Positions 1-64,000 of a stretch of DNA of 64,000 nucleotides are shown here, piece by piece. The stretch comes from Candidatus Poribacteria bacterium (lineage in GTDB: Bacteria > Poribacteria > WGA-4E > WGA-3G). Both the position numbers and the translations under genes were made by a program. The notes below the pieces were generated by a model. That model had not been told where the DNA came from and made no database searches. It saw only the letters and a program-made list of their open reading frames with translations. The DNA is taken from positions 224,001 to 288,000 of the forward strand of contig CBDBFU010000014.1 in the NCBI GenBank assembly GCA_965205025.1, written 5' to 3'. The stretch's first letter is position 1; each line of letters opens with the position of its first letter.

Positions 1-548
1 GTTACATTATGTGGTGCCCATTCCACGGCAAGTCCTTTCGTTAATAATACCACACCACCTTTACTACCAGAATAAGCTGTACGTAAAGGACCTCCCACTA
101 AACCCATAGTTGATGAGATATTTATTATTTTTCCACTTTCGCGTTCTATCATTGGTTTAACAAGAGTTTGTGTCAGGAAGAATAGACCTTTCATATTCAG
201 ATCATAGATTGCATCCCAATCTTCTTCTGTTAGTTCTAATGCTGGTTTTGGACGGTTGGTACCAGCATTATTGACAAGTACATCAACTCTTCCCCAGATA
301 TTGATTGCAGCATGTGCACCATCAGATATAGATTTTAGATCACTTACATCAAATACAACTGATTCTGCTTCTCCACCATTATCTTTTATCTCTGCAGCAA
401 CTTCGTCAAGATCAGATTGTGTCCTACTGTTTAAGATCACTTTCGCACCCATTTGTGATGCTGCTAATGCTATTCCTTTACCTATTCCTTTACCAGAACC
501 GGTAATCAGGATGACTTTATCTGTCAATTCAAATCCTGGAAATGCCAT
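1..548 (-). CDS. SDR family oxidoreductase (runs off window start)
   Basis: Manual translation MAFPGFELTDKVILITGSGKGIG shows the TGxxxGIG Rossmann motif, with NNAG downstream; GGAG RBS upstream. Confidence 0.85.
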   Translation of the reverse strand, partial: MAFPGFELTDKVILITGSGKGIGKGIALAASQMGAKVILNSRTQSDLDEVAAEIKDNGGEAESVVFDVSDLKSISDGAHAAINIWGRVDVLVNNAGTNRPKPALELTEEDWDAIYDLNMKGLFFLTQTLVKPMIERESGKIINISSTMGLVGGPLRTAYSGSKGGVVLLTKGLAVEWAPHNV

Positions 549-749
549 ACATTACTCTCCTATAAATGTAGATCCTTTTCTATAACTTTATATTCTAATT
601 TTGAAAGAATTATAATTCACGCGAGTTCAATGAAAGAGAAATGAGAAATTCAATTTCTGAACTCCTGCTATCACTGTGGACCGTGTTTAAATTATCTATC
701 CTCAACTTACTTAATACTTTGTGGATATAAAATGAAGATTGCAGTTCCT

Positions 750-1586
750 CTAAGTTATTGCTAATTTTAGAGTGTTTTCTAATAACATTGCCCTAGTTAA
801 TGGTCCTACACCACCCGGTACAGGAGTAATAAACCCTGCAACTTTTTGTACTTCATCAAATTTTACATCTCCTACAAGACGATCACTAATACTGTTAATA
901 CCTACATCAATGACAGTAGCATTTGGTTTTACCATATCTGCGGTGATAAATTCTGGCTTACCCACAGCGGCTATAAGGATATCTGCCTGTTTGGTTATCT
1001 CTGCTAAATTCATTGTCCGTGAATGGCAATAAGTCACCGTCGCATTCCTATTTAGTAGCATAATACCTATTGGTTTACCAACGAGATGACTTCTCCCTAC
1101 ACAAACTGCTTTTTTACCTTCAATCGGTAGACCCGTTAACTCAATTAATCTAATAATACCTGTTGGAGTACAAGGAGTCACACCTTCACGATTAATAAAT
1201 AGTTTGCCTAAATTAAGCGGGTTTAAGCCATCTGCGTCTTTTTCAGGAGGGATAGAATCAATAACAGTTTGCTCATCAATCTGTTCGGGTAGTGGCATTT
1301 GCACTAATAGTCCGTGTATGTTTTTTCGAGTACTTAAATCGGTTACTACCGTGATGAGTTCTTGTTGGGTAGTATTGGCTGGGAGATTGAGAACTTCAGA
1401 ATGGAAATTAACCTTATCACAATCGCGTTGTTTGTGTTTTATGTAGATCGTTGAAGCTGGATCCTCTCCAACTTGGATAACAGCGAGACCGGGAATTATG
1501 TTTAGTTTTTTAAGTTTCTTACGTATTTGGCTGCGGATACTTTGAGCAAGACGAGTGCCATTTAATATTTCGGCTGACAATACCAT
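750..1586 (-). CDS. folD: Bifunctional methylenetetrahydrofolate dehydrogenase/cyclohydrolase
   Basis: KDADG, PCTP, GRSxLVGKP and TPVPGGVGP motifs. Confidence 0.97.
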   Translation of the reverse strand: MVLSAEILNGTRLAQSIRSQIRKKLKKLNIIPGLAVIQVGEDPASTIYIKHKQRDCDKVNFHSEVLNLPANTTQQELITVVTDLSTRKNIHGLLVQMPLPEQIDEQTVIDSIPPEKDADGLNPLNLGKLFINREGVTPCTPTGIIRLIELTGLPIEGKKAVCVGRSHLVGKPIGIMLLNRNATVTYCHSRTMNLAEITKQADILIAAVGKPEFITADMVKPNATVIDVGINSISDRLVGDVKFDEVQKVAGFITPVPGGVGPLTRAMLLENTLKLAIT

Positions 1587-1777
1587 TCCTCCGATGCACC
1601 TGTGAATATGTAAATGTCTTTAAAAAGTGATTAATCACAACCCCTTTTAGTTCTTTACATTATACCAAATCAGTTTCGATTTGTCTATATATTGCTATTG
1701 ATTTTAGCTATTGTCAACTTTGCCGGTCTCTCGATAGATCCTAATGTGTGAAATAATCAGATTTTGACATCCTCATA

Positions 1778-3754
1778 CTATTCAGAAGTGAGTCGTTTGA
1801 TTCTGTCCTGTAGGAATTGGATTACTTGTTCAGCACTATGAATACCAAATGTTGATGCTTCGTCTAAGACTATCTGTATTAGAACATGATTATCTTCCAA
1901 TGCTTTCTCAGCTTTACGGAAATACTCTATAGCTTTCTCTATATCGTTGCTGTCCTGATACATGACTCCTAAGTAAATGTTTGCAGCAGCGAATCTGGGT
2001 GAATTGGGACGGTTTTTGATAAACCCTTCAAATGCATACCGAGCATCAGCGTAACGTTGGTCTTCATAATGTACTCTACCTATACGAAATTGTGCTCTAT
2101 CAGCAAAACTATCATTATATCCACCAGGAAGATACAATTCACGCTCTGGATAACCGATAGTCGTTTGATAGGCACGTAATGCTTCTTCATAACGTTGTAA
2201 TCTTCGATAAATCTCCCCAACTTGATAGGTAGACATCATTGCCTGCAGTGTATTCTTATGTTGTTCTATCACAGTATTAAAAGTCTGAAGAGCTGTATTT
2301 GGTTTTTCAAGAACATCCGAATATATAACACCAATCCTGTAATATGCCTCAGCTGCATAAGTTGATTTTGGATTGTATTCAATTACCTTTCTATACCCAT
2401 CTAATGCTTGCGAATAATCCAACAACTCACGTTCATAAATCGTTGCAATTTGAAGCTGAGTTCTACTTTTTTCACCTATGTTTCGATTACTATCTGCAAT
2501 ATGTTCATTAAGCTTCTGTATAGTTGCCAGATGTTCATAGGATCGGAGTAACGAAGCAGCCTGTTTTGCATATTGGGTATCACGTTCATTGACAATTAAA
2601 TCTCGTATAAGCGTTAATGCTTGATCATACTGACCATTATCCCCATATCTATTGAGTCTATCGAATTTTTGTGAGGGGATCAGTTCTGTCAATGTATTTA
2701 TCTTCTCTTGTAATAATTCATCCACTTCAGCAATACTTTTATCGTACATGGCTACCTGTCCAAGATACATTGGATCAAGTGTAGGTAGGTATACGTGATG
2801 AAATATTTTATATGCATTTAATGCATTAGAATACTCTTGTAGTTCTTCATAACAAATACCTAATGAATAAAAGACTGCATGCATATTCCAGAAGTTCGGG
2901 TAATTGTCTACGATTGAATTGTATACTATTAATGCTTGTTTAAATTGTTTAGCATCTCTATGTAGATTCCCAATATGAAATAGACCTTCGGCAGCAAAAT
3001 TACTTGTAGGATAATTCTGTGCGACTTTATGGTATTCAGAAATTGCCTGAGATAACTGATGTAAAGTTGTATGTCTTATATGAGCAATACGCCATTGAGC
3101 TTCAGCAGCTAATTTATCGTTTGGATGTTTTTCAAGTAATTCTTGATATGTTTCAATAGCTTTTTCAGGTTGATTCAGTTGTGATTGTGTCCGATAAAGT
3201 TCTGCGATTTGAAAGAGAGCTACTACATGTATTGGTGTACCTTTATATGTACGTAAAATCTCTCTTTGTATCATAAGATCTTTTAATGCCATGCGTATAT
3301 CTCGGATTCGTTGTTGTCCGAGTTGATGAACAAACTGTGTACTTGGAACCATATCAATCAGTGTACGAAAACTTGAAATAGCAAAATCATACTTACCCAT
3401 CCGACTATATACATCACCTATCTTTATATATGCAAGAAGAATCTCAGCGGTTGGTAAACCATCTGCTTCCATTTCAAGAATTGCTTTATATACATTAATA
3501 GCCTTAGGATATTGTTGTGTATAATTATAGTACAACTCTCCAAGTTGGTTGTAATATTGACTTCGTAATTCAACATTATTTGATTTCTCAACAAGTGTTT
3601 CTAACATTCTGATAGCATCTGTATACCTCTGCTGCTGAATTAAATCCTTCACTTCCTCATTTTGGGCATTTGTTGGAGTTACAATGGAAATTTGCAGCAC
3701 AAGAATACTGATTACATAAAAAAAATAGTTTGATATACTATTTATCTTTTTCAC
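1778..3754 (-). CDS. Secreted TPR-repeat protein (BamD/CpoB-like repeats)
   Basis: Signal peptide followed by repeated YP.S..A.EA.Y.IG TPR units. Confidence 0.85.
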   Translation of the reverse strand: MKKINSISNYFFYVISILVLQISIVTPTNAQNEEVKDLIQQQRYTDAIRMLETLVEKSNNVELRSQYYNQLGELYYNYTQQYPKAINVYKAILEMEADGLPTAEILLAYIKIGDVYSRMGKYDFAISSFRTLIDMVPSTQFVHQLGQQRIRDIRMALKDLMIQREILRTYKGTPIHVVALFQIAELYRTQSQLNQPEKAIETYQELLEKHPNDKLAAEAQWRIAHIRHTTLHQLSQAISEYHKVAQNYPTSNFAAEGLFHIGNLHRDAKQFKQALIVYNSIVDNYPNFWNMHAVFYSLGICYEELQEYSNALNAYKIFHHVYLPTLDPMYLGQVAMYDKSIAEVDELLQEKINTLTELIPSQKFDRLNRYGDNGQYDQALTLIRDLIVNERDTQYAKQAASLLRSYEHLATIQKLNEHIADSNRNIGEKSRTQLQIATIYERELLDYSQALDGYRKVIEYNPKSTYAAEAYYRIGVIYSDVLEKPNTALQTFNTVIEQHKNTLQAMMSTYQVGEIYRRLQRYEEALRAYQTTIGYPERELYLPGGYNDSFADRAQFRIGRVHYEDQRYADARYAFEGFIKNRPNSPRFAAANIYLGVMYQDSNDIEKAIEYFRKAEKALEDNHVLIQIVLDEASTFGIHSAEQVIQFLQDRIKRLTSE

Positions 3755-3761
3755 AATAATA

Positions 3762-3803
3762 CCTTGTTTCAGATGCCTTGTTTCAGATGCCTTGTTTCAG
3801 ATG
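3762..3803. repeat. Tandem repeat CCTTGTTTCAGATG x3
   Basis: Three exact 14-bp copies visible directly upstream of the TPR gene start. Confidence 0.9.
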
Positions 3804-3823
3804 ATTGTGTAGGATGGTATCAA

Positions 3824-4441
3824 TCAGAGTTCAGAATTAACACTCTTGAGATGTTGATGTGCAACAATTGCCCAATCAGTGCCTTGTGCTTGATCTTTAA
3901 CTCGATTCAGTTGACTAACTCTATCCCATTTATCGGAATTTCGTAGGTGTCGATTGCGGAGTACATCTTCCATATTGCGTTGTATCTCCTGATGCCTATA
4001 CTCTTGTATCTTCAGATGTGCAGAATCAGTTACATTCTCTTCATAGGTTGACACATATTGAAAGGGATCAGTTAAAAGAAATGTAATTCCAATCACAGCA
4101 ACAATAAACAGAGAAAATACTGCTGCTTTTTGTTGATATATCAGAGTTAGTAGATTCGATACTCGTGCTGCTAAGTTTGAATGTTTTGTAGGTATAACTG
4201 TATTCTCAGCAGCGATGCGTTTGTAGAGTTTTGTCTGAAGGTTTTTTGGCATGCTAAGATTATGAGCGTAAACACCTTCAGCGTCATCAACAAGTTGAAG
4301 CACACGTTTATAGGAATTGACCATTCTTGTGCATTTATTACAAGTCATTAAATGTACCTTATAATTATCCATTTTAGATGGATCAAATTCACCAAATACA
4401 TAGTCAATAGCATGCGCCTCAGACATATTACATTTGGGCAT
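3824..4441 (-). CDS. Anti-sigma factor (ZAS/zf-HC2 domain plus TM helix)
   Basis: HLMTCNKC (HxxxCxxC) motif, one TM helix, immediately downstream of an ECF sigma. Confidence 0.8.
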   Translation of the reverse strand: MPKCNMSEAHAIDYVFGEFDPSKMDNYKVHLMTCNKCTRMVNSYKRVLQLVDDAEGVYAHNLSMPKNLQTKLYKRIAAENTVIPTKHSNLAARVSNLLTLIYQQKAAVFSLFIVAVIGITFLLTDPFQYVSTYEENVTDSAHLKIQEYRHQEIQRNMEDVLRNRHLRNSDKWDRVSQLNRVKDQAQGTDWAIVAHQHLKSVNSEL

Positions 4442-4452
4442 ATAATTACCTC

Positions 4453-5046
4453 CTATATTTCATTGTTTTCCATTAATGGTCTTAATAGAGTCTGTAATTT
4501 CTTCATTGCACGGTGTAAATGAATTTTAACTGTTCCTTCCGCCATACCTAAAGTTTCTGCTACTTCTCTAATTGGTAAACCTTCATATCGAGTTAGCATA
4601 AATACTTCTTTTTGCTTTGATGAGAGTTCGTCCACAGCTTCACGAATAATACGTCCACGTTCAATATCTTCAACTTGTTTTTCGGGATTACTTGATAAAT
4701 CTGTTGCTACGAGTTTTGTTTCTAATACCTCTTCATCTTCCAACACATAGACTGGATGTCGAGACTTAGACCTATGATAATCAATTGAAAGATTTGATGC
4801 AATGGTATATAACCAAGTTGAGAATTTTGCTTTCGGTTCCCATGAAGATAAAGCACGATAAGCTTTAAAAAAGACTTCAAGTGTTAGTTCTTCGGCATCT
4901 TCATAATTTCTTACTGATCGTAGGAGATAACCAAAGATTTTACGTTCATAACGTTTCATCAATTCATCAAATGCTCTTTGGCTTCCTGATTGGAATTGTT
5001 TAACGAGTATTTCATCATCTATTAATTTGTCCATATTATGTGCCAA
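4453..5046 (-). CDS. ECF RNA polymerase sigma-70 factor
   Basis: DAEELTLEVF, FSTWLYTIA and region 4 HTH (EVAETLGMAEGTVKIHLHRA). Confidence 0.95.
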   Translation of the reverse strand: MAHNMDKLIDDEILVKQFQSGSQRAFDELMKRYERKIFGYLLRSVRNYEDAEELTLEVFFKAYRALSSWEPKAKFSTWLYTIASNLSIDYHRSKSRHPVYVLEDEEVLETKLVATDLSSNPEKQVEDIERGRIIREAVDELSSKQKEVFMLTRYEGLPIREVAETLGMAEGTVKIHLHRAMKKLQTLLRPLMENNEI

Positions 5047-5242
5047 TCTTTCGTTTTGATTCCATCATCATATTCATTTAACGGATAAGGGAATAATTAA
5101 GTTTACAGTATTTCCTTTTCATAAAGTAATTCTAAATTGGCAATTTGTGCTTCGATTTCAAGTATGGGTATAAATACATTAAAAACTGAAACATAATTAA
5201 TTGTGTGGAAATATATTTGTAGTTTGGATAAAATAAAATTAG

Positions 5243-6298
5243 ATGATTTTATTCGGAGGTATTAAGGTGGCAACTACACATAAAAATCCTCAAGGATCAC
5301 CGTTAGTAATTCCTGCATCGGAAACCGCAGAAAATATGGTGAAAGTAGCAGTGGATTTTTTGGATGGATTACCAACAGAATTACGAGAGAAAGCATCTGA
5401 ACCGTTTGACGGTAATGAAAGATTCCGTTGGCATTACATTCCTATTGAAATGTGGGAACGTCAAGGTGTATCATTACAGGAGTTGGATAGTAAACAAAAG
5501 GAATTAGCTTTTGCACTTATGGAAAGCGGTTTGAGTGCAAAAGGATATGAAAAAGCTCAAGCAATTATTAATTTAGAAACAACACTTGGTGAGATAGAAA
5601 AAGCGTCAGGAGATGGGAAACTTGAACGAAATCCTGAATACTATTTTTTTACAATCTTTGGTGATCCAACTGGAAATGGGGCATGGGGATGGCGTACAGA
5701 AGGACACCATATTTCATTGAATTTTACAATTGTCAATCGAGAGCTTATTTCACCGAATCCTTTTTTCTTTGGGTCTAATCCTGCAGAAGTTCTACAAGGT
5801 GATAAAAAAGGACTACGAGTTCTCTTAGCTGAAGAAGATCTCGCACGTCAACTTCTCACAAGTTTTACACCGTACCAAAAGACTAATGCAGTTATAGATA
5901 CGGAGGCACCATCAGATATACTCACAAGGAATGCTCCGAAAGTAGAGTTTGATGCTGTAGAGGGATTAGCTGTAGAAACAATGGAAACACATCAACGGGA
6001 ACTGTTGATGCAGCTTCTTAATGAGTATATTGATAGGCTTCCTGATGAGATGGCTGAGATTGAACGACGAAAATTACGTGAAGGGAGTTTCAACGATATT
6101 CACTTTGCATGGGCTGGTGGAGAGGAAAGAAGAATGCCACATTATTATCGATTACATAGTCCATTCTTCTTCGTGGAATATGATAACACACAGAATGATG
6201 CCAATCATATCCACTCAGTATGGCGTCATATTGAAGATGATTTTGGTGGGGATTTGCTTCGATTACACTACCATAAATCTAAACATCATAGTCATTAG
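5243..6298 (+). CDS. DUF3500 domain protein
   Basis: WGWRxEGHHISLNF, EYDNTQNDANHIHSVWR and DFG motifs; true start may be GTG at about 5267. Confidence 0.85.
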   Translation: MILFGGIKVATTHKNPQGSPLVIPASETAENMVKVAVDFLDGLPTELREKASEPFDGNERFRWHYIPIEMWERQGVSLQELDSKQKELAFALMESGLSAKGYEKAQAIINLETTLGEIEKASGDGKLERNPEYYFFTIFGDPTGNGAWGWRTEGHHISLNFTIVNRELISPNPFFFGSNPAEVLQGDKKGLRVLLAEEDLARQLLTSFTPYQKTNAVIDTEAPSDILTRNAPKVEFDAVEGLAVETMETHQRELLMQLLNEYIDRLPDEMAEIERRKLREGSFNDIHFAWAGGEERRMPHYYRLHSPFFFVEYDNTQNDANHIHSVWRHIEDDFGGDLLRLHYHKSKHHSH

Positions 6299-6308
6299 TA
6301 TTGACAAA

Positions 6309-6344
6309 AAACAAAAAAGCCACCAAAAAGGTGGCTTTTTTGTT
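6309..6344. terminator. Bidirectional intrinsic terminator
   Basis: AAACAAAAAAGCCACC-loop-GGTGGCTTTTTTGTTT between convergent genes. Confidence 0.85.
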
Positions 6345-6368
6345 TGTCATCTATATTCTATACAAAGA

Positions 6369-7226
6369 TTATTTAACGGATTTAATTGTACTCCAGGTAG
6401 TGGCTAATTTACCTGCGGGTTCAACTGGGGTAGGAGTGTTTGAGCTAAGCACAACGAGTCCAGTCTTTTCAGGATTTTTCCCATAGACAACAGCATGGGG
6501 GTACCAACCATCCCATCCCTTTTGTCCAGTTTGTCCGCCACCCTTATCACCATCATTAACACAAATACCTAATCCAATTTCAAGTCCTGCAGTAAGTGAA
6601 ATTGAAAGTCCAAAATTTGCAGGTGTGAATTTGAACTCATAATATGTCTTCTTAGCGCCTTCATCTCTGACAATAGCAACATCATCTGCTTCGAGTCCAG
6701 GAGCACCATTGGTTCTTTCATTCTGTAGAAGGATATCTCCGTTATCATGTAGTCCAACGTTATAAAGAAAGAATGGTTGTCCACCAGCACGATTCCCACT
6801 CGGAACAACAGATAGTTGAGCACCATCACCATTCCAAGCAGCACCCGCAGCATGTTCATGTTCGTCATCTGTGACGCTTAGTGCCAGATATACTGCATCC
6901 GGATTCCAAGCAATCATGAAACATGTTGTATGATCATCAGCATCATTCCAAACACCTGTTTGGTATGTTTCAAATGTCTTTATGACACCACCGTTAGCTT
7001 CGAATTCAAGACCACAAAACGGAGAACCATCGGTACCAGTGACAGCGTCCATGACACCATCCCATTCATCAAGTTTACCGTCAATGGTCACATCTAATCC
7101 AGTAACAGCATTGTATACATCATGAGTTTCACTACGCCATTGCGCATCTGCTATGTTTAATGTAAACAGGACTACGAAAATAGTAGTCATAATAAAAACG
7201 TATTTTTTCATAAAAGATTTCCTCAA
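6369..7226 (-). CDS. Secreted CBM9/DOMON-like sugar-binding protein with Poribacteria-type C-terminal tail
   Basis: IDGKLDEW, YLALSVTDD and ICVNDGD motifs; ends PVEPAGKLATTWSTIK. Confidence 0.75.
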   Translation of the reverse strand: MRKSFMKKYVFIMTTIFVVLFTLNIADAQWRSETHDVYNAVTGLDVTIDGKLDEWDGVMDAVTGTDGSPFCGLEFEANGGVIKTFETYQTGVWNDADDHTTCFMIAWNPDAVYLALSVTDDEHEHAAGAAWNGDGAQLSVVPSGNRAGGQPFFLYNVGLHDNGDILLQNERTNGAPGLEADDVAIVRDEGAKKTYYEFKFTPANFGLSISLTAGLEIGLGICVNDGDKGGGQTGQKGWDGWYPHAVVYGKNPEKTGLVVLSSNTPTPVEPAGKLATTWSTIKSVK

Positions 7227-7377
7227 TACAGAATTGACCTTAGGTCGTTATTTTGGTTAGTAGATTTGAAATTACATTATTAATATTCATTATGATATTT
7301 CTTCTTATGAAAGAATATCATCGTTTATTTATAGTAAATAAGTATTAGGCTTACTAATACTTATTTCAGACTAATAC

Positions 7378-8262
7378 TTATTTCAGGGATTTTATATTAC
7401 CCCATGTGGTTGTTATTTTATTTATAGGATCAACGGCGAGGGTTTCATCTGTGAGAATTACCAAACCAGTTTTATCTGGATTTTTCCCATGGACAATAGA
7501 ATGTGGATACCAACCTGACCAACCTTTTTGCCCACCTTGTCCAGCTGCTTTATCTCCATCGTTAACACATATTCCAAGTCCAAATTGTAACCCTTCTTTA
7601 AATGGATCTTTATACCCTAAATTATCTGGTGAAATTCTAAATTCATAGTATGTCTTCTTTTTTACTTCATCACGTACAATTACAACATCTTCACCTCCAA
7701 CAAGACCGGGATTCCCACGGGTTGTTTCATTTTGGAGTAATAGGTTTTTGGCATCATCAGACAATCCAGCATTATAGAGTATATCGGTTCTGGCAGGTTG
7801 ACGTTTCCCAGTAGGTTCAAAAGCGAGTTGTGCACCATCACCATTCCATGCTGCTCCTGCTGCATGTTCATGTTCATCATCGGTGACATCCAAAGCAAGA
7901 TAGACATACTCTGGGGTCCAAAGAATCATAAAACATGTTTCATGGTCGTCCGGACCTTTCCAATTTCCACCACCGTGTGCTTCAAAAACACCTTGTTCAT
8001 TTTTAATGCCGCAGAAAGGTTTTCCATCAGTTCCTTTAACTGCATCTAAAACACCATCCCAATCATCAAGATTTCCATCTATTTTTATGTCGGTGTCTGC
8101 TTGAAGAGCATTATATTTGTCATGTGTTGCATGCCGCCATTGAGCATTTACTGATACACTTGTTATGAAAAATAATAGAATTATTATGTATGTAGACTTT
8201 CTCATTTCTTTATCTCCTATTTCAGATATATCTTTAAATATATATAAGTATAACCTAAACAA
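7378..8262 (-). CDS. Secreted CBM9/DOMON-like protein, paralog of the adjacent gene
   Basis: IDGNLDDW and the shared VTDDEHEHAAGAAWNGDGAQL block; ends AVDPINKITTTWGNIK; likely start MRKST at about 8205. Confidence 0.75.
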   Translation of the reverse strand: MFRLYLYIFKDISEIGDKEMRKSTYIIILLFFITSVSVNAQWRHATHDKYNALQADTDIKIDGNLDDWDGVLDAVKGTDGKPFCGIKNEQGVFEAHGGGNWKGPDDHETCFMILWTPEYVYLALDVTDDEHEHAAGAAWNGDGAQLAFEPTGKRQPARTDILYNAGLSDDAKNLLLQNETTRGNPGLVGGEDVVIVRDEVKKKTYYEFRISPDNLGYKDPFKEGLQFGLGICVNDGDKAAGQGGQKGWSGWYPHSIVHGKNPDKTGLVILTDETLAVDPINKITTTWGNIKSLK

Positions 8263-8312
8263 AACCTAATAATTAAACGATTTTAACAGTGATTTATTTA
8301 TTGAAAGTACTG

Positions 8313-9842
8313 TTAACGGTCTTCAAATGATCCAGCACCCTTGTCTCCACCTAAACAAAAGACATACCGTCCACTTGAACCAATGTATAGATTGCCATTA
8401 GCAATTACGGGTGAAGAAATGAACTTTAATCCATTTGAAACAGAATTAGCATCATATATCCACTCAATGTCACCATCAGATAGATCCAGTGAGAATATTC
8501 TCCCGTCATAAGTTGCAGCGTAAACTGATTGTTCTGTTACGGCTGGGGATGAAGCTACAACGGCATTTAGATCCACACTCCAATTTAATTCTCCATCTAA
8601 AGCACTGAGATTATAAACATGTCCATCTTTGGAACCAAATATCACCTGTTCGTTTTTAACGCAAATTGCTGACATCACAGCATCCCCAACTTCATATTCC
8701 CAAACTTTTTTACCGGTTTCCATATTTAATGCAATTACACTACCTTTTGGAATTGGTGCACTTTCTGAAAAATTACCTCTACCGAGTCCAAAATAGATAA
8801 TGTTGTCATAAGAACTTGGGCTACCCCAAACAGGATAGGCAGTGGGTGTAGACCAGATTTCCTTCCCCGTCATAGCATCTAAGGCATAGGTACGATATTC
8901 ACCATAACCTGTACCAAAATAGACCTTCCCATCTTTAACTATCGGTGCCATATCTGCATGAACAGCAGGAAAATGCCAAATCTCTTCACCTGCCAGAGCA
9001 TCTAAACAATACACACCATCTCCACCAGCCGTAAAATAAAGTCTCCCTTGAATAATATATGGTGTGGATTCTACGTGACTTGCTGTCTTAAAACTCCAAA
9101 TGGGATCACCTGTATTAGCATCAAGACAGCGGAGTCTACACCCAGTATCATAGTGATAGCCTTCACCAATATATACCCGTCCTGCAACAACTGCTGGAGA
9201 TGATATGATAGGGATATCAGAATCATGTTGCCAAATCAACTTATTCGTTTCTATATCAATACAGTAAGTAGCACCGCTAACAGATAAGATCGCTCCATGT
9301 GTCGCACCTATAAATAGACGATTCCCAACTATTGCAGGTGATGATGAGAGTTCTACTGCCATAGCTTCTTTGGATTTAAATATCCAATTAATGTTATTCG
9401 TTAAGGGACCAGGTAGATCGTCTAAATGTCCTGTACGATTAGCATTACCTCTAAATGTTGGCCAGGATTGTGTGTTGGTTACTAATTCTGTTTTCGATTT
9501 CTCAGGTTCTACTGTTATAGGGGGAGTTGGCTTGACATTCCTACCTACAAGTTGAAAGGTTAACACAGCTAAAATAACTAAAACTAAGATACTAATTAGT
9601 GAACCTATTTTGTTGGCGAAAACAAAATTACGTAGTCTATAGAATAACATCTTTGTCGTATCACGTGCAAAAACAAGACTGGTTACGACAGCGATTCCAA
9701 CAAAAGCAAGAATTTGAGGTATTATACTAAGTAGTGCAGAAAGAGGACCCAGTAGCTGGGGAATGACTGCATAAGCAGATGCTGTAAAACAGAAGAAAAC
9801 TGAAACGATTATCAAAGGTATAAGTATTCTAATTCTGTTCAT
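8313..9842 (-). CDS. Membrane-anchored PQQ-like beta-propeller (BamB-like) protein
   Basis: WPTFRGN.R.G motif, repeated SSP.V...VY.G / LDA.TG...W blades, N-terminal TM helices. Confidence 0.85.
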   Translation of the reverse strand: MNRIRILIPLIIVSVFFCFTASAYAVIPQLLGPLSALLSIIPQILAFVGIAVVTSLVFARDTTKMLFYRLRNFVFANKIGSLISILVLVILAVLTFQLVGRNVKPTPPITVEPEKSKTELVTNTQSWPTFRGNANRTGHLDDLPGPLTNNINWIFKSKEAMAVELSSSPAIVGNRLFIGATHGAILSVSGATYCIDIETNKLIWQHDSDIPIISSPAVVAGRVYIGEGYHYDTGCRLRCLDANTGDPIWSFKTASHVESTPYIIQGRLYFTAGGDGVYCLDALAGEEIWHFPAVHADMAPIVKDGKVYFGTGYGEYRTYALDAMTGKEIWSTPTAYPVWGSPSSYDNIIYFGLGRGNFSESAPIPKGSVIALNMETGKKVWEYEVGDAVMSAICVKNEQVIFGSKDGHVYNLSALDGELNWSVDLNAVVASSPAVTEQSVYAATYDGRIFSLDLSDGDIEWIYDANSVSNGLKFISSPVIANGNLYIGSSGRYVFCLGGDKGAGSFEDR

Positions 9843-9864
9843 TATTAGATCCCTCGTTATAATG

Positions 9865-11031
9865 TCATTTTATAGTTGCCACAGCAAAATGTATAAGGTT
9901 TTCAAGCATATAGCGATTCTTTGCAGCTTTTTCTTTACTATTATTATGTAGGTTCGTTATCAGATACATACCTTTCCCATGTCGCAATTTAGCAACAACA
10001 ATTTCCTTTCCATTGTTTGTTGTTGCAAGTATCTCAAATCTATCATTCCAACCGCTCCATGAATCATCAAGGGCAAGTTGTCCAGAACGAATACGGTGTG
10101 GTGTCTTAAATAATGAACCTGCTAAAGATGTGGACTTGAAATCATTTCTGTGATTACTTTCAACCCCATTCAATTTATGTGGTAACCAACCAGTTTTACA
10201 AGGATTATCATCATCGCTGTCTTGTCCCGAAACAATGACAATACCACCATTTTTTACAAATTCTTTTATTTTTTTCTCTTGATTGTCATTAAGCCTGTAC
10301 CTCCCATCACGTCCAATAGATCTACATCCAATCCATAATATTTCAGCATTACTGAGTCCAGGCAAATTACGATCAGTTGTTTGATGATAAGAAATCCATT
10401 GCTTATCTACTTTATTTATCTCCGAGATAATTGGAATTTCTGCCTGATATCTTTCATCATGAAAAAGATGTAACTGTATAGCATTTTTACCAAGCATCGC
10501 ATTGAGTTCTTTTTGGAATTCTTGGGTTGAATCTCTTCGTGTGACTTGGTCTTTATTAAAGTATTTCTCAAAGTGTGTGAATCCCCACCAACCCCATTTT
10601 CCATTCTGTCTTGTGACTTGGGTTTGAAACCATTTTCCTCTTGTGTGTGCAAGACTATCAATTCTTCTATCATTTTTTAAATAAAAGATAATAATTGGTT
10701 CATCCACTTTTAGAAATTTGCTAATTTGGTCTCTGTGATCTTCCTCACCTTTATATACGTCAAACCTGATTTTGATCTCTTTGAAGTCACTTTTTCCTTT
10801 TAAATACTTCTCTACATTTACTGTGGCATTTTTTCGCTTAGTATTAACTTCTTTGACTGTGCCAAAAAGGACATTACTGCTTTCACCAATGATTTGGGGT
10901 ACAGTATAACGCTTTGTAATATAAGCATTAGCGTTATTCTGTGAAAAGAGTAATGTAATTAGACATACTGCTATTAAATATAATAGAAATCTGTAATATG
11001 ATAGTTTAGTATACTTACTTAATATATGCAC
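9865..11031 (-). CDS. Secreted hypothetical protein with C-terminal GATase-like (class I) fold
   Basis: Signal peptide; IKEFVKNGGIVIV and GKGMYLIT motifs. Confidence 0.6.
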   Translation of the reverse strand: MHILSKYTKLSYYRFLLYLIAVCLITLLFSQNNANAYITKRYTVPQIIGESSNVLFGTVKEVNTKRKNATVNVEKYLKGKSDFKEIKIRFDVYKGEEDHRDQISKFLKVDEPIIIFYLKNDRRIDSLAHTRGKWFQTQVTRQNGKWGWWGFTHFEKYFNKDQVTRRDSTQEFQKELNAMLGKNAIQLHLFHDERYQAEIPIISEINKVDKQWISYHQTTDRNLPGLSNAEILWIGCRSIGRDGRYRLNDNQEKKIKEFVKNGGIVIVSGQDSDDDNPCKTGWLPHKLNGVESNHRNDFKSTSLAGSLFKTPHRIRSGQLALDDSWSGWNDRFEILATTNNGKEIVVAKLRHGKGMYLITNLHNNSKEKAAKNRYMLENLIHFAVATIK

Positions 11032-11115
11032 GGCATGTCTCCTGTAATATCTATATAGTGTGGAATAAAGTTATAGGTTATTAGAAGGTATGTTGGTAAT
11101 AAATGGTAAATTAAT

Positions 11116-11436
11116 TTAGTCTAACTTCACAGCAGTACCAGTAGCTGTCACCATTAACATGCCATTACTACTTCCAAGTACCTGATAATCTATATCAATT
11201 CCTACTATTGCATCTGCATTCTGTTGTGATGCGATCTGTTCCATTTCCCGAATTGCAGTTTCACGTGCCTCGGTTAACTTACTCTCATAAGCTTCTGATC
11301 TCCCACCGATCATATCAGTTATACCCGCAAGAAAATCACGGACGATATTCGCACCCATAATTGTCTCACCAGTTACCAATCCCATGTATTCCACGATTTG
11401 TCTGCCTTCAATCGAATTTGTTGTCGTCGTAATCAT
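11116..11436 (-). CDS. YbjQ/UPF0145 family protein
   Basis: [16 protein letters not shown] and [11 protein letters not shown] motifs; ATG overlaps upstream TAA. Confidence 0.92.
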
Positions 11437-12545
11437 TATTGTGCCTTCCCTCTTGCAGCGATATCCCAACAACATACTACAATGTTGTCTCGAATTCCAT
11501 AAGACTTGTCATGTAAATTTACGGTAGTGCAACAATGTGTAGGTAATATTTCAAACTTATCTCCAGGTTTTAAGTTAATATCACCATTGGATACTTCAAT
11601 TTTTCCATGTTCCTCGGAAAGTCCTACCAATTCAAGATTGGAAAAACCAATTGGTTGTGGATTGCCAAACTCAGTTGTCAGTACTTTCATTCCTGAATCT
11701 ACAATAATACGATTCTGTTGGGGTCGACTTACAACTGTGGTAAGTACGGATAAAGCGTAATCGAATTTCTCACCTATTCCTTCTACTCCACTGTATGTTG
11801 AATCCATAAATACATACGAGCCTGCCTGTATTTCAGTCATTTCAGGGATACGACTTGTTATATCAAATGTACCGGTTCCACCACCGCTCATTATATTTAC
11901 AGGGATACCATTATTTTCAAGAAGATTCTTGGATTCAACCAAGTGTTGCATATCATTTTTTACTGCTTTTTCTCTATCAGCGCGCTCTGTTCTCGCTACT
12001 ATATGACCTTCATACCCCATCAATCCTTCAAATTCTAAGTTTGGACTCTTACAAATCTGCTGTGCTAATTCAAGGGTAGGTTGTCCTGGTTCAACTCCAC
12101 AACGGTTCATACCAATGTTAACTTCAATTAGAATCCTGACTTTTACTCCTTTTGACTTTGCAGCATCAGAGATATTCTGCACATTATCGGAGTTATCAAC
12201 TGCAACCATGATTTCTGATCGAGCTGCAAGGTTGATAAGTCTTTCTATTTTTTGGACACCAACTATCTGATTGGCAATCAGAACATCATGAATTCCTGTA
12301 TCAACAACTGCTTCTGCTTCACCTAATTTTGCACATGTAATTCCAATTGCACCAGCATCCAACTGTTTCTGAGCAATAATTGGGGTTTTATGTGTTTTTA
12401 GATGTGGTCTGAGATCTGTAGAAATACCAGAAAAATAATCCGCCATATTCTGGATATTACTTTCCAATATATCCAGATTAATTAATAGTGCTGGGGTATC
12501 TAATTCAGTCTTGTGTTTTCCAAGAAATGATTGAGTATCTGACAT
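11436..12545 (-). CDS. DSD1-family PLP enzyme (D-threonine aldolase/D-serine dehydratase-like)
   Basis: [20 protein letters not shown] and [12 protein letters not shown] motifs. Confidence 0.9.
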
Positions 12546-12555
12546 CTTCGTTCAG

Positions 12556-13509
12556 TTAAAGTTGTTTTACAGGATTTGATAATGTTCCGAAACCATCAAT
12601 TTCTATTTTTACAATATCTCCGGCAGCCAAGGGAAGGTCGTTAGGTACGATTATACCTGTACCAGTTGTAACCACTGTTCCAAAGGGTATAGGGTTATCC
12701 CGCATCAGGAACTCAGAAAGTTGTTCAAATTTCCAATTAATTTGTGAAGTATTAACTTCTCCTACGTATAATTCTTTTTCATCTCGAAGAATAGTACATT
12801 TCATCTGAAGGTTGTATGGATCATCCACTTCAGAAGTGGTTACAAACATTGGACCCAGCGCACAACAGCCAGCATATACTTTCGATTGCGGTAGGTATAA
12901 CGGGTTGTCGCGTTCAATATCCCAGGCAGAGACATCATTGCAGAGAGTATAACCTAATATCTCACCATCCATACCAAGTATATATGCAAGTTCTGGTTCT
13001 GCTGCTGTAAGATTTGAATCACTACGTATACCTATATATCCGTTAGGTCCAACGCATCGAGGCGGTGTCGCTTTGAAAAATATCTCAGGTCTATCTGCAT
13101 GATATACACGACTGTATATATCTTGTTCACTATCATCATCCCGCATATCAGCACTACGTTTATATGTAACACCACATCCCCAAACCTCAGGTGAATCTAT
13201 GGGCGACAATAGATAGGGTAAATCATCTGCTGGTGAAATATTTAACTTATCTAAGGTTAAACCCCCATCTTCTGATGATTCGGCTTCAGGTATCGGGTTT
13301 GTGGGAAATCTGATTGGTTTAGGTGTTGAAGTCTGTTCCTGTATATCTGCAAGCAATACACCTAAACTAACTCGTTCTTTATTAGCAAGTTCAAGAATTT
13401 CTAACACACCAGGTGATTCATCGCTTGTAACATCTATTACTTCATTCTCACGGGTAACAATTCCTACACGTTTTCCTATACTTGGCAGATGAAATTGGAT
13501 TAGTTTCAT
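12556..13509 (-). CDS. Fumarylacetoacetate hydrolase family (2-keto-3-deoxy-pentonate dehydratase-like)
   Basis: EVWGCGVTYKRS, RPEIFFK and NPLYLPQSK motifs. Confidence 0.88.
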   Translation of the reverse strand: MKLIQFHLPSIGKRVGIVTRENEVIDVTSDESPGVLEILELANKERVSLGVLLADIQEQTSTPKPIRFPTNPIPEAESSEDGGLTLDKLNISPADDLPYLLSPIDSPEVWGCGVTYKRSADMRDDDSEQDIYSRVYHADRPEIFFKATPPRCVGPNGYIGIRSDSNLTAAEPELAYILGMDGEILGYTLCNDVSAWDIERDNPLYLPQSKVYAGCCALGPMFVTTSEVDDPYNLQMKCTILRDEKELYVGEVNTSQINWKFEQLSEFLMRDNPIPFGTVVTTGTGIIVPNDLPLAAGDIVKIEIDGFGTLSNPVKQL

Positions 13510-13619
13510 GATACTCCGAACAAACAGTTATAAACATAAAGGTAATTAAAATACCATTTAACAAACTTTATATGTAACAAACTTTATATGCCGTATATTT
13601 AGACCTGTTTTTATATAAC

Positions 13620-14234
13620 CTATGATGAAGGAACCAGTAATGATTTCTCAAGATATAATACGACTTCTTGGGCGGATTCAAGGATATCCAGTTGTGACGT
13701 GTCAATGACAACTTCTGCGTTATTAGGAGCTTCGTAGGGGGCACTGATACCAGTAAATTCCTTAATCTCACCTGAACGGGCTTTCTTATATAGTCCTTTT
13801 GGATCACGTTGTTCGCACACATCAAGAGGACAATCCACATATACTTCAACAAATCTATTTTCTGTTAGAAGGTCTCTTGCTTGATCTCGATCTGCGCGGT
13901 AAGGAGAAATAAATGCAGTCATGACAATTGTGCCAGCATCTACAAATAATTTTGCAACTTCTCCTACTCGTCGTATGTTTTCTTCTCTATCTTCTGGAGA
14001 AAAACCCAAATTCTTGTTTAATCCATGTCGAACATTATCACCATCTAATACATAGGTATGGTGATTGCGTTCGTGTAATAGATGTGCTACTGTGTTTGCT
14101 AACGTTGATTTTCCTGATCCTGATAGTCCTGTAAACCAAATTACACAACCCTTTTGGTTGAGTAGTTCCTCTCTATCTTCCATAGAGACAGTCATTTCAT
14201 GCCATGTAATATTAGTTGCTCTCTGTTCTGCCAA
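13620..14234 (-). CDS. cysC: Adenylyl-sulfate kinase
   Basis: [29 protein letters not shown] and [11 protein letters not shown] motifs. Confidence 0.97.
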
Positions 14235-14758
14235 TCGATTTTCCCTCGTAAAATATTAAATTATTGCATGCAATATACATTATATAGTTGTCCTTATAAT
14301 CACATCCTGTATAAATACATTTGATGTATAAGTATACCAGATAGAATAGCGAAGTGCAAACTATATTTGAGAGTATTCAATATTTAACGAACTTAGTTAC
14401 AACGCAGTGTACTATTAACATTTAGTGTTTTACATTTCACATACCCGTCCCGTTTGGGTTCAATTCTAAGACTTTCTGATACCTGAAAACTTCAAAGGTA
14501 TGAGGGAACTCCTATTCCCAACTACAAACAGGCCACAATTCGGAGATCGCTCTTACATATATGAACATTTATGAAATGCAACAAAACTGCTGTCTAACTG
14601 ATACAAAACGATACTAAGTAAATAATATTACTTGAATTTCGAATTATTGGTTTAGTTGTAATTAAATATGGTTATTTTGGCTTCTATTTTAATTTGGTTT
14701 TATAGATATATCATGTTATTATTTATTAACTATATAAGCAAGATATTATTATGTCATT

Positions 14759-15235
14759 TTGGAGGTATTTATGGCAGAAAAAGGAAGCGCAGCTCCAGAT
14801 TTTACTTTATCAGGATCAAATAATCAAGATGATACGGAAGTTTCATTAGGTGATTATAAAGGGAAGAAATTAGTAGTTTTATTTTATCCCCTTGATTTCT
14901 CACCAGTGTGTTCGGAACAGGTCCCCGATTTCAATGAGAATTTAGAAGCAATTAGAGCAAAAGGTGCTGACGTAGTTGCTATAAGTCGAGATTCAACCTT
15001 TGCACACAAAGCATGGAGTGAAACCCTTGGTGGTGTAGATTTTCCACTCCTTTCAGATATGAATCTTGAAGTATCAAAGAAATTTGGAATGGCACTTGAA
15101 GAAGTAGGTATTACAACTCGAGGTGTATTTATAATTGATCAATCTGGAAATATAGCATTTAAACACGTTGAAGATGCACCACCAGATAATACATTGACTG
15201 CTAAACAGGTTGTTGAAGAACTTGATAATTTGTAG
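14759..15235 (+). CDS. Peroxiredoxin (AhpC/TSA, AhpE-like)
   Basis: FYPLDFSPVC active site; likely start ATG at 14771. Confidence 0.9.
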   Translation: MEVFMAEKGSAAPDFTLSGSNNQDDTEVSLGDYKGKKLVVLFYPLDFSPVCSEQVPDFNENLEAIRAKGADVVAISRDSTFAHKAWSETLGGVDFPLLSDMNLEVSKKFGMALEEVGITTRGVFIIDQSGNIAFKHVEDAPPDNTLTAKQVVEELDNL

Positions 15236-15396
15236 GTCTTGCTACATCATGATAGGAAGGGATGGGTAATCTTAATTATCCGTCCTTTCTATATAGTCCA
15301 CATACGACTTTATCAGAGAGTAGTATAATTCTAAAACTTCAGTCACATCCTGTCTTTAAACACCTATTTTATTATCTTTTCTATACTATCTATTTC

Positions 15397-15425
15397 TTGA
15401 CAATCCACCCATGATATGGTATAAT
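15397..15425 (+). promoter_or_regulatory. Sigma-70 promoter of tRNA-Gly
   Basis: TTGACA-17 bp-TATAAT with extended TG. Confidence 0.85.
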
Positions 15426-15438
15426 TCCTATGATGGGT

Positions 15439-15510
15439 GCGGGTGTAGCTCAGCGGTAGAGCATCAGCTTCCCAAGCTGAGGGTCGCGGGTTCAATTCCC
15501 GTCACCCGCT
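15439..15510 (+). tRNA. tRNA-Gly(CCC)
   Basis: Cloverleaf with GCGGGTG/CACCCGC acceptor stem, anticodon arm TCAGC-TTCCCAA-GCTGA, GGTTCAA T-loop; CCA not encoded. Confidence 0.96.
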
Positions 15511-15538
15511 TGTAAGTCATAAAATCATTGAGGATATC

Positions 15539-16687
15539 ATGTCACAAAAAAGACGTATAATGAATGAAGAAATAAAACAAGAGGATAAGTTTATTGATCT
15601 TGTTTTTGCATGTTATTCATTCATAAAAGACAATGCTAAGATAATTACGATTGTTACTGCAGTGGTAATTGTTGGAGTTGTTGGGTATATTGTCTATAAT
15701 CAGAATCAGGAAAACACTTACGCTAAGGCATCCGCCCATTATTCTGAAGCAATCACTACATATAAAGATGCAGAGAAAGATTTCTTAGACACATCTGCAC
15801 CCACTGATGAAACTGAAAATAAGGAAGAAACTGAAAAACCTACATTTCCTGAAGCCGAAGAAAAACTTAAGGCGTTTTTCCAGAAATATCCTAATACTAT
15901 ATTTGCAGATAAAGCACGTTACCAATATGCCAAAAGTCTATATTATCAAGAAAAATATCCTGAGGCACGGAATGAATTTCAGGTAGTAGTGGACAATCAT
16001 AAAGCAGAAAATGAACTTATTGCATTGTATGCACAAAAGGCTATTGGCAACTGTTACGAACAAGAGAAAAACTACACTAAAGCAATTTCCGCCTATGAAG
16101 CAAATTCATTTCCGACAACCTCGAATCTCTCTACACAAATTAGACAGTATGTCATAACTGGTGCAAAATTCAATCAAGCTCTCTGTTATGAAAAGCTCAA
16201 TGAAATTGAAGATGCTAAAGTCGCATATCAAGATGTTATTGACGAATTTGAAAAAACAATACAGTCTGGTTTAGATCAGAAAAGTCATGATTTACTCAAT
16301 CATGCAAAAGATGTAATCAGTGTTATTGAAGATTCAATAGATCTAACACAAGCCACAAAATTAGAGACTGATGAGCTTTTCTTTGATGCACTTATAGCCT
16401 ATACAGATGTAATACGGGATTACAAGGTATCAAAGGATATTAGCCATGGGTTGCCAAAAGATATTCGTAAACGCATCAAAATTTACGAAGATTTAGCAAC
16501 ATCCTTTATTAAAAATGTACAATTAGCAAAGGAAGCAGAAAAAAATGAAAACCATAGTTCTGCATTGAATAGTTACAATCGAATTACAAACCTAACAGAT
16601 TTAGGATTAAATAGAAATGTTTATGAACGCGCTCATCTGAATTATGACCGTCTAAATCTTTCAGCACAAGTGGTGTCAAATGAATAA
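15539..16687 (+). CDS. Membrane-anchored TPR protein (YfgM-like)
   Basis: N-terminal TM helix followed by TPR repeats. Confidence 0.75.
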   Translation: MSQKRRIMNEEIKQEDKFIDLVFACYSFIKDNAKIITIVTAVVIVGVVGYIVYNQNQENTYAKASAHYSEAITTYKDAEKDFLDTSAPTDETENKEETEKPTFPEAEEKLKAFFQKYPNTIFADKARYQYAKSLYYQEKYPEARNEFQVVVDNHKAENELIALYAQKAIGNCYEQEKNYTKAISAYEANSFPTTSNLSTQIRQYVITGAKFNQALCYEKLNEIEDAKVAYQDVIDEFEKTIQSGLDQKSHDLLNHAKDVISVIEDSIDLTQATKLETDELFFDALIAYTDVIRDYKVSKDISHGLPKDIRKRIKIYEDLATSFIKNVQLAKEAEKNENHSSALNSYNRITNLTDLGLNRNVYERAHLNYDRLNLSAQVVSNE

Positions 16688-17687
16688 TTCAAGCTATAAT
16701 ATAATACAAACAAAAGTAAGAAATGCAATTTCATTAACTATATTTTGTGTATTGCTGATTTTTCCACTGAATGTTTACGCTCAACCACAAGGTAGAATTG
16801 CGTATGCCGTATCTGGATTCAATGACAAAGTAGGTAGATTAGATTTTAATCTCCATATGACAACTTTCACACCAGATGGGGATTATAAGACCCTACCCTT
16901 AAACCAAACAGGAATGTATCCTGCTTGGGGACCAAAAGGGGATACTCTCTACTTCATTCAGCGCGCTGCCACCCAATCAGATGTATATTCAATAGATATC
17001 AATAACCCAAGGAATAAAACGAAACACACCCCTATTAGTGGGACATACAGATTCCTTGCAGTATCACCAAATGGTAAGAAGTTGGCATTTAACGGCTGGA
17101 CAAATGAACAAAAACAACAAGACAACCAGATTTGGGTACTTGATATTGCTTCCGGTGAAATGGAAGTGATGACACAAATTCCTCATTTTGGTAGATCCTT
17201 CTTTTTTTGGGGCATTACTTGGTCACCAAATAGTAAACAACTTGCCTTCTCTCTGGAAAGATCAGGTGGTTTAGATCAATTATACATATTAGATACTGAA
17301 ACAAAAGAGATTGATATATTAACAGAACTAAATATTGATTTATATCCGGTATGGGCACCAGATGGGAAGAGTATTTTGTTCCGCAGATGGAATAGGGAAT
17401 TTGATACCTTAACTACTATTGATGTTGAGACACGAGCCATCAAACCTTTATTTGATGTTGATAAATTTACAGGTATGTGGACAGATTGGTCGTTTGACGG
17501 ACAACAAATTATCTATTCTCGTTGGGGTGTTTTTTATCTTCATAATCTTGAAGATGGAAAGACTGAGCAATTGTTTGAAATTGAAGGTAGTATATTTGTG
17601 ATTTCATGGTGGAAACATGAGGTATTACCTGTGGCACCACGAGAAAAATTAGCTACCACATGGGGAACTGTAAAACAAAGGAATTGA
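16680..17687 (+). CDS. TolB-like (PD40) beta-propeller secreted protein
   Basis: WSPNSKQLAF and WAPDGKSI repeats; ends PVAPREKLATTWGTVK. Confidence 0.8.
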   Translation: MNNSSYNIIQTKVRNAISLTIFCVLLIFPLNVYAQPQGRIAYAVSGFNDKVGRLDFNLHMTTFTPDGDYKTLPLNQTGMYPAWGPKGDTLYFIQRAATQSDVYSIDINNPRNKTKHTPISGTYRFLAVSPNGKKLAFNGWTNEQKQQDNQIWVLDIASGEMEVMTQIPHFGRSFFFWGITWSPNSKQLAFSLERSGGLDQLYILDTETKEIDILTELNIDLYPVWAPDGKSILFRRWNREFDTLTTIDVETRAIKPLFDVDKFTGMWTDWSFDGQQIIYSRWGVFYLHNLEDGKTEQLFEIEGSIFVISWWKHEVLPVAPREKLATTWGTVKQRN

Positions 17688-18014
17688 CTGTTTCTCTATT
17701 TACTGATAAAACAAACCCAGAATTAGTTCGGAAGTATAGTGGCACAAATCTGAATGTTCTGTGAACAAAAATTAACACTTTAAAATACTCCGTATAAAAT
17801 AACAAATTAAATCAAATTCTTATCTGATTAAAGCTTGTATTTCCCTCATGGTGAATATGAATCTACATTGAAGAGATAAGGTGTCCGCCTTTAAAAGTGT
17901 AGGTAATGGTTGGGTTAAGTTAATTAGGATAGAATTGTTTTGGAATTTCATTTACTTAGGAGTTTCCATAAATACATCGCCTTAATAGTATTTAGACAAT
18001 GAAAGGTTACACCG

Positions 18015-20465
18015 ATGATTCCTATCGTAGAACAAGCCTTAGAATACGATAAAGTCAAAGTACTCCTAAAAAAATATACTGTCTCAGAGCTGGGAAATAC
18101 GCGGATAGATAATCTTACCCCCTCTAAATCTCTGGACTTGATTCGTTATGAATTGACATTATGTTCTGAGGTAAAGAAATTTCAAGAACGCTGCGGAGAC
18201 CTTCCATTAGCTGGACTAACAGATATAGCTAAAACGCTTACCCATGCATCTAAAACAGGTACCATTTTAGATCCAGAAGAATTCCTAAACATAACAAGAG
18301 TTGCTCAACTCCCCTCTCAAATAAAGCAAAAAACCTATAATCAAAACACAGAAGAATTCCCATACTTATTTGAAATTGTTAGATCACTTCCAAAGTTTGA
18401 TGAGCTTGTTGACTCTATCAACAATTGTATTAGTTCTGAAGGTATTTTACTTGACCGTGCAAGTAAAGAACTACGTTCTATCCGGCAAAGACTCAGAAAG
18501 ATACGTAGTAACATTCATGATAAGTTAGAGACAATTCTTCGCTCACCAGATCATCAAAAATCCATTCAAGAATCTGTCATAACATCACGAAATAATCGTT
18601 TTGTTATTCCAATTAAGCAAGATGCAAGGGCATTTTTCAATGGAGTTGTCCAGGGACAATCCACCAGTGGTGCAACGTACTTTATTGAACCATTATCCGT
18701 TGTTGAAATGAATAACTCCTTACATGATGCAACTGAAACTGAACAACGTGAAATTCGACGGATATTACTTGAATTAACTGACCAATTACGAGAACAATTA
18801 CCAGAACTTGAGCAAGCACTTAATATACTTGGAGATCTTGATTTCTTATCAGCAAAAGCACGTTTTAGTCAAGAACTCAATGCCATTGAACCAAAAATAA
18901 ATAAAAACGGGAATGTCAATCTAAGAAAAGCACGGCATCCGCTATTGGAATTTCAAACACGTCAAAATCGAGAAACGATACAGAAGAAAACTGATGATTC
19001 AATTATATCTGATGAAAAAGATAGATCAAGATTACCAAAACGGGTGATTCCAACTAATATTCATATTGGACGAGATTTTAATACACTCGTTATTACAGGA
19101 CCAAATACCGGTGGAAAAACTGTAGTCTTAAAAACCGTGGGTTTACTATGTATGATGGTACAGTCTGGTCTCCACATTCCTGCAGCAGCAAATAGTGAGT
19201 TGCCAATTTTTGATCATATCTTTGCCGATATTGGTGATGACCAAGGGATTGAACATAATCTAAGCACTTTCTCCTCACATATATCCAAAATAGCAAAAAT
19301 GTTGAAAGAAATTGAAGAATCGGAGTCAACCCATTCCTTAGTACTGTTAGATGAAATCGGCGCAGGAACAGACCCTACAGAAGGTACAGCCATCGGCATG
19401 GCTATCCTCTCATGGCTATCTGAAAGAGATGTTAGAACCATTGTTACTACCCATTATGGTGCTCTCAAGGCATTTACACATACACATCATAAAATGGAAA
19501 ACGCATCTATGGAGTTTGATTCAACTACACTCAGTCCTACATATCGTTTGAGAATTGGGGTGCCTGGGAGTAGCAACGCAATTAAGATTGCTGAACAACT
19601 CGGTCTACCTAACAGTATTCTTACAACCGCTGAAACCTTTTTTGGCAATCATAATATTGCTGTCGAAGATCTATTAATGGAATTACAGGAGACACAACAG
19701 GATTTAGAAACAAAACGTAAGGAACTGCAAGAAAAGATCCATCTCTCAGAATCAGAACATCAGAAATATAAAGAACTAATTGAATCACTTAATTCGGAAC
19801 ATAAGACACTCCAAGAAAAGGCTGAAAAGGAAGCGTTCGAAATCATCTCATCCGCTCGAAAAACTGTTGATAATGTCGTATCTGACATTCGACGTGAACA
19901 AGCCTCCAAAGAAAGCATTCGGGAGGCATTTAACAAAATTGAAAACGCGAAAAAACAGCTTAAACCTGCCCCTCCTGTAATACCTCAGACAAAGAAAATA
20001 CCCATTCTACAAATTGGAGACAAAGTACGAATAATTAAACTAAACCGATTCGGTGAGGTAACTGCTATTGCTAAACAAGGACAAACCCCTATACGTATCA
20101 GTGTCGGTAAAATGCAGATGAATCTTTCATATAACGATATAGACAATGTAGTATCTAAGAAAGAAGCACGACATCTTACCCCATCTGTTCTTGAGTTACA
20201 ACATAGCAAAGCTAATCAAGTAAAAGAAGAACTTTGTATTCATGGTATGCTTGTTAAAGAAGGATTAGATATTACTGATAAATATTTGGATGATGCTTAC
20301 CTTGCCGGATTATTAAAGGTCAGAATTCTTCATGGAAAAGGTACAGGGGCATTAAGAAATGCAGTACATCAAGTGTTAAACGAAAACCCTCATGTAGGTA
20401 ATTATGAATATGCCCCGCCAAGTGAAGGTGGCGAAGGTGTTACAGTCGTAAAATTCAAAGAATGA
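18015..20465 (+). CDS. mutS2: Endonuclease MutS2
   Basis: ITGPNTGGKT, DEIGAGTDPTEG and C-terminal Smr domain HGKGTGAL. Confidence 0.96.
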   Translation: MIPIVEQALEYDKVKVLLKKYTVSELGNTRIDNLTPSKSLDLIRYELTLCSEVKKFQERCGDLPLAGLTDIAKTLTHASKTGTILDPEEFLNITRVAQLPSQIKQKTYNQNTEEFPYLFEIVRSLPKFDELVDSINNCISSEGILLDRASKELRSIRQRLRKIRSNIHDKLETILRSPDHQKSIQESVITSRNNRFVIPIKQDARAFFNGVVQGQSTSGATYFIEPLSVVEMNNSLHDATETEQREIRRILLELTDQLREQLPELEQALNILGDLDFLSAKARFSQELNAIEPKINKNGNVNLRKARHPLLEFQTRQNRETIQKKTDDSIISDEKDRSRLPKRVIPTNIHIGRDFNTLVITGPNTGGKTVVLKTVGLLCMMVQSGLHIPAAANSELPIFDHIFADIGDDQGIEHNLSTFSSHISKIAKMLKEIEESESTHSLVLLDEIGAGTDPTEGTAIGMAILSWLSERDVRTIVTTHYGALKAFTHTHHKMENASMEFDSTTLSPTYRLRIGVPGSSNAIKIAEQLGLPNSILTTAETFFGNHNIAVEDLLMELQETQQDLETKRKELQEKIHLSESEHQKYKELIESLNSEHKTLQEKAEKEAFEIISSARKTVDNVVSDIRREQASKESIREAFNKIENAKKQLKPAPPVIPQTKKIPILQIGDKVRIIKLNRFGEVTAIAKQGQTPIRISVGKMQMNLSYNDIDNVVSKKEARHLTPSVLELQHSKANQVKEELCIHGMLVKEGLDITDKYLDDAYLAGLLKVRILHGKGTGALRNAVHQVLNENPHVGNYEYAPPSEGGEGVTVVKFKE

Positions 20466-20483
20466 GAACTCATAGAAGAAAAA

Positions 20484-22331
20484 ATGGCAACTAACCAATA
20501 TATTCCACCAGAAGTTATAGATGAAATTCGTACCAGCAATAATATTGTGGATGTAATCTCCGATTGTGGGGTACAATTAAAACAGGCTGGTAGGAATTAT
20601 CAGGCACTATGTCCATTTCACGATGAGAAAACACCATCCTTTTCTGTTTCTCCTGAAAAACAGATTTTCTACTGTTTTGGTTGTCAAACTGGCGGTAATG
20701 TCATAAGTTTTGTACAAAAACATGAAGGGAAAAACTTCATTGAAACAATAAAATGGCTGGCAGACCGGGCAAACATCTCATTACCTGAACGGGATTCAAA
20801 ATCAAATGAGAGACAAAAAAAAATAAATGCTCTAAGTGAACTAAATACATTTGCAATTAAATATTATCATGAACTCCTACGCACCGGTCAACATAGCCAA
20901 CAAGCACGTGAATATCTAAAGAACCGGGGTGTAATTTCACAGACGATTAATCAATTCCAACTCGGCTATGCAAAACAACAGAGACAAGACTTTGTTAAAG
21001 CTGCAAAACACGAAGGATATACAATACAGCAATTATTAGATGTTGGATTAATTAAAAATGAAGACTATGGTCCACAGGATAGGTTTTGGAATCGGATTCT
21101 ATTTCCAATCCATAATGCACAAGGCAACCCAGTCGGATTCGGAGGCAGATCATTATCAGAAGAACACCAACCCAAATATCTTAATTCTCCCGCTACAGTC
21201 TTGTATGACAAGAGTAAAATCCTATACAACCTTGATAAGGCGAGACAATCTATATCAAGAAAACAGTCAGCACTTCTCGTTGAGGGTTATATGGATGTAT
21301 TAATGCTACATCAACATGGGATTGAGAATGTAATTGCATCATCAGGTACATCTCTGAGTCAACAGCACGCATCTCTCTTGAGTCGGTATACTCCAGAAGT
21401 CGTAATTGTTTTTGATGGAGACAACTCAGGTCTTCAGGCTGCTCAACGTGGTCTACACTGTTTAGTCGCTGAAGGTATCCGTGTACGTATTGCCTTAGTT
21501 CCTGAAGGCGACGATCCTGATTCTTTTGTGAAAGAACATGGTGCTGATGAATTTGATAATCTCATTGGTAATGCTATAAACCTAATTGAATTTCAGATAC
21601 AATCTGCCATACAAGGAAATAATATTCGTAATCCAGAAGTTAAAACCCAGGTATTGAAGGATACATGTGAGATACTTGTTAATATTCAGAATCGAGTTGA
21701 GCGTACCGAGTATGTGAAATATGCAGTAAGAGAGCTTGATGTAGACGAAGGATTAATTTGGAGAGAATTGCGCGAGTTAGGCTTGAAAGATACACCCATC
21801 CCTCGACAGGGTTCCCAACAAAAGATAAATCAAAAAAAACTATCACCACGCGAACAAATTGAACTACAATTCGTCCAATCCTTAATCCAATCTCCTGAAC
21901 ATGTATCTACTGTTAGACACGAATTTGATATCAATGATATACAAGATCCTATTCTTGCAAACATCGCTCAAATACTATGGGATGCAGCTGAAACAAATGA
22001 AGAAATTGATATACAACAGGTCCTTAATACTATTGAAGATGAAAAACTAAGTGGTTTTATAACCAACGCACTTCTGAACAAGAAGGATATTCCCAACTAC
22101 CATACACGGATTCAAGGGTGTATTGTCAAGTTGAAAGCTTACCTAATTCAAGATATTGAGCAACAAGTGAGAAAATCATCACAAGCAGATGATAATGATC
22201 TTGATACTCTCAAGGAATTAGTTAACATTTCAAATAGAAGAAAAAATTATGTTCAAGAGAAGCAATCTGAACAAAAGGAAAATAACAACAAGTCTGAGAT
22301 AGCAACGGACACACCAGTAAATTCTAAGTAA
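20484..22331 (+). CDS. dnaG: DNA primase
   Basis: CPFHDEKTPSF zinc finger, PKYLNSP, EGYMDV and DPD Toprim motifs. Confidence 0.97.
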   Translation: MATNQYIPPEVIDEIRTSNNIVDVISDCGVQLKQAGRNYQALCPFHDEKTPSFSVSPEKQIFYCFGCQTGGNVISFVQKHEGKNFIETIKWLADRANISLPERDSKSNERQKKINALSELNTFAIKYYHELLRTGQHSQQAREYLKNRGVISQTINQFQLGYAKQQRQDFVKAAKHEGYTIQQLLDVGLIKNEDYGPQDRFWNRILFPIHNAQGNPVGFGGRSLSEEHQPKYLNSPATVLYDKSKILYNLDKARQSISRKQSALLVEGYMDVLMLHQHGIENVIASSGTSLSQQHASLLSRYTPEVVIVFDGDNSGLQAAQRGLHCLVAEGIRVRIALVPEGDDPDSFVKEHGADEFDNLIGNAINLIEFQIQSAIQGNNIRNPEVKTQVLKDTCEILVNIQNRVERTEYVKYAVRELDVDEGLIWRELRELGLKDTPIPRQGSQQKINQKKLSPREQIELQFVQSLIQSPEHVSTVRHEFDINDIQDPILANIAQILWDAAETNEEIDIQQVLNTIEDEKLSGFITNALLNKKDIPNYHTRIQGCIVKLKAYLIQDIEQQVRKSSQADDNDLDTLKELVNISNRRKNYVQEKQSEQKENNNKSEIATDTPVNSK

Positions 22332-22350
22332 TATAAAGGAGAACTAAGCA

Positions 22351-23958
22351 GTGGACTTAGAAACAACCCACCCACTTGATATAACGGAATCGGATAACAG
22401 CGATCAAATTGAAATAGATGAGTTAATCGATTTACCCCCAGGGGAAGTAAGTGAACGGGAGGACCTCATTAAGGTCTATTTACGCGATATGGGAAAAATA
22501 CCGTTGCTTGATAAAGATATGGAGATCGAATTGTCTCAACAAATTGAGATGGGTCACCATCAAGTACAAGAAGCAACATTCACAACGCGATTGGCAATTG
22601 CCGAGGTAAGAAAACTATTATATAAGATCATAATTGCCAAAAAACGTGCTTCTGATCTCATTGATATGAGAATTTCAAGCAATTCCACGCGCGATAAAGA
22701 ACGGAAACTTCGTAATAAGGTAGAGAAGACTATGCGTGTGATTGAAGAACTGGAATTGGAGTATCTTGATGCTGCGAAAAAATCCATCAATGACAATTCT
22801 CAGGTGGAACTCCCAACGATAGGAAATCACTCTACATTTTTAAAGCACATTGAACAACTGAAGATTGACCGTGAAGAAATAAGTAAAATCTCCGGTCAAG
22901 TAAAAGATGTGGAACGAAACATAAGTGACCGTGAACAAGCTATTTTACGCCTTCAAAGTGAACATAAGATCTCTCCCGAATGGTCAAATGGCAGGATTGA
23001 TGTCAAATTGAAGGAGTTTAAATCTGATGCTGCCAAACAAGCATATATACAAATTGTACGATATGAACGTGAAATACAGCAATATCTCAACACAATAGGC
23101 ATATCACGGGATTCCCTCCATAGTATTACAAAACAGATTTGTTTAGGAGAAGCAAATGCCCAAGATGCTAAAATGGCAATTGTTGAAGCAAATCTTCGAT
23201 TAGTCGTTAGTATCGCAAAGAAATATAGACATCAAGCTCCTGGACTTGAATTTCTTGATTTAATTCAAGAAGGCAACATAGGATTAATGCGGGCTGTAGA
23301 TAAATTCGACTATCAAAGAGGATTTAAGTTCAGTACTTATGCAACATGGTGGATTCGTCAGAGCATTACTCGTGCCATTGCTGACCAAGGACGAACAATA
23401 CGGATACCTGTACATATGCACGAAAGAATCAATAAAATGCGACGGGCAGAACGCTCATTACTTCAAGAAATAGGTCGAAGACCTACACCCGAAGAAATTG
23501 CTGATGATATGGGAATACCACCAGAAAAAGTAAGAGAAGTATTAAGAATTGTTCCTGAAACAGTTTCGCTGGAAACACCTATCGGTGATGACGACGATGA
23601 TAGTCAATTAGGGGATTTTATTGAGGATGTAAGCGTTTTATCCCCTTCCACTGAGGCAGAACTCAGTATCCTAAAAGAACGTATACAAGAAGCACTCATT
23701 GATCTTTCTGAAAGAGAACGTGAAGTTATTGTTCTTAGGTTTGGCATTGAAGATGATTCCAATAATCCTCTGTTGTCTGAGCATACACGTCAACGGATAG
23801 AAGAATTATGTATCACTACTGGATATCCTAAGACACTTGAAGAAGTGGGTGAGGTATTTGCTGTTACACGAGAACGTATACGCCAAATTGAGGCGAAAGC
23901 ACTCCGAAAACTACGCCATCCTGTTCGGAGCCATCGACTTCGTGGATTCATTGAGTAG
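22351..23958 (+). CDS. rpoD: Primary sigma factor
   Basis: [26 protein letters not shown] and TRERIRQIE motifs; follows dnaG. Confidence 0.95.
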
Positions 23959-24047
23959 TCATGTATCAGATACTTTGTAGAATCCAACGGATTATTTTAT
24001 AAAATTCTTGAATTTTAATTATATGGAAGGTATAATTAAGATACTAA

Positions 24048-24121
24048 GGGTCCATAGCTCAGTGGTCAGAGCCGTCGGCTCATAACCGACTGGTCCCTAG
24101 GTTCGAGTCCTAGTGGGCCCA
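24048..24121 (+). tRNA. tRNA with CAT anticodon (probably tRNA-Ile2, lysidine type)
   Basis: Cloverleaf with GTCGG-CTCATAA-CCGAC arm; paired G1-C72 (not fMet); typical position after rpoD; TTGAAT-17-TATAAT promoter at 24008-24036. Confidence 0.9.
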
Positions 24122-24133
24122 TTCTTCTTTTTA

Positions 24134-24206
24134 GGGGCGTTAGCTCAGGGGTACGAGCGCTACCTTCACACGGTAGAAGTCACTGGTTCAAATCCAGTAC
24201 GCCCCA
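24134..24206 (+). tRNA. tRNA-Val(CAC)
   Basis: GGGGCGT/ACGCCCC acceptor stem, CTACC-TTCACAC-GGTAG anticodon arm. Confidence 0.95.
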
Positions 24207-24263
24207 TTATCAAGAAAACACCCCAATTACCCACTTACTATATCTATTTACCCAACAATAACT

Positions 24264-24704
24264 ATGCATGAGCATGAACCCCGTTGGATACAACGTGCAA
24301 ACAGTTTTAAGAGAGCATTAGCTCAATTGAAATCGGCTGTTAAACTAAGGGAACAACGTGAACTTTCAGATTTAGAATCACAAGGCTTAATACAAAGGTT
24401 TGAATTTACACATGAACTCGCTTGGAAAACTCTGAAAAATTTCCTTGAATCTAAAGGTTTGATGAATTTATACGGTTCACGAGACACAACACGGGCAAGA
24501 GATGACTTTAGGAATGGATCTGATATTGATTTGACGTTGTATGGTGGGGATGAACTAACACACACTGTTGTTTCTCAAATTTCAATTGACCTTGACGATC
24601 AATTGCTACCGTATACCATTGATTTATCTATTTTTAAGAATCTTCGTAATCCTGAAATGATTAAAGAAATTGAACGCATTGGAAAAATATTCTACAGAAG
24701 ATAA
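24264..24704 (+). pseudogene. In-frame fusion remnant of a HEPN (HI0074-like) and MNT nucleotidyltransferase TA pair
   Basis: N half GLIQRFEFTHELAWKTLK (HI0074 family); C half FRNGSDIDL...LLPYTIDL (MNT). Confidence 0.75.
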
Positions 24705-24823
24705 CGTGAGTTTGATAATAGGTTTATGAACTTCATTTTATCTAAAATATTACTCTCATAGACCCGGTAGGTGCGGTTTCCTAACCGCACTGAATTCAAA
24801 AATTTGAGTTTTCAAACTCACGT
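24705..24823. mobile_element. MITE-like element with TIR ACGTGAGTTTGA enclosing a GTAG REP
   Basis: ACGTGAGTTTGA...TCAAACTCACGT ends; internal GGTAGGTGCGGTTTCCTAACCGCAC. Confidence 0.65.
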
Positions 24824-24848
24824 AGAAGATAGATTGTTAAGGTCATAA

Positions 24849-25619
24849 ATGCAAGAATTCAAAATTGGAAATCACACATATACATCAAGGCTCTTAATCG
24901 GCACAGCAGGATATCCGAATTTCCAGATCATGACAGAAGCAATCTTGGCAAGTGGAGCAGAAATAGCTACTGTTTCGATGCGTAGAGTTAAATTTACTGA
25001 TTCATCTGAAGAGAATCTATTTACACTTCTAAGTGAACGAGGAATTACAATACTCCCAAATACTGCTGGGTGTTTTACTGCCAAGGATGCAATCTTAACT
25101 GCACAGCTTGCACAAGAAGCACTTGCAACCTCATTGATTAAACTCGAAGTAATAGGTGATGATCAGACACTATTCCCAGATGTTGAGCAACTACTCTCTG
25201 CTGCGGACACTCTTGTAAAGGATGGATTTACTGTTCTCCCCTATTGCAATGATGACCCTATTACATGTAAGAAATTAGAAGACCTTGGCTGTGTAGCAGT
25301 TATGCCGTTAGGTGCACCCATTGGTTCTGGAATGGGGATTCGAAACCCATATAACATACAAATAATACGTGATAGTGTCAATGTTCCACTTATTGTCGAT
25401 GCGGGGGTCGGAACAGCATCAGATGCAGCAATCGCAATGGAATTAGGATGCGATGGTGTATTACTCAACACTGCTGTTGCCAAAGCACACCGACCTGTCC
25501 TTATGGCAGAAGCCATGAAGAAAGCTGTAGAAGCTGGCCGTGCTGCATTCTTAGCAGGACGTATTCCTCGGAAACTCTATGCTACTGCTTCAAGTCCACA
25601 AGATGGATTGATAGAGTAA
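24849..25619 (+). CDS. thiG: Thiazole synthase
   Basis: [26 protein letters not shown] and DAGVG motifs. Confidence 0.97.
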
Positions 25620-25674
25620 AATTCTGTAAATCATATTCACCCAATCTATGGTACAATAAAGTATTAGAAATTAG

Positions 25675-26895
25675 ATGAAAAAAACTACCCTTCCTATTCT
25701 GATAGGGATCGCTGTATACACACTCCTGTTTTCCCCATTTTCGCAACCCACGGATGCACAATTACAAGATCAATTTGGACAAGATCTACAACAGCTTGTG
25801 CCACCAACCCCACCAAAGACTGATACAGCTAAACTCACTATTGATCCAAATATAACAAATACCTTTAATAATCACATTGAGCTTGGATTGAGTGTTGACC
25901 CATACACAAGTAGTCTTGCTGGGCAAGAAAATCCACAGCTAATTGGGTTAATAAATCGGTTTGGTGTAAACTTTCAAGGTGATTTACCGATTGTAGATAA
26001 GAAATTGATGCTAAAATTATCTTATTCTCCGCAATATGAAAACTATAATGGAGCAGAAGGAAAACTTGATGAATTTGATGCATTTACAGACAGGTCTCTC
26101 ACTGAGTTAAGCTATAGTCCATTTTCAAATTCTCCTGAAATTACATTTTCACACAACCTTAAACGTCTGAAACGAACATTACCTGTCTATAATAATACTG
26201 ATCGTCAGATAGGACTAAGGTTCGGTCGTTTATTTGAATACAACTTTCGTATTCATAGATTTGATGATGAATCTGAACTAAGAGAGGATTTCCTTCTTAT
26301 TGGTTCAACCAGCCATAGAGCAACAACCCGTTTACAGTTTGGTTTACTCAGACAGATGATTGGAAAGGTTGAGTATTCGATTGAAAATGCCCGATACCAG
26401 ACAAATCTAAATAATCTAATATTAGGTATTTCTGGTCTGGAAGAAGGGGAAATAAGGGGTGATTGGAGACATGCTGGTAGTATAGAATTGTTACAGGTAA
26501 TCACGAAACGAATTGTATTTCAGGAAGAGGTTAACCTATTTAATAACCGTTCTAATGTAGATTTTTTTAATTTTCAAAGCACAGAAGCTGCATTTAGTAC
26601 ATTCTATAAGTTAGATACAGAAGATTGGGTTCGAATACGCCTTTCTCGGCTTTGGGTCGTTTTTGAACACAGAGGAATACGGGATGCAGAAGGTGCTATT
26701 ATGGAGAATGCAGGAAATCGGAGTGATAGACAATTCAGTATAAATACACAAACAAATTGGCAATTCTACGATAATATCTCACTAAATTTAGATTACAAAT
26801 ATACCTATAATGATTCGAATCAGATTGATCCGTTATACAGTTTTTTAGACTATCAACATAGTATATTAAGCGTAACATTACGCGGTAGTTATTAA
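25675..26895 (+). CDS. Putative outer-membrane beta-barrel protein
   Basis: Signal peptide, alternating beta-strand pattern, C-terminal aromatic residue (VTLRGSY). Confidence 0.6.
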   Translation: MKKTTLPILIGIAVYTLLFSPFSQPTDAQLQDQFGQDLQQLVPPTPPKTDTAKLTIDPNITNTFNNHIELGLSVDPYTSSLAGQENPQLIGLINRFGVNFQGDLPIVDKKLMLKLSYSPQYENYNGAEGKLDEFDAFTDRSLTELSYSPFSNSPEITFSHNLKRLKRTLPVYNNTDRQIGLRFGRLFEYNFRIHRFDDESELREDFLLIGSTSHRATTRLQFGLLRQMIGKVEYSIENARYQTNLNNLILGISGLEEGEIRGDWRHAGSIELLQVITKRIVFQEEVNLFNNRSNVDFFNFQSTEAAFSTFYKLDTEDWVRIRLSRLWVVFEHRGIRDAEGAIMENAGNRSDRQFSINTQTNWQFYDNISLNLDYKYTYNDSNQIDPLYSFLDYQHSILSVTLRGSY

Positions 26896-26954
26896 AATCA
26901 AATCATCATCCCACCCAATTTCCTCAACAAACTCTGTTGAATCAATAATTATAG

Positions 26955-28490
26955 TTATCTCTCTCGTTGTCCTTTATAGAGTTTTAACCTTCCTTTAGCA
27001 TCTATCAGACTATAACATGCTTCAATTTCCTTAGAAACCTTCTCTGTATTAGGATCACCCCACAATAATAGATAATCAACATTGTCAGCATAATCACATA
27101 AATCAATCTGTTCTGATCGCCAATGGACAGTCTGTACCCATTCCTTTTCATCGGTTGGTGTTTCAAATGTGGGTTTGAAGTGAACAGGAAAATAGTCAAA
27201 CTGAACTTCATAGTTTCCAAGATTGATACAGCCGTTATCAAGACAATAATAATTGGCACCATTGACAAAAATGCCTACTCTTAAGGACTCTCCACCAGAG
27301 TCAAACTGTAAAGGAAGAATAACACTATTATCCTCAACTTTCTCAACGAAAGCATTGAATTCATCTAATTCAGTGTTTAGTTTTTTACAGAGTATACCAA
27401 TATAGGTGATATTAACTATTGCCAACATTGTTACTGCTACTGTAAATACTCTCTTCCAACTACGATTCTCACTTAATCTGAAACATGCAAACAAAGACAA
27501 CATTGATAGAATCAACAATCTGTCGTTTACCCATCCACCGGGACCAACGTTATTAGGTAGGATTAGATATAGACCGAACAGGACAACAAATAGAATCAAG
27601 AATAGTTTCTGTCCTGTATTCTCCTTGAAGAATTCCATTCTGCTTTTCCAAAAAGTAAAAATAGTAAGAAAAAGTAAAAATGCAAAAACACAATATGCTA
27701 TCCAAGATTGATTTTGATTATATGCGACTAACACCTTTAAACCGACAAGATTTTCCAATAAACCACCTATTCTTCCAAAATCAATATCTGGGAGTCTACC
27801 AGATAATAAATCGGATGTTGGCAAATATACCAAAAACATTAATGCAGCAGGTAGAACTGAACATCCGGTAAGCAAGATCTTTTTAAAGTTACGTCTATAG
27901 TGGACTACGGTGAGCAATGCAATCGAGAATAGAACAAAGGCATACGAAATCAAATGTGCAAAGTAGGTTATCAGTATTAATAGATTGATATAGATAATTT
28001 TTCTCGTATCCAAATTATCCTTGTATTTCCACCAGAACCCTAATGCTAAGAAAAACAGTGGAACACTCACTGCAAAGTTGTAGAAACCCATTAAGAGAAG
28101 ATAGTTATAGATGAAGGTAAAACTCAGAATTACTAACGAATTCTGGTTTGGTCTCACAGCATTTAGAAAATAATGAATAGATACTGGGAAAAGGATAACA
28201 TATAGACTCAAGAAAACCTTCTCTGCATATAATGGTGAGAAGATATACATTAATAATGTCAACGATATATGTGATAACCAGTTAGGGAATGGGAACCAAT
28301 GAATGTCGTAGTAATCACCAAACTCAAAATCAGGATTATTATAATCTGTAATTATGTGTGAGTTATAGACATGGCTTATACCATCTTGTGTAGGGAAGTA
28401 GGTGAAAAGCCAAATTGGTAATAGATAGAAAAATATCAGTGTACCAATTAGCAAATTTGATTTCGTGTAATACCTTGAAAGATCTTTCAT
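26955..28490 (-). CDS. Polytopic membrane protein, GT-C glycosyltransferase-like
   Basis: PTQDG.SH motif after TM1, MGFYNF, many TM helices. Confidence 0.6.
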   Translation of the reverse strand: MKDLSRYYTKSNLLIGTLIFFYLLPIWLFTYFPTQDGISHVYNSHIITDYNNPDFEFGDYYDIHWFPFPNWLSHISLTLLMYIFSPLYAEKVFLSLYVILFPVSIHYFLNAVRPNQNSLVILSFTFIYNYLLLMGFYNFAVSVPLFFLALGFWWKYKDNLDTRKIIYINLLILITYFAHLISYAFVLFSIALLTVVHYRRNFKKILLTGCSVLPAALMFLVYLPTSDLLSGRLPDIDFGRIGGLLENLVGLKVLVAYNQNQSWIAYCVFAFLLFLTIFTFWKSRMEFFKENTGQKLFLILFVVLFGLYLILPNNVGPGGWVNDRLLILSMLSLFACFRLSENRSWKRVFTVAVTMLAIVNITYIGILCKKLNTELDEFNAFVEKVEDNSVILPLQFDSGGESLRVGIFVNGANYYCLDNGCINLGNYEVQFDYFPVHFKPTFETPTDEKEWVQTVHWRSEQIDLCDYADNVDYLLLWGDPNTEKVSKEIEACYSLIDAKGRLKLYKGQRER

Positions 28491-28674
28491 AATTTATCCC
28501 TTTAGATACGTAAATCCTCTCACGCGACTGATTCTACTTTCATCTTACCATATTTCTACATTTTAATAATCAACGAATTGATTCTATCACATTCCTATCC
28601 TACTGGATAGTCCACGCTAAATTTACAAGTTGTCTTTTTCGATAGAAGCAATCATACAAAAACCATTACCTCGT

Positions 28675-29165
28675 CCCGGTAGGTGCGGTTTCATGTAGAT
28701 TAAGAAAATATTTCGGTAATTCTAATTTTCCCAAACACGGTAGGTGCGGTTTCCCGGGGAATGCCTTATGGCATTCATACCGTTGATTCACCACGGGGAA
28801 TGCTAAATAGCATTCATACCGTTGATTTGGATCTTTCTTTAAAATTACAGAATTTAAAAATTAATCTACATCTAACCGCACTATTAGCGTCAATTTTAGA
28901 CTATGATTTTATTGGTATTGAGTCCCATAGGGACGGAATGTTTATAGAAAATGTGTATATCCCATAATTGAGTCCCGGGGAATGCCTAAATGGCATTCAT
29001 ACCCGGTGAACGCCAAAAGGCGTTCAACCGTTGATTCCTTGATTTGGTAGGGACGGAATGTATATAGAAGTCGTTATCAGCTAATATCCTAAGCCCCAGC
29101 GGGGCGAAATGTTTGTAGAAAACGGTTAAACCCACTAACAAAGCCCCAGCGGGGCGAAATGTGTA
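28675..29165. repeat. Nested REP/MITE cluster
   Basis: GTAG REP interrupted by an ATGTAGATTAA...TTAATCTACAT TIR element; GAGTCCCGTAGGGAC and AGCCCCAGCGGGGC palindromes; four GAATGC-type hairpin units. Confidence 0.85.
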
Positions 29166-29451
29166 TCCTGAAATTGATGCTTATGGTTTGTAAACTTGTT
29201 GTCACAAGGGAGGGAGATTAAGCATAATAGTGTATCTATCTGACTATGGGAAACCTGAAGGGAGGGAACACTGATACCCAATTAAAAACGTATCATGATT
29301 CGAAGAACGTACCTTCAAGTGATTCATGCCAAAAACTTTACACACCCCATGTAACATGTAACCCTAAATCTTGCTATTATCATCAAACTGTGCTAACATT
29401 GCTCAATATGCAGAATCTTGTTTCCCAGATTTCGATATAAGGAGATTGTCA

Positions 29452-30786
29452 ATGACATTAGATCAGGTAAAACAGATAATTCAAGAGAAAGGCATAGAGT
29501 TCTTCCTATGCTCTTTCGTTGAGATGAGCGGTGCACCAAAGGCAAAAGTCATTCCAGCAACCCATCTTGAGAATATGGCGAATGAAGGTGCGGGTTTTGG
29601 TGGGTTTGCCGCTGGTGAAATAGGACAGTCTCCACATGATCCAGAGATGGCAAGTATTCCGGATTTTAACTCACTCACTGTTGTTCCGTGGAAGGATAAA
29701 TTAGCTTGGGTGGCAGGCGATATGTACGTAGAAGGAGAATCTTGGCACTATTGTCCACGGACTATTCTAAAAAAGCAATTGGCGAAAGCACATGAATTAG
29801 GCTATACCTTCAATGTTGGAATAGAAGCGGAATTTATGTTGTTAAAACAGGATGAGAATGGAAATTATATCCCGTGGGATACACTTGATACAATGGATAA
29901 ACCCTGTTATGACCTTAAAGCCTTGTATCGAAATCTTGATATGATGACAACTCTGATAAAATACATGCAAGAACTGGGATGGGAACCTTATGCAAACGAT
30001 CATGAAGATGGAACATGTCAATATGAACTAAATTGGACATATTCAGATGCTTTAACAACCGCAGATAGACACACATTTTTTAAATGGATGGTCAAAACAG
30101 TAGCAGAGGAAAGCGGTCTATTGGCAACCTTTATGCCAAAACCATTTTCAAACCTTACAGGAAACGGCGCACATTTCCATATGAGTCTATGGGACGAGGA
30201 TAATCAGAAAAACCTCTTCTTAGATGAAGATGACCCGTATGGTCTTTCACAACTTGGATATTGGTTTACTGGAGGTATCCTTCATCATGCAAGTGCATTG
30301 ACAGCTGTCACGAATCCTCTTGTAAATAGCTACAAACGCTTAGTACGAAAAAAACCCCGATCTGGTTCAACATGGGCACCAGTCTATGTCACCTATGGTG
30401 CCAATAACCGAACCCAAATGATCCGAATTCCTGCAGAAGGACGAATTGAAAATCGATTAGGCGATGGTGCAGCGAATCCGTATCTCGCAGCAACAGTTCT
30501 TCTCGCCGCAGGATTAAATGGTATCAAAAATAAGATTGATCCGGGTGAGGCAAATGAAGATAACCTTTATGAAATATCCGATCTTGAAATGGAATTTAGA
30601 GGGATCTATTCACTTCCTTCCACATTGTTTGAAGCAGTAGATTTTCTTGAAGAAGACGAAATTATAAGGAAATCCCTTGGACCGGAATATGCTGACTATT
30701 TCATTGAAGTCAAACGGGAAGAATGGCATAACTACAATTCAAGTGTCAGTCAATGGGAAACCGACAATTATCTAACAGTATATTAA
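29452..30786 (+). CDS. glnT: Type III glutamate--ammonia ligase (GlnT/GmaS-like)
   Basis: G.PKAK.IPA, GAGFGGFA, DHEDG..QYELN, ATFMPKPF and NNRTQMIRIP motifs; AGGAG RBS before ATG 29452. Confidence 0.85.
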   Translation: MTLDQVKQIIQEKGIEFFLCSFVEMSGAPKAKVIPATHLENMANEGAGFGGFAAGEIGQSPHDPEMASIPDFNSLTVVPWKDKLAWVAGDMYVEGESWHYCPRTILKKQLAKAHELGYTFNVGIEAEFMLLKQDENGNYIPWDTLDTMDKPCYDLKALYRNLDMMTTLIKYMQELGWEPYANDHEDGTCQYELNWTYSDALTTADRHTFFKWMVKTVAEESGLLATFMPKPFSNLTGNGAHFHMSLWDEDNQKNLFLDEDDPYGLSQLGYWFTGGILHHASALTAVTNPLVNSYKRLVRKKPRSGSTWAPVYVTYGANNRTQMIRIPAEGRIENRLGDGAANPYLAATVLLAAGLNGIKNKIDPGEANEDNLYEISDLEMEFRGIYSLPSTLFEAVDFLEEDEIIRKSLGPEYADYFIEVKREEWHNYNSSVSQWETDNYLTVY

Positions 30787-30791
30787 ATATA

Positions 30792-31010
30792 CTATAGTTT
30801 GGACAATTTCTGAAAGGTGTTTCACCTATTTTTAAAGTGTTTCTGGTTATTAACCACGTTTCTTACGACAGTCCAACTCTGAGAAAAACAAACTTAGATG
30901 CACCTAACAGTAGCCCCAGCGGGGCGAAATGTGTGTAGAAACACCATACATCCAAGATCCAAGCCCCAGCGGGGCGAAATGTGTATCGCTAAAAACTGTC
31001 CAAACTATAG
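30792..31010. mobile_element. MITE with TIR CTATAGTTTGGACA and 8-bp target duplication
   Basis: CTATAGTTTGGACA...TGTCCAAACTATAG flanked on both sides by TAAATATA; carries two AGCCCCAGCGGGGCGAAATG units. Confidence 0.85.
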
Positions 31011-31183
31011 TAAATATAATCTAATGTATAACGGAAACCCACACTAATACAAACTCACCCAATTCAATTTTAGTCAATCTCCATAGAAAGAATCGGTATT
31101 CATCAATTTTAGTAAATTTATGAATTTATCAATGTAACTATAAGAGTTCTTAAACTGTTAATTACGATAACTTATCTTGTATC

Positions 31184-31212
31184 TTGACAATTGCAAATCT
31201 GAGTGTTATACT
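31184..31212 (+). promoter_or_regulatory. Sigma-70 promoter of the type II R-M operon
   Basis: TTGACA-17 bp-TATACT with extended TG. Confidence 0.75.
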
Positions 31213-31269
31213 CACTTTGTCCAAGAAAAATCCTTCCAAAACTATCCTAATTTCATAGTAGGACTTAAA

Positions 31270-32846
31270 ATGTTGCTAAATCTCAAACAAGCAAGTCAAT
31301 GGGCATCAGACTATCTGAATAAATCCGTCACCACAGCTAACATCACTTATCTAATTCAATACGGAAAGATTGACACTATTTCCAATAATGGATCTAAACT
31401 AATTCCTTTAGATAGTCTTAAAGAATATTATAGTCAATATTGTCGAGAAATGCGTTGGAAAAACGAACTCGGTGAAGACCTTAATTGGGAATTATCTTTC
31501 GAAAAATATAAGGAAGCAGAGACTACTAAACATGTCCACCGTCTACATCCATATAAAGGTAAATTTATACCTCAGTTGGTAGAATATTTTTTAGATCAAC
31601 ATACAGACAACTTTAAGAATGATATATATTTCCAACCAGGGGATGTTGTGCTTGATCCATTTTGTGGAAGTGGAACAACCTTAGTCCAAGCAAATGAATT
31701 AGGTTTACACGCGATAGGCATAGACATTTCTGTTTTTAATTCATTCATTAGTAATGCAAAAGTTGAGAATTTCAACCTAACGAAATTGTATGAGGAATCA
31801 AAAAAAATAACATCCGCTCTTAAAGTAAAAGTGGCATCCTCAAATATAGTTGATTTTGATACTAAACTATCCGATATCTTGACAAAATTTAATAATGAGT
31901 ATTTTCCAATATCCTTCAAAAAACGAGTCAGGAATGGTGAAATTAATCAAAAGAAATATGGAGCAGAAAAAGAAGCTGCATTTTTAAATACATATCAAAA
32001 ACTTATAACAGAGTTTGAAATTGATATTCAAATGCCCACTGATTCAGCACGCTTTATGAAAAAATGGTATCTTCCACGGGTAAAAGCAGAGATAGAATTT
32101 GTCTATAATGAAATATGTAAGGTGGAAGATATATCTATAAAAAACGCTCTAATGCTTATTCTAAGTCGTACTATTCGTTCATGTAGAGCAACAACCCACG
32201 CAGATTTAGGCACATTACGGAATCCAGTTACCACAACTTACTTTTGTAGAAAACATGGTAAAGTTTGTAAACCACTTTTTTTCAATTTTAGGTTGGTGGG
32301 AACGGTATTGTAAGGATAGTATTGAACGATGGAATGAATATGGAAAGTTAAAGACGGATACACATCAATATTGTTTAACTGGGGATTCTCGTACAATAAA
32401 CATCCTAACCATGTTAGAACAGACTAATAAGAAATTAGCAGAAATTGTTCAGAATAGACGAATAAAAGGTATTTTTACAAGTCCACCTTATGTTGGTTTG
32501 ATTAATTACCACGAACAACATGCTTATGCTTATGATCTTTTTGGATTTAAAAGGTTAGACGAATTAGAGATTGGACCTCTCTTTAAAGGAAAGGGTAAAG
32601 ATGCAAGAGAATCTTATGTCCAAGGTGTCTCAGAAGTTCTTAGGAACTGTAAACGATTCTTAGCAGATGATTATAATGTCTTTATCGTAGCCTAATGATA
32701 AGTTTAACTTGTATCCAACAATTGCCGAATTAGCTGATATGAAGATAATAGATCAACACAAACGTCCGGTCCTAAACCGTACTGAGAAAAATAGAGACAC
32801 AGCCTATTCGGAGACGATATTTCATTTGAAAGATAATCAGGTTTGA
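31270..32846 (+). CDS. Type II DNA methyltransferase (N4-C-type, SPPY motif), two apparent frameshifts
   Basis: HRLHPYKGKFIPQLV, DPFCGSGT and TSPPY motifs; frame breaks at T-run about 32276-32282 and at about 32692; reading frame resumes NDKFNLYP...ETIFHLK. Confidence 0.85.
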
Positions 32847-32850
32847 AGAA

Positions 32851-33621
32851 ATGCTATTACAAAGACGCGAAATGATTAAAGAAAAGATAAAGGAGTGTCT
32901 GCGTGATAAATTTCGAGAATATAATCCGGAAACAGACAATATGCCTTTTCATTATCGACTACTCGGAAGAGATAGGATGGCTTTATACTCGTTCATTCAT
33001 TCAATCAATACCAAATTCGGAATTTCATTTTATGAACCAGTTGCAATTGCTTTGGCAAAAGAAAGGTTTAAAATAGCAGACACACAAGTTAAACCTGGAG
33101 ACAAGATAAGTCTTGAAGCACATCAAAGAATACAGACAATAATGAACGGGTTAAGTACTGCAGAAAGAAATCCGAACAAGTCATTAGAAATTCAAGAGAT
33201 AAGGGAAGTCTGTACTTCAGGAAAATTAGAAGACGTTAAACTCACTAAAGTTGATGTCTGGTTAGAAACAGATGAAGGTGAATTGTTTCTAATTGACTTT
33301 AAAACTGTAAAACCTAACAAAGGTGATTTTCAGAAATTTAAGAGGACATTACTTGAATGGAGCGCTGCTGAATTAGCAAGAAATCCGGATGGTGTTGTTA
33401 ATGCTTTAATCGGCATACCATACAATCCTTATGAACCGAAACCATATCAACGATGGACTCTTAAGGGTATGTTTGATCTTAAACATGATATATTGATAGC
33501 AGAAGATCTATGGGATTTTATTGGTGGACAAGGAAGTTATGATGCATTATTGAATGCATTTGAACAAGCAGGGATAGAGTTAAGAAATGAAATTGATGAG
33601 TATTTTGCAAATTTTAAATGA
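32851..33621 (+). CDS. TdeIII/MjaII-family type II restriction endonuclease
   Basis: MPFHYRLLGRDRMALYSFIHS, D...IDFKTVKPN and PYNPYEPKPY motifs; adjacent to MTase. Confidence 0.85.
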   Translation: MLLQRREMIKEKIKECLRDKFREYNPETDNMPFHYRLLGRDRMALYSFIHSINTKFGISFYEPVAIALAKERFKIADTQVKPGDKISLEAHQRIQTIMNGLSTAERNPNKSLEIQEIREVCTSGKLEDVKLTKVDVWLETDEGELFLIDFKTVKPNKGDFQKFKRTLLEWSAAELARNPDGVVNALIGIPYNPYEPKPYQRWTLKGMFDLKHDILIAEDLWDFIGGQGSYDALLNAFEQAGIELRNEIDEYFANFK

Positions 33622-33648
33622 AAATACAAGTTCATTACTCAATTTAAC

Positions 33649-34392
33649 ATGGAGGACATTATGTCTCAGATAAAATCAGTATTCTTATGGGAAAACCAAC
33701 GACGGTATATTCGAGAAGCAATAGATGAAGGCACCCTCAAAGGAGCAATTATACCAACAGGTAGTACAGAACAACACAATGAACACTTGGCAATGTATCA
33801 CGATACACAAAGTGCAGTCTATGTATCTAAATTGGTCGCTGAAAAATTGTATCCAAAGGTTGTTGTAACTACACCATTGGCAATTGGGGTTTCAGAACAC
33901 TGGATGGACCATAAAGGCACACTTACACTTCGCGCGGAAGTCTTTGGTGAAGTACTATACGATGTAGCTGACAGTATGCGGCGCCACGGAATAGAAAACA
34001 TATTGATTGTAAATGGCCATGCAGGGAATGCAGGTCCAGTAACCCAACGATTGGATAGGTATAGAGAAAAACTTGGAATCAACATAGCGTTTCATTCATA
34101 CTGGGAAGCATATACCAGTGAGTTAGTACAAGAACAGATGGAATCTGGAGTATGTCCCGGCCATGCTGCAGAATTTGAAACGGCTTTTGCCCTCGCAGCA
34201 TTTGCAGAAAACGTTGATTGGGATGGGGTTGATTATGATAGTGCTAAACTAACAATTTCAAACGAAGGACAGGCTCAATCTGATAGAGAATACCATCATC
34301 AAGCGAAACTTGCTACAACTGAAAAAGGTCAGGTAATGATTGATGTAGCAGTTGATTGGGTTGCTAAAAAAATGCAGAATTTGATGTCATAG
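33649..34392 (+). CDS. Creatininase family amidohydrolase
   Basis: PTGSTEQH, NGHAGN and GHAAEFET motifs. Confidence 0.92.
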   Translation: MEDIMSQIKSVFLWENQRRYIREAIDEGTLKGAIIPTGSTEQHNEHLAMYHDTQSAVYVSKLVAEKLYPKVVVTTPLAIGVSEHWMDHKGTLTLRAEVFGEVLYDVADSMRRHGIENILIVNGHAGNAGPVTQRLDRYREKLGINIAFHSYWEAYTSELVQEQMESGVCPGHAAEFETAFALAAFAENVDWDGVDYDSAKLTISNEGQAQSDREYHHQAKLATTEKGQVMIDVAVDWVAKKMQNLMS

Positions 34393-34446
34393 ATTATATA
34401 AAACTTTGTTCATTATGAAAGGCGCGTATATTATGCGCGCCTTCTT

Positions 34447-34562
34447 ATACCATTTCTATTTAAATAGTTCACATTACGAATACTCTTAGTAGTCCCCCTG
34501 ATAAGGGGGATTTAGGGGGTTTCTTTAATTAATAATGGGCGATCATTATTTAGAAATGGTAT
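34447..34562. mobile_element. MITE-like element with TIR ATACCATTTCT
   Basis: ATACCATTTCT...AGAAATGGTAT ends enclosing CCCCCTGATAAGGGGGATTTAGGGGG. Confidence 0.75.
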
Positions 34563-34569
34563 TATATTT

Positions 34570-35361
34570 CTAATGACCCTCAAGTGCCTTTCGAAGACCA
34601 TCACCGTGCTCACGCCACCATCCATATAAGATTGAAATATCTGTTCCTATACAGAAATGTCTTACACCCATATCGAGAAATCGTTTTGCCCCATCAGCAC
34701 TACCAATTTCCGCACGAGGGGGTACACCCATCTCTAAAGCTGTTTTAAATACTTTCATCTCTGTATCTTGGATTTCTTGTGAACCCCGCTGACCTACCTT
34801 CCCAATACTCATAGAATAATCTGATCCACCCCACTGAATCATATCTACGCCATCAACAGATAACACCTCTTCAAGATTCTCAACTGTTCCTTTCTTCTCA
34901 ATCATAATGACTACGACAACATCTCTTAAGGCTTGTACGTATTCCGGACCACCACCATATCCCATATACGAAAAACGCCTTGTCGCAACACCATAACTAC
35001 CCCCATCTTCAGGCGTATCTGCTCTTGTTATCTTTACACATTCTTTTACATCATCAACATTTTGACAATCCGCATAGAGAACACTTTGGAAACCGGATCC
35101 GATAGCGCGTTGAGCAATGAATCCGCGCGGCTCCTGGTCAACTTTGATCATTGTTGAAATGTTATGTAGTTCTGCTGCTCTACACAGATTATCCAAATCG
35201 TGGAGATCAAAGGGTCCGTATTCTCCTACAAATTCTACATAATCATACATTCCTGTATGACCTATGGCTTCAACAATTGAGGGCCATGTCGTATGAATAT
35301 GTGTTCCGACAGTAGGTTTGTCAGCATTGAGTAATTCTCGAAAGGTATTTTCTCTCATCAA
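34570..35361 (-). CDS. HpcH/HpaI aldolase family protein
   Basis: IMIEK..TVENLEEVLSVDGVD.I..G.SD motif. Confidence 0.88.
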   Translation of the reverse strand: MMRENTFRELLNADKPTVGTHIHTTWPSIVEAIGHTGMYDYVEFVGEYGPFDLHDLDNLCRAAELHNISTMIKVDQEPRGFIAQRAIGSGFQSVLYADCQNVDDVKECVKITRADTPEDGGSYGVATRRFSYMGYGGGPEYVQALRDVVVVIMIEKKGTVENLEEVLSVDGVDMIQWGGSDYSMSIGKVGQRGSQEIQDTEMKVFKTALEMGVPPRAEIGSADGAKRFLDMGVRHFCIGTDISILYGWWREHGDGLRKALEGH

Positions 35362-35379
35362 TCTTCCTTTTCTATAATA

Positions 35380-35850
35380 ATACCATTTCTGGTAATTAAA
35401 GTCTCATTAATAGAATCTCTTTAATGTAGCACAAACTGTATGAAGATTAACTTTTTAAATCGGTAATTCTAATTCCACAGACCCGGTATGCGGGGAATGC
35501 TAAATAGCATTCATACCGTTGATTTCTTGAGTCCCGTAGGGACGGAATGTCTATAGCAAAGGTATATATCCACATAATTGAGTCCCGTAGGGACGGAATG
35601 TGTATTGAAGTCGTTATCGCCAATATCCTAAGCCCCAGCGGGGCGAAAGGTGTGTAGAAAACGTACTAAACCACTAAACCTAAGCCCCGGTGAATGCCAT
35701 AAGGCATTCATACCGTTGATTTGCGGGGCGAAAGGTGTATCCTTAACCCGTATAATACCGAATTAATATATTAATCTTCATTTAGTTTGTGCAGTATTTC
35801 AAGCCATGCATAAAAAATGTTGATGGGATAAACATTTTTAGAAATGGTAT
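35380..35850. mobile_element. ATACCATTTCT-TIR MITE with nested insertions
   Basis: Outer TIRs; inner ATGAAGATTAA...TTAATCTTCAT element sits in the GTAGCACAAACT/AGTTTGTG palindrome; compare the empty copy at 58530-58657. Confidence 0.85.
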
Positions 35851-36153
35851 AACGCCAGTTTGATAATAAATATGTCAGCTCGATAAATAGTATTTTGTCC
35901 TGAGAATAGTCTTTGTAGCACAAACTTTCCAGTTTGTGCACTCTGGTGTAAACTAAAAGTTTGGGTTACAATGTGTCTTATCAAACTCACGTCATAATAA
36001 TTAAACGATCTACAACTTGTGATAGTAAAAATCTAATGGTATCTATACTACCAGTAATTGATATATTTTTCAACGGCAAAATAGGATTGCTTAGGTGATG
36101 TATTTCTGTTAAACTGATAACAAAACGTGCTAATATAGGAATCTTGTAAAACG

Positions 36154-36936
36154 ATGAAAAATCCAATAAGTCTACCATCAAACTTCTCAGATTATCTACA
36201 AATAGAAAATGCTGACATCCGTTTCCAAGAAGCCACAGATGTTGCTATGAAAATCACAGACGCAGGTGTAAAAATCTATCCGAATATGGATCATGCCGCC
36301 ATTTTCTGTGACCCGCCTCATCTGGTAGCAGATGGTCTGAAACAACTCGGTTATATAAACGGTTGGGATGCAAGATGTTATCCATCCCCTGTTGACGGTT
36401 GTGATTATATAAATGTCTCTGCGCAATTATCTACAGACAGTCCAGCAAGAAAAGAGGGATGGTTTGATTATGTTGCTGTTGTTCATCCTGTTGATAAAAT
36501 AGCATTAGAACATATGCTCGGACAAGGACATGGCAATCCGTTTATACATCATCTGACGTGGGGTATAATTGCTCCAGAACGTGGAAAAAACAATGATTTT
36601 GAATATGCCAGTACGGTTGTACCTTTTATGGTTAATCAACGACAGATTATAGGGGAGGCTATAGGAGATGAACCTGGGACACTTATAATAGCACTGCCAG
36701 AAAACGTCGTTTCAAATCCTAAATTGCAAGATGAATTACCACAGTGGTTAGGAGATTTAAAAGAAGACGAATATCAGATAGAATCCATGCAAGGCGGCGG
36801 TTTTCTGATACAATTCTTTGTGTTAACAGGTGGTAGGATAGAAGTCGCCTTACGGGTAGATACAACCCAAACCTTCAACCCGAAAAGTGTTCACAAAATA
36901 TCCGAAGACGAGATAAGTGCTATTCAAGGAAAATAA
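36154..36936 (+). CDS. Hypothetical protein, possibly VOC/glyoxalase-like metalloenzyme
   Basis: Intact 260 aa ORF; DHAA, IHHL and LIQFF motifs are reminiscent of VOC dioxygenases. Confidence 0.55.
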   Translation: MKNPISLPSNFSDYLQIENADIRFQEATDVAMKITDAGVKIYPNMDHAAIFCDPPHLVADGLKQLGYINGWDARCYPSPVDGCDYINVSAQLSTDSPARKEGWFDYVAVVHPVDKIALEHMLGQGHGNPFIHHLTWGIIAPERGKNNDFEYASTVVPFMVNQRQIIGEAIGDEPGTLIIALPENVVSNPKLQDELPQWLGDLKEDEYQIESMQGGGFLIQFFVLTGGRIEVALRVDTTQTFNPKSVHKISEDEISAIQGK

Positions 36937-36943
36937 TACTGAT

Positions 36944-37133
36944 CAGGACTTACGCATTTCATCTTAAAGTCCCCTTGATAAGGGGCGGGGAATGCCCTAA
37001 GGCATTCATACCCGGGGAATGCTAAATAGCATTCATACCGTTGATTCCTTGATTCTTTAGGGGGTTAAAACACCGAAATGACGGCTTTTTAAGTCAAATT
37101 TTACCTTTTTCTAATTAAGTTGCGTAAGTCCTG
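36944..37133. mobile_element. MITE with TIR CAGGACTTACGCA and 6-bp target duplication ACTGAT
   Basis: CAGGACTTACGCA...TGCGTAAGTCCTG flanked by ACTGAT on both sides; shorter sibling at 58256-58376. Confidence 0.9.
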
Positions 37134-37179
37134 ACTGATAATTCTTAAAACTAAATAATCCTACCCATTTTATCGTTTC

Positions 37180-37208
37180 TTGACCATATACCCCTCCTAT
37201 GTTATAAT
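37180..37208 (+). promoter_or_regulatory. Sigma-70 promoter at the head of the defence island
   Basis: TTGACC-17 bp-TATAAT with extended TG. Confidence 0.8.
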
Positions 37209-37244
37209 CCTCTTACCCAATCCAGATATACACTGAGGGGATAT

Positions 37245-37511
37245 ATGTCAGAAACAGAACAATTATACCTTCCTTTACAAACCGAAAGTAGCCATACTGA
37301 TAACGGTTTTTACGATTCACTAAATTTCATCAGAGAAAACGCAAATTCACAATACGGGGTTGGTAAGGTTTTTGAACGACAACCCCTCACACTGCAGGAA
37401 CATCAACAGAAAGCCTATGACGATGTTATCAACGGTTTCAAAGAATCTGATCGTGGCAAACTAATCATGGCGTGCGGCACACGCAACCCCCTTATACTAC
37501 AACAAAAATAG
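37245..37511 (+). pseudogene. Internally deleted remnant of a Type ISP-like nuclease-helicase R-M gene
   Basis: N-terminal ...G.VFER joined to HQQKA...DRGKLIMACGT (helicase motif I, truncated). Confidence 0.7.
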
Positions 37512-37521
37512 AGGTACCTAC

Positions 37522-40500
37522 ATGTCAAATGAAAAACCATTCGTGAAATCCGGTATCCGAGACAATCTCGGTCGTGGAACGGTTCACAAATTCTTAGAGG
37601 AAGGAATTCAAAACGGTTCCACTCTCTCTATTGTATCTGCCTACTTCACCATCTACGCCTATGAAAAACTCCAACATGTTCTCAACGAAATTGAAGAACT
37701 CCGATTTCTTTTCGGCGATCCTGATTTTGTTAAACGTATGGACCCAAATAATACCGACAAAAAAGCGTTTGGAATAACAGATACCGGTTTAGAACTCAAT
37801 CGACAACTACGGCAGAAACCTCTTGCCAAAGCGTGTGCCAAATGGATAAAAGAGAAGGTTCAAATCCGCACAACTCGACAATCAAATCTACTCCACGGAA
37901 AAATGTATCACATTGACAATCAGGGTGTTGAGAAAGCAATTCTCGGCAGTTCTAACTTTACGGTGCGAGGACTCGGACTGAGTGCAAATAGCAATAACAT
38001 TGAACTCAACATGGTGGTGGATAGTGACCGAGACCGCGCCGATCTAAAGCAGTGGTTTGACGAAATCTGGAATGATGATAAACTTGTTGAAGATGTGAAA
38101 ACGTTGGTGCTTGCAAAGTTAGCACAAATGGGAAAAGACCATGCCCCTGAACTAATTTACTACAAAACTCTTTATGAACTATTTAGAGAAGAAATTGCAA
38201 CACGGCAAGCCAGTGAACAGAACATTGAAGATATACATCTCTATGACACCCTCATTTGGAACAAATTATACCAATTTCAGAAAGATGGAGCAAAGAGTGT
38301 TATCGCACGACTATTACGGCACAACGGATGCATCTTAGCCGATAGTGTAGGTTTAGGAAAAACCTTTACCGCCCTCGCTGTCATCAAATTCTTTGAATTA
38401 AGAAACGAACGCGTACTTGTCCTATGTCCAAAAAAACTCAGAGAAAATTGGGCACTTTATCCTGCATATAACGCCCAAACCTCAAATGAATTTCTTGACG
38501 ACAAATTCAATTACACTGTCCTATCACATACCGATCTCTCTCGATATACAGGTGAATCCGGTAGTGTCAATTTGGAGGATTTCAATTGGAGTAGTTTTGA
38601 CCTAATTGTAATTGACGAATCACATAACTTCCGAAATGACACCAAACCTGTTCGTGACAGTGATGGCACATTTATTAGGCATAGCCGGTATTCACGGCTA
38701 ATTGAAGAAGTTATCAAAAGTGGCACGAAAACAAAAGTCCTGATGTTGTCTGCAACACCTGTCAATACTTCCCTTATAGATCTACGCAATCAGATACATC
38801 TCATGACAGAGAAGCGGGAGGACGTTTTCCAAGACAGTTTAGGTGTGAGTAATATCGGTAATTTGTTACGCCAAACACAGAAGGCATTTAAAGCATGGGA
38901 AGAACAAGCAGCGAAAGAAGGTGTCAGAGACAAAGCAAAACTACTGGCATCTTTAGGGGCAGATTTTTTCCAATTACTTGGCGGTGTTTCCATAGCACGT
39001 TCACGAAGACATATTAAAACGTTCTATGCAGACGAGATGCAAAATATAGGAGAATTTCCAACACATGAAAAACCGGAAAACTGCCATCCACCGACAGATT
39101 TGAAAGGAAAACTTTCCTATAAAGAATTAGCAGATCAGATCGGAGATTTTGAATTAGCCATCTATAGACCCTCCAGTTATCTTATTAGTGAAGAAGCAAA
39201 ACAACGTTTGGCAGATGAGAAAAAGAGATATCGCTTTAATCAAGAAGACAGAGAAAAATTCCTTATCGGCATGATGCAAACTAATTTTCTGAAGCGACTT
39301 GAAAGCTCCGCATTCTCCTTGTCCGAAACCCTTGAACGCACGATAGACAAAATTGACAATATGCTGGATAAGATAGACCGATATAAAAAGAACCAAAAGT
39401 TAACTGACTCGGACCTCAGTGAGGATATACTACCCGAAGATGACGATGATGATGAAGATTTCTTGATAAACCGCGCAAAATATCCATATCACCTAAGCGA
39501 ATTGGATCTGAATCAGTGGAAACAAGACCTCCACAAGGACAAACAAACCTTAACCGTTGCATGGAACAATGTCAGATCTATCACGCCAGATAGAGACGGT
39601 AAACTCAAAGCAATTAAGAAACATATACGACAAAAGCATGAAAAACCAACAAAAGATTTGGAAGGAAACCTAAACAAGAAATTGTTAGTGTTTTCTACCT
39701 TTAAAGATACTGCAGAATATCTATATGAGAATCTATCTGATCTGGCATCAGAACTGGATATTAATATGGCAATGGTATCAGGTGATCTAACACGAACAAA
39801 ATGTAGAAAGAAGGACTTCAACGCAATTCTCACTAATTTCGCCCCAAACGCACGAAACAGATCAGAAACGTCAGATGACAATATTGACCTACTAATTGCT
39901 ACAGACTGTATCTCCGAAGGGCAAAACCTGCAGGATTGTGATACCGTCATCAATTATGATATACACTGGAATCCTGTGCGGATTATTCAACGTTTCGGAC
40001 GGATTGACCGAATCGGAAGCAAGAATGAATCCGTGAAAATGATAAATTATTGGCCCACCGAGGACATGGAAGTATATCTACAATTAAGAAGCCGAGTTGC
40101 ATCACGCATGGCACTCGCAGATGCAACAGCAAGTGGAGATGACGACCCTCTCAACGAATTCACTTATGAACAAGCACAAATGGAACTTAATTTTCGAGAT
40201 AAACAGTTAGAAAAACTAAGAAATGAAGTCATAGACTTGGACGAACTCTCTGAGGGAGTAGTACTCAGTGATTTCACTTTGGATTACTTCTTTACGCAAC
40301 TCCTAAGATATCTTGAAAGAAATAGGGCTGAATTGGACGCAACACCAGACGGAGCCTATGCCGTAACAGACAATACTATTGATACGATGAACAACGGTGT
40401 TATCTTCTTCCTAAAACTGCGGAATGCAAGCACAGACAAAAAGGAAAAAACCGCAAGTCCAATCCACCCATATTATACGGTGTTTATACGTAACAACCAT

Positions 40501-40821
40501 GATATCCGTTATGGATGCATGAATGTTAAACAGATTTTAGACCTGTTTGAAGTAATAACAGAAGGTAAAACAGAAGCAATTGACAAACTCTGTTTATGGT
40601 TTGATCAAGAAACTAAACACGGAAAAGACATGGATCATTACAATGAACTTCTCAATACAGTCGTGAAGCAAATCACAAGCTCCCATACGAAGACACAAAA
40701 GCAAGGTTTGAAAAGAGGTGGAGATCGCAACTTCAAACTCACCAAATCATCTGAAGCACCAAAAAGCACAAGTGACTTTGAATTAATTACATGGTTAGTT
40801 ATCAGATCCCCTATCAATTGA
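37522..40821 (+). CDS. PLD-nuclease/SNF2-like SF2 helicase
   Basis: LHGKMY...GSSNFT (PLD), LADSVGLGKT, IDESHNFRN, SATP, SEGQNLQD and QRFGRIDRIG motifs. Confidence 0.92.
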   Translation: MSNEKPFVKSGIRDNLGRGTVHKFLEEGIQNGSTLSIVSAYFTIYAYEKLQHVLNEIEELRFLFGDPDFVKRMDPNNTDKKAFGITDTGLELNRQLRQKPLAKACAKWIKEKVQIRTTRQSNLLHGKMYHIDNQGVEKAILGSSNFTVRGLGLSANSNNIELNMVVDSDRDRADLKQWFDEIWNDDKLVEDVKTLVLAKLAQMGKDHAPELIYYKTLYELFREEIATRQASEQNIEDIHLYDTLIWNKLYQFQKDGAKSVIARLLRHNGCILADSVGLGKTFTALAVIKFFELRNERVLVLCPKKLRENWALYPAYNAQTSNEFLDDKFNYTVLSHTDLSRYTGESGSVNLEDFNWSSFDLIVIDESHNFRNDTKPVRDSDGTFIRHSRYSRLIEEVIKSGTKTKVLMLSATPVNTSLIDLRNQIHLMTEKREDVFQDSLGVSNIGNLLRQTQKAFKAWEEQAAKEGVRDKAKLLASLGADFFQLLGGVSIARSRRHIKTFYADEMQNIGEFPTHEKPENCHPPTDLKGKLSYKELADQIGDFELAIYRPSSYLISEEAKQRLADEKKRYRFNQEDREKFLIGMMQTNFLKRLESSAFSLSETLERTIDKIDNMLDKIDRYKKNQKLTDSDLSEDILPEDDDDDEDFLINRAKYPYHLSELDLNQWKQDLHKDKQTLTVAWNNVRSITPDRDGKLKAIKKHIRQKHEKPTKDLEGNLNKKLLVFSTFKDTAEYLYENLSDLASELDINMAMVSGDLTRTKCRKKDFNAILTNFAPNARNRSETSDDNIDLLIATDCISEGQNLQDCDTVINYDIHWNPVRIIQRFGRIDRIGSKNESVKMINYWPTEDMEVYLQLRSRVASRMALADATASGDDDPLNEFTYEQAQMELNFRDKQLEKLRNEVIDLDELSEGVVLSDFTLDYFFTQLLRYLERNRAELDATPDGAYAVTDNTIDTMNNGVIFFLKLRNASTDKKEKTASPIHPYYTVFIRNNHDIRYGCMNVKQILDLFEVITEGKTEAIDKLCLWFDQETKHGKDMDHYNELLNTVVKQITSSHTKTQKQGLKRGGDRNFKLTKSSEAPKSTSDFELITWLVIRSPIN

Positions 40822-40905
40822 GAGGAATGTATTGTTCGTAGTCACGCAATTCATTGCCCTCTTACATTATCATTATCTTATAGATCTTAACAAAGAGAAT
40901 TCTAT

Positions 40906-43900
40906 ATGAACAAAGAAGCAATCAAATCCGCATTAGCAGCTATCACAACTGATAATTTCTTAGACAACACAAATGTACTCTTAGCAACATTAGGATACAA
41001 AAGCGAAAAGACTGCAGACCTATTCGGTTCAGTTGACGAATTCATCAATGAATATGAGGCACCGAACCCAAACACAAAAACAGAACAGGAATTCCGCCAA
41101 CATGTCAAATCTGTGCAATTTGTATTTCAATATACGACCGACGAAATTGTTGACGATCCACAGCTAGAACTATTTGAGCCGGCATCCTTTGATAAAGGAA
41201 ATTACCATAGTTTTATTTTCTGCGCGGTTGAACTAAAAGACAATGACTATTCACGCACAAAATATGCAGAATTCACGAGAGAAATTAACAAACGACTTAT
41301 TACTCCCACCGTTGTCTTCTTTCGTGTAGAAAATAAGATAACAGTTGCATTTGCTGATCGCCGTCCAAACCTAACACCAATCGCTTGACGTACTCGGACA
41401 AGTCACCCTCATCAAGGACATCCGCCTGAACAACCCACACCGTGCACATCTTGACATCCTCTCCGAACTCTCACTTGAGGAATGCGTCGAGTGGATAGAC
41501 GAAAAGAAAAAACAGAAAAACTTCGACGGACTGCTGGCAGCATGGATCGCCAAATTAGATACAGAAGAACTTAACAAACAATTCTATCGGAAACTGTTTT
41601 CGTGGTATGAATGGGCAGTTGAGACAGCAAAATTCCCAACAGATGAGAATCGCATCATAGAGCCTGAGGAGCATGTGATACGTCTCATCACACGTCTACT
41701 CTTTATCTGGTTTATCAAGGAAAAAGGATTGATCGCCAATGAACTATTTAACAAAGCACAAATCCAAGACCTACTGAATGAGGATGACTTTGATAACGGT
41801 GACTCATACTATCGCGCCGTGCTACAAAACCTCTTTTTTGCGACACTAAACACTGAGATAGACAGACGTAAGTTTAGCAAGGAAAACTCAAACGGCCATC
41901 GAAACTTTTCAAAATATCGTTATAAAACACAGATGTCCGACCCCGATAAACTGTTGTCCCTATTTGCAGAAACCCCGTTTATCAACGGTGGCTTGTTCGA
42001 TTGCTTAGATAGTTTCAAAGCCACAGGTGAAGGCGGTTACAGAATTGACTGCTTCTCTGATAAGCAGTATAAGAAATTATCCATCCCCAACTGCCTCTTT
42101 TTTGACGAAAACCGAGGACTCCTACCACTACTTGAACACTACAAATTTACCGTTGAGGAAAACACACCGATAGATCAAGAAGTCGCACTTGACCCCGAAC
42201 TACTCGGCAGAGTGTTCGAAAACCTACTCGCCGCTATCAACCCAGAAACAGGAGAAACGGCACGCAAGATGACTGGTTCTTACTACACGCCACGCGCTAT
42301 CGTTGACTATATGGTGGAGGAGGCGTTGGTCGCTGCTTTATCTCAAAAATGCCAACCAACTGATGGCAATACGGAACTTTGGGATGAACGATTGCATTAC
42401 CTTTTTGACTATGCAAAGATGTGTGATGATGCAAGCGATTGGTTTGACAACAAAGAAACTGACGCAATTGTCAAAACTATCTCTAACCTCAAGATTTTGG
42501 ACCCAGCGGTCGGTTCGGGTGCGTTTCCGATGGGGGTACTGCATAAACTGACACTCGCACTCAGACGGCTTGATCCAGATAATATCCGTTGGGAAAAACT
42601 ACAAAAGGAACTCGCTGGAGAACGCGCAGCAGATGCTTTCAATACCCAAGACCAACAGGAACGCGATGATGAACTCACCGAAATCAGTGACACTTTTGAA
42701 CGTTACAGAGATTCTGACTTCGGACGGAAATTATACTTAATTCAAAATAGTATCTTCGGTGTGGACATCCAACCGATTGCGTGTCAAATCGCCAAACTCC
42801 GATTTTTTATCTCGCTCGCAATTGAGCAGGAATCGGACAGAAACACTGAGAACTTTGGCATCAAACCGTTGCCGAACTTAGAGACGCGATTTGTTGCTGC
42901 GAACACACTGATAGGTATAAATTTATCCGAAACAAAAGGACTGTTCCAAGCTGATACTGTGCAACAATTGCTAAAAGAAATTGATACAATTCGCGAAAGG
43001 TTTTTTCTTGCAAACAATCGCACGCAAAAACGTGACCTTGAAGAGCAGGAGGAAAATTGTCGCGAACAATTAGAAAAAGAATTGGAACGTCTGCGAACAG
43101 AATGGATTGAGAACCGACAAACAGAAATAGAAGCCAAAATTGCACCACTTCCCAACTCAGAACAACGGGAACAGTTACGCGAAAAAGAACAGAAAACGTT
43201 TGAAGCACGGAAAAAAGTGTTTGATGCTGACTTTGAAAATGCTCGCAAAATTGCACAATGGAAACCCTACGACCAGAATGCAAGAACAGATTGGTTTGAT
43301 CCCGAATGGATGTTTGGGGTTACGGATGGATTTGATGTTTTACTTGGAAATCCACCTTATATTAGTCATGATAAAATCCCAAAACAACTTAAAGCAAAAA
43401 TTAAGAATTATTACCAGTCATATCAACCATTTGCCGATTTATATTGTTATTTTATTGAGAAAGCTTTAGATCTACAGAGTGAGATCGGTGTTCTTAGCTT
43501 TATTACCTCAAATTCATACTTGAGAGCCGAGTATGGGGCACCGATCCGAAAATTGCTGCTAAGAAAAAATATATTGCTTCAAATGTTAAATGTTGAGGAT
43601 TCACAAGTTTTCGAAAGTGCAATTGTTAACGTTGCGATAATTATGTCTCGGCAACCGACAAATTCCATGGATAATTTTTGCCTTATTGTTAATTCACCAT
43701 TTTCAGGTAACAGTTTTGTAGACTTTGTGAAAACCAACGGTTTTAATTGTTCCCAAGATTACTTTAATTCAAAGTCGTGGAATCTTGCAGAACCAACACA
43801 TGTTGAACTTCAAAGGAAACTTGAAACATCAGGTAAAACCTTAGATCAGTTGGGTACAAAAATCAGATTAGGTATTGCCACAGGGAGCAATGACGCTTTT

Positions 43901-44593
43901 CTCATAGACGAAAATAAGAAAAGAGAGTTTTGTGAGAAAAATCATGTGAATGCTAAAATAATTAAGCCCGTTTTGAGAGGTAGAGATATTTCTCGCTATA
44001 TATACACCCTATCTGGACAGCATATTATACTTGCTAAAAATGGTGTTAATGTAAAGAAAGATTACCCCGATATATATGAACATTTAGAATCATTTGGAGA
44101 TAAATTCAAAAAACGTGGAGCGCAAGGACAACATTGGACTAATCTAAGGGCTTGTTCATTTTATGACGATTTCAAAAAGGAAAAGATTGTGTGGATTCCA
44201 TTGTCTGATATAGGGCGGTTTACTATCTGTAATGAAGAAGTTTATCTACTTAATTCTGCGTATTTTTTGTTACCACCTTCAGACATCAATTTAAAACTTT
44301 TGTTAGGTATTTTAAATTCAAGAGTAATTCGTTTTTATTTGGGAAACGTTGCAGTAACAAGTGGAATGGGAACGAGCCAATGGATAAACAATTATGTCAA
44401 AGAATTTCCTATTCCAACAGTTACTACTGAACAACAAACTGAAATCATTGAACTTGTGGATCAGATACTTGATGATAAACAAGCTAACCCCGATGCCAAC
44501 ACTTCCTCCCTTGAAAATGAGATTGATAAGCTGGTGTACGAATTGTATGATTTAACGGAAGATGAGATTGCCATTGTGGAGGGGAGTATCTAA
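40906..44593 (+). CDS. Type IIG/Eco57I-like m6A DNA methyltransferase with TaqI_C-like TRD; apparent frameshift at about 41370-41390
   Basis: PFINGGLF, GSYYTP, LDPAVGSGAF and GNPPY motifs; ORF 40906-41388 continues as DVLGQVTLIKDI in the frame of ORF 41675-44593. Confidence 0.9.
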
Positions 44594-44779
44594 ATCCCTG
44601 ATGCGGAAGATGAGAAGTCTGAAGTAAAGTCGTAGGTAGGTTTGTTATGATACATTGATATATACTCTTACATTTGATTGGCAAATCTACTTCGGAAATG
44701 TTATGATTAAATTGTTCTTCCTATCTCAACAATTGAGTAGAGAATGTTCTTGAGATTCATAACATAAGGAATTAATTTT

Positions 44780-46204
44780 ATGAGAAAAGGTAAATGCATT
44801 TACTGTAACCAAGAGAAAGAATTAAACGAAGAACATGCTTTTCCCAGATCTCTGCTACAGATAGCGGAAGGATCACCAGAATGGATCATTGATAGACATT
44901 TGTGTGAGGAGTGTAACGGAAAACTGAGCAAACTTGATAAAATACTAACAATGAGAGGTCCCATAGGACATACATGGAGTTTGATTAAGAGTGAATTAGG
45001 TCAGGAAAATGAAAATCAACAATCACTTCGTTATAATCAGAACTGTTATGGCCTTAAGCCTGATAGAATGATGGTGCCAGAACCTGTCTTGGAAAACCGT
45101 ATAGGTTTATTCAAATTATTAGTAGAGAACTGTGAAAACAAGGCATCTTCTAATTCAATCGAAAACTCACTTGATCCTGTGGTTCCGCAGATAATTTTAA
45201 CTTTATATGCAGAATGGCAACAACTTGAGGAGACGAGGGATGAAACAGTAGATAATTTTGATAGTTTAGATATTATTCCCTATACCGACAATGATTTTAA
45301 GGGATCAGTATACTGGATCGGGAATGGAAAAATAATGACACAGGCTTTAAGTGACTCTGTTATTTTGGTGCCGAGATTGTCGGTTCAAAACCATAATTTT
45401 GTGCTGTTTCCTCCTATTCTTCCACCAAACGCTACTGAGGATTTTCCTTTTCCCCATACCTATGTTTTTTCTCAAAAGGCTACAGAATATTTCTTTGATC
45501 AACCAAGAGATTTTCAGTCCAAATTTCTAAGAAATCTTGATTGGATTCGGAGTGATTTGACGATTATAAAAGATAGTAAAAATAAGAAACATGGTAAAGC
45601 AAAGTATTTCAGACAGTCTGTAAAAGCTGACCACATAACTGTTGTAGACAAACAAATATATCTCAAAGATAAAACATATGCTGATATTCCAAGACTCAAA
45701 ACACTACGAGGCAGATTTGCAACAGATGGCAACGCTAAATTATATATTGAGAGAGCCATTGCAAAAATAGGGTTTCACTGCTTTTTGTACCACTATTTTG
45801 ATGAGTTTAATGGACATGAACCCATATTTGATGATATTAAAACATTTATATTTAAGGAAAATACTCCTAATAATTTCGTTATTGAATACAAAGATGTAGC
45901 CGAAAATCCTATTTATTCTTCTAATACACACTTCCACAACATATCATTTTATCGAGATGGACAAAACATTGGTTGCCAAATAATTTTATTTACAGGACTT
46001 TGGAGGAAACCATTTTCCTTTTACATAACTTTGTCGGGTAAGATCAAAAATTGGAACGTTGAGTCTGATAAAACAGAACATATTCCTTTCTATCTGAGTA
46101 GTAAAAGTGACAGAAAGAGACGGGTATATCCTCCAAGCGACTCTGAGATAATACAAAAACCGAGTCTAAAAGATATGTTTATAGTTGGTATAACACGCTA
46201 TTGA
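44780..46204 (+). CDS. HNH endonuclease domain protein
   Basis: N-terminal CIYC...EEHAFP...LCEECN; RAIAKIGF motif in the C-terminal part. Confidence 0.75.
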   Translation: MRKGKCIYCNQEKELNEEHAFPRSLLQIAEGSPEWIIDRHLCEECNGKLSKLDKILTMRGPIGHTWSLIKSELGQENENQQSLRYNQNCYGLKPDRMMVPEPVLENRIGLFKLLVENCENKASSNSIENSLDPVVPQIILTLYAEWQQLEETRDETVDNFDSLDIIPYTDNDFKGSVYWIGNGKIMTQALSDSVILVPRLSVQNHNFVLFPPILPPNATEDFPFPHTYVFSQKATEYFFDQPRDFQSKFLRNLDWIRSDLTIIKDSKNKKHGKAKYFRQSVKADHITVVDKQIYLKDKTYADIPRLKTLRGRFATDGNAKLYIERAIAKIGFHCFLYHYFDEFNGHEPIFDDIKTFIFKENTPNNFVIEYKDVAENPIYSSNTHFHNISFYRDGQNIGCQIILFTGLWRKPFSFYITLSGKIKNWNVESDKTEHIPFYLSSKSDRKRRVYPPSDSEIIQKPSLKDMFIVGITRY

Positions 46205-46239
46205 TTGCTTGAAGAAGTTTTCCGCTATTAGATCAAATT

Positions 46240-47433
46240 ATGAGCACACAAACACAATCCGCAACCCAAAACGCGCTTAACAGAATTCTTGAACTAATCC
46301 GTGAGATAGTAGAGAAATCAGTTAATGGAAACTGCATTTATCGTGGTGAACCTGATCACTATGATAAAGTATCCTCGAATTTCTATAGGATGTATCCAGG
46401 TGGTTTTGACCCAGATGCCTCAACCAATTTAGAGGTCCTACGACAGGAAACTCTAAGAAATGCTCAGCAATACATCCAAGATGACACAATAGATGACTTT
46501 GGACTTTTAACTGAGCTGCAGCACTATGGCAGTCAAACCGACCTTATAGACTTCACAACAGACTATCATATTGCCCTTTTCTTCGCATGCAACGATTCTC
46601 ATGACAAAGATGGTAGGATTGTCGTGTTGAAAAGAACCGAGGATATTGATGAAAAATACAGAGTCCAACAACCTTTAAGACCTCTCAATCGCGTCAAGGC
46701 ACAAAAAAGTATATTCACTCAACCTCATAAGGGATTTATTGATCACAACGATTTAATCACTATTACTGTACCTGCCAATCTAAAACAGTGGATACTTATT
46801 TATCTACGGTTGTCCGAGAATATATCTACTCAAAGCCTCTACAACGATCTATACGGCTTCATCCAAGATAAACATGTACGTTACTCACGCGAAGCAAGTC
46901 TTCCACTTGTTTTGGCTGAACTACAATTAAAACACATTGCGGACAATAATCTATCGGTTGAAGAAAAACAATCTACATATCAAGAAGTAATAGAACATTA
47001 TATAGAAGCTTTACAATACTCACCGTATAATGTTAAGCTTTATGTGGATCAAGGTAAATGCTACTTAGATGTCAACCAATATGATTGTGCAATTGAAGCT
47101 TGTAGTAAAGCATTGCTCTTACATCCCAATTATTTTGAAGCTTATGTTTGTCGTGGTCTTGCTTTTTTCCATAAAAAGGATTACAGAAGTACTATAGAAG
47201 ACTTTGACTATATTATAGAAGCAAGTCCAGAGAATACTATGGTATACATCTTTAGAGGCATTGCATTTTTACACCTACAAGAATGGGAAAAAGCAAAATT
47301 AGACTTTGAGGCTGCCAAAGAGATGAGTGAAACTATTACCATTTTATTTCGTCAGGACTCTCAAAGCATTTTAGATTTTGAGCAGAAGTATAACGTTAGA
47401 CTACCCGCAGACATCGCTGCTCTAATAAAATAG
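46240..47433 (+). CDS. FRG domain + TPR protein
   Basis: IYRGE, LQHYGSQTDLIDFT..IALFFAC and NRVKAQKSIF motifs; C-terminal TPRs. Confidence 0.9.
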   Translation: MSTQTQSATQNALNRILELIREIVEKSVNGNCIYRGEPDHYDKVSSNFYRMYPGGFDPDASTNLEVLRQETLRNAQQYIQDDTIDDFGLLTELQHYGSQTDLIDFTTDYHIALFFACNDSHDKDGRIVVLKRTEDIDEKYRVQQPLRPLNRVKAQKSIFTQPHKGFIDHNDLITITVPANLKQWILIYLRLSENISTQSLYNDLYGFIQDKHVRYSREASLPLVLAELQLKHIADNNLSVEEKQSTYQEVIEHYIEALQYSPYNVKLYVDQGKCYLDVNQYDCAIEACSKALLLHPNYFEAYVCRGLAFFHKKDYRSTIEDFDYIIEASPENTMVYIFRGIAFLHLQEWEKAKLDFEAAKEMSETITILFRQDSQSILDFEQKYNVRLPADIAALIK

Positions 47434-47669
47434 CAGGGTAACAGTAAACGCTTGCCATAGCGAATTATCTGATGTTACAGATTATCAATCCGTGTCCTCT
47501 GTGTCCTCCGCAATTCAGACAACAAAGAACGCCGAACATGCAATACACCTCTCACACCAAACACAAACCAATGTCAAGGCTCTCACTTGTAAATGAGATT
47601 GATAAACTGGTCTATGCCTTATATTACCTCATTGATAAAGAAATTGCCGCTTTGGAGGGAATAGAATGA
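47401..47669 (+). repeat. Cassette junction repeat copy 1 (TPR-gene tail, linker, MTase-tail copy)
   Basis: GATGTTACAGATT..CAATCCGTG..ATTCAGACAACAAAGAAC..CACACCAAACACAAACCAATG, then AAATGAGATTGATAAACTGGT (NEIDKLVY) matching 44516-44590. Confidence 0.85.
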
Positions 47670-49042
47670 GCACTGAACAAACTGAGTTAAACAGAATCTT
47701 AGAAATAATCGCTGAAATAGGATATAAATCTGCTACCAGTGATTATATCTACCGCGGTGAACCAGAATGCTATCCGAAAGTTTCCTCAAATCTCTATCGT
47801 GAACTTGAAGATGCAAACCTTTTACATCCCCATCTTAAGATAGAAGATATCCAAAAAACAGAATTGGAAGACGCTAAAGGGTATGGGTACATCAAGAAAA
47901 CTGACGATTTTGATATTCTCAGCGAAATACAACACTTCGGTGGAAAAACAAACTTATTAGACTTTACGTGTGATTACAGGGTTGCTATTTTCTTTGCATG
48001 TGAACGATTCCCTTTCAATGATGGCAGGATTATCCTGCAAGACAAAAATGGAATAATAAAAGATTGCATTAGAACATCTCAGAATGTAGTGCAAGGAAGC
48101 CGTCCCGATGTGCAAAAAAGCATATTCGTTCAACCACCTGAAGGCTTTATAGAACCGGATAAGACAATCGTCATTCCAAATTCACTCAAACAGCCTATCC
48201 TGAAGTATCTTGAAGATGAATTTGACATATCTACTGAGCGAATCTATCCTGATCTTCATGGCTTTGTTAGTAGACAGAAGACACGCCTTGGGACATATAA
48301 GGAACTTGGTAAAGGAAATAAATGTAGAGAAAACGGGGATGCGGAAGATGACCTTACAAAAAAGAACAATCAATATGAAAAGGCAATTGGGCACTATACT
48401 AACGCAATACAACAGATGCCTGGAATTGCTTTAGCATATATCGGACGAGGGTTCGTTTATTCTTCAAAAGATGACCCCGATAACGCCCTTGCCGATTATG
48501 ACAAGGCATTAGAATTGGACCAAAATTCTAAGGAGGCATATAAAGGTCGTAGTGCCGTTTACCGCGCCAAAGATGAAATTGATAAGGCAATTGATGACGC
48601 TGTTAAGTTAGTAGAACTTGATCCATCTGATGCTGCTGCACATTGCGCTCTCTACCTTGCTTATTGGGATAAAAATGATTTTGAAAACGCATCTGTTAGC
48701 ATAAGTGAAGCAATCCATCTGAAACCAGATCAATCTGAATTCTACTTTTCGCGTGGTGATATTTACTTCACCAAAAGAGATTTTGACAATGCCATTAAAG
48801 ACTATAACAAAGCAATGGAACTAAACCTCAATTCTTCCAAAATCTATTATAACAGGGGTTTGGCTTATATCCTCCAGAGAGAATGGACCAAAGCAAAATA
48901 TGACCTGATTAAAGCGAGGGACTTGAAGATGGATATCACTGTTGAGTTTTCCAAATTTGGAAGTATTGAAAATCTTGAGCAAGAAATAGGTATCCAGTTA
49001 CCGCCAGACATTGTTGAAATGCTAACGCCTCCACAGTCATAG
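47666..49042 (+). CDS. FRG domain + TPR protein
   Basis: YIYRGE, IQHFGGKTNLLDFT and TPR motifs; ends LPPDIVEMLTPPQS. Confidence 0.9.
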   Translation: MSTEQTELNRILEIIAEIGYKSATSDYIYRGEPECYPKVSSNLYRELEDANLLHPHLKIEDIQKTELEDAKGYGYIKKTDDFDILSEIQHFGGKTNLLDFTCDYRVAIFFACERFPFNDGRIILQDKNGIIKDCIRTSQNVVQGSRPDVQKSIFVQPPEGFIEPDKTIVIPNSLKQPILKYLEDEFDISTERIYPDLHGFVSRQKTRLGTYKELGKGNKCRENGDAEDDLTKKNNQYEKAIGHYTNAIQQMPGIALAYIGRGFVYSSKDDPDNALADYDKALELDQNSKEAYKGRSAVYRAKDEIDKAIDDAVKLVELDPSDAAAHCALYLAYWDKNDFENASVSISEAIHLKPDQSEFYFSRGDIYFTKRDFDNAIKDYNKAMELNLNSSKIYYNRGLAYILQREWTKAKYDLIKARDLKMDITVEFSKFGSIENLEQEIGIQLPPDIVEMLTPPQS

Positions 49043-49068
49043 CAATATTAAAACTGTCTGATTGGATA

Positions 49069-49992
49069 TTGATGAAAATGGAAATGATTGATAGATTTCG
49101 TGGGCAGGAAGGAAATAAACGGCTTATTTCGGCATTACGCACACAAGCCATCTTTCATAACAACGAACCTTTAATAAAGGAAATAGCAGACCAAGCTGAA
49201 CTTTTGCAGTTTGAATCAGGAAAGGAATTAATAACTCAAGATAATGTGGATAATGATATCTATTTTATTTTATCTGGACGACTTTCTATCGTTGTTAATG
49301 GACGCGAAGTGGCAATTAGGAATTCTGGACAGTACGTAGGTGAAATGGCGTTGATTGATCCATCTGCTAAGCGTTCTGCCTCGGCTATTGCTATCGAACA
49401 AACGGTTGTTGCGAAAATCTCTGAGGCATCTTTCTATCCGTTAGCAAATAAATATCCAAAAGTCTGGCAGCTAACCGCGATAGAAATTTGTAATAGATTA
49501 CGCCAAAGGAATAGGTTAGTTGTTTCTAAAAATCCACGTCCAGTCTTGTTTATAGGTTCTTCATCGGAATCTCTTGAGGTAGCACGGGCAATTCGTTCTA
49601 ATTTTAATCACGATGATTTTGTTATAAATTTATGGACAGATAAAGTTTTTGGTCCTTCACGGTTTCCAATTGCCGAACTTGAAAAAATGGTTCAACAAGC
49701 CGATTTCGCAGTGTTAGTGCTGGGTCCTGACGATAAGGTAGAAAGTCGAAACGAGAAATCAGATGCACCGCGCGATAATGTAATTTTTGAGTTAGGACTA
49801 TTTATGGGAGCTTTATCACATGAACGAACCTTTATGGTTGTCCCTCGCGAGTGTGATATTAAAATTCCAACTGATTTGTTAGGTCTTATTCCTTTGAAGT
49901 ATAAATCAGATGACTCTAATAATCTTACTTCCTTATTAGGTGCGGTCTGTGATGAACTTCGGGATATAATTAACGAAATGGGTGTTAAATAA
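49069..49992 (+). CDS. pycTIR: Pycsar effector PycTIR (cNMP-binding domain + CAP12-type TIR)
   Basis: CNBD (VGEMALID...RSASA) fused to TIR (FIGSSSE...RDNVIFELGLF); adjacent to a cyclase. Confidence 0.9.
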   Translation: MMKMEMIDRFRGQEGNKRLISALRTQAIFHNNEPLIKEIADQAELLQFESGKELITQDNVDNDIYFILSGRLSIVVNGREVAIRNSGQYVGEMALIDPSAKRSASAIAIEQTVVAKISEASFYPLANKYPKVWQLTAIEICNRLRQRNRLVVSKNPRPVLFIGSSSESLEVARAIRSNFNHDDFVINLWTDKVFGPSRFPIAELEKMVQQADFAVLVLGPDDKVESRNEKSDAPRDNVIFELGLFMGALSHERTFMVVPRECDIKIPTDLLGLIPLKYKSDDSNNLTSLLGAVCDELRDIINEMGVK

Positions 49993-50013
49993 TTTTATAT
50001 AAGGAGAATTATA

Positions 50014-50709
50014 ATGAGTTTAGTTGACGATTATACTGAAGCAGTTAAGGAGATATTTGAGGAAGAATGGGAGACTCGTGAGGGGCAAAAAGTTCCAGAA
50101 TCTGAAGATTTGAAGTTAAGTAACGATGCCGTGGAGTTAGATGGGACAGTGCTTTATGCAGACCTTGATGATTCTACAAACCTTGTGGATAATTACGATC
50201 CAGAATTTGCAGCTGAAATATATAAAGCGTATCTTAATTGTGCTGCTAAGGTGATACGGTCTGAGGGCGGTGAAATTACTTCTTACGATGGTGATCGTAT
50301 CATGGCAGTGTATATTGGCGATGAAAAAGATGATTCTGCTGCTCGTTCAGCATTGAAAATAAACTACACAGTTAAGAAGATCATCAATCCTCTCTTAGAA
50401 GAACATTATCCTGATGAGGATTATCGTGTAAAACAGGTCGTGGGTATTGACACCAGCGAGTTATTTATAGCACGCACTGGAATACGTGGATCAAATGATC
50501 TTGTTTGGGTTGGACGTGCCGCGAACTACGCAGCGAAATTATGTTCACTTTCACCTAATTATCCCTCACGACTGACCAAAGCGGTATACGATAACTTGGA
50601 TAACTCAGTTAAGTATTCAAGTGAAGGGAAGCTTATGTGGGGGGCTGCAAAATGGACAGATATGAATAACATGAAAATTTATCGATCAACTTGGCGGCGG
50701 AAAGTATAG
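50014..50709 (+). CDS. pycC: Pycsar pyrimidine nucleotide cyclase PycC (probable uridylate cyclase)
   Basis: LYADLDDST, YDGDR, VGIDTS and GIRGSNDLVWVGRAANYAAKL motifs; resembles TIR-associated PycC such as that of Burkholderia cepacia. Confidence 0.9.
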   Translation: MSLVDDYTEAVKEIFEEEWETREGQKVPESEDLKLSNDAVELDGTVLYADLDDSTNLVDNYDPEFAAEIYKAYLNCAAKVIRSEGGEITSYDGDRIMAVYIGDEKDDSAARSALKINYTVKKIINPLLEEHYPDEDYRVKQVVGIDTSELFIARTGIRGSNDLVWVGRAANYAAKLCSLSPNYPSRLTKAVYDNLDNSVKYSSEGKLMWGAAKWTDMNNMKIYRSTWRRKV

Positions 50710-50774
50710 GTAAGTTATGCTATTGACTAATTGGAAAATCGAGAGACTATTTGAATCGCTTATGGAGCAAGGAT

Positions 50775-50979
50775 TGTAGATTTTCAATCAGTGTTAATCT
50801 GCGTAATCCGCGTCAATCCGCGATTCTGATAACAAAGTACCTCGAATATACAATACACCCTCACACCAAAACACAGACCAATGTAAAGACTTACACCTGA
50901 AAATGAGATTGTTACGCTCGTATACGCATTGTATAATTTAACAGTAAAGAAAATTGCGATTGTGGAGAAAAAAGAATGA
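50775..50979 (+). repeat. Cassette junction repeat copy 2 (3' part)
   Basis: AATC.GTG/CGT 9-mers, CACCCTCACACCAAAACACAGACCAATG, then GAAAATGAGATTG...TTTAAC...GAAAATTGCGATTGTGGA (MTase tail). Confidence 0.85.
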
Positions 50980-52643
50980 ATACATCAAATCAATCTAATA
51001 CCTCAAATGAAAAACCAAGCACTATTGAGGACATCATCCGGACTATACAAGAAAAGTCAAAAGATGGTAGCTACATCTTCCGTGGTGAACGCCAATGTCG
51101 TAATAAAAAAGTTTCCTCAAAACTTTATCGAGACTTTGAGGATATAGACTCAGAAACATTTGATATTGAGGTAATCCAAAAAGAGATGCTTAGCGGTGCT
51201 AAAAAACATACTGGACATTATCCACAATCAGGGGAGACACCTCCAGACTTCCGTCCAACTCTCGCGAGAATGTTTAGGGTGAGAGAAGAAGATACTGCAG
51301 AAACTATTGATTTTGAGATACTTACTGAAATCCAACACTATGGTGGTAAGACAAATCTAATTGATTTCACGACCGACTATTGCATTGCCCTATTTTTCGC
51401 ATGCGATGGTCACCATGACAAAGACGGTCGATTAATCCTACTAAAAACACAGAATATAAAAGACATGATCAAGTATCCCAAGGAGCCAAGACATCGGGTT
51501 ATCGCCCAGAAAAGTGTAATTGTGCGTCCGCCGAAAGGTTATATTGAACAGCACGAGTATCATATAGTAAAAATCCCCGCTAAACTCAAAGAGGAAGTAC
51601 TACAGTATTTAGAAAAATATCATGGGATTTTCACGGAAACAATCTATAATGATCTTCATGGTTTTATTAGAAACCAGGATATTCATGGAGACGCCAACAC
51701 ATCTTTTTATAGAGGACTCGCATGTAGCAATAGAGGAGATAAAGTGGAAAGCAAAGAAGAAAAACAGAAGGAATATGAAGAAGCTATAACACACTATACT
51801 AAGGTAATCGAATTAAGACCCGATTTTGCTGGGGCATATAACAATCGTGGTAGTGCCTACAGCGATAAAGGTGAGCTTGACAGAGCTATCAAAGACTATG
51901 ACACCGCAATAGAAATCAAACCTGATTATGCTAATGCATATAATAATCGTGGTAGTGTTTACAGCGATAAAGGTGAGTTTGACAAAGCTATCAAAGACTA
52001 TGACACCGCAATAGAAATCAAACCTGATCATGATGCATATATCAATCGTGGTAGTGTTTACAGCGATAAAGGTGAGTTTGACAAAGCTATCAAAGACTAT
52101 GACACCGCAATAGAAATCAAACCTGATCATGATGCATATATCAATCGTGGTATTGTCTACAACAAGAAAGGTGAGTTTGACAAAGCTATCAAAGACTATG
52201 ACACCGCAATAGAAATCAAACCTAATTATGCCAAGGCATATAATAGTCGTGGTATTGCCTACGGAGAAAAAGGTGAGCTTGACAAAGCTATCAAAGACTG
52301 TGACATGGCAATAGAAATCAATCCTAATTATGCTGACGCATATAACAATCGTGGCTTCACCTATCAAAAAAAAGATGATGTTGATAACGCCATAAAAGAT
52401 TATAACACCGCGATAGAATTGGATCCTGGAATGGCAATAGCCTATACTAATCGAGGAGAAGCATGGCTACACTTAAAAGAATGGGATAAAGCGAGAACCG
52501 ACTTAATGACCGCCAAGGACATGGGCATAAGTATTATAGAGTCATTTCAGAATGACTATAAAAGCGTTGCCGACTTTGAGCAGAAGTATAACGTTGAACT
52601 CCCCGAAGACATTGCCGCACTACTAACACCTCCACAGTTATAG
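50976..52643 (+). CDS. FRG domain + expanded TPR array protein
   Basis: YIFRGE, IQHYGGKTNLIDFT and HRVIAQKSV motifs; near-identical TPR units; ends LPEDIAALLTPPQL. Confidence 0.92.
   Translation: MNTSNQSNTSNEKPSTIEDIIRTIQEKSKDGSYIFRGERQCRNKKVSSKLYRDFEDIDSETFDIEVIQKEMLSGAKKHTGHYPQSGETPPDFRPTLARMFRVREEDTAETIDFEILTEIQHYGGKTNLIDFTTDYCIALFFACDGHHDKDGRLILLKTQNIKDMIKYPKEPRHRVIAQKSVIVRPPKGYIEQHEYHIVKIPAKLKEEVLQYLEKYHGIFTETIYNDLHGFIRNQDIHGDANTSFYRGLACSNRGDKVESKEEKQKEYEEAITHYTKVIELRPDFAGAYNNRGSAYSDKGELDRAIKDYDTAIEIKPDYANAYNNRGSVYSDKGEFDKAIKDYDTAIEIKPDHDAYINRGSVYSDKGEFDKAIKDYDTAIEIKPDHDAYINRGIVYNKKGEFDKAIKDYDTAIEIKPNYAKAYNSRGIAYGEKGELDKAIKDCDMAIEINPNYADAYNNRGFTYQKKDDVDNAIKDYNTAIELDPGMAIAYTNRGEAWLHLKEWDKARTDLMTAKDMGISIIESFQNDYKSVADFEQKYNVELPEDIAALLTPPQL
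51835..52420 (+). repeat. Near-identical 99-102 bp TPR-coding tandem repeats
   Basis: AATCGTGGT...GACAAAGCTATCAAAGACTATGACACCGCAATAGAAATCAAACCT repeated about 5-6 times. Confidence 0.92.
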
Positions 52644-52920
52644 CAGCATAGTAAAAAACACTCACCTTAGCAGGTTAACTGATGTTACAGATTCCCAATC
52701 CGTGTAATCTGTGTAATCTGTGTAATCCGACGAATTCCATACGCGGATTCGGCGTTGATTTGGTGATTCAGACAACACAGAACCCCAAACAGACAGGACA
52801 ACCCTAACACCAAAACACAGACCAATGCAAAGGCTTACCCTTGAAAATGATCTTGCTAAGCTGGTCTCCGAACTGTCCAATTTAACGGAAAAAGAAATTG
52901 CGATTGTGGAAAGGTCTGTC
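52600..52920 (+). repeat. Cassette junction repeat copy 3 (complete)
   Basis: CTAACACCTCCACAG tail, AATCTGTGT 9-mers, CACAGACCAATG, then CTTGAAAATGA..TAAGCTGGT..TTTAACGGAA..ATTGCGATTGTGGA. Confidence 0.9.
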
Positions 52921-53015
52921 CGATTGGCAAAAGACGCTTAGATTGAGAGGGAAATAGGGATTTTGGTTGATATGTCGGGGTTGGTTGCGTTATCATTACC
53001 ATCAAGGAATACGAA

Positions 53016-53699
53016 TTGTGCAGGAGAAAAGTTATGCAAGAACTAAATCAAGGGTTTGTTAATGCTTCTTACGACCCCAATTTTATTTATGCTGATAACA
53101 CACTATCTCGCATACAGGATAGTGTTGAGGCGTACAATAACCAAGGCGTTAATCATGCCAAAAATGGACATTATGATCTTGCCATCATCTCCTTCAAAAA
53201 AGCGATAGAACTAAAACCTGATTATGCTACATCTTATTATAATCGAGGTCTAACTTATCTGCTCAACGACGAAGTTGATAAGGCAATAAGAGATTATACA
53301 AAAGTAATAGAACTTAACCCAGATAATGCGGAAGTCTATAACATGCGTGGATGTATTTATTTCAGCAAAAATGTGGTTGACCATGCCATTAAAGACTTTA
53401 ATAAAGCAATAGAGCTGAACCCAGATAATGCCGTTGCCTATAACAACCGCGGTTTAGCTTATGCGAAAAAAAGTCAGGTGGAATTTGCTATTGCTGACTA
53501 TTCTAAAGCGATAGCACTCAATCCCGATTTTGCTGAGGCATATTATTATCGCGGAGGTGCATTGTTACGACTCGAAAAGCGAGAGAGGGCTAAATTAGAC
53601 CTCGCGATTGCCAGAAGCATGGAATATGACTCTCTCATTGCCTTAGACAAAATACTGAAAGATTACGATCGCGCATGGAAAACCCTCGCCAACTTATGA
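53016..53699 (+). CDS. TPR protein
   Basis: About five canonical TPRs (AYNNRG..Y); likely start ATG at 53034. Confidence 0.85.
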   Translation: MCRRKVMQELNQGFVNASYDPNFIYADNTLSRIQDSVEAYNNQGVNHAKNGHYDLAIISFKKAIELKPDYATSYYNRGLTYLLNDEVDKAIRDYTKVIELNPDNAEVYNMRGCIYFSKNVVDHAIKDFNKAIELNPDNAVAYNNRGLAYAKKSQVEFAIADYSKAIALNPDFAEAYYYRGGALLRLEKRERAKLDLAIARSMEYDSLIALDKILKDYDRAWKTLANL

Positions 53700-53786
53700 A
53701 ATATTTAGATGATTGCAGAGAATAAAATCCGCGTCCTCTGTGTCCTCCGCGAATATCCGCGATTCAGATTTTACTCAAAAGTGAAA

Positions 53787-53816
53787 TTGACAAAACCGGC
53801 ACATGTATAGTATGAT
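53787..53816 (+). promoter_or_regulatory. Putative internal sigma-70 promoter
   Basis: TTGACA-18 bp-TATGAT upstream of 53854. Confidence 0.55.
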
Positions 53817-53853
53817 TTAACATTAGAGGTATCTGCATTGTGGTGATCAAAGT

Positions 53854-54887
53854 TTGAACACACAAACAACCGAACTGAACAAGATTTTAGAGATAATTGG
53901 TAGGATAGCAAAAACAACTGCGGATGGAGACTTCATCTACCGCGGCGAACCCGAACATTATAAAGAAGATTCGTACTATGAGAAAGTATCCTCAAGTCTC
54001 TGGCGTGACTGTAGAAAGGAGATTGGAACAGAGGAGTTTGATATAGAAGTCATCCAAAAACAAATGCTGGAAAAGGAGACGTAAAAAACATGCAGACACA
54101 TACAGGACAGGCCTCCTACGATACCGCTATCCAGCACTATAACAAAGCAATCGCTTCAAAACCGAATTTTGCCCACGCTTATAACTATCGCGGCATTGCC
54201 TATAGTAATATAGGTGAGTTTGACCGCGCGATTGAGGATTTCAATAGAGCTATACAACTCAAAGATGACTATGCCGAGGCTTACAGTAATCGTAGTGGTG
54301 TTTACCGTATTCAAGGTGACTATGACCGCGCCATTAAGGATTGTAACACAGCGATAAGACTCGACCCCAATTTGCCAGAAGCATATAACAATCGAGGGAT
54401 AATTTATAAACTCACAGGCGAAATAGATCGGGCTATTGAAGACTATAACACGGCTATAGTACTTGATCCAAACTTCGCTTACGCTTATTACAATCGCGGT
54501 ATTGTCTACCACGAAAGAGACGACTTTGAGCGTGCCATCAGAGACTATACCAAGTCAATAGAACTGAGACCAGACCTTGTCCATCCCTATAATAACCGCG
54601 GGAATGCATACACTCAAAAAGGCGCGTATGAACGTGCTATAAAAGACTATGATGCGGCGATAGAACGGAACACTGATTTAGCAGAGCCGTATTACAATCG
54701 CGGCATGGCGTTTTTAACCCTCGAAAACTGGGATAAGGCAAAATCGGACCTAACAACTGCTGTAGAACTCAAAGAAACTATTGTCCTTGAGAACTTCAGC
54801 AAAGACTATAAAAGCATTGCTAACTTTGAGAAGAAACATAATGTTACCCTACCAGAAAACATCACCGCACTGCTAACACCTCCATAG
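53854..54887 (+). pseudogene. FRG-TPR paralog with most of the FRG domain deleted (split ORFs 53854-54084 and 54090-54887)
   Basis: FIYRGE..KVSS N-terminus but no QHYG core; TPR half ends LPENITALLTPP. Confidence 0.8.
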
Positions 54888-55065
54888 CCATAGCAAAACA
54901 GAAAACACTCACCTTAGCAGATTACCTGATGTAACAGATTACCAATCCGCGTTTTCCGTGTTCTCCGCAATTCAGACAACAAAGAACCCTGAAGGGATAG
55001 GACAACCCCCACACCCAAACACAGACCAATGCCAAAGGGGTGTCTACAGTTTTTGGCATTAATTT
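54850..55065 (+). repeat. Cassette junction repeat copy 4 (MTase tail replaced by ATGCCAAAGGGG...TTTTTGGCAT unit)
   Basis: Same TPR tail and linker blocks as 52600-52830. Confidence 0.85.
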
Positions 55066-55339
55066 ATACCATTTCTGGTAATTAAAGTCTCATTAATAGA
55101 ATCTCTTTTTTGTAGCACAAACTGTATGAAGATTAAGAAAATATTTCGGTAATTCTAATTTTTCCATACCCGGTAGGTGCGGTTTCCTAACCACGGGGAA
55201 TGCTAAATAGCATTCATACCGTTGATTCGAATTTCTAACACATTACCGAATTATTATTTTAAGCTTCATTTAGTTTGTGCCGTATTAGATTACATTTCAC
55301 AAAAACCTGTAATGCGAACCCATTTTTTAGAAATGGTAT
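55066..55339. mobile_element. ATACCATTTCT-TIR MITE with nested element, REP and hairpin unit
   Basis: Same nesting order as 35380-35850. Confidence 0.85.
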
Positions 55340-55512
55340 CAGATAAAATCGAAGATACATTTCATTCACGCCATTGTTAAAACACAATAAACATATGTGA
55401 TTCACGGAAAATTGGTATACTTAAAATTATAAACCCTTATAGAATAAGGGCTCGTAAAATTGCTCCGTGAAGGTTTCCGTGAAAATGCTATCAACTCAGA
55501 ACGATAAATATT

Positions 55513-55638
55513 AACACTTTTTCCATAAAACTTAAAATAATTTGAAGAAAATATAAACATCTAACAACTAACACATATATCACAATAACATAAAATAAAT
55601 TAAATATATTTGTCAAAATCAAAACAAAATGATACAAT
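55513..55638 (+). repeat. About 125 bp AT-rich promoter-containing segment duplicated at 58129-58255
   Basis: Near-identical sequence ending TTGTCA-17-TACAAT in both copies. Confidence 0.85.
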
Positions 55639-57192
55639 ACTATATCGTTCAATAATTATAAACTAAAAATAACACGTTACTTGGGAGATACGAAATATTA
55701 TTTATATCGTGAAAGTATAACTATTTTCTACAGTGTATCTCAAAAATACGAATCGTTCATAACCATATAATTACTCTTCGTAGGGACGGGTTCTCCCCGT
55801 CCGTTATTTCAATATAAAGTACAGTGTAAGAACAAAAAATTCTCCATATATATGATTTATGAGATAAGCTCAAATTATTTAGACTTCTAAACTTTATGCC
55901 AAATTCAACCAAATCCACTATCTGGGAAATAGGAAAATCCATGTTAGAATTACAACCAAAATATTCAGAATTATCACCCCATAAGCAGATACAGAGGAAA
56001 ATCAATGCGAATTCAACCGAATATTTTTTTAGTTTTTCTAATTTTAATATTTTACACCGATTAATCAAATCCTTTGTTATCCCAATCCCCAACAGGGTTT
56101 ACGGCTCATTAAAAAATCATTTCTTAAAAAGCAACTAAAAAAACTTGAAAAACTAAAAGAGCTAAAAAAACTAAAAATTAGACCGGCTTCAAACAAAACA
56201 GACTATCATGCACAACAGTAAACTACAGCGTATCTCATTACTACGAATCGTCCATACAGATATAATTCTCTTCATAGAATTCGGATTTCCCCATCCGTTG
56301 GTTGAAAATATAGCAAATGGCACGTACAAAGAATCCTCCAAATCTATGATTTATGATATATGTTCCAATATCTTGTCAAAATGGAAACACAAAATATTTC
56401 ACATTCAAACAATCCTAAATCAATGGATCAAAAGAAAAGTAAAAGACACAAAATTCATCACCACTTTATAATTTTTACAAATTCTTGTAACCTTAAAAAA
56501 TAGATCTAAACCCAGTGTAGTACTGACGGGATAGAGGTTTTTCCAATGTCACACCATGTGACAAAAAGTGTAACTTTATTCAACATATAAATAACTAAAA
56601 TATTACTATTGTGAACATAAAAAAACAGCAAGATTACAGTAAAATTACCCTCGGTTCAATATAATACATAGAAAAAAGATCCCTATGATACCGTTATATT
56701 CATGCCAAAAACTTTACACACCCATGCCAAAGGGTGTAAACTTTTTGTCACCATAGGTGTTAATTTACACATTAGACTCTTCTGTAGGCGGGGAATGCCT
56801 AAATGGCATTCATACCGTTGATTCCGAACTCCGATTCCCGACTCTTCTCTTCCTCTTCGTAGGGGCGGGGTCTCCCTGACCGATATTTGTATCACAATCT
56901 TCATGAGGATTAAATAAATATTTCGGTAATTCTAATTTTCCCAAACCCGGTAGGTGCGGTTTCCTAACCGCACTGGATTTTTCTTTAAAATTACCGGATT
57001 AAAAAATTAATCTTCATCCAGATTGCGTCTTGCGGTATAGCACAAACTAACAGTTTATGCTACAAAATAGACACATATAGTGACAAATTATTTACATACC
57101 CATGCCAAAGCTTTCACTTGAAAATCCATTTGACGTTATGATATACTGCTGATACAATCAGACTGCAAACATAATATAAGGAGGATTAATCC

Positions 57193-57597
57193 ATGAACGG
57201 CACCGAAAAGGTTGTAAAACATCTGGAAATGACGCAAGCCGTTATTAACCGCTTGGGACGCAACAGTTTTCTCTTAAAAAGTTGGAGCATGACGATCCTC
57301 GTTGCAGCAATGGTCTTAATCACAAGAGAAAACCTGCAAAATTCAAATTTTGTCTTGGTCCTCTTCCTTCCCATCGTAGGATTTTGGATTCTGGATGGAT
57401 ACTTTCTTTCGCAGGAACGGTTGTTCCGATATGTCTATAATGATATCAGAGAGCAAACTGATACCGATTTCAAGATGGATCTCGGCAAGCACAAGGACAA
57501 ACCGAAAAGTAGTTGGATATCCGCTATTTTTTCAGTAACGCTTATTATTTTTTATCTGATAGAAGTCCTTTTTGTGAGTGCAATTGCCTATTTTTAA
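57193..57597 (+). CDS. Small 3-TM membrane protein (putative defence effector)
   Basis: KHLEMTQAVINRL..NSF.LK.W and FW.LDGYFL.QERLFR motifs; GGAGG RBS. Confidence 0.75.
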   Translation: MNGTEKVVKHLEMTQAVINRLGRNSFLLKSWSMTILVAAMVLITRENLQNSNFVLVLFLPIVGFWILDGYFLSQERLFRYVYNDIREQTDTDFKMDLGKHKDKPKSSWISAIFSVTLIIFYLIEVLFVSAIAYF

Positions 57598-57649
57598 ATT
57601 GATTCTAAGTCGATATGAGATGCGTCTTTTCGGTAATACCAAGATTTCT

Positions 57650-57866
57650 AATCACCGCACTGCTAACGCCTCCACAGCCATAGCAGCATAACAGAACTCC
57701 CTTCTTAGAAAATTACCTGATGTTACAGACTGCCAATCCGTGAAATCCGTGTAATCTGTGTAATCCGCGATTCAGACAACAAAGAATCCCGAACAGACAA
57801 GACAACCCTCACACCCAAACACAGACCAATGCCAAAGGGGTGTGTAAAGTTTTTGGCATTAATTTA
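57650..57866 (+). repeat. Cassette junction repeat copy 5 (orphan TPR-gene tail plus linker)
   Basis: ATCACCGCACTGCTAACGCCTCCACAGCCATAG (ITALLTPPQP*) with no TPR gene upstream; closely parallels 54860-55065. Confidence 0.85.
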
Positions 57867-58255
57867 CTTAATATAACGAGTTGTGCTAAATAACTTTTAG
57901 CAACCAATAATTTCACATATATAATAGTTGATATGAATATCCTACATTAGTTAAGACTTTCTTTAGTCCCGTAGGGACGGAATGTCTATAGAAAACCAAT
58001 GAAAAACCTAAGTTGAGTCCCGTAGGGACGGAATGTCTATAGTAAAAAACCAAAATCCGTAAAAACAACAAATACATTTAGTTAACTGGCACAAGTCGTT
58101 AATATAAACTGTATCAAATTCTAATTTCACACTTTTTCCATAAGACTTAAAATAATTTGAAGAAAATATAAACAGCTAACAACTAACACACATATATCAC
58201 AATAACATAAAATAAATTAAATATATTTGTCAAAATCAAAACAAAATGATACAAT

Positions 58256-58376
58256 CAGGACTTACGCATTTCATCTTAAAGTCCCCCTGATAAGGGGGAT
58301 TTAGGGGGTTAAAACACTGAAATGACGGCTTTTTAAGTTAAATTTACCTTTTTCTGATTAAGTTGCGTAAGTCCTG
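58256..58376. mobile_element. CAGGACTTACGCA-TIR MITE (copy without hairpin inserts)
   Basis: Matches 36944-37133 minus the inserted hairpin units. Confidence 0.9.
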
Positions 58377-58529
58377 TAAGAATCTAATGATAAGTCTATT
58401 TTTTGGAGTTTTCTATATCAAAAATACCGTACTCCAGCGGAGTACTATGTCTATAGAAAACAATATCGGAACAGTCTGGCACTCCAGCGGAGTGCCATGT
58501 CCCAATACACTACGTATGAAAAACATATA

Positions 58530-58657
58530 ATACTATTTCTGGTAATTAAAGTCCCATTACAAAAATCTCTTTAATGTAGCACAAACTTCCAGTTTGTGTA
58601 GTATTTCAAGACATAAATATCACCTAATCATGGAAGAATCATTTATAGAAATGGTAT
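58530..58657. mobile_element. ATACCATTTCT-family MITE (copy without nested insert)
   Basis: Same ends, with an uninterrupted GTAGCACAAACTTCCAGTTTGTG palindrome. Confidence 0.8.
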
Positions 58658-58862
58658 AAGTACTTAATACACACTTAAGTTATAATATAATCAACGTATG
58701 TGATTCACGGAGAATTGGTATACTTTAAATTATAAACCCTTATAGAATAAGGCTTCGTAGAATTGCTCCGTGAAGGTTTCCGTGAAAGTCCGGTTTAAAA
58801 TTTGCAATTATCTGCATATATATGGTATACTAAATTAGGTTAATTAAGCGTTAGGTTCAAAA

Positions 58863-58896
58863 CCTTTTTAATCCCATCCCGAGAGGTGGAAAAAGG
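58863..58896 (+). promoter_or_regulatory. PyrR-binding loop of the pyr leader
   Basis: CCTTTTTAAT-CCCATCCCGAGAGGTGG-AAAAAGG resembles the CTTTAA...TCCNGNGAGG consensus, upstream of pyrR. Confidence 0.8.
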
Positions 58897-59048
58897 ATGT
58901 TAGACTACAAAACGGGAACTTATGTTCCCACCTATAATAAAATAATAATACATCAGTTCATACTTAGAGATCTAATTCCAAACTACTCCATTACCTCAAA
59001 TCTATTAAATTTACAAATTTGTTGTAAAGTTCAAATACTAAATCTGAC

Positions 59049-59079
59049 CCTTCTCACTCAAAAGTGAGAAGGTTTTTTT
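59049..59079 (+). terminator. Attenuator terminator of the pyr leader
   Basis: CCTTCTCACT-CAAA-AGTGAGAAGG followed by T7. Confidence 0.85.
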
Positions 59080-59137
59080 ATGTCAAATACATTAGAATAA
59101 ACACTAAGACAAATAATAATTTTACTTGGTCAAAACT

Positions 59138-59691
<554 letters not shown>

Positions 59692-59730
59692 TGTAATATG
59701 TTTCTAATTATAAGGATAGCCTAAACAGAA

Positions 59731-61014
59731 ATGCAGAGAACACTCCTACGTAATGGACACATCATTGATCCCGTTAATGATATAGATGAAGTGGGTGATA
59801 TTCTGATTGTTGATGGTAAAATTGCCCAGGTTGGTGGCAATATCCAAGTAGATATTGATGATGTAAGAGATGCAACTAATTTGACAGTCACCCCCGGTCT
59901 GATTGACATACATGTGCATCTACGTGAACCCGGATTAGAACATAAAGAAACAATATCTACTGGCACAGCCGCAGCAGCAGCAGGTGGGTTTACATCTGTT
60001 GTATGTATGGCGAATACATCACCAGTGACAGATACTCCAGATAGAGTAAAGCACATTTACAACATTGCAACAGATATCACAAGACAACAAGGCACTTCTA
60101 CTGCAAATGTATTCACGGTAGGAAGTATAACTAAGGATCTTTCAGGAGAAGAACTGACTGATATAAATGGAATGCTTTCAGCAGGTGCAGTTGGATTTAG
60201 CGATGATGGCGTTACCGTTATGAATTCCGCACTTATGTGTGATGTGTTGAGATTAAGTGCAGAACTAAACTTTCCAGTGATGGTCCATTGTGAAGAACAC
60301 AATCTTAATGCTGGTGCTGTGATGAATCTTGGTGAAACTTCACGGAAATTGAACCTCGTTGGCAGCCCGAATGCTGCAGAAGATATAATTGTTGCACGGG
60401 ATATTATGTTAGCAGAATTTACAGGTGGACACATTCATATACTTCACGTTAGCACTGCAGGAGCAGTTGATTTGGTTAGATGGGGAAAGCAGAGAGGGGT
60501 AAACATCACAGCTGAAGCATGCCCACACCACTGGATTCTCACGGATGAAGAGGTAGAGAAACAGGGAACGAATGCCAAGATGCACCCACCATTAAGATCT
60601 CAAACAGATATTGAAGCTATTCTTCTTGGTTTACAGGATGGAACAATAGATGCAATCACTACAGACCATGCACCCCATACACCTGAAGAGAAAACACTTG
60701 GTATGGTGGATGCACCCAACGGAATAATAGGACTTGAAACAAGCTTACCCCTTGTTATGACAACTCTTGTTGAAAATGGACATCTTTCTTTGAAGGATGC
60801 GATTGCCAAAATGTCATATATTCCAGCAAATATCGTTGGAATTGATAGAGGAACACTTTCCATCGGGGCAATAGCAGATATAACATTAATTGACACACAA
60901 AAAATTGATAAAGTAAACGTTGAGAATTCTCTCTCTAAAAGTAGGAATACACCTTTCAATGGTTGGGAGTTAAAAGGATGGTCTATACAGACTATCAGAG
61001 ATGGAATATTTTAA
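59731..61014 (+). CDS. pyrC: Dihydroorotase
   Basis: DIHVHLREPG, HCEE, TDHAPH and SKSRNTPF motifs. Confidence 0.96.
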   Translation: MQRTLLRNGHIIDPVNDIDEVGDILIVDGKIAQVGGNIQVDIDDVRDATNLTVTPGLIDIHVHLREPGLEHKETISTGTAAAAAGGFTSVVCMANTSPVTDTPDRVKHIYNIATDITRQQGTSTANVFTVGSITKDLSGEELTDINGMLSAGAVGFSDDGVTVMNSALMCDVLRLSAELNFPVMVHCEEHNLNAGAVMNLGETSRKLNLVGSPNAAEDIIVARDIMLAEFTGGHIHILHVSTAGAVDLVRWGKQRGVNITAEACPHHWILTDEEVEKQGTNAKMHPPLRSQTDIEAILLGLQDGTIDAITTDHAPHTPEEKTLGMVDAPNGIIGLETSLPLVMTTLVENGHLSLKDAIAKMSYIPANIVGIDRGTLSIGAIADITLIDTQKIDKVNVENSLSKSRNTPFNGWELKGWSIQTIRDGIF

Positions 61015-61041
61015 TAATACCATAAAATAAAGAGGTATAAA

Positions 61042-62177
61042 ATGAAAGCAATACTTGCATTAGCTGATGGAACCGTATTTGAAGGTGAACAATTCGGTGC
61101 AACTGGAGAAACTGTAGGTGAAGTCGTATTCAACACCAGCATGACAGGCTATCAAGAAGTACTTACTGATCCGTCATATAAGGCACAGATTGTTACAATG
61201 ACATATCCTCTTATTGGTAATTACGGATGCAACGAAGTTGACATAGAATCTATTTGTGCACAGGTTGAAGGATTTGTTGTCCGTGAATATAGTACATATC
61301 ATAGCAATTGGCGTTCACAATGGAGTTTAGAGGAATACTTAGTAAGACATAACATTATTGGTATACAGAATATTGATACACGTGCCCTTACACGTCGTTT
61401 ACGTGTAGAAGGTGTAATGAATGGATGTCTCGCAACAGAACACACAGACGAAAAACTTGACCCAGAATGCTTAATTGACAAAGCACGGGCATGGCACGGC
61501 CTGATTGGACAAGATCTTGTGCAACGCGTCACTTGTCCAAATACATACGCTTGGTCAGAACAGCATTCTGCCACTGGTTTCGAAAATGGTGATTCTCCAC
61601 ACAATGATAAAATATATAATGTAATAGCACTTGATTTCGGTGTCAAGTACAATATTCTAAGACAGTTGACAGAACATGGTTGTGATGTTCAGGTAGTTCC
61701 AGCAAATACAACCGCAGATGAAATACTTGATTCTAATCCTGACGGTATTTTTCTTTCAAATGGTCCAGGAGATCCAATGCCGTTGGAATATGCAACAAAA
61801 ACAATACGTGATCTAATTGGTAAAAAGCCGTTATTTGGTATCTGTTTGGGACATCAATTATTGAGTCTTGCACTTGGTGGCAAAACATATAAGCTTAAGT
61901 TCGGACACAGGGGAGCGAATCAGCCTGTGAAATTTATAGAAACCGATCAGGTCGAAATAACTTCTCAAAATCACGGTTTCTGTGTAGATATTGATTCACT
62001 ACCAAATAATGTAGATATCACACATATCAATTTGAATGATAATACACTTGAAGGAATTCAACATAGAGAATATCCCGCTTTTTCGGTACAGTATCACCCT
62101 GAAGCATCACCAGGTCACATGACGCAAGTTATCTCTTTTCACATTTTACTAAAATGATGGACAAACACGCAATATAA
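61042..62177 (+). CDS. carA: Carbamoyl-phosphate synthase small subunit (apparent frameshift at about 62116)
   Basis: [20 protein letters not shown] and GICLGHQ motifs; QYHPEASPG continues in shifted frame as HDASYLF. Confidence 0.95.
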
Positions 62178-62252
62178 TATGTATACATAGTTTGTCAGAT
62201 TAAAATCTTACAAGCATCAGACAAATGATAATAACAACTAAATTATAATAAA

Positions 62253-64000
62253 ATGCCAAAACGTACAGATATTAATAAAATCTTAATTATTGGATCAGGT
62301 GCAATAATAATCGGTCAAGCGTGCGAATTCGATTATTCAGGCACGCAAGCATGTAAAGCACTGAAAGAGGAAGGCTATGAAATTATATTAGTCAATAGTA
62401 ATCCCGCCACTATTATGACAGATCCAGATTTTGCTGATCGAACCTATGTTGAACCCATCACATCGGACACTGTTGAACTCATCATAGATAAAGAACGTCC
62501 CGATGCTTTATTGCCAACACTCGGTGGACAAACTGCACTAAATGTGTCTGTTGAACTTGCTGAATCAGGTATACTTAACAAATATAATGTTGAACTCATT
62601 GGGGCAAAATTACACGCAATTCAAAAGGCAGAAGATCGTGCTCTATTTAAAGATGCAATGAAAAAAATCGGTTTGGATGTGCCTTTGAGTGGCATCGCAC
62701 ATACAAATGAAGAAGCAAATGACCTAATAGATGACATTGGATTCCCCGCGATAATTCGTCCTGCATTTACACTCGGCGGTACAGGAGGAGGAATTGCGTA
62801 TAACATAGAAGAATATCAAAAAATGGTGTCTTCAGGACTTGCATTAAGTCCAATTAGTGAACTACTAATTGAGGAATCTATTATTGGATGGAAAGAGTTT
62901 GAATTAGAGGTGATGCGAGATGGAGGAGATAATGTTGTAATCATCTGTTCTATTGAAAACCTTGATCCAATGGGCGTTCATACGGGTGATAGTATCACTG
63001 TTGCTCCAATACAAACTTTGACTGATAAAGAGTATCAATTAATGCGGGACTCCGCCATAAAAATCATACGCGAAATTGGTGTCGATACCGGTGGATCCAA
63101 TATACAATTTGCCGTTGATCCAAAAACAGGAAAACAGGTGGTAATTGAAATGAATCCTCGCGTTTCTCGGAGTTCAGCTCTTGCTTCAAAAGCAACCGGA
63201 TTTCCCATTGCTAAGATTGCTGCCAAGTTGGCTGTCGGATACAATCTTGATGAAATACCAAACGATATTACCGCTGAAACCCCTGCATGTTTTGAACCAA
63301 CTATTGATTATGTGGTCGTAAAAATACCAAGATGGGCTTTTGAGAAATTCCAAGGAACAGATGAAACGCTTACAACTCAGATGAAATCTGTGGGCGAAGC
63401 CATGTCTATTGGCAGAACTTTTAAGGAAGCCTTACAGAAAGGGCTGCGATCCTTAGAAACAGGTTGGTGTGGATTTGATAATCATCCTATTGAAGAATTA
63501 CCACTTTCAGAACTATCCAGTAAATTAACCATACCCAATGTAGAACGTATCTTTTATATTAAATCCGCACTAAAACGGGGTATGTCAATTGACGATATAT
63601 ATTCCTATACTCATATAGATCCTTTCTTCTTGTATAATCTTCAAGAGTTAGTTATTTTTGAGGATCATCTTTCTACACCACAGGCAAAACAGAAAATAGA
63701 AAATGGAGATTCTGACGGTGATGTAGAAAACCTACTTCGACAGGCAAAACAATATGGTTTTTCTGACAGACAACTTGCAGATATTTGTAATCAAACAGAA
63801 TCCGATATTAGAGGAACACGGAAATCCCTTGGTATTGAAGCAACATATAAAACTGTTGATACTTGTGCAGCTGAATTTGAAGCGGAAACTCCATATTACT
63901 ATTCAACCTGCTCAAGTGAGGACGAAGTTCGACCTACTGATAACGATAAAATCATGATTTTAGGTGGTGGTCCAAATCGGATTGGACAAGGTATTGAATT
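62253..64000 (+). CDS. carB: Carbamoyl-phosphate synthase large subunit (runs off window end)
   Basis: [44 protein letters not shown] and [13 protein letters not shown] motifs. Confidence 0.97.

Follow-up and report, generated by a model that had tools for sequence, protein, structure and literature searches.

In 2008 Elhai et al. reportedly described SDR1-8 of Nostoc punctiforme and its relatives, small dispersed repeats (SDRs) that are said to be the 'very small mobile repeated elements' of heterocystous cyanobacteria. SDRs reportedly measure 21-27 nt and occur nested in themselves, in tandem short repeats and in miniature transposons, and compensatory changes are said to support the structure of SDR4-6. 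We know of no enzyme that has been assigned to them. In passages of papers citing the SDRs, SDR5 is given as a 21-nucleotide repeat that sits precisely at a fixed point within HIP1, and one such passage states that no SDR was found outside the Nostocaceae. Compared by description, SDRs appear to be the closest known counterpart of the repeated unit described here, which we analysed in a window of 64 kb (the whole stretch of Poribacteria DNA under study) and in the sponge-symbiont genome to which it belongs; the kind would be known, the phylum new. Two other hairpin systems are relevant. Non-autonomous derivatives of IS200/IS605, the palindrome-associated elements, have a hairpin at each end, a fixed 4-5-base target and a replication-strand bias, and the attC hairpins of integrons are bracketed by paired core sites, RYYYAAC and GTTRRRY. 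Our preferred reading, which we hold to be probable but by no means secure, is that Poribacteria carry a family of hairpin micro-elements, neither coding nor autonomous, that belong to the same kind of repeat as the SDRs.

From 5' to 3' the unit reads (C)GG(G/T)G, a stem of 7 bp closing a loop of 4-7 nt, ATACC and GTTGATT(C/T), 35-37 bases in total; it is non-coding and contains one hairpin. The head alone is 26-27 nt long and can recur with a 27-nt period, while the tail, GTTGATT(C/T), is unpaired and lies directly 3' of ATACC. Genome-wide, all seven stem pairs are formed in 205 of 341 tail-anchored units, compared to 447 of 1705 (26%) in a control with arms drawn from different copies. Five paired stem variants occur, varying at three stem positions: GAATGCC/GGCATTC (81), GAATGCT/AGCATTC (72), GAATGAC/GTCATTC (16), GAACGCC/GGCGTTC (13) and GAATGTC/GACATTC (4). 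These counts support the original prediction of a minimal non-coding unit with a covarying stem, and the covariation and the folds show that the hairpin is under selection. The 5' flank of well-paired units is (C)GG(G/T)G (94+54+30+27). The base preceding GGGG is C in nearly all copies, and CC, CA or GG stand before that C; the sequence 5' of the unit is most often CC or CCC, with C as the sole constant base. Twelve unpaired bases, ATACCGTTGATT, are conserved in two genera, and the unit ends are identical across all contexts. A search of Rfam gave no match at any unit.

Like the SDRs, the units are dispersed, non-coding and tens of bases long, with a hairpin preserved by compensatory changes. 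They differ in their head-plus-tail build and in belonging to Poribacteria rather than heterocystous cyanobacteria, and possibly in size (35-37 bases for the whole unit and 26-27 for its head, compared to the reported 21-27). Two other assignments do not fit. The tail GTTGATT is one base off the attC core site GTTRRRY, but in the copies of the window the 5' end has no complementary AATCAAC-type site. A DDE-type MITE, with its terminal inverted repeats and target-site duplication, does not agree with the unlike ends ((C)GGGG and GTTGATTY), the lack of a target duplication and the loss of 0-2 bases.

Eleven copies had been predicted in the window, and all 11 start at the C that had been named. 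An 18-base core, GCATTCATACCGTTGATT, occurs there in seven exact copies, to which allowing up to three mismatches adds none; in 100 dinucleotide shuffles of the window the mean was 0.07 and the maximum 1. The four predicted copies without the exact core are two interrupted outer units, one stem variant (GGCGTTCAACC) and one divergent unit. The copies, and the empty sites that can be compared with them, are as follows.

28755..28789, +: single unit, loop CTTATG, replacing TA in the loop of hairpin GGTGCGGTTTCC..ACC(G)CAC (host class D)
28794..28828, +: single unit, loop TAAATA, after ..ACCAC; fixed internal module of the class C MITE
28920-28934: further empty copy of the REP-A junction GAGTCCC^..GTAGGGAC
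28976..29046, +: nested pair in the REP-A junction GAGTCCC^GTAGGGAC (DNA fold -21.3 kcal/mol, z -5.05); outer head 28976-29003, inner unit 29004-29037 with stem GAACGCC/GGCGTTC, outer tail CTTGATTTG 29038-29046
35491..35525, +: single unit, loop TAAATA, after ..CCGGTATGC (class F), within the composite MITE 35430-35792
35529-35543 and 35580-35594, +: two empty REP-A junctions, GAGTCCCGTAGGGAC
35631..35644, +: empty REP-B site AGCCCCAGCGGGGC, 44 bases upstream of the filled site at 35688
35688..35722, +: single unit, GGTG start, loop CATAAG, in REP-B AGCCCC^GCGGGGC, without the A that the empty form has in its loop
36986..37055, +: nested pair inside MITE-E (36944-37133); outer head 36986-37012, inner unit 37013-37047, outer tail CTTGATTC 37048-37055
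52728..52763, +: divergent unit of a second family, CGACGAATTCC..GGATTCGGC GTTGATTTGG, interrupting the 9-mer tandem run CTGTGTAAT (52700-52727)
55194..55228, +: single unit, loop TAAATA, class C module, central in a MITE whose ends read ATGAAGATTAA../..AAGCTTCAT
56789..56824, +: single unit, loop CTAAATG, after CTGTAGGC (class F-like), a context that recurs in other Poribacteria records
58256..58376, +: empty MITE-E twin (GATAAGGGG GAT TTAGGGG) of the filled copy at 36944

The interrupted hosts (REP-B at 35688, REP-A at 28976, the MITE at 36944-37133 and the 9-mer run at 52700-52727) are real, and both nested pairs, 28976/29004 and 36986/37013, are built as described beforehand, with the amendment that the outer unit drops its G: ..ATACC G TTGATT becomes ..ATACC, inner unit, C TTGATT. 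The divergent unit at 52728 folds weakly (z -0.81); 17 tails of its type are present in the genome, and the type is common in other Poribacteria.

The genome-wide motif search that had been proposed revealed a widely dispersed element, with 283 heads in 246 arrays. All 11 copies in the window lie on the + strand, but the claim of a single strand does not extend to the genome (162 + and 121 - heads). GTTGATT(C/T) follows in 213 of the 283 heads. Arrays read n heads and then n tails; the two numbers agree in 174 of the 246 arrays and, among the 33 arrays with 2-5 heads, in 21. As the original prediction of self-insertion had it, units lie exactly between the ATACC and TTGATT of another unit; in three places a unit sits in the hairpin loop of another. 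Such positions produce the order of n heads and then n tails. This self-nesting, in 33 arrays, and the units in the 9-mer run at 52728, in MITE-E and in the class C MITE form a further likeness to the SDRs. Unequal arrays reach five tails with one head, or five heads with four tails, and head-only, tail-only and 35-base tandem arrays also exist. As heads and tails can each expand alone, some arrays result from slippage, not nesting.

Four host repeats are present in both filled and empty versions, as the original prediction had it. Genome-wide, we counted 178 empty and about 22 filled copies of REP-A, 106 empty and about 28 filled copies of REP-B, 110 empty copies of the D hairpin, and 47 empty and 13 filled copies of MITE-E. 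Filled copies have a single orientation per host; no target duplication was found in any of them, again as predicted, and 0-2 target bases are replaced instead. The predicted preference for palindromic targets is strong: at least 10 other hairpin repeats carry units, always in one fixed orientation, at the tip or immediately next to it. Some targets are a stem arm or a hairpin foot and not a loop. The favourite host is REP-A, a GTAG-tagged repeat, in which the commonest site lies exactly 5' of the GTAG tag. Landing precisely at one point of a host repeat has its parallel in SDR5 within HIP1.

MITE-E provides a tree of 60 copies, in which the 13 filled ones require 11 changes. The filled/empty label does not cluster above chance (105 of 500 shuffles were as low), a fully supported split has filled copies on either side, and a single clade of filled copies is rejected (AU p 7e-6). 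Constant co-inheritance in one larger repeat, which would have refuted the original prediction, is thus not what we see, yet much of the unit's copy number does ride in MITEs. Recombination among MITE-E copies could also yield a scattered label.

In the window's genus the element is present in 40 of 40 genomes, at 2-500 copies with one mismatch allowed, and in a sister genus in 58 of 65. It was found in none of seven genomes of four other genera, and in none of 16 genomes of other families of the order. Among 85 stretches from named records, 84 have titles naming Poribacteria and one is from an 'uncultured bacterium'; plasmid records, cyanobacterial ones included, gave no match to the unit. 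Copies are equally intact in all species tested. Against movement of single units, interspecies differences consist of whole clusters only, we saw no direct insertion or excision event, and public contigs, which break at the repeats, gave no empty allele of a single unit.

REP and REPIN sequences with their RAYT (Y1) transposases (Bertels and Rainey 2011, PMC3116915; Di Nocera et al. 2013, PMC3733652) resemble the unit, as far as the sections of these papers at hand describe them, in being short extragenic imperfect palindromes with hundreds of copies and lineage-specific abundance, and our genome holds both a real GTAG-tagged REP family and a Y1 gene. The unit, however, has no GTAG or CGTC tag, has an asymmetric 12-base unpaired tail and nests in itself; its copies, unlike REPs that flank their RAYT gene in inverted orientation, do not flank the Y1 gene and do not co-occur with Y1 across genomes (see below). 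With IS200/IS605 derivatives the unit shares the lack of target duplication, the dependence on a hairpin and, plausibly, a single-stranded form, but it has one hairpin per unit instead of one per end, and a replication-strand bias is missing here. The bases before the unit, of which only the C is constant, appear too loose for a fixed 4-5-base target.

The original prediction proposed that an HUH/Y1 transposase (IS200/IS605 TnpA or RAYT) moves the unit in trans, by recognising the hairpin and cutting single-stranded DNA without creating a duplication. Y1 chemistry does fit one imperfect hairpin whose unpaired flanks are conserved, the absence of a duplication, and targets that would be single-stranded only in hairpin loops. 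The genome contains three intact Y1 genes (PF01797, 99.9 bits; NF033573, 85 bits with a cut-off of 55) in a REP/RAYT-like layout, with a tail-like CGTTGATTTGGTAAGGAC about 60 bases upstream of each, and the commonest site in REP-A, directly 5' of the GTAG tag, is filled by a sister element in the relative L012. But these genes are flanked by REP-A arrays, and not by the unit as the prediction would have it: the nearest unit is 435-486 bases upstream, on one side only, of two of the three genes, the upstream tail was seen in this genome only, and the Y1 protein scores 32.7 with the RAYT model, below the cut-off of 80. Within the genus (40 genomes), the number of Y1 matches shows no correlation with that of element copies (Spearman -0.04), and the median is 73 copies in genomes with the close homologue and 120 in those without. 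Three genomes without a PF01797 match contain 197 (G023, one contig), 128 (G001) and 140 (G010) copies, of which 115, 90 and 104, respectively, are exact (58-74%); the exact share is no higher in the Y1-bearing genomes G022 (76 of 134) and G021 (53 of 116). Conversely, G061 has 33 Y1 matches and no copies, G063 has 13 and none, and G009 has 21 matches and nine copies. The expected replication-linked strand bias is also lacking: strand order is mosaic along the complete chromosomes of G022 and G021, with no two-arm pattern, a fully listed subvariant in G056 has 26 + and 27 - copies, and G000 shows local strand coherence only (36 switches in 114 pairs, compared to 56.8 expected). A Y1 enzyme is therefore an unlikely mover. 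It is similarly doubtful that the unit has no present mobility and is an old module of a few repeat families, spread as cargo of DDE-driven MITEs and REP arrays, by gene conversion and by slippage. Many present copies are indeed fixed cargo of MITEs and REP-like arrays: recognised repeats hold 206 of the 246 arrays, the same host-plus-unit composites recur in other species, and the loop variant tracks the host class (TAAATA in 53 of the 61 class C arrays, a fixed module of one MITE; CCTAAG in 12 of 15 MITE-E copies of class E; CTAAATG in 22 of 28 in class A). The single orientation per host, the head-only, tail-only and tandem arrays and the failure of any candidate enzyme to track the element point the same way, and both loop tracking and fixed orientation would be expected if each host family had received the unit once and had then multiplied it by co-amplification and gene conversion. 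Against a purely passive unit, genuine insertions are needed to explain the 10 or more target contexts and the units in the loop or foot of another unit, where a single array can combine unlike stems and loops (for example 28976/29004). Moreover, the ends are constant in every context, filled MITE-E copies are polyphyletic, and MITE cargo would be unconstrained, yet copies are equally intact across the species tested and the stem covaries.

An RNA-mediated route, in which the unit's transcript would fold, return by insertion or copying via an RNA intermediate and become fixed as DNA, was reportedly proposed for SDRs by Elhai et al. The covarying stem would suit RNA as well as single-stranded DNA, and in tandem gene contexts units are co-oriented with both neighbours in 88 cases versus 42, a count uncorrected for clustering. 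However, an RVT_1 reverse transcriptase is present in just one of six high-copy genomes (G010) and was not found in G000 (255 copies), G049 (500), G017 (356), G023 or G001, and the units have no Rfam match; we consider this route very improbable. Equally remote is the notion that the unit is not selfish but functional, a hairpin that binds a protein or stabilises RNA, has a tail for recognition and is kept in intergenic DNA by selection. Conservation of the 12 unpaired bases across two genera would agree with such a role, as would the nearly exclusive intergenic location (9 of 246 arrays in crude ORFs) and the orientation bias towards the downstream gene (153 versus 75). A selected site is hard to reconcile with copy numbers between 0 and 500 in close species, with units that pile into each other and into other repeats, breaking the contact between outer head and tail, and with the three nearest syntenic relatives, in which whole clusters are missing from the corresponding gene junctions.

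Returning to a family of SDR-like micro-elements, the moving form may be a folded single strand. A protein acting in trans would recognise the shape of the covarying stem together with the invariant unpaired ends, cut both ends and join the unit into exposed hairpin DNA; rare true insertions would then be followed by mostly passive multiplication with the carrier repeats. IS110 genes were found in none of five high-copy genomes, and the element appears to have no regular companion from the Y1 (IS200/IS605/RAYT), RVT_1 or IS110 families. High-copy genomes with intact copies but without these three families leave room for a new enzyme class, and we tentatively raise the possibility, which we would not call probable, of a true hairpin-seeking micro-transposon whose enzyme belongs to a class not yet linked to transposition. 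With a range from 0 to 500 copies over 112 related genomes, the mover could be found by association. If the micro-transposon is real, its mover would also bear on the long-standing problem of how the SDRs of Nostoc are mobilised.

Palindromic repeats are preferred landing sites elsewhere, too: insertion sequences are said to land in REP hairpins, both in the work of Tobes and Pareja in 2006 and in the case of IS1397. Those are full, protein-coding insertion sequences with their own transposase, whereas the unit codes for nothing. As a separate observation, an IS630-type insertion sequence and its MITEs also land in the loop of the unit.

The unit is a micro-element of 35-37 bases, built from a head ((C)GG(G/T)G, a 7-bp stem with its loop, and ATACC) and an unpaired tail, GTTGATT(Y). 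Its 18-base core, GCATTCATACCGTTGATT, is found seven times without mismatch in the window, always on the plus strand; allowing up to three mismatches adds none, and 100 dinucleotide shuffles of the window contained 0.07 copies on average and one at most. Direct reading of the sequence showed that each of the eleven units listed in the original prediction begins at the base assigned to it. Four of these have no exact core: the interrupted outer units at 28976 and 36986, the stem variant at 29004, and the divergent unit at 52728 (second-family unit). A search of the source genome (G000; 5.66 Mb in 33 contigs, 38% GC) with the oriented head pattern found 283 heads, 162 on the plus and 121 on the minus strand. 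The assertion that all copies share one strand is thus true of all eleven units in the window, but does not extend to the genome.

GTTGATTC or GTTGATTT directly follows 213 of the 283 heads, and most of the others are followed by another head. The heads group into 246 arrays, of which 213 contain one head, 31 two, one three and one five. TTGATT tails are as numerous as heads in 174 of the 246 arrays and in 21 of the 33 with at least two heads; many arrays that seem to have one head and two tails contain a decayed outer head. Nesting was described correctly: the inner unit separates ATACC from TTGATT in the outer one, which has lost its G. At three places in G000 a unit sits within the loop of another. 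There is also a head-only tandem of five copies with a 27-base period (G000 contig 2, ~166.6 kb), and tail-only runs of the octamer CCTTGATT reach five repeats. Repeats of a head or a tail by itself mean that slippage also contributes to the arrays. Two relatives have whole-unit tandems with a 35-base period, of seven and four copies (G023:C1:1044374-1044601 and G010:C91:2468-2590, respectively).

As single-stranded DNA, the unit is predicted to fold into the 7-bp stem and a weak CGG/CCG lower stem. Folding energies of the nested pairs are -16.1 and -21.3 kcal/mol (z -3.5 and -5.1); the fold of the divergent unit is weak (z -0.8). We examined covariation in 341 units anchored on the unpaired tail alone. 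All seven stem pairs are formed in 205 of the 341, compared with 447 of 1705 in a control in which the arms were drawn from different copies, and five paired variants occur, which confirms the covariation originally claimed:

Paired stem variants and number of units
GAATGCC/GGCATTC, 81
GAATGCT/AGCATTC, 72
GAATGAC/GTCATTC, 16
GAACGCC/GGCGTTC, 13
GAATGTC/GACATTC, 4

Because the stem covaries, we infer that the folded strand is the propagating form of the unit.

The arrays can be classified by their upstream context (^, insertion point):

Arrays by upstream context
REP-A junction GAGTCCC^GTAGGGAC, 28 arrays
REP-B, AGCCCC^GCGGGGC, 31 arrays
MITE-internal site after ..CCTAACCAC, 61 arrays
Hairpin GGTGCGGTTTCC^, 27 arrays
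MITE-E, 15 arrays
CCGGTAGG^, 26 arrays
Foot of the unit itself, 14 arrays
After a tail, 4 arrays
Other, 40 arrays

Empty sites outnumber filled ones, with 178 empty versus about 22 filled for REP-A, 106 versus about 28 for REP-B, 110 versus a few for the D hairpins, and 47 versus 13 for MITE-E. In the window, the filled MITE at 36944-37133 and its empty twin at 58256-58376 were confirmed by reading the sequence. The orientation of the unit relative to its host is identical in every filled copy and, as originally noted, no filled copy has a target duplication. At most two bases of the target are replaced: G or none in REP-A, A in REP-B, TA or A in the D hairpin, GA in MITE-E, and G in the unit's own foot. 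The proposed preference for palindromic targets is right, but calling it loop-seeking is too narrow, as some insertion sites are in a stem arm. At 52700-52727, a tandem run of the 9-mer CTGTGTAAT is broken by the second-family unit; units are found inside similar ..GTAATCC.. runs in other Poribacteria (L094, L103 and L114). The composite MITE at 35430-35792 itself occupies the loop of a hairpin, CACAAACT..AGTTTGTG, an empty copy of which lies 125 bases downstream (35917-35940); the host loop TTCC has become GT..TT, and a duplication is not clear.

How much of the copy number reflects movement of the unit itself, and how much its carriage by larger repeats? The loop TAAATA is common to 53 of 61 class C MITE units and CCTAAG to 12 of 15 MITE-E units. 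Given that loop variants track the host class in this way, hitch-hiking is a large part of the unit's copy number. Copies are not always co-inherited as a fixed part of one larger repeat, the situation that had been named as fatal to a mobile unit. In a tree of 60 MITE-E copies, calculated with the insert left out, the 13 filled copies require 11 changes, a single clade of filled copies is rejected (AU test, p = 7e-6), and filled copies lie on either side of a fully supported split. The filled/empty label clusters no more than expected by chance (105 of 500 shuffles), a pattern compatible with repeated gain and loss and also with recombination between copies. Co-inheritance is therefore part of the story, not the whole.

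The mover originally proposed was an HUH transposase of the Y1 (IS200/IS605) type. G000 encodes three such enzymes (PF01797, 99.9 bits; NF033573, 85 bits), all on contig 27 and outside the window:

72604-73092, plus strand, Y1 gene
86969-87454, plus strand, Y1 gene
53023-53508, minus strand, Y1 gene

With the RAYT model, the Y1 protein scores 32.7 against a cut-off of 80. The original suggestion was to look for the unit beside such a gene; instead, each of the three has on either side arrays of REP-A, a 60-base repeat with a GTAG tag (GTAGGGACGGAATGTCTATAG..GAGTCCC), direct upstream and inverted downstream, a layout also seen in relatives L010-L012. The Y1 genes and REP-A are a REP/RAYT-like system, whose repeat is REP-A and not the unit. 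In the 40 genomes of the genus, the number of Y1 matches bears no relation to that of unit copies (Spearman -0.04), and the 22 genomes with a close Y1 homologue have a median of 73 unit copies, versus 120 in those without. Three genomes have no Y1 match and carry 197 (G023), 128 (G001) and 140 (G010) copies, of which 115, 90 and 104, respectively, are exact; the shares are similar in the comparison genomes G000 (179 of 255), G022 (76 of 134) and G021 (53 of 116). Conversely, not a single unit was found in G061 or G063, which have 33 and 13 Y1 matches, respectively. These data do not support a Y1 mover.

The strand pattern does not point to replication either. In G000, neighbouring loci switch orientation in 36 of 114 adjacent pairs, compared with 56.8 ± 5.3 in shuffled data (none of 5000 shuffles gave so few); loci 5-20 kb apart agree at 0.80, and beyond 100 kb the agreement is gone. 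Unit orientation correlates with the local gene strand (r 0.41) better than with GC skew (r 0.16), which in this genome tracks the gene strand and not the unit. A replication polarity is contradicted by the mosaic strand order of units on two complete chromosomes (G022 and G021), and by a subvariant in a third chromosome, the complete listing of which has 26 plus and 27 minus copies, interleaved.

Other enzymes fare no better. An RNA route, reportedly proposed for the small dispersed repeats (SDRs) of Nostoc, is weakened by the absence of an RVT_1 reverse transcriptase from five of six high-copy genomes (G000, G049, G017, G023 and G001; G010 has one). IS110-type genes were found in none of five high-copy genomes. 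Rpn/YhgA-like Transposase_31 is present in all three high-copy genomes tested, yet has 24 matches in the element-free G062 and none in the equally element-free G061, so its presence does not discriminate. No mover of the unit was identified among the enzyme families examined (Y1, RVT_1, IS110 and Transposase_31). The multi-copy genes of G000 encode DDE transposases, of IS4/IS5, IS630 and IS701 type. The IS630-type element (DDE_3 with HTH, 396 aa) is present in eight copies, at least five of which lie in the loop of a unit, as do its MITEs. Examples in G000 are:

Contig 2, 364218-365500, IS630-type IS
Contig 20, 97679-98955, IS630-type IS
Contig 12, 158749-160085, IS630-type IS
Contig 18, 60413-61663, IS630-type IS

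We considered whether the unit is a collapsed pair of IS630-type ends (ATGAAGATTAA../..TTAATCTTCAT) and rejected this, because ATGAAGATTAA.. ends are also found in flanks that have no unit halves. The unit is a favoured landing site of this IS, not its remnant.

The core, with up to one mismatch, was found in every genome of the window's genus (40 genomes, 2 to 500 copies each) and in 58 of 65 genomes of a sister genus, but in none of seven genomes from four small genera and none of 16 from the order's other families. Of the 85 stretches listed from named genome records, 84 carry Candidatus or uncultured Poribacteria in their titles, the other being an 'uncultured bacterium'; among them are whole and nested units, repeated tails and matching host repeats. 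A cyanobacterial (Nostocales) origin, to which the 38% GC and the SDR-like repeats might point, is rejected on these records and on the unit's presence throughout the genus. The plasmid records searched contained no match to the unit. A single 18-mer match in a viral contig was taken as chance, as the hairpin partner is missing. In three syntenic relatives the gene gaps are far shorter, with flanks 82-94% identical: 78-176 bases correspond to 28.6-29.35 kb of the window, and 0-6 bases to 35.38-36.0 kb. Given these short gaps, whole repeat clusters are lineage-specific.

The unit fails the defining tests of REP/RAYT repeats, IS200/IS605 derivatives, DDE MITEs and attC sites. It behaves like the SDRs of Nostoc punctiforme, as reportedly described by Elhai et al. 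in 2008. No mover of the Nostoc SDRs is known to have been found since then. According to papers citing that study, SDR5 is a 21-base unit placed precisely within HIP1, and no SDRs were found outside the Nostocaceae. The poribacterial unit differs in being longer, in its head-and-tail build and in its phylum. It is a real repeat of a known kind in a new phylum, and SDR-like behaviour now extends to a second phylum. At 35 bases, with defined ends and exact landing points, such an element pushes down the minimum size of mobile DNA. Copy number varies from 0 to 500 among related genomes, which makes finding the enzyme a tractable comparative problem.

Short-read assemblies of sponge symbionts break at every unit cluster. 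Four public runs covering 28400-37400 gave short contigs, all of which end at repeats, and no unit was bridged. Together with the repeats that they colonise, the units fill intergenic DNA and remodel it; in the window this happens around a defence island. Rfam matched nothing in the window but three tRNA genes (15439-15510, 24048-24121 and 24134-24206). The region 29371-54887 encodes glutamine synthetase followed by the defence island, with repeat clusters at the gene junctions. The island comprises a DNA methylase with a TdeIII-type restriction enzyme, an SNF2/PLD helicase-nuclease, an Eco57I-like enzyme, three FRG-TPR proteins, and a cNMP-binding TIR effector of the Pycsar type.

Follow-up and report, generated by a model that had tools for sequence, protein, structure and literature searches.

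Helicase-MTase locus and its cassette array

We analyzed a 64,000-nt stretch of a Candidatus Poribacteria genome (the window), taking genes as called open reading frames (ORFs); several of the cargo families are systems that PADLOC lists as candidates. From 44.5 to 57.9 kb, approximately 8 anti-phage cassettes are stacked onto a PLD-SNF2 helicase/Type IIG MTase locus, with the following anchor genes and cargo:

37522..40821, + strand: PLD(HKD)-SNF2 helicase, upstream anchor gene (Pfam PLDc_2, SNF2-rel_dom, Helicase_C)
40906..44593, + strand: Type IIG-like MTase, two ORFs (40906-41388 and 41675-44593; Pfam Eco57I, TaqI_C; PADLOC REase_MTase_IIG)
44780..46204, + strand: first-slot gene, 474 aa, weak N-terminal HNH_5 match (Pfam E 5e-4, below cut-off)
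46240..47433, + strand: FRG-TPR1, ends ..AALIK and stop (Pfam FRG and TPR; PADLOC PDC-S15)
47666..49042, + strand: FRG-TPR2, ends ..LTPPQS and stop (Pfam; PADLOC PDC-S15)
49069..50709, + strand: Pycsar cassette, PycTIR (49069-49992) and PycC (50014-50709) (PADLOC E 1.2e-117 and 9.4e-105)
50976..52643, + strand: FRG-TPR3, ends ..LLTPPQL and stop (Pfam; PADLOC PDC-S15)
53016..53699, + strand: TPR-only protein, 227 aa
53854..54887, + strand: FRG-TPR4, internally deleted, FRG N-terminal fragment (53854-54084) and TPR ORF (54090-54887) (tblastn)
55036..57093, no strand: dispersed short repeats as filler, none of the ORFs matching a family
57094..57597, + strand: PDC-M50A cassette, gene 57193-57597 and promoter-like region (PADLOC E 1.1e-36)

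The helicase matched PADLOC C3a139 "HKD+Snf2" (E 2.4e-105), and its protein was 93.4% identical to the ortholog in the related genome G007. Relative to the G007 ortholog, the window MTase is split by a 2-nt deletion near 41386 (frameshift alignment), its N-terminal fragment aligning to an intact 1197-aa paralog, and its TRD part (42916-44455) is not conserved, giving a mosaic pattern of identity.

Pfam and PADLOC bore out the varied cargo of the first-pass annotation, with three FRG-TPR genes, PycTIR and PycC, TPR proteins, and PDC-M50A. The first-slot protein has a 32.5% identical paralog fused to TPR and TaqI_C on contig C15, the Pycsar cassette is 76% identical in nucleotides to a copy in G020, and a block around the TPR-only gene (52619-53737) is duplicated on contig C13 at 89%. 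FRG-TPR4 is 88-91% identical in nucleotides to the G007 gene, with ~490 nt missing, and M50A is 91.5% identical to that of G007, where M50B comes next; this partner is deleted in the window.

Junction architecture

A directional, composite junction of 250-330 bp, including copies of the 3' ends of neighboring genes, is present 5 times in the array, 3 times with a clear tail. In order, it comprises an effector-TPR 3' end with LinkL, a 9-mer tract (TAATCCGYG) terminating in ATTCAGAC, LinkR, and an MTase pseudo-tail. Its 3' trailer consists of the coding end of the conserved effector-TPR C-terminal domain and LinkL, a linker of ~50 nt; its 5' leader consists of LinkR, CA-rich and ~63 nt long, and a pseudo-tail of ~90 nt copied from the MTase 3' end, the two meeting at a single, constant position. 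Junctions and tails are as follows (tail z-scores from local alignment to the real tail, 44493-44593, against 500 mononucleotide shuffles):

44493..44593, + strand: real MTase 3' tail (..LENEIDKLVYELYDLTEDEIAIVEGSI and stop), source of the pseudo-tails; holds TTGATA-17-TATGAT
47447..47578, + strand: J1, LinkL, 9-mer tract, LinkR (repeat search, MAFFT alignment)
47579..47669, + strand: pseudo-MTase tail 1, stop overlapping the FRG-TPR2 ATG (ATGA); z 22.6
50780..50883, + strand: J2, degenerate LinkL end, 9-mer tract, LinkR (alignment); its tail extends it to 50979
50884..50979, + strand: pseudo-MTase tail 2, TTGTTA-17-TATAAT within, ATGA overlap with FRG-TPR3; z 31.2
52644..52831, + strand: J3, LinkL, 9-mer tract with ~40-nt insertion, LinkR (alignment)
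52832..52915, + strand: pseudo-MTase tail 3, no overlap, next gene start 100 nt on; z 29.1
53725..53768, + strand: 9-mer tract fragment, cassette joint
53777..53843, + strand: pseudo-tail 4, degenerate, TTGACA-18-TATGAT and ATTGTGG kept; z 10.4, same in G007
54892..55035, + strand: J4, LinkL, 9-mers, LinkR, with a dispersed palindromic element in place of the tail
57651..57835, + strand: J5, 35-nt TPR-tail scar, LinkL, 9-mers, LinkR, without a tail

The common layout was visible in a MAFFT alignment of the copies, and the repeat search of the window returned its parts as families for the MTase tail (110 nt at 44471, 47547, 50857, and 52801), left linker (73 nt at 47447, 52657, 54904, and 57695), right linker (67 nt at 47512, 52765, 54969, and 57769, with 50815 in a 46-nt family), and TPR 3' end (35 nt at 49010, 52611, 54861, and 57651). 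Recurrence of the MTase tail at three sites, as first annotated, was thus confirmed, and the degenerate fourth copy was added. Both ATGA overlaps claimed for the first two copies were read directly in the sequence (ATG 47666 with TGA 47667-47669; ATG 50976 with TGA 50977-50979). The 35-nt repeat agrees with a conserved TPR gene end, ..LLTPPQ and stop, except that FRG-TPR1 carries a 12-nt deletion variant of it. Placement of a linker behind such an end before each tail likewise held as a shared layout, with J2, which follows PycC and has a degenerate LinkL, departing from it. J4 and J5 correspond to the linker copies noted without a tail near 54850-55030 and 57650-57830. The supposedly tail-less linker fragment at 53725-53768 does contain a piece of the 9-mer tract, but the degenerate tail follows it, standing before the FRG N-terminal fragment of FRG-TPR4. 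The PDC-M50A cassette also retains, at 57094-57130, the residue of a LinkR end and the beginning of a tail.

Window junction copies were 72-88% identical to one another, with exact matches of 7-31 nt; exact identity to the real tail was 13-15 nt for the three clear pseudo-tails and 12 nt for the degenerate copy at 53.7 kb. LinkR had a mean identity of 0.81 (24 copies, 6 genomes). FRG-TPR paralogs shared 39-45% protein identity, and their identity at 4-fold sites was 0.29-0.40, which is saturated on a scale where the orthologous helicases of G000 and G007 reach 0.73. Conservation is much stronger in the junction than in the cargo. This contrast already contradicts a reading of the junctions as passive left-overs of old tandem duplications of MTase tail plus FRG-TPR, without present function, to which the unit structure and direct orientation would otherwise lend themselves; the same junction, moreover, bounds unrelated cargo in many genomes, and we consider this origin very improbable.

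The concern that the junction might be a dispersed genome-wide repeat applied to its core only. LinkR and tails are restricted to defence arrays, and the flanking linker parts and tails are not dispersed in the genome, whereas the 9-mer/ATTCAGAC core gave 89 strict-pattern matches spread over 22 of 33 contigs, including 4 in the array (~19-fold enrichment, 4 copies in 13.4 kb). Inverted copies of this element flank LinkR plus tail in several loci, and it comes after 6 of 9 real MTase stops.

Expression signals in the MTase tails

Tails hold promoter-like hexamers and the Shine-Dalgarno sequence of the next gene at fixed positions, which offers a reason for keeping the tail that rivals the recombination handle proposed for it earlier. 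In real tails, synonymous sites are near-invariant in 8 of 9. Reading frames are broken in 10 of the 16 LinkR-linked tails (stop at codon 2 in 5, frameshift in 4, truncation in 1), and tail 4 retains just hexamer islands and ATTGTGG in G000 and G007 alike. About half of the pseudo-tails have not retained the -10 hexamer (reading TCCGAT/TCCAAT instead), and a promoter scan gave no excess of sites over shuffles (52 vs 47.3).

We considered whether the junction is purely an expression module (terminator/trailer, leader, promoter, ribosome-binding site) under selection and has no part in turnover. The fixed signals accord with this, as do the lower diversity of LinkR than of the tail (0.183 vs 0.256), its lack of codon periodicity, the promoter-like sequences that tail-less cassettes have of their own, and the equal LinkR identity within and between genomes (0.812 and 0.810), as expected under purifying selection. 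Loss of the -10 hexamer speaks against it, together with several independent joins inside shared 9-mer tracts, one with microhomology, and the recurrence of the same cassettes and flanking modules beside different neighbors; we regard it as unlikely. Turnover under this reading would be ordinary defence-island flux, by horizontal transfer and illegitimate recombination.

The ancestral MTase-ATGA-effector coupling that had been presumed is intact in one relative, G062, whose 1261-aa MTase has a stop overlapping the ATG of a TIR-TPR gene. Such coupling occurs in 1 of 10 MTases read at nucleotide level. The pseudo-tails would derive from an operon of the form seen in G062, with MTase and effector-TPR overlapping.

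Arrays in related genomes

In other species of the genus, arrays behind helicase-MTase loci are likewise delimited by these junctions; LinkR was found in 9 of 40 genomes, and modules were mapped in arrays L016-L039. G020 keeps this layout, with a leader that has diverged further. The G007 ortholog, 88.6% identical over 5.4 kb (helicase and MTase 5' part), is the closest and has two cassettes in common with the window in opposite order, M50A/B preceding FRG-TPR4 in G007 and FRG-TPR4 preceding M50A in the window, which has six other cassettes. The Pycsar cassette of G020 directly adjoins the MTase on its 3' side, and 9 kinds of gene occupy the first position behind the MTase among the 13 of 18 loci in which this gene was named. 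A TIR-TPR cassette stands behind a real tail, behind LinkR plus pseudo-tail, and behind LinkR-less pseudo-tails. The comparison across relatives called for by the first-pass annotation thus gave differing content and order, and cargo and order turn over between species. Since the same junctions enclose different genes in different order in related species, the array looks like a cassette store working without an integrase. Nothing found in these loci shows the suggested promotion to the first slot as an ongoing process. The downstream flank varies as well, with pyrR in the window and other genes at other loci.

Breakpoints and possible modes of exchange

Most of the breakpoints that could be localized fall in 9-mer tracts rather than in MTase or TPR tails. 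A block common to two G007 loci (96.8% identical) stops in such a tract, and an antitoxin-PIN cassette, found after three different neighbor cassettes in four junction-bearing contexts, is joined each time at a 9-mer tract or a fragment thereof, with ~14 nt of microhomology on C13. TPR-tail scars of ~25 to 75 nt stand behind non-TPR cassettes. The LinkR comparison gave no within-genome homogenization of junction copies. These comparative breakpoints fit both recombination at modules and selection keeping only module-sparing events.

The array was delimited as first described, and scans of window ORFs and of the array ORFs of 13 related loci returned no integrase or recombinase domain, a few DDE genes being the only transposases seen. 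These results weigh against a trans-acting enzyme, encoded at another place in the genome, that would exchange cassettes at the 9-mer tract in a site-specific or transposase-like way (integron-like or REP/RAYT-like), as do the variable scar lengths and join points, the lack of an integron integrase over cut-off anywhere in the genome, and the lack of an attC-like single-strand fold (z -2.0 to +1.0, 8 folds). Joins within the 9-mer/ATTCAGAC element, its directionality, enrichment, and inverted copies, and its position behind real MTase stops are what such exchange would leave; we give it a slim chance.

The first-pass annotation had taken the MTase and TPR tails for homologous-recombination handles, and the differing cassette content and order, with a junction that as a whole is not dispersed, bears that proposal out in part. 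Active handles, with frequent capture, deletion, and promotion and switch-like population-level variation, would also suit the anchor gene's 3' end repeated ahead of cassettes, the ATGA context identical to a real coupled operon, and the three settings of the TIR-TPR cassette. Real MTases are mosaics of a conserved 5' part, an unalignable TRD part, and a conserved tail that is 88% identical over 125-136 nt between diverged paralogs, which points the same way. The minimum identity usually given for RecA-type recombination is about 20-30 bp, and the exact identities in the window, including those between real tail and clear pseudo-tails, are at or below it. With broken reading frames in most LinkR-linked tails, no concerted evolution, and breakpoints mainly in 9-mer tracts, frequent exchange at active handles seems improbable to us.

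We lean towards modular recombination, in which junction modules have their own functions and the array is reshuffled over evolutionary time. Pseudo-tails would be relics of the operon form, with its MTase stop overlapping an effector-TPR start, and the tail would travel with cassettes because it carries promoter-like -35/-10 hexamers and supplies the next gene with a GGAG ribosome-binding site. The array may have grown and been reshuffled by recombination among shared modules, with most crossovers in 9-mer tracts and some inside the TPR tail or MTase tail; exchange within and between genomes would not need a dedicated recombinase. Modules would stay alike because each has its own function (coding, expression signals), not through gene conversion. 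Counted against this account are the short exact identities, absent homogenization, -10 loss, the null promoter scan, and ATGA coupling in so few MTases.

Likeness to known systems

In Rhs/CDI orphan-module arrays, the accepted mechanism is homologous recombination with the main gene, whose end an orphan C-terminal toxin can replace by means of the repeated fragment. The window array resembles them in repeating a conserved main-gene fragment before each downstream module with no recombinase encoded, but it repeats the extreme 3' tail, its modules are whole, separate genes, and its three clear pseudo-tails match the real tail exactly over just 13-15 nt. Type I HsdS and Type IIG enzymes are known to shuffle TRDs between conserved regions. 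The mosaic MTases with their conserved tail are alike in this respect, and their mosaicism fits TRD exchange by putative crossovers in the tail. The window pseudo-tails, in contrast, contain no TRD-coding DNA, and the array therefore does not store alternative specificities.

Chromosomal integrons stockpile anti-phage systems (bioRxiv 10.1101/2024.07.02.601686; 10.1101/2024.07.02.601719). Integron arrays share with the window a directional run of promoter-poor or compact defence cassettes, each bounded by a recurring non-coding element, at one fixed anchoring locus with content and order varying between relatives. The window array differs from integrons in having neither IntI nor an attC-like folding site, in its 250-330-bp composite junction with 3' ends of neighboring genes, and in its helicase-MTase anchor. 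P2/P4 defence hotspots (PMC9122126) and Pseudomonas core defence hotspots (PMC10250203) are described as having conserved bounding genes, and variable anti-phage cargo at a conserved position, exchanged via conserved flanks, is a likeness to the window. Such hotspots have two conserved flanks and usually one cargo slot; the downstream flank of the window array is not conserved, and flank-like modules lie between all of its stacked cassettes.

Gene content of the array

Pfam and PADLOC searches identified a helicase-MTase pair followed by the cassettes listed below.

Genes identified with Pfam and PADLOC (window coordinates)
37522-40821, PLD-SNF2 helicase (PADLOC 'HKD+Snf2')
40906-44593, Type IIG-like MTase
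44780-46204, 474-aa protein with a weak HNH match
46240-47433, 47666-49042 and 50976-52643, three FRG-TPR proteins (PDC-S15)
49069-49992 and 50014-50709, PycTIR and PycC
53016-53699 and 54090-54887, two TPR-only ORFs
57193-57597, PDC-M50A

The Pycsar gene pair was matched in PADLOC (PycC, E 9.4e-105; PycTIR/Effector, E 1.2e-117) and in Pfam (cNMP_binding and CAP12-PCTIR_TIR), and the pairing of PycC with an adjacent cNMP-binding effector, by which Pycsar is assigned, points to such a system in the window. PDC-S15 was matched at E 1e-16 to 4e-19 (PADLOC HMM) and PDC-M50A at E 1.1e-36, both being candidate, non-validated families; M50B, needed together with M50A for a PDC-M50 assignment, is missing from the window and present in genome G007 of the same genus. 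The MTase is split into ORFs of 160 and 972 aa by a 2-nt deletion near 41386 (window 41330-41720) relative to the intact G007 ortholog, reflecting either a pseudogene or an assembly error. A metagenome scan with the 474-aa protein of the first slot returned only four short N-terminal motif matches on unrelated contigs. The 53016-53699 ORF (TPR227) has a second copy on contig C13 (locus L001, 12412-13095), with near-equal identities at the three codon positions (0.938, 0.947, and 0.934) that indicate relaxed or diversifying selection.

A further Type II RM pair, made up of an N6_N4 MTase and a TdeIII-type endonuclease, was identified at 31177-33621, 4 kb upstream of the helicase. On the other side, the PyrR binding site model of Rfam gave a weak match below threshold (58860-59081; 34.8 bits vs a gathering score of 54) just upstream of a 136-aa ORF (59126-59536, no Pfam match), which is followed by genes for a dihydroorotase-like protein and a carbamoyl-phosphate synthase small chain; this region marks the housekeeping edge of the array.

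Junction architecture

A repeat search of the window from 43 to 59 kb recovered all of the repeats named in the first-pass annotation.

Repeat families (window positions, repeat search)
MTase-tail family: 44471, 47547, 50857, 52801
Left-linker family: 47447, 52657, 54904, 57695
Right-linker family: 47512, 52765, 54969, 57769, plus 50815
TPR 3' end: 49010, 52611, 54861, 57651

By sequence reading and the alignment of nine copies, these repeats resolved into a single directional junction architecture, with five junctions (J1 to J5) in the window.

Parts of a junction, in order
TPR tail: coding end ..LLTPPQ*
LinkL: ~50 nt
9-mer tract: TAATCCGYG repeats, terminating in ATTCAGAC
LinkR: ~63 nt, CA-rich, with CCAATG as its 3' end
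Pseudo-tail: pseudo-copy of the final ~90 nt of the MTase

Three pseudo-tails aligned to the real MTase tail with z = 22.6, 31.2, and 29.1, and both ATGA overlaps claimed for them were present on direct reading of the sequence. A fourth, degenerate tail (~53777-53843, z = 10.4) precedes an internally deleted fourth FRG-TPR (53854-54887). The claim that every linker follows the conserved 3' end of a TPR gene stood only in part, as J2 follows PycC with no TPR gene and the end of FRG-TPR1 is a 12-nt deletion variant.

A conserved mini-ORF reading from the terminal ATG of LinkR in frame with the tail was rejected, with frames mostly broken and codon periodicity absent (p = 0.13); among 16 copies, 6 were open, 5 had a stop at codon 2, 4 were frameshifted, and 1 was truncated. 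Homology was likewise absent for a gene behind a pseudo-tail at locus L025, considered as a homolog of the 474-aa HNH-like gene. An Rfam E-value scan of 44000-59500 gave two sub-threshold matches only, none inside a junction, and the junction had no match in phage or plasmid collections.

Dispersed and array-specific parts of the junction

That the junction might be a dispersed genome-wide repeat proved true of its 9-mer part and false of LinkL, the 3' part of LinkR, and the tails. In the source genome (5.66 Mb, 33 contigs; window at C14:224001-288000), the strict pattern of two or more 9-mers occurred at 89 sites on 22 of the 33 contigs, every one with the ATTCAGA end, and at 4 sites in the 13.4-kb array vs ~0.2 expected. 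Occurrences of LinkL, the 3' part of LinkR, and the tails were confined to the array and one C13 locus, the tail sequence also being matched by two paralogous MTases in their real tails; three helicase-MTase loci are present in the genome.

The 9-mers belong to a directional dispersed family, (TAATCCGYG)n followed by ATTCAGAC, often arranged as tandem clusters that include CA-rich spacers (for example C27:74260-74554, C2:339177-339648, and C7:208092-208420). Other dispersed elements fill 55036-57093 and also follow J4 and J5. A small palindrome beginning ATGCCAAAG, with many copies genome-wide, replaces the tail after LinkR in J4 and J5 (sites at 55030-55062, 56716-56745, and 57830-57862). An AT-rich, near-identical repeat flanks the M50A cassette (55511-55638 and 58126-58255; 68 nt at 100%, flanks at 94%), and parts of it also adjoin another helicase locus (L002, ~15900-16760).

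Arrays and cassette turnover in relatives

A 408-nt junction query matched arrays in many genomes of the same genus. We mapped junction modules by BLAST in 26 loci, 24 from 16 other genomes and 2 from the source genome, with a locus on its contig C15 additionally retrieved. At E <= 1e-5, LinkR was detected in 9 of the 40 genomes of the genus, each of which carries 1-6 copies; in G020 it fell below BLAST detection, yet the same layout occurred with a diverged leader. The cargo between junctions was varied, including PDC-M50A/B, PDC-M11A/B, Pycsar, FRG-TPR, TIR-TPR, AAA_15/AriA-like ATPases, a Schlafen-like protein, antitoxin-PIN pairs, DUF433/DUF5615, and family-less proteins of 352/355 aa and 480 aa. 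Of 18 loci, 13 allowed the gene directly behind the MTase to be named, giving 9 kinds; our probe set left the other five without a name. The upstream helicase-MTase flank was conserved, whereas the downstream flank varied among loci.

Comparison of orthologous loci confirmed that cassette content and order vary. The closest ortholog, in G007, is 88.6% identical across 5.4 kb of helicase and MTase 5' part, and its MTase is followed by M50A and M50B, a fragment of the 355-aa gene, and FRG-TPR4. In the window, six other cassettes precede FRG-TPR4 (88-91% identical, ~490 nt deleted), which is followed by M50A (91.5% identical, M50B deleted), and the two shared cassettes therefore stand in opposite order. 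Pycsar (76% identical) lies immediately after the MTase in G020. A block of TPR-tail scar, J3, and TPR227 recurs on C13 (89%) at a Type ISP locus, where it follows an ATPase pair, and in G032 and G033 (78-85%), where it follows FRG-TPR.

Several breakpoints fell within the junctions. A 96.8% identical block (LinkR-M50A-M50B-TPR scar-LinkL) common to two G007 loci terminates within the 9-mer tract. The antitoxin-PIN cassette occurs in four junction-bearing contexts with three different preceding cassettes, joined in each at the 9-mer tract or a tract fragment, on C13 with ~14-nt microhomology. TPR-tail scars after non-TPR cassettes vary in length from ~25 to 75 nt, pointing to crossovers or deletions at variable points and against a fixed element end.

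In contigs from four sequencing runs, which are unable to reveal rare structural variants, an identical contig spans 44551-50980 and supports the assembly there, though the contig and the genome may share their source data. A joint of 55026 to 44512 was found in a run contig whose depth far exceeds that of the contigs of the strain itself, and we read it as a LinkR and tail junction belonging to a co-occurring relative rather than as a rearrangement. Many cassettes are covered by contigs of these runs (X1-X4) that differ from the window by ~10% and again far exceed the strain's contigs in depth; related strains therefore occur together in these samples (one run is labelled sponge metagenome).

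Origin of the pseudo-tails

The MTase-effector operon inferred from the ATGA overlaps exists in G062, where the TGA of an intact 1261-aa MTase (C-terminus ..IAIVEGKE*) overlaps the ATG of a TIR-TPR gene in a context, GGAGGGAAAAGAATGAGC, that nearly matches pseudo-tail 1 and the C13 tail. This intact helicase-MTase-TIR-TPR operon (locus L038, 3808-9503) could represent the system in a minimal, three-gene form. Coupling of the ATGA type was scarce at nucleotide level, with 1 of 10 real MTases showing it; an inverted 9-mer tract follows the stop in 6 of the other 9, and several pseudo-tails copy that same form. All 16 LinkR-linked tails have one common LinkR/tail join point, from which we infer that the LinkR and tail module arose once and then spread; tails lacking LinkR (C13, G008) are separate captures.

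Junction conservation and expression signals

Identities of junctions and genes
FRG-TPR paralogs, protein: 39-45%
FRG-TPR paralogs, 4-fold sites: 0.29-0.40 (saturated)
Junction copies of the window: 72-88%
LinkR, mean of 24 copies: 0.81
Helicase, source genome vs G007, 4-fold sites: 0.73
Cassette genes, source genome vs G020, 4-fold sites: 0.52-0.61

If the junctions were passive scars of old duplications, they should have decayed with their cargo; this reading is excluded because 4-fold sites of the cargo are saturated while the junctions are still 72-88% identical. Concerted evolution or gene conversion, which would make copies within a genome more alike, was also rejected, since identity within genomes approximates that between genomes (LinkR, 0.812 vs 0.810; tail, 0.731 vs 0.717; LinkL, 0.731 vs 0.767). 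Two explanations are left: the modules may be under selection in their own right, or entire cassettes may have been exchanged recently along with their junctions.

The TPR tail encodes a conserved C-terminal domain, and the reading frame of the pseudo-tails is not maintained. Within the tail lie a promoter-like TTGATA-17-TATGAT (TATAAT in several copies) and a GGAG 6-9 nt ahead of the next start. The degenerate fourth tail retains just these islands in both the source genome and G007, and 8 of 9 real tails are near invariant, synonymous sites included. Against a promoter role, about half of the pseudo-tails have TCCGAT/TCCAAT instead of the -10 hexamer, and a promoter scan gave no enrichment overall. 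Judged from these motifs, the tail may serve expression of the gene behind it.

Recombination mechanism

As first proposed, the array has no recombinase in view: no recombinase or transposase domain was identified in the window ORFs scanned, and the array ORFs of 13 scanned loci had no integrase and only occasional DDE transposases. The integron integrase model TIGR02249 had 0 matches over cut-off in the whole source genome, where two weak tyrosine-recombinase matches lie on contigs other than that of the array. Integron attC sites are imperfect palindromes that fold as single-stranded hairpins; no attC-like or notable ssDNA fold was found in eight folds of junction parts across both strands (z -2.0 to +1.0 vs 200 shuffles each).

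The proposal that the tails act as homologous-recombination handles agrees with turnover at junction modules and is at odds with short exact matches and copies that are not homogenised. The longest exact matches among junction copies of the window are 7-31 nt, and those of the real tail are 13-15 nt with the three clear pseudo-tails and 12 nt with the degenerate copy at 53.7 kb. RecA-dependent exchange is usually quoted as needing roughly 20-30 bp, and because the matches lie at or below this range, frequent switch-like recombination at the tails seems unlikely. A better fit is given by recombination that is rare, that uses short homology in the 9-mer tracts, or that takes in DNA arriving from relatives, and cassettes are probably exchanged in such ways. 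A wider reading, which we regard as rather improbable, makes the junction a genus-wide cassette-exchange module and a recombinase-independent analogue of the integron, in which crossover at the 9-mers would let helicase-MTase loci stockpile and reorder anti-phage genes and a promoter and RBS in the MTase tail would make captures expressible.

Comparison with known systems

Phase-variable RM specificity shufflons carry silent alternative TRD segments, usually with inverted repeats and a recombinase; here the pseudo-tails span the last 90-115 nt only and are direct repeats, and no recombinase was found. In Rhs/CDI loci, orphan modules supply alternative C-termini of the anchor protein along with immunity genes. 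The likeness is a fragment of the anchor gene repeated ahead of downstream modules (four tail copies in the window, many in relatives), whereas the cargo here consists of complete unrelated genes (FRG-TPR, Pycsar, PDC-M50A), not alternative anchor C-termini. A defence-island hotspot holds variable defence cargo between two conserved flanks; here the upstream flank is conserved and the downstream flank differs between loci. The integron is functionally nearest, with a recurring element bounding cassettes whose content varies among relatives, although the array is without both defining molecular features, IntI and attC. Integron cassette arrays have been reported to store defence systems (bioRxiv 10.1101/2024.07.02.601686, 10.1101/2024.07.02.601719), and should the junctions mediate exchange, they would offer a second, integrase-free route to such storage. 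No description of arrays like these was found among the literature records and abstract openings searched.

The arrays bear on how chromosomal defence islands can acquire, stack, and rearrange their systems when no mobile-element machinery takes part. Units and boundaries are legible from the sequence alone in many species of one genus, with an intact 'ancestor' operon to hand, and the predictions are definite: crossovers within defined modules and promoter activity in the 3' end of a gene. Candidate defence genes, namely those for the 352/355-aa, 480-aa, and HNH-like proteins and the effector-TPR families, can also be catalogued from the arrays by their junctions.

MTase mosaics and fusion genes

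The MTases share a mosaic TRD/tail structure with other RM enzymes. The TRD part (window 42916-44455 vs 10116-11603 of the G007 ortholog locus, L018) is unalignable, vs 88.6% identity in the 5' part and 80% in the tail, and two G007 paralogs that match at 99% as far as this region differ beyond it, a pattern resembling TRD swapping. On C13 and C15, the conserved TPR C-terminal domain reads through into a TaqI_C-like, MTase-type specificity domain. The fusion proteins are a TIR-TPR-TaqI_C of 879 aa (L001 7943-10582, C13) and an HNH-like-TPR-TaqI_C of 994 aa (C15:381056-384040, - strand), and the stop of the L001 fusion gene overlaps the GTG start of an AAA_15 ATPase gene.
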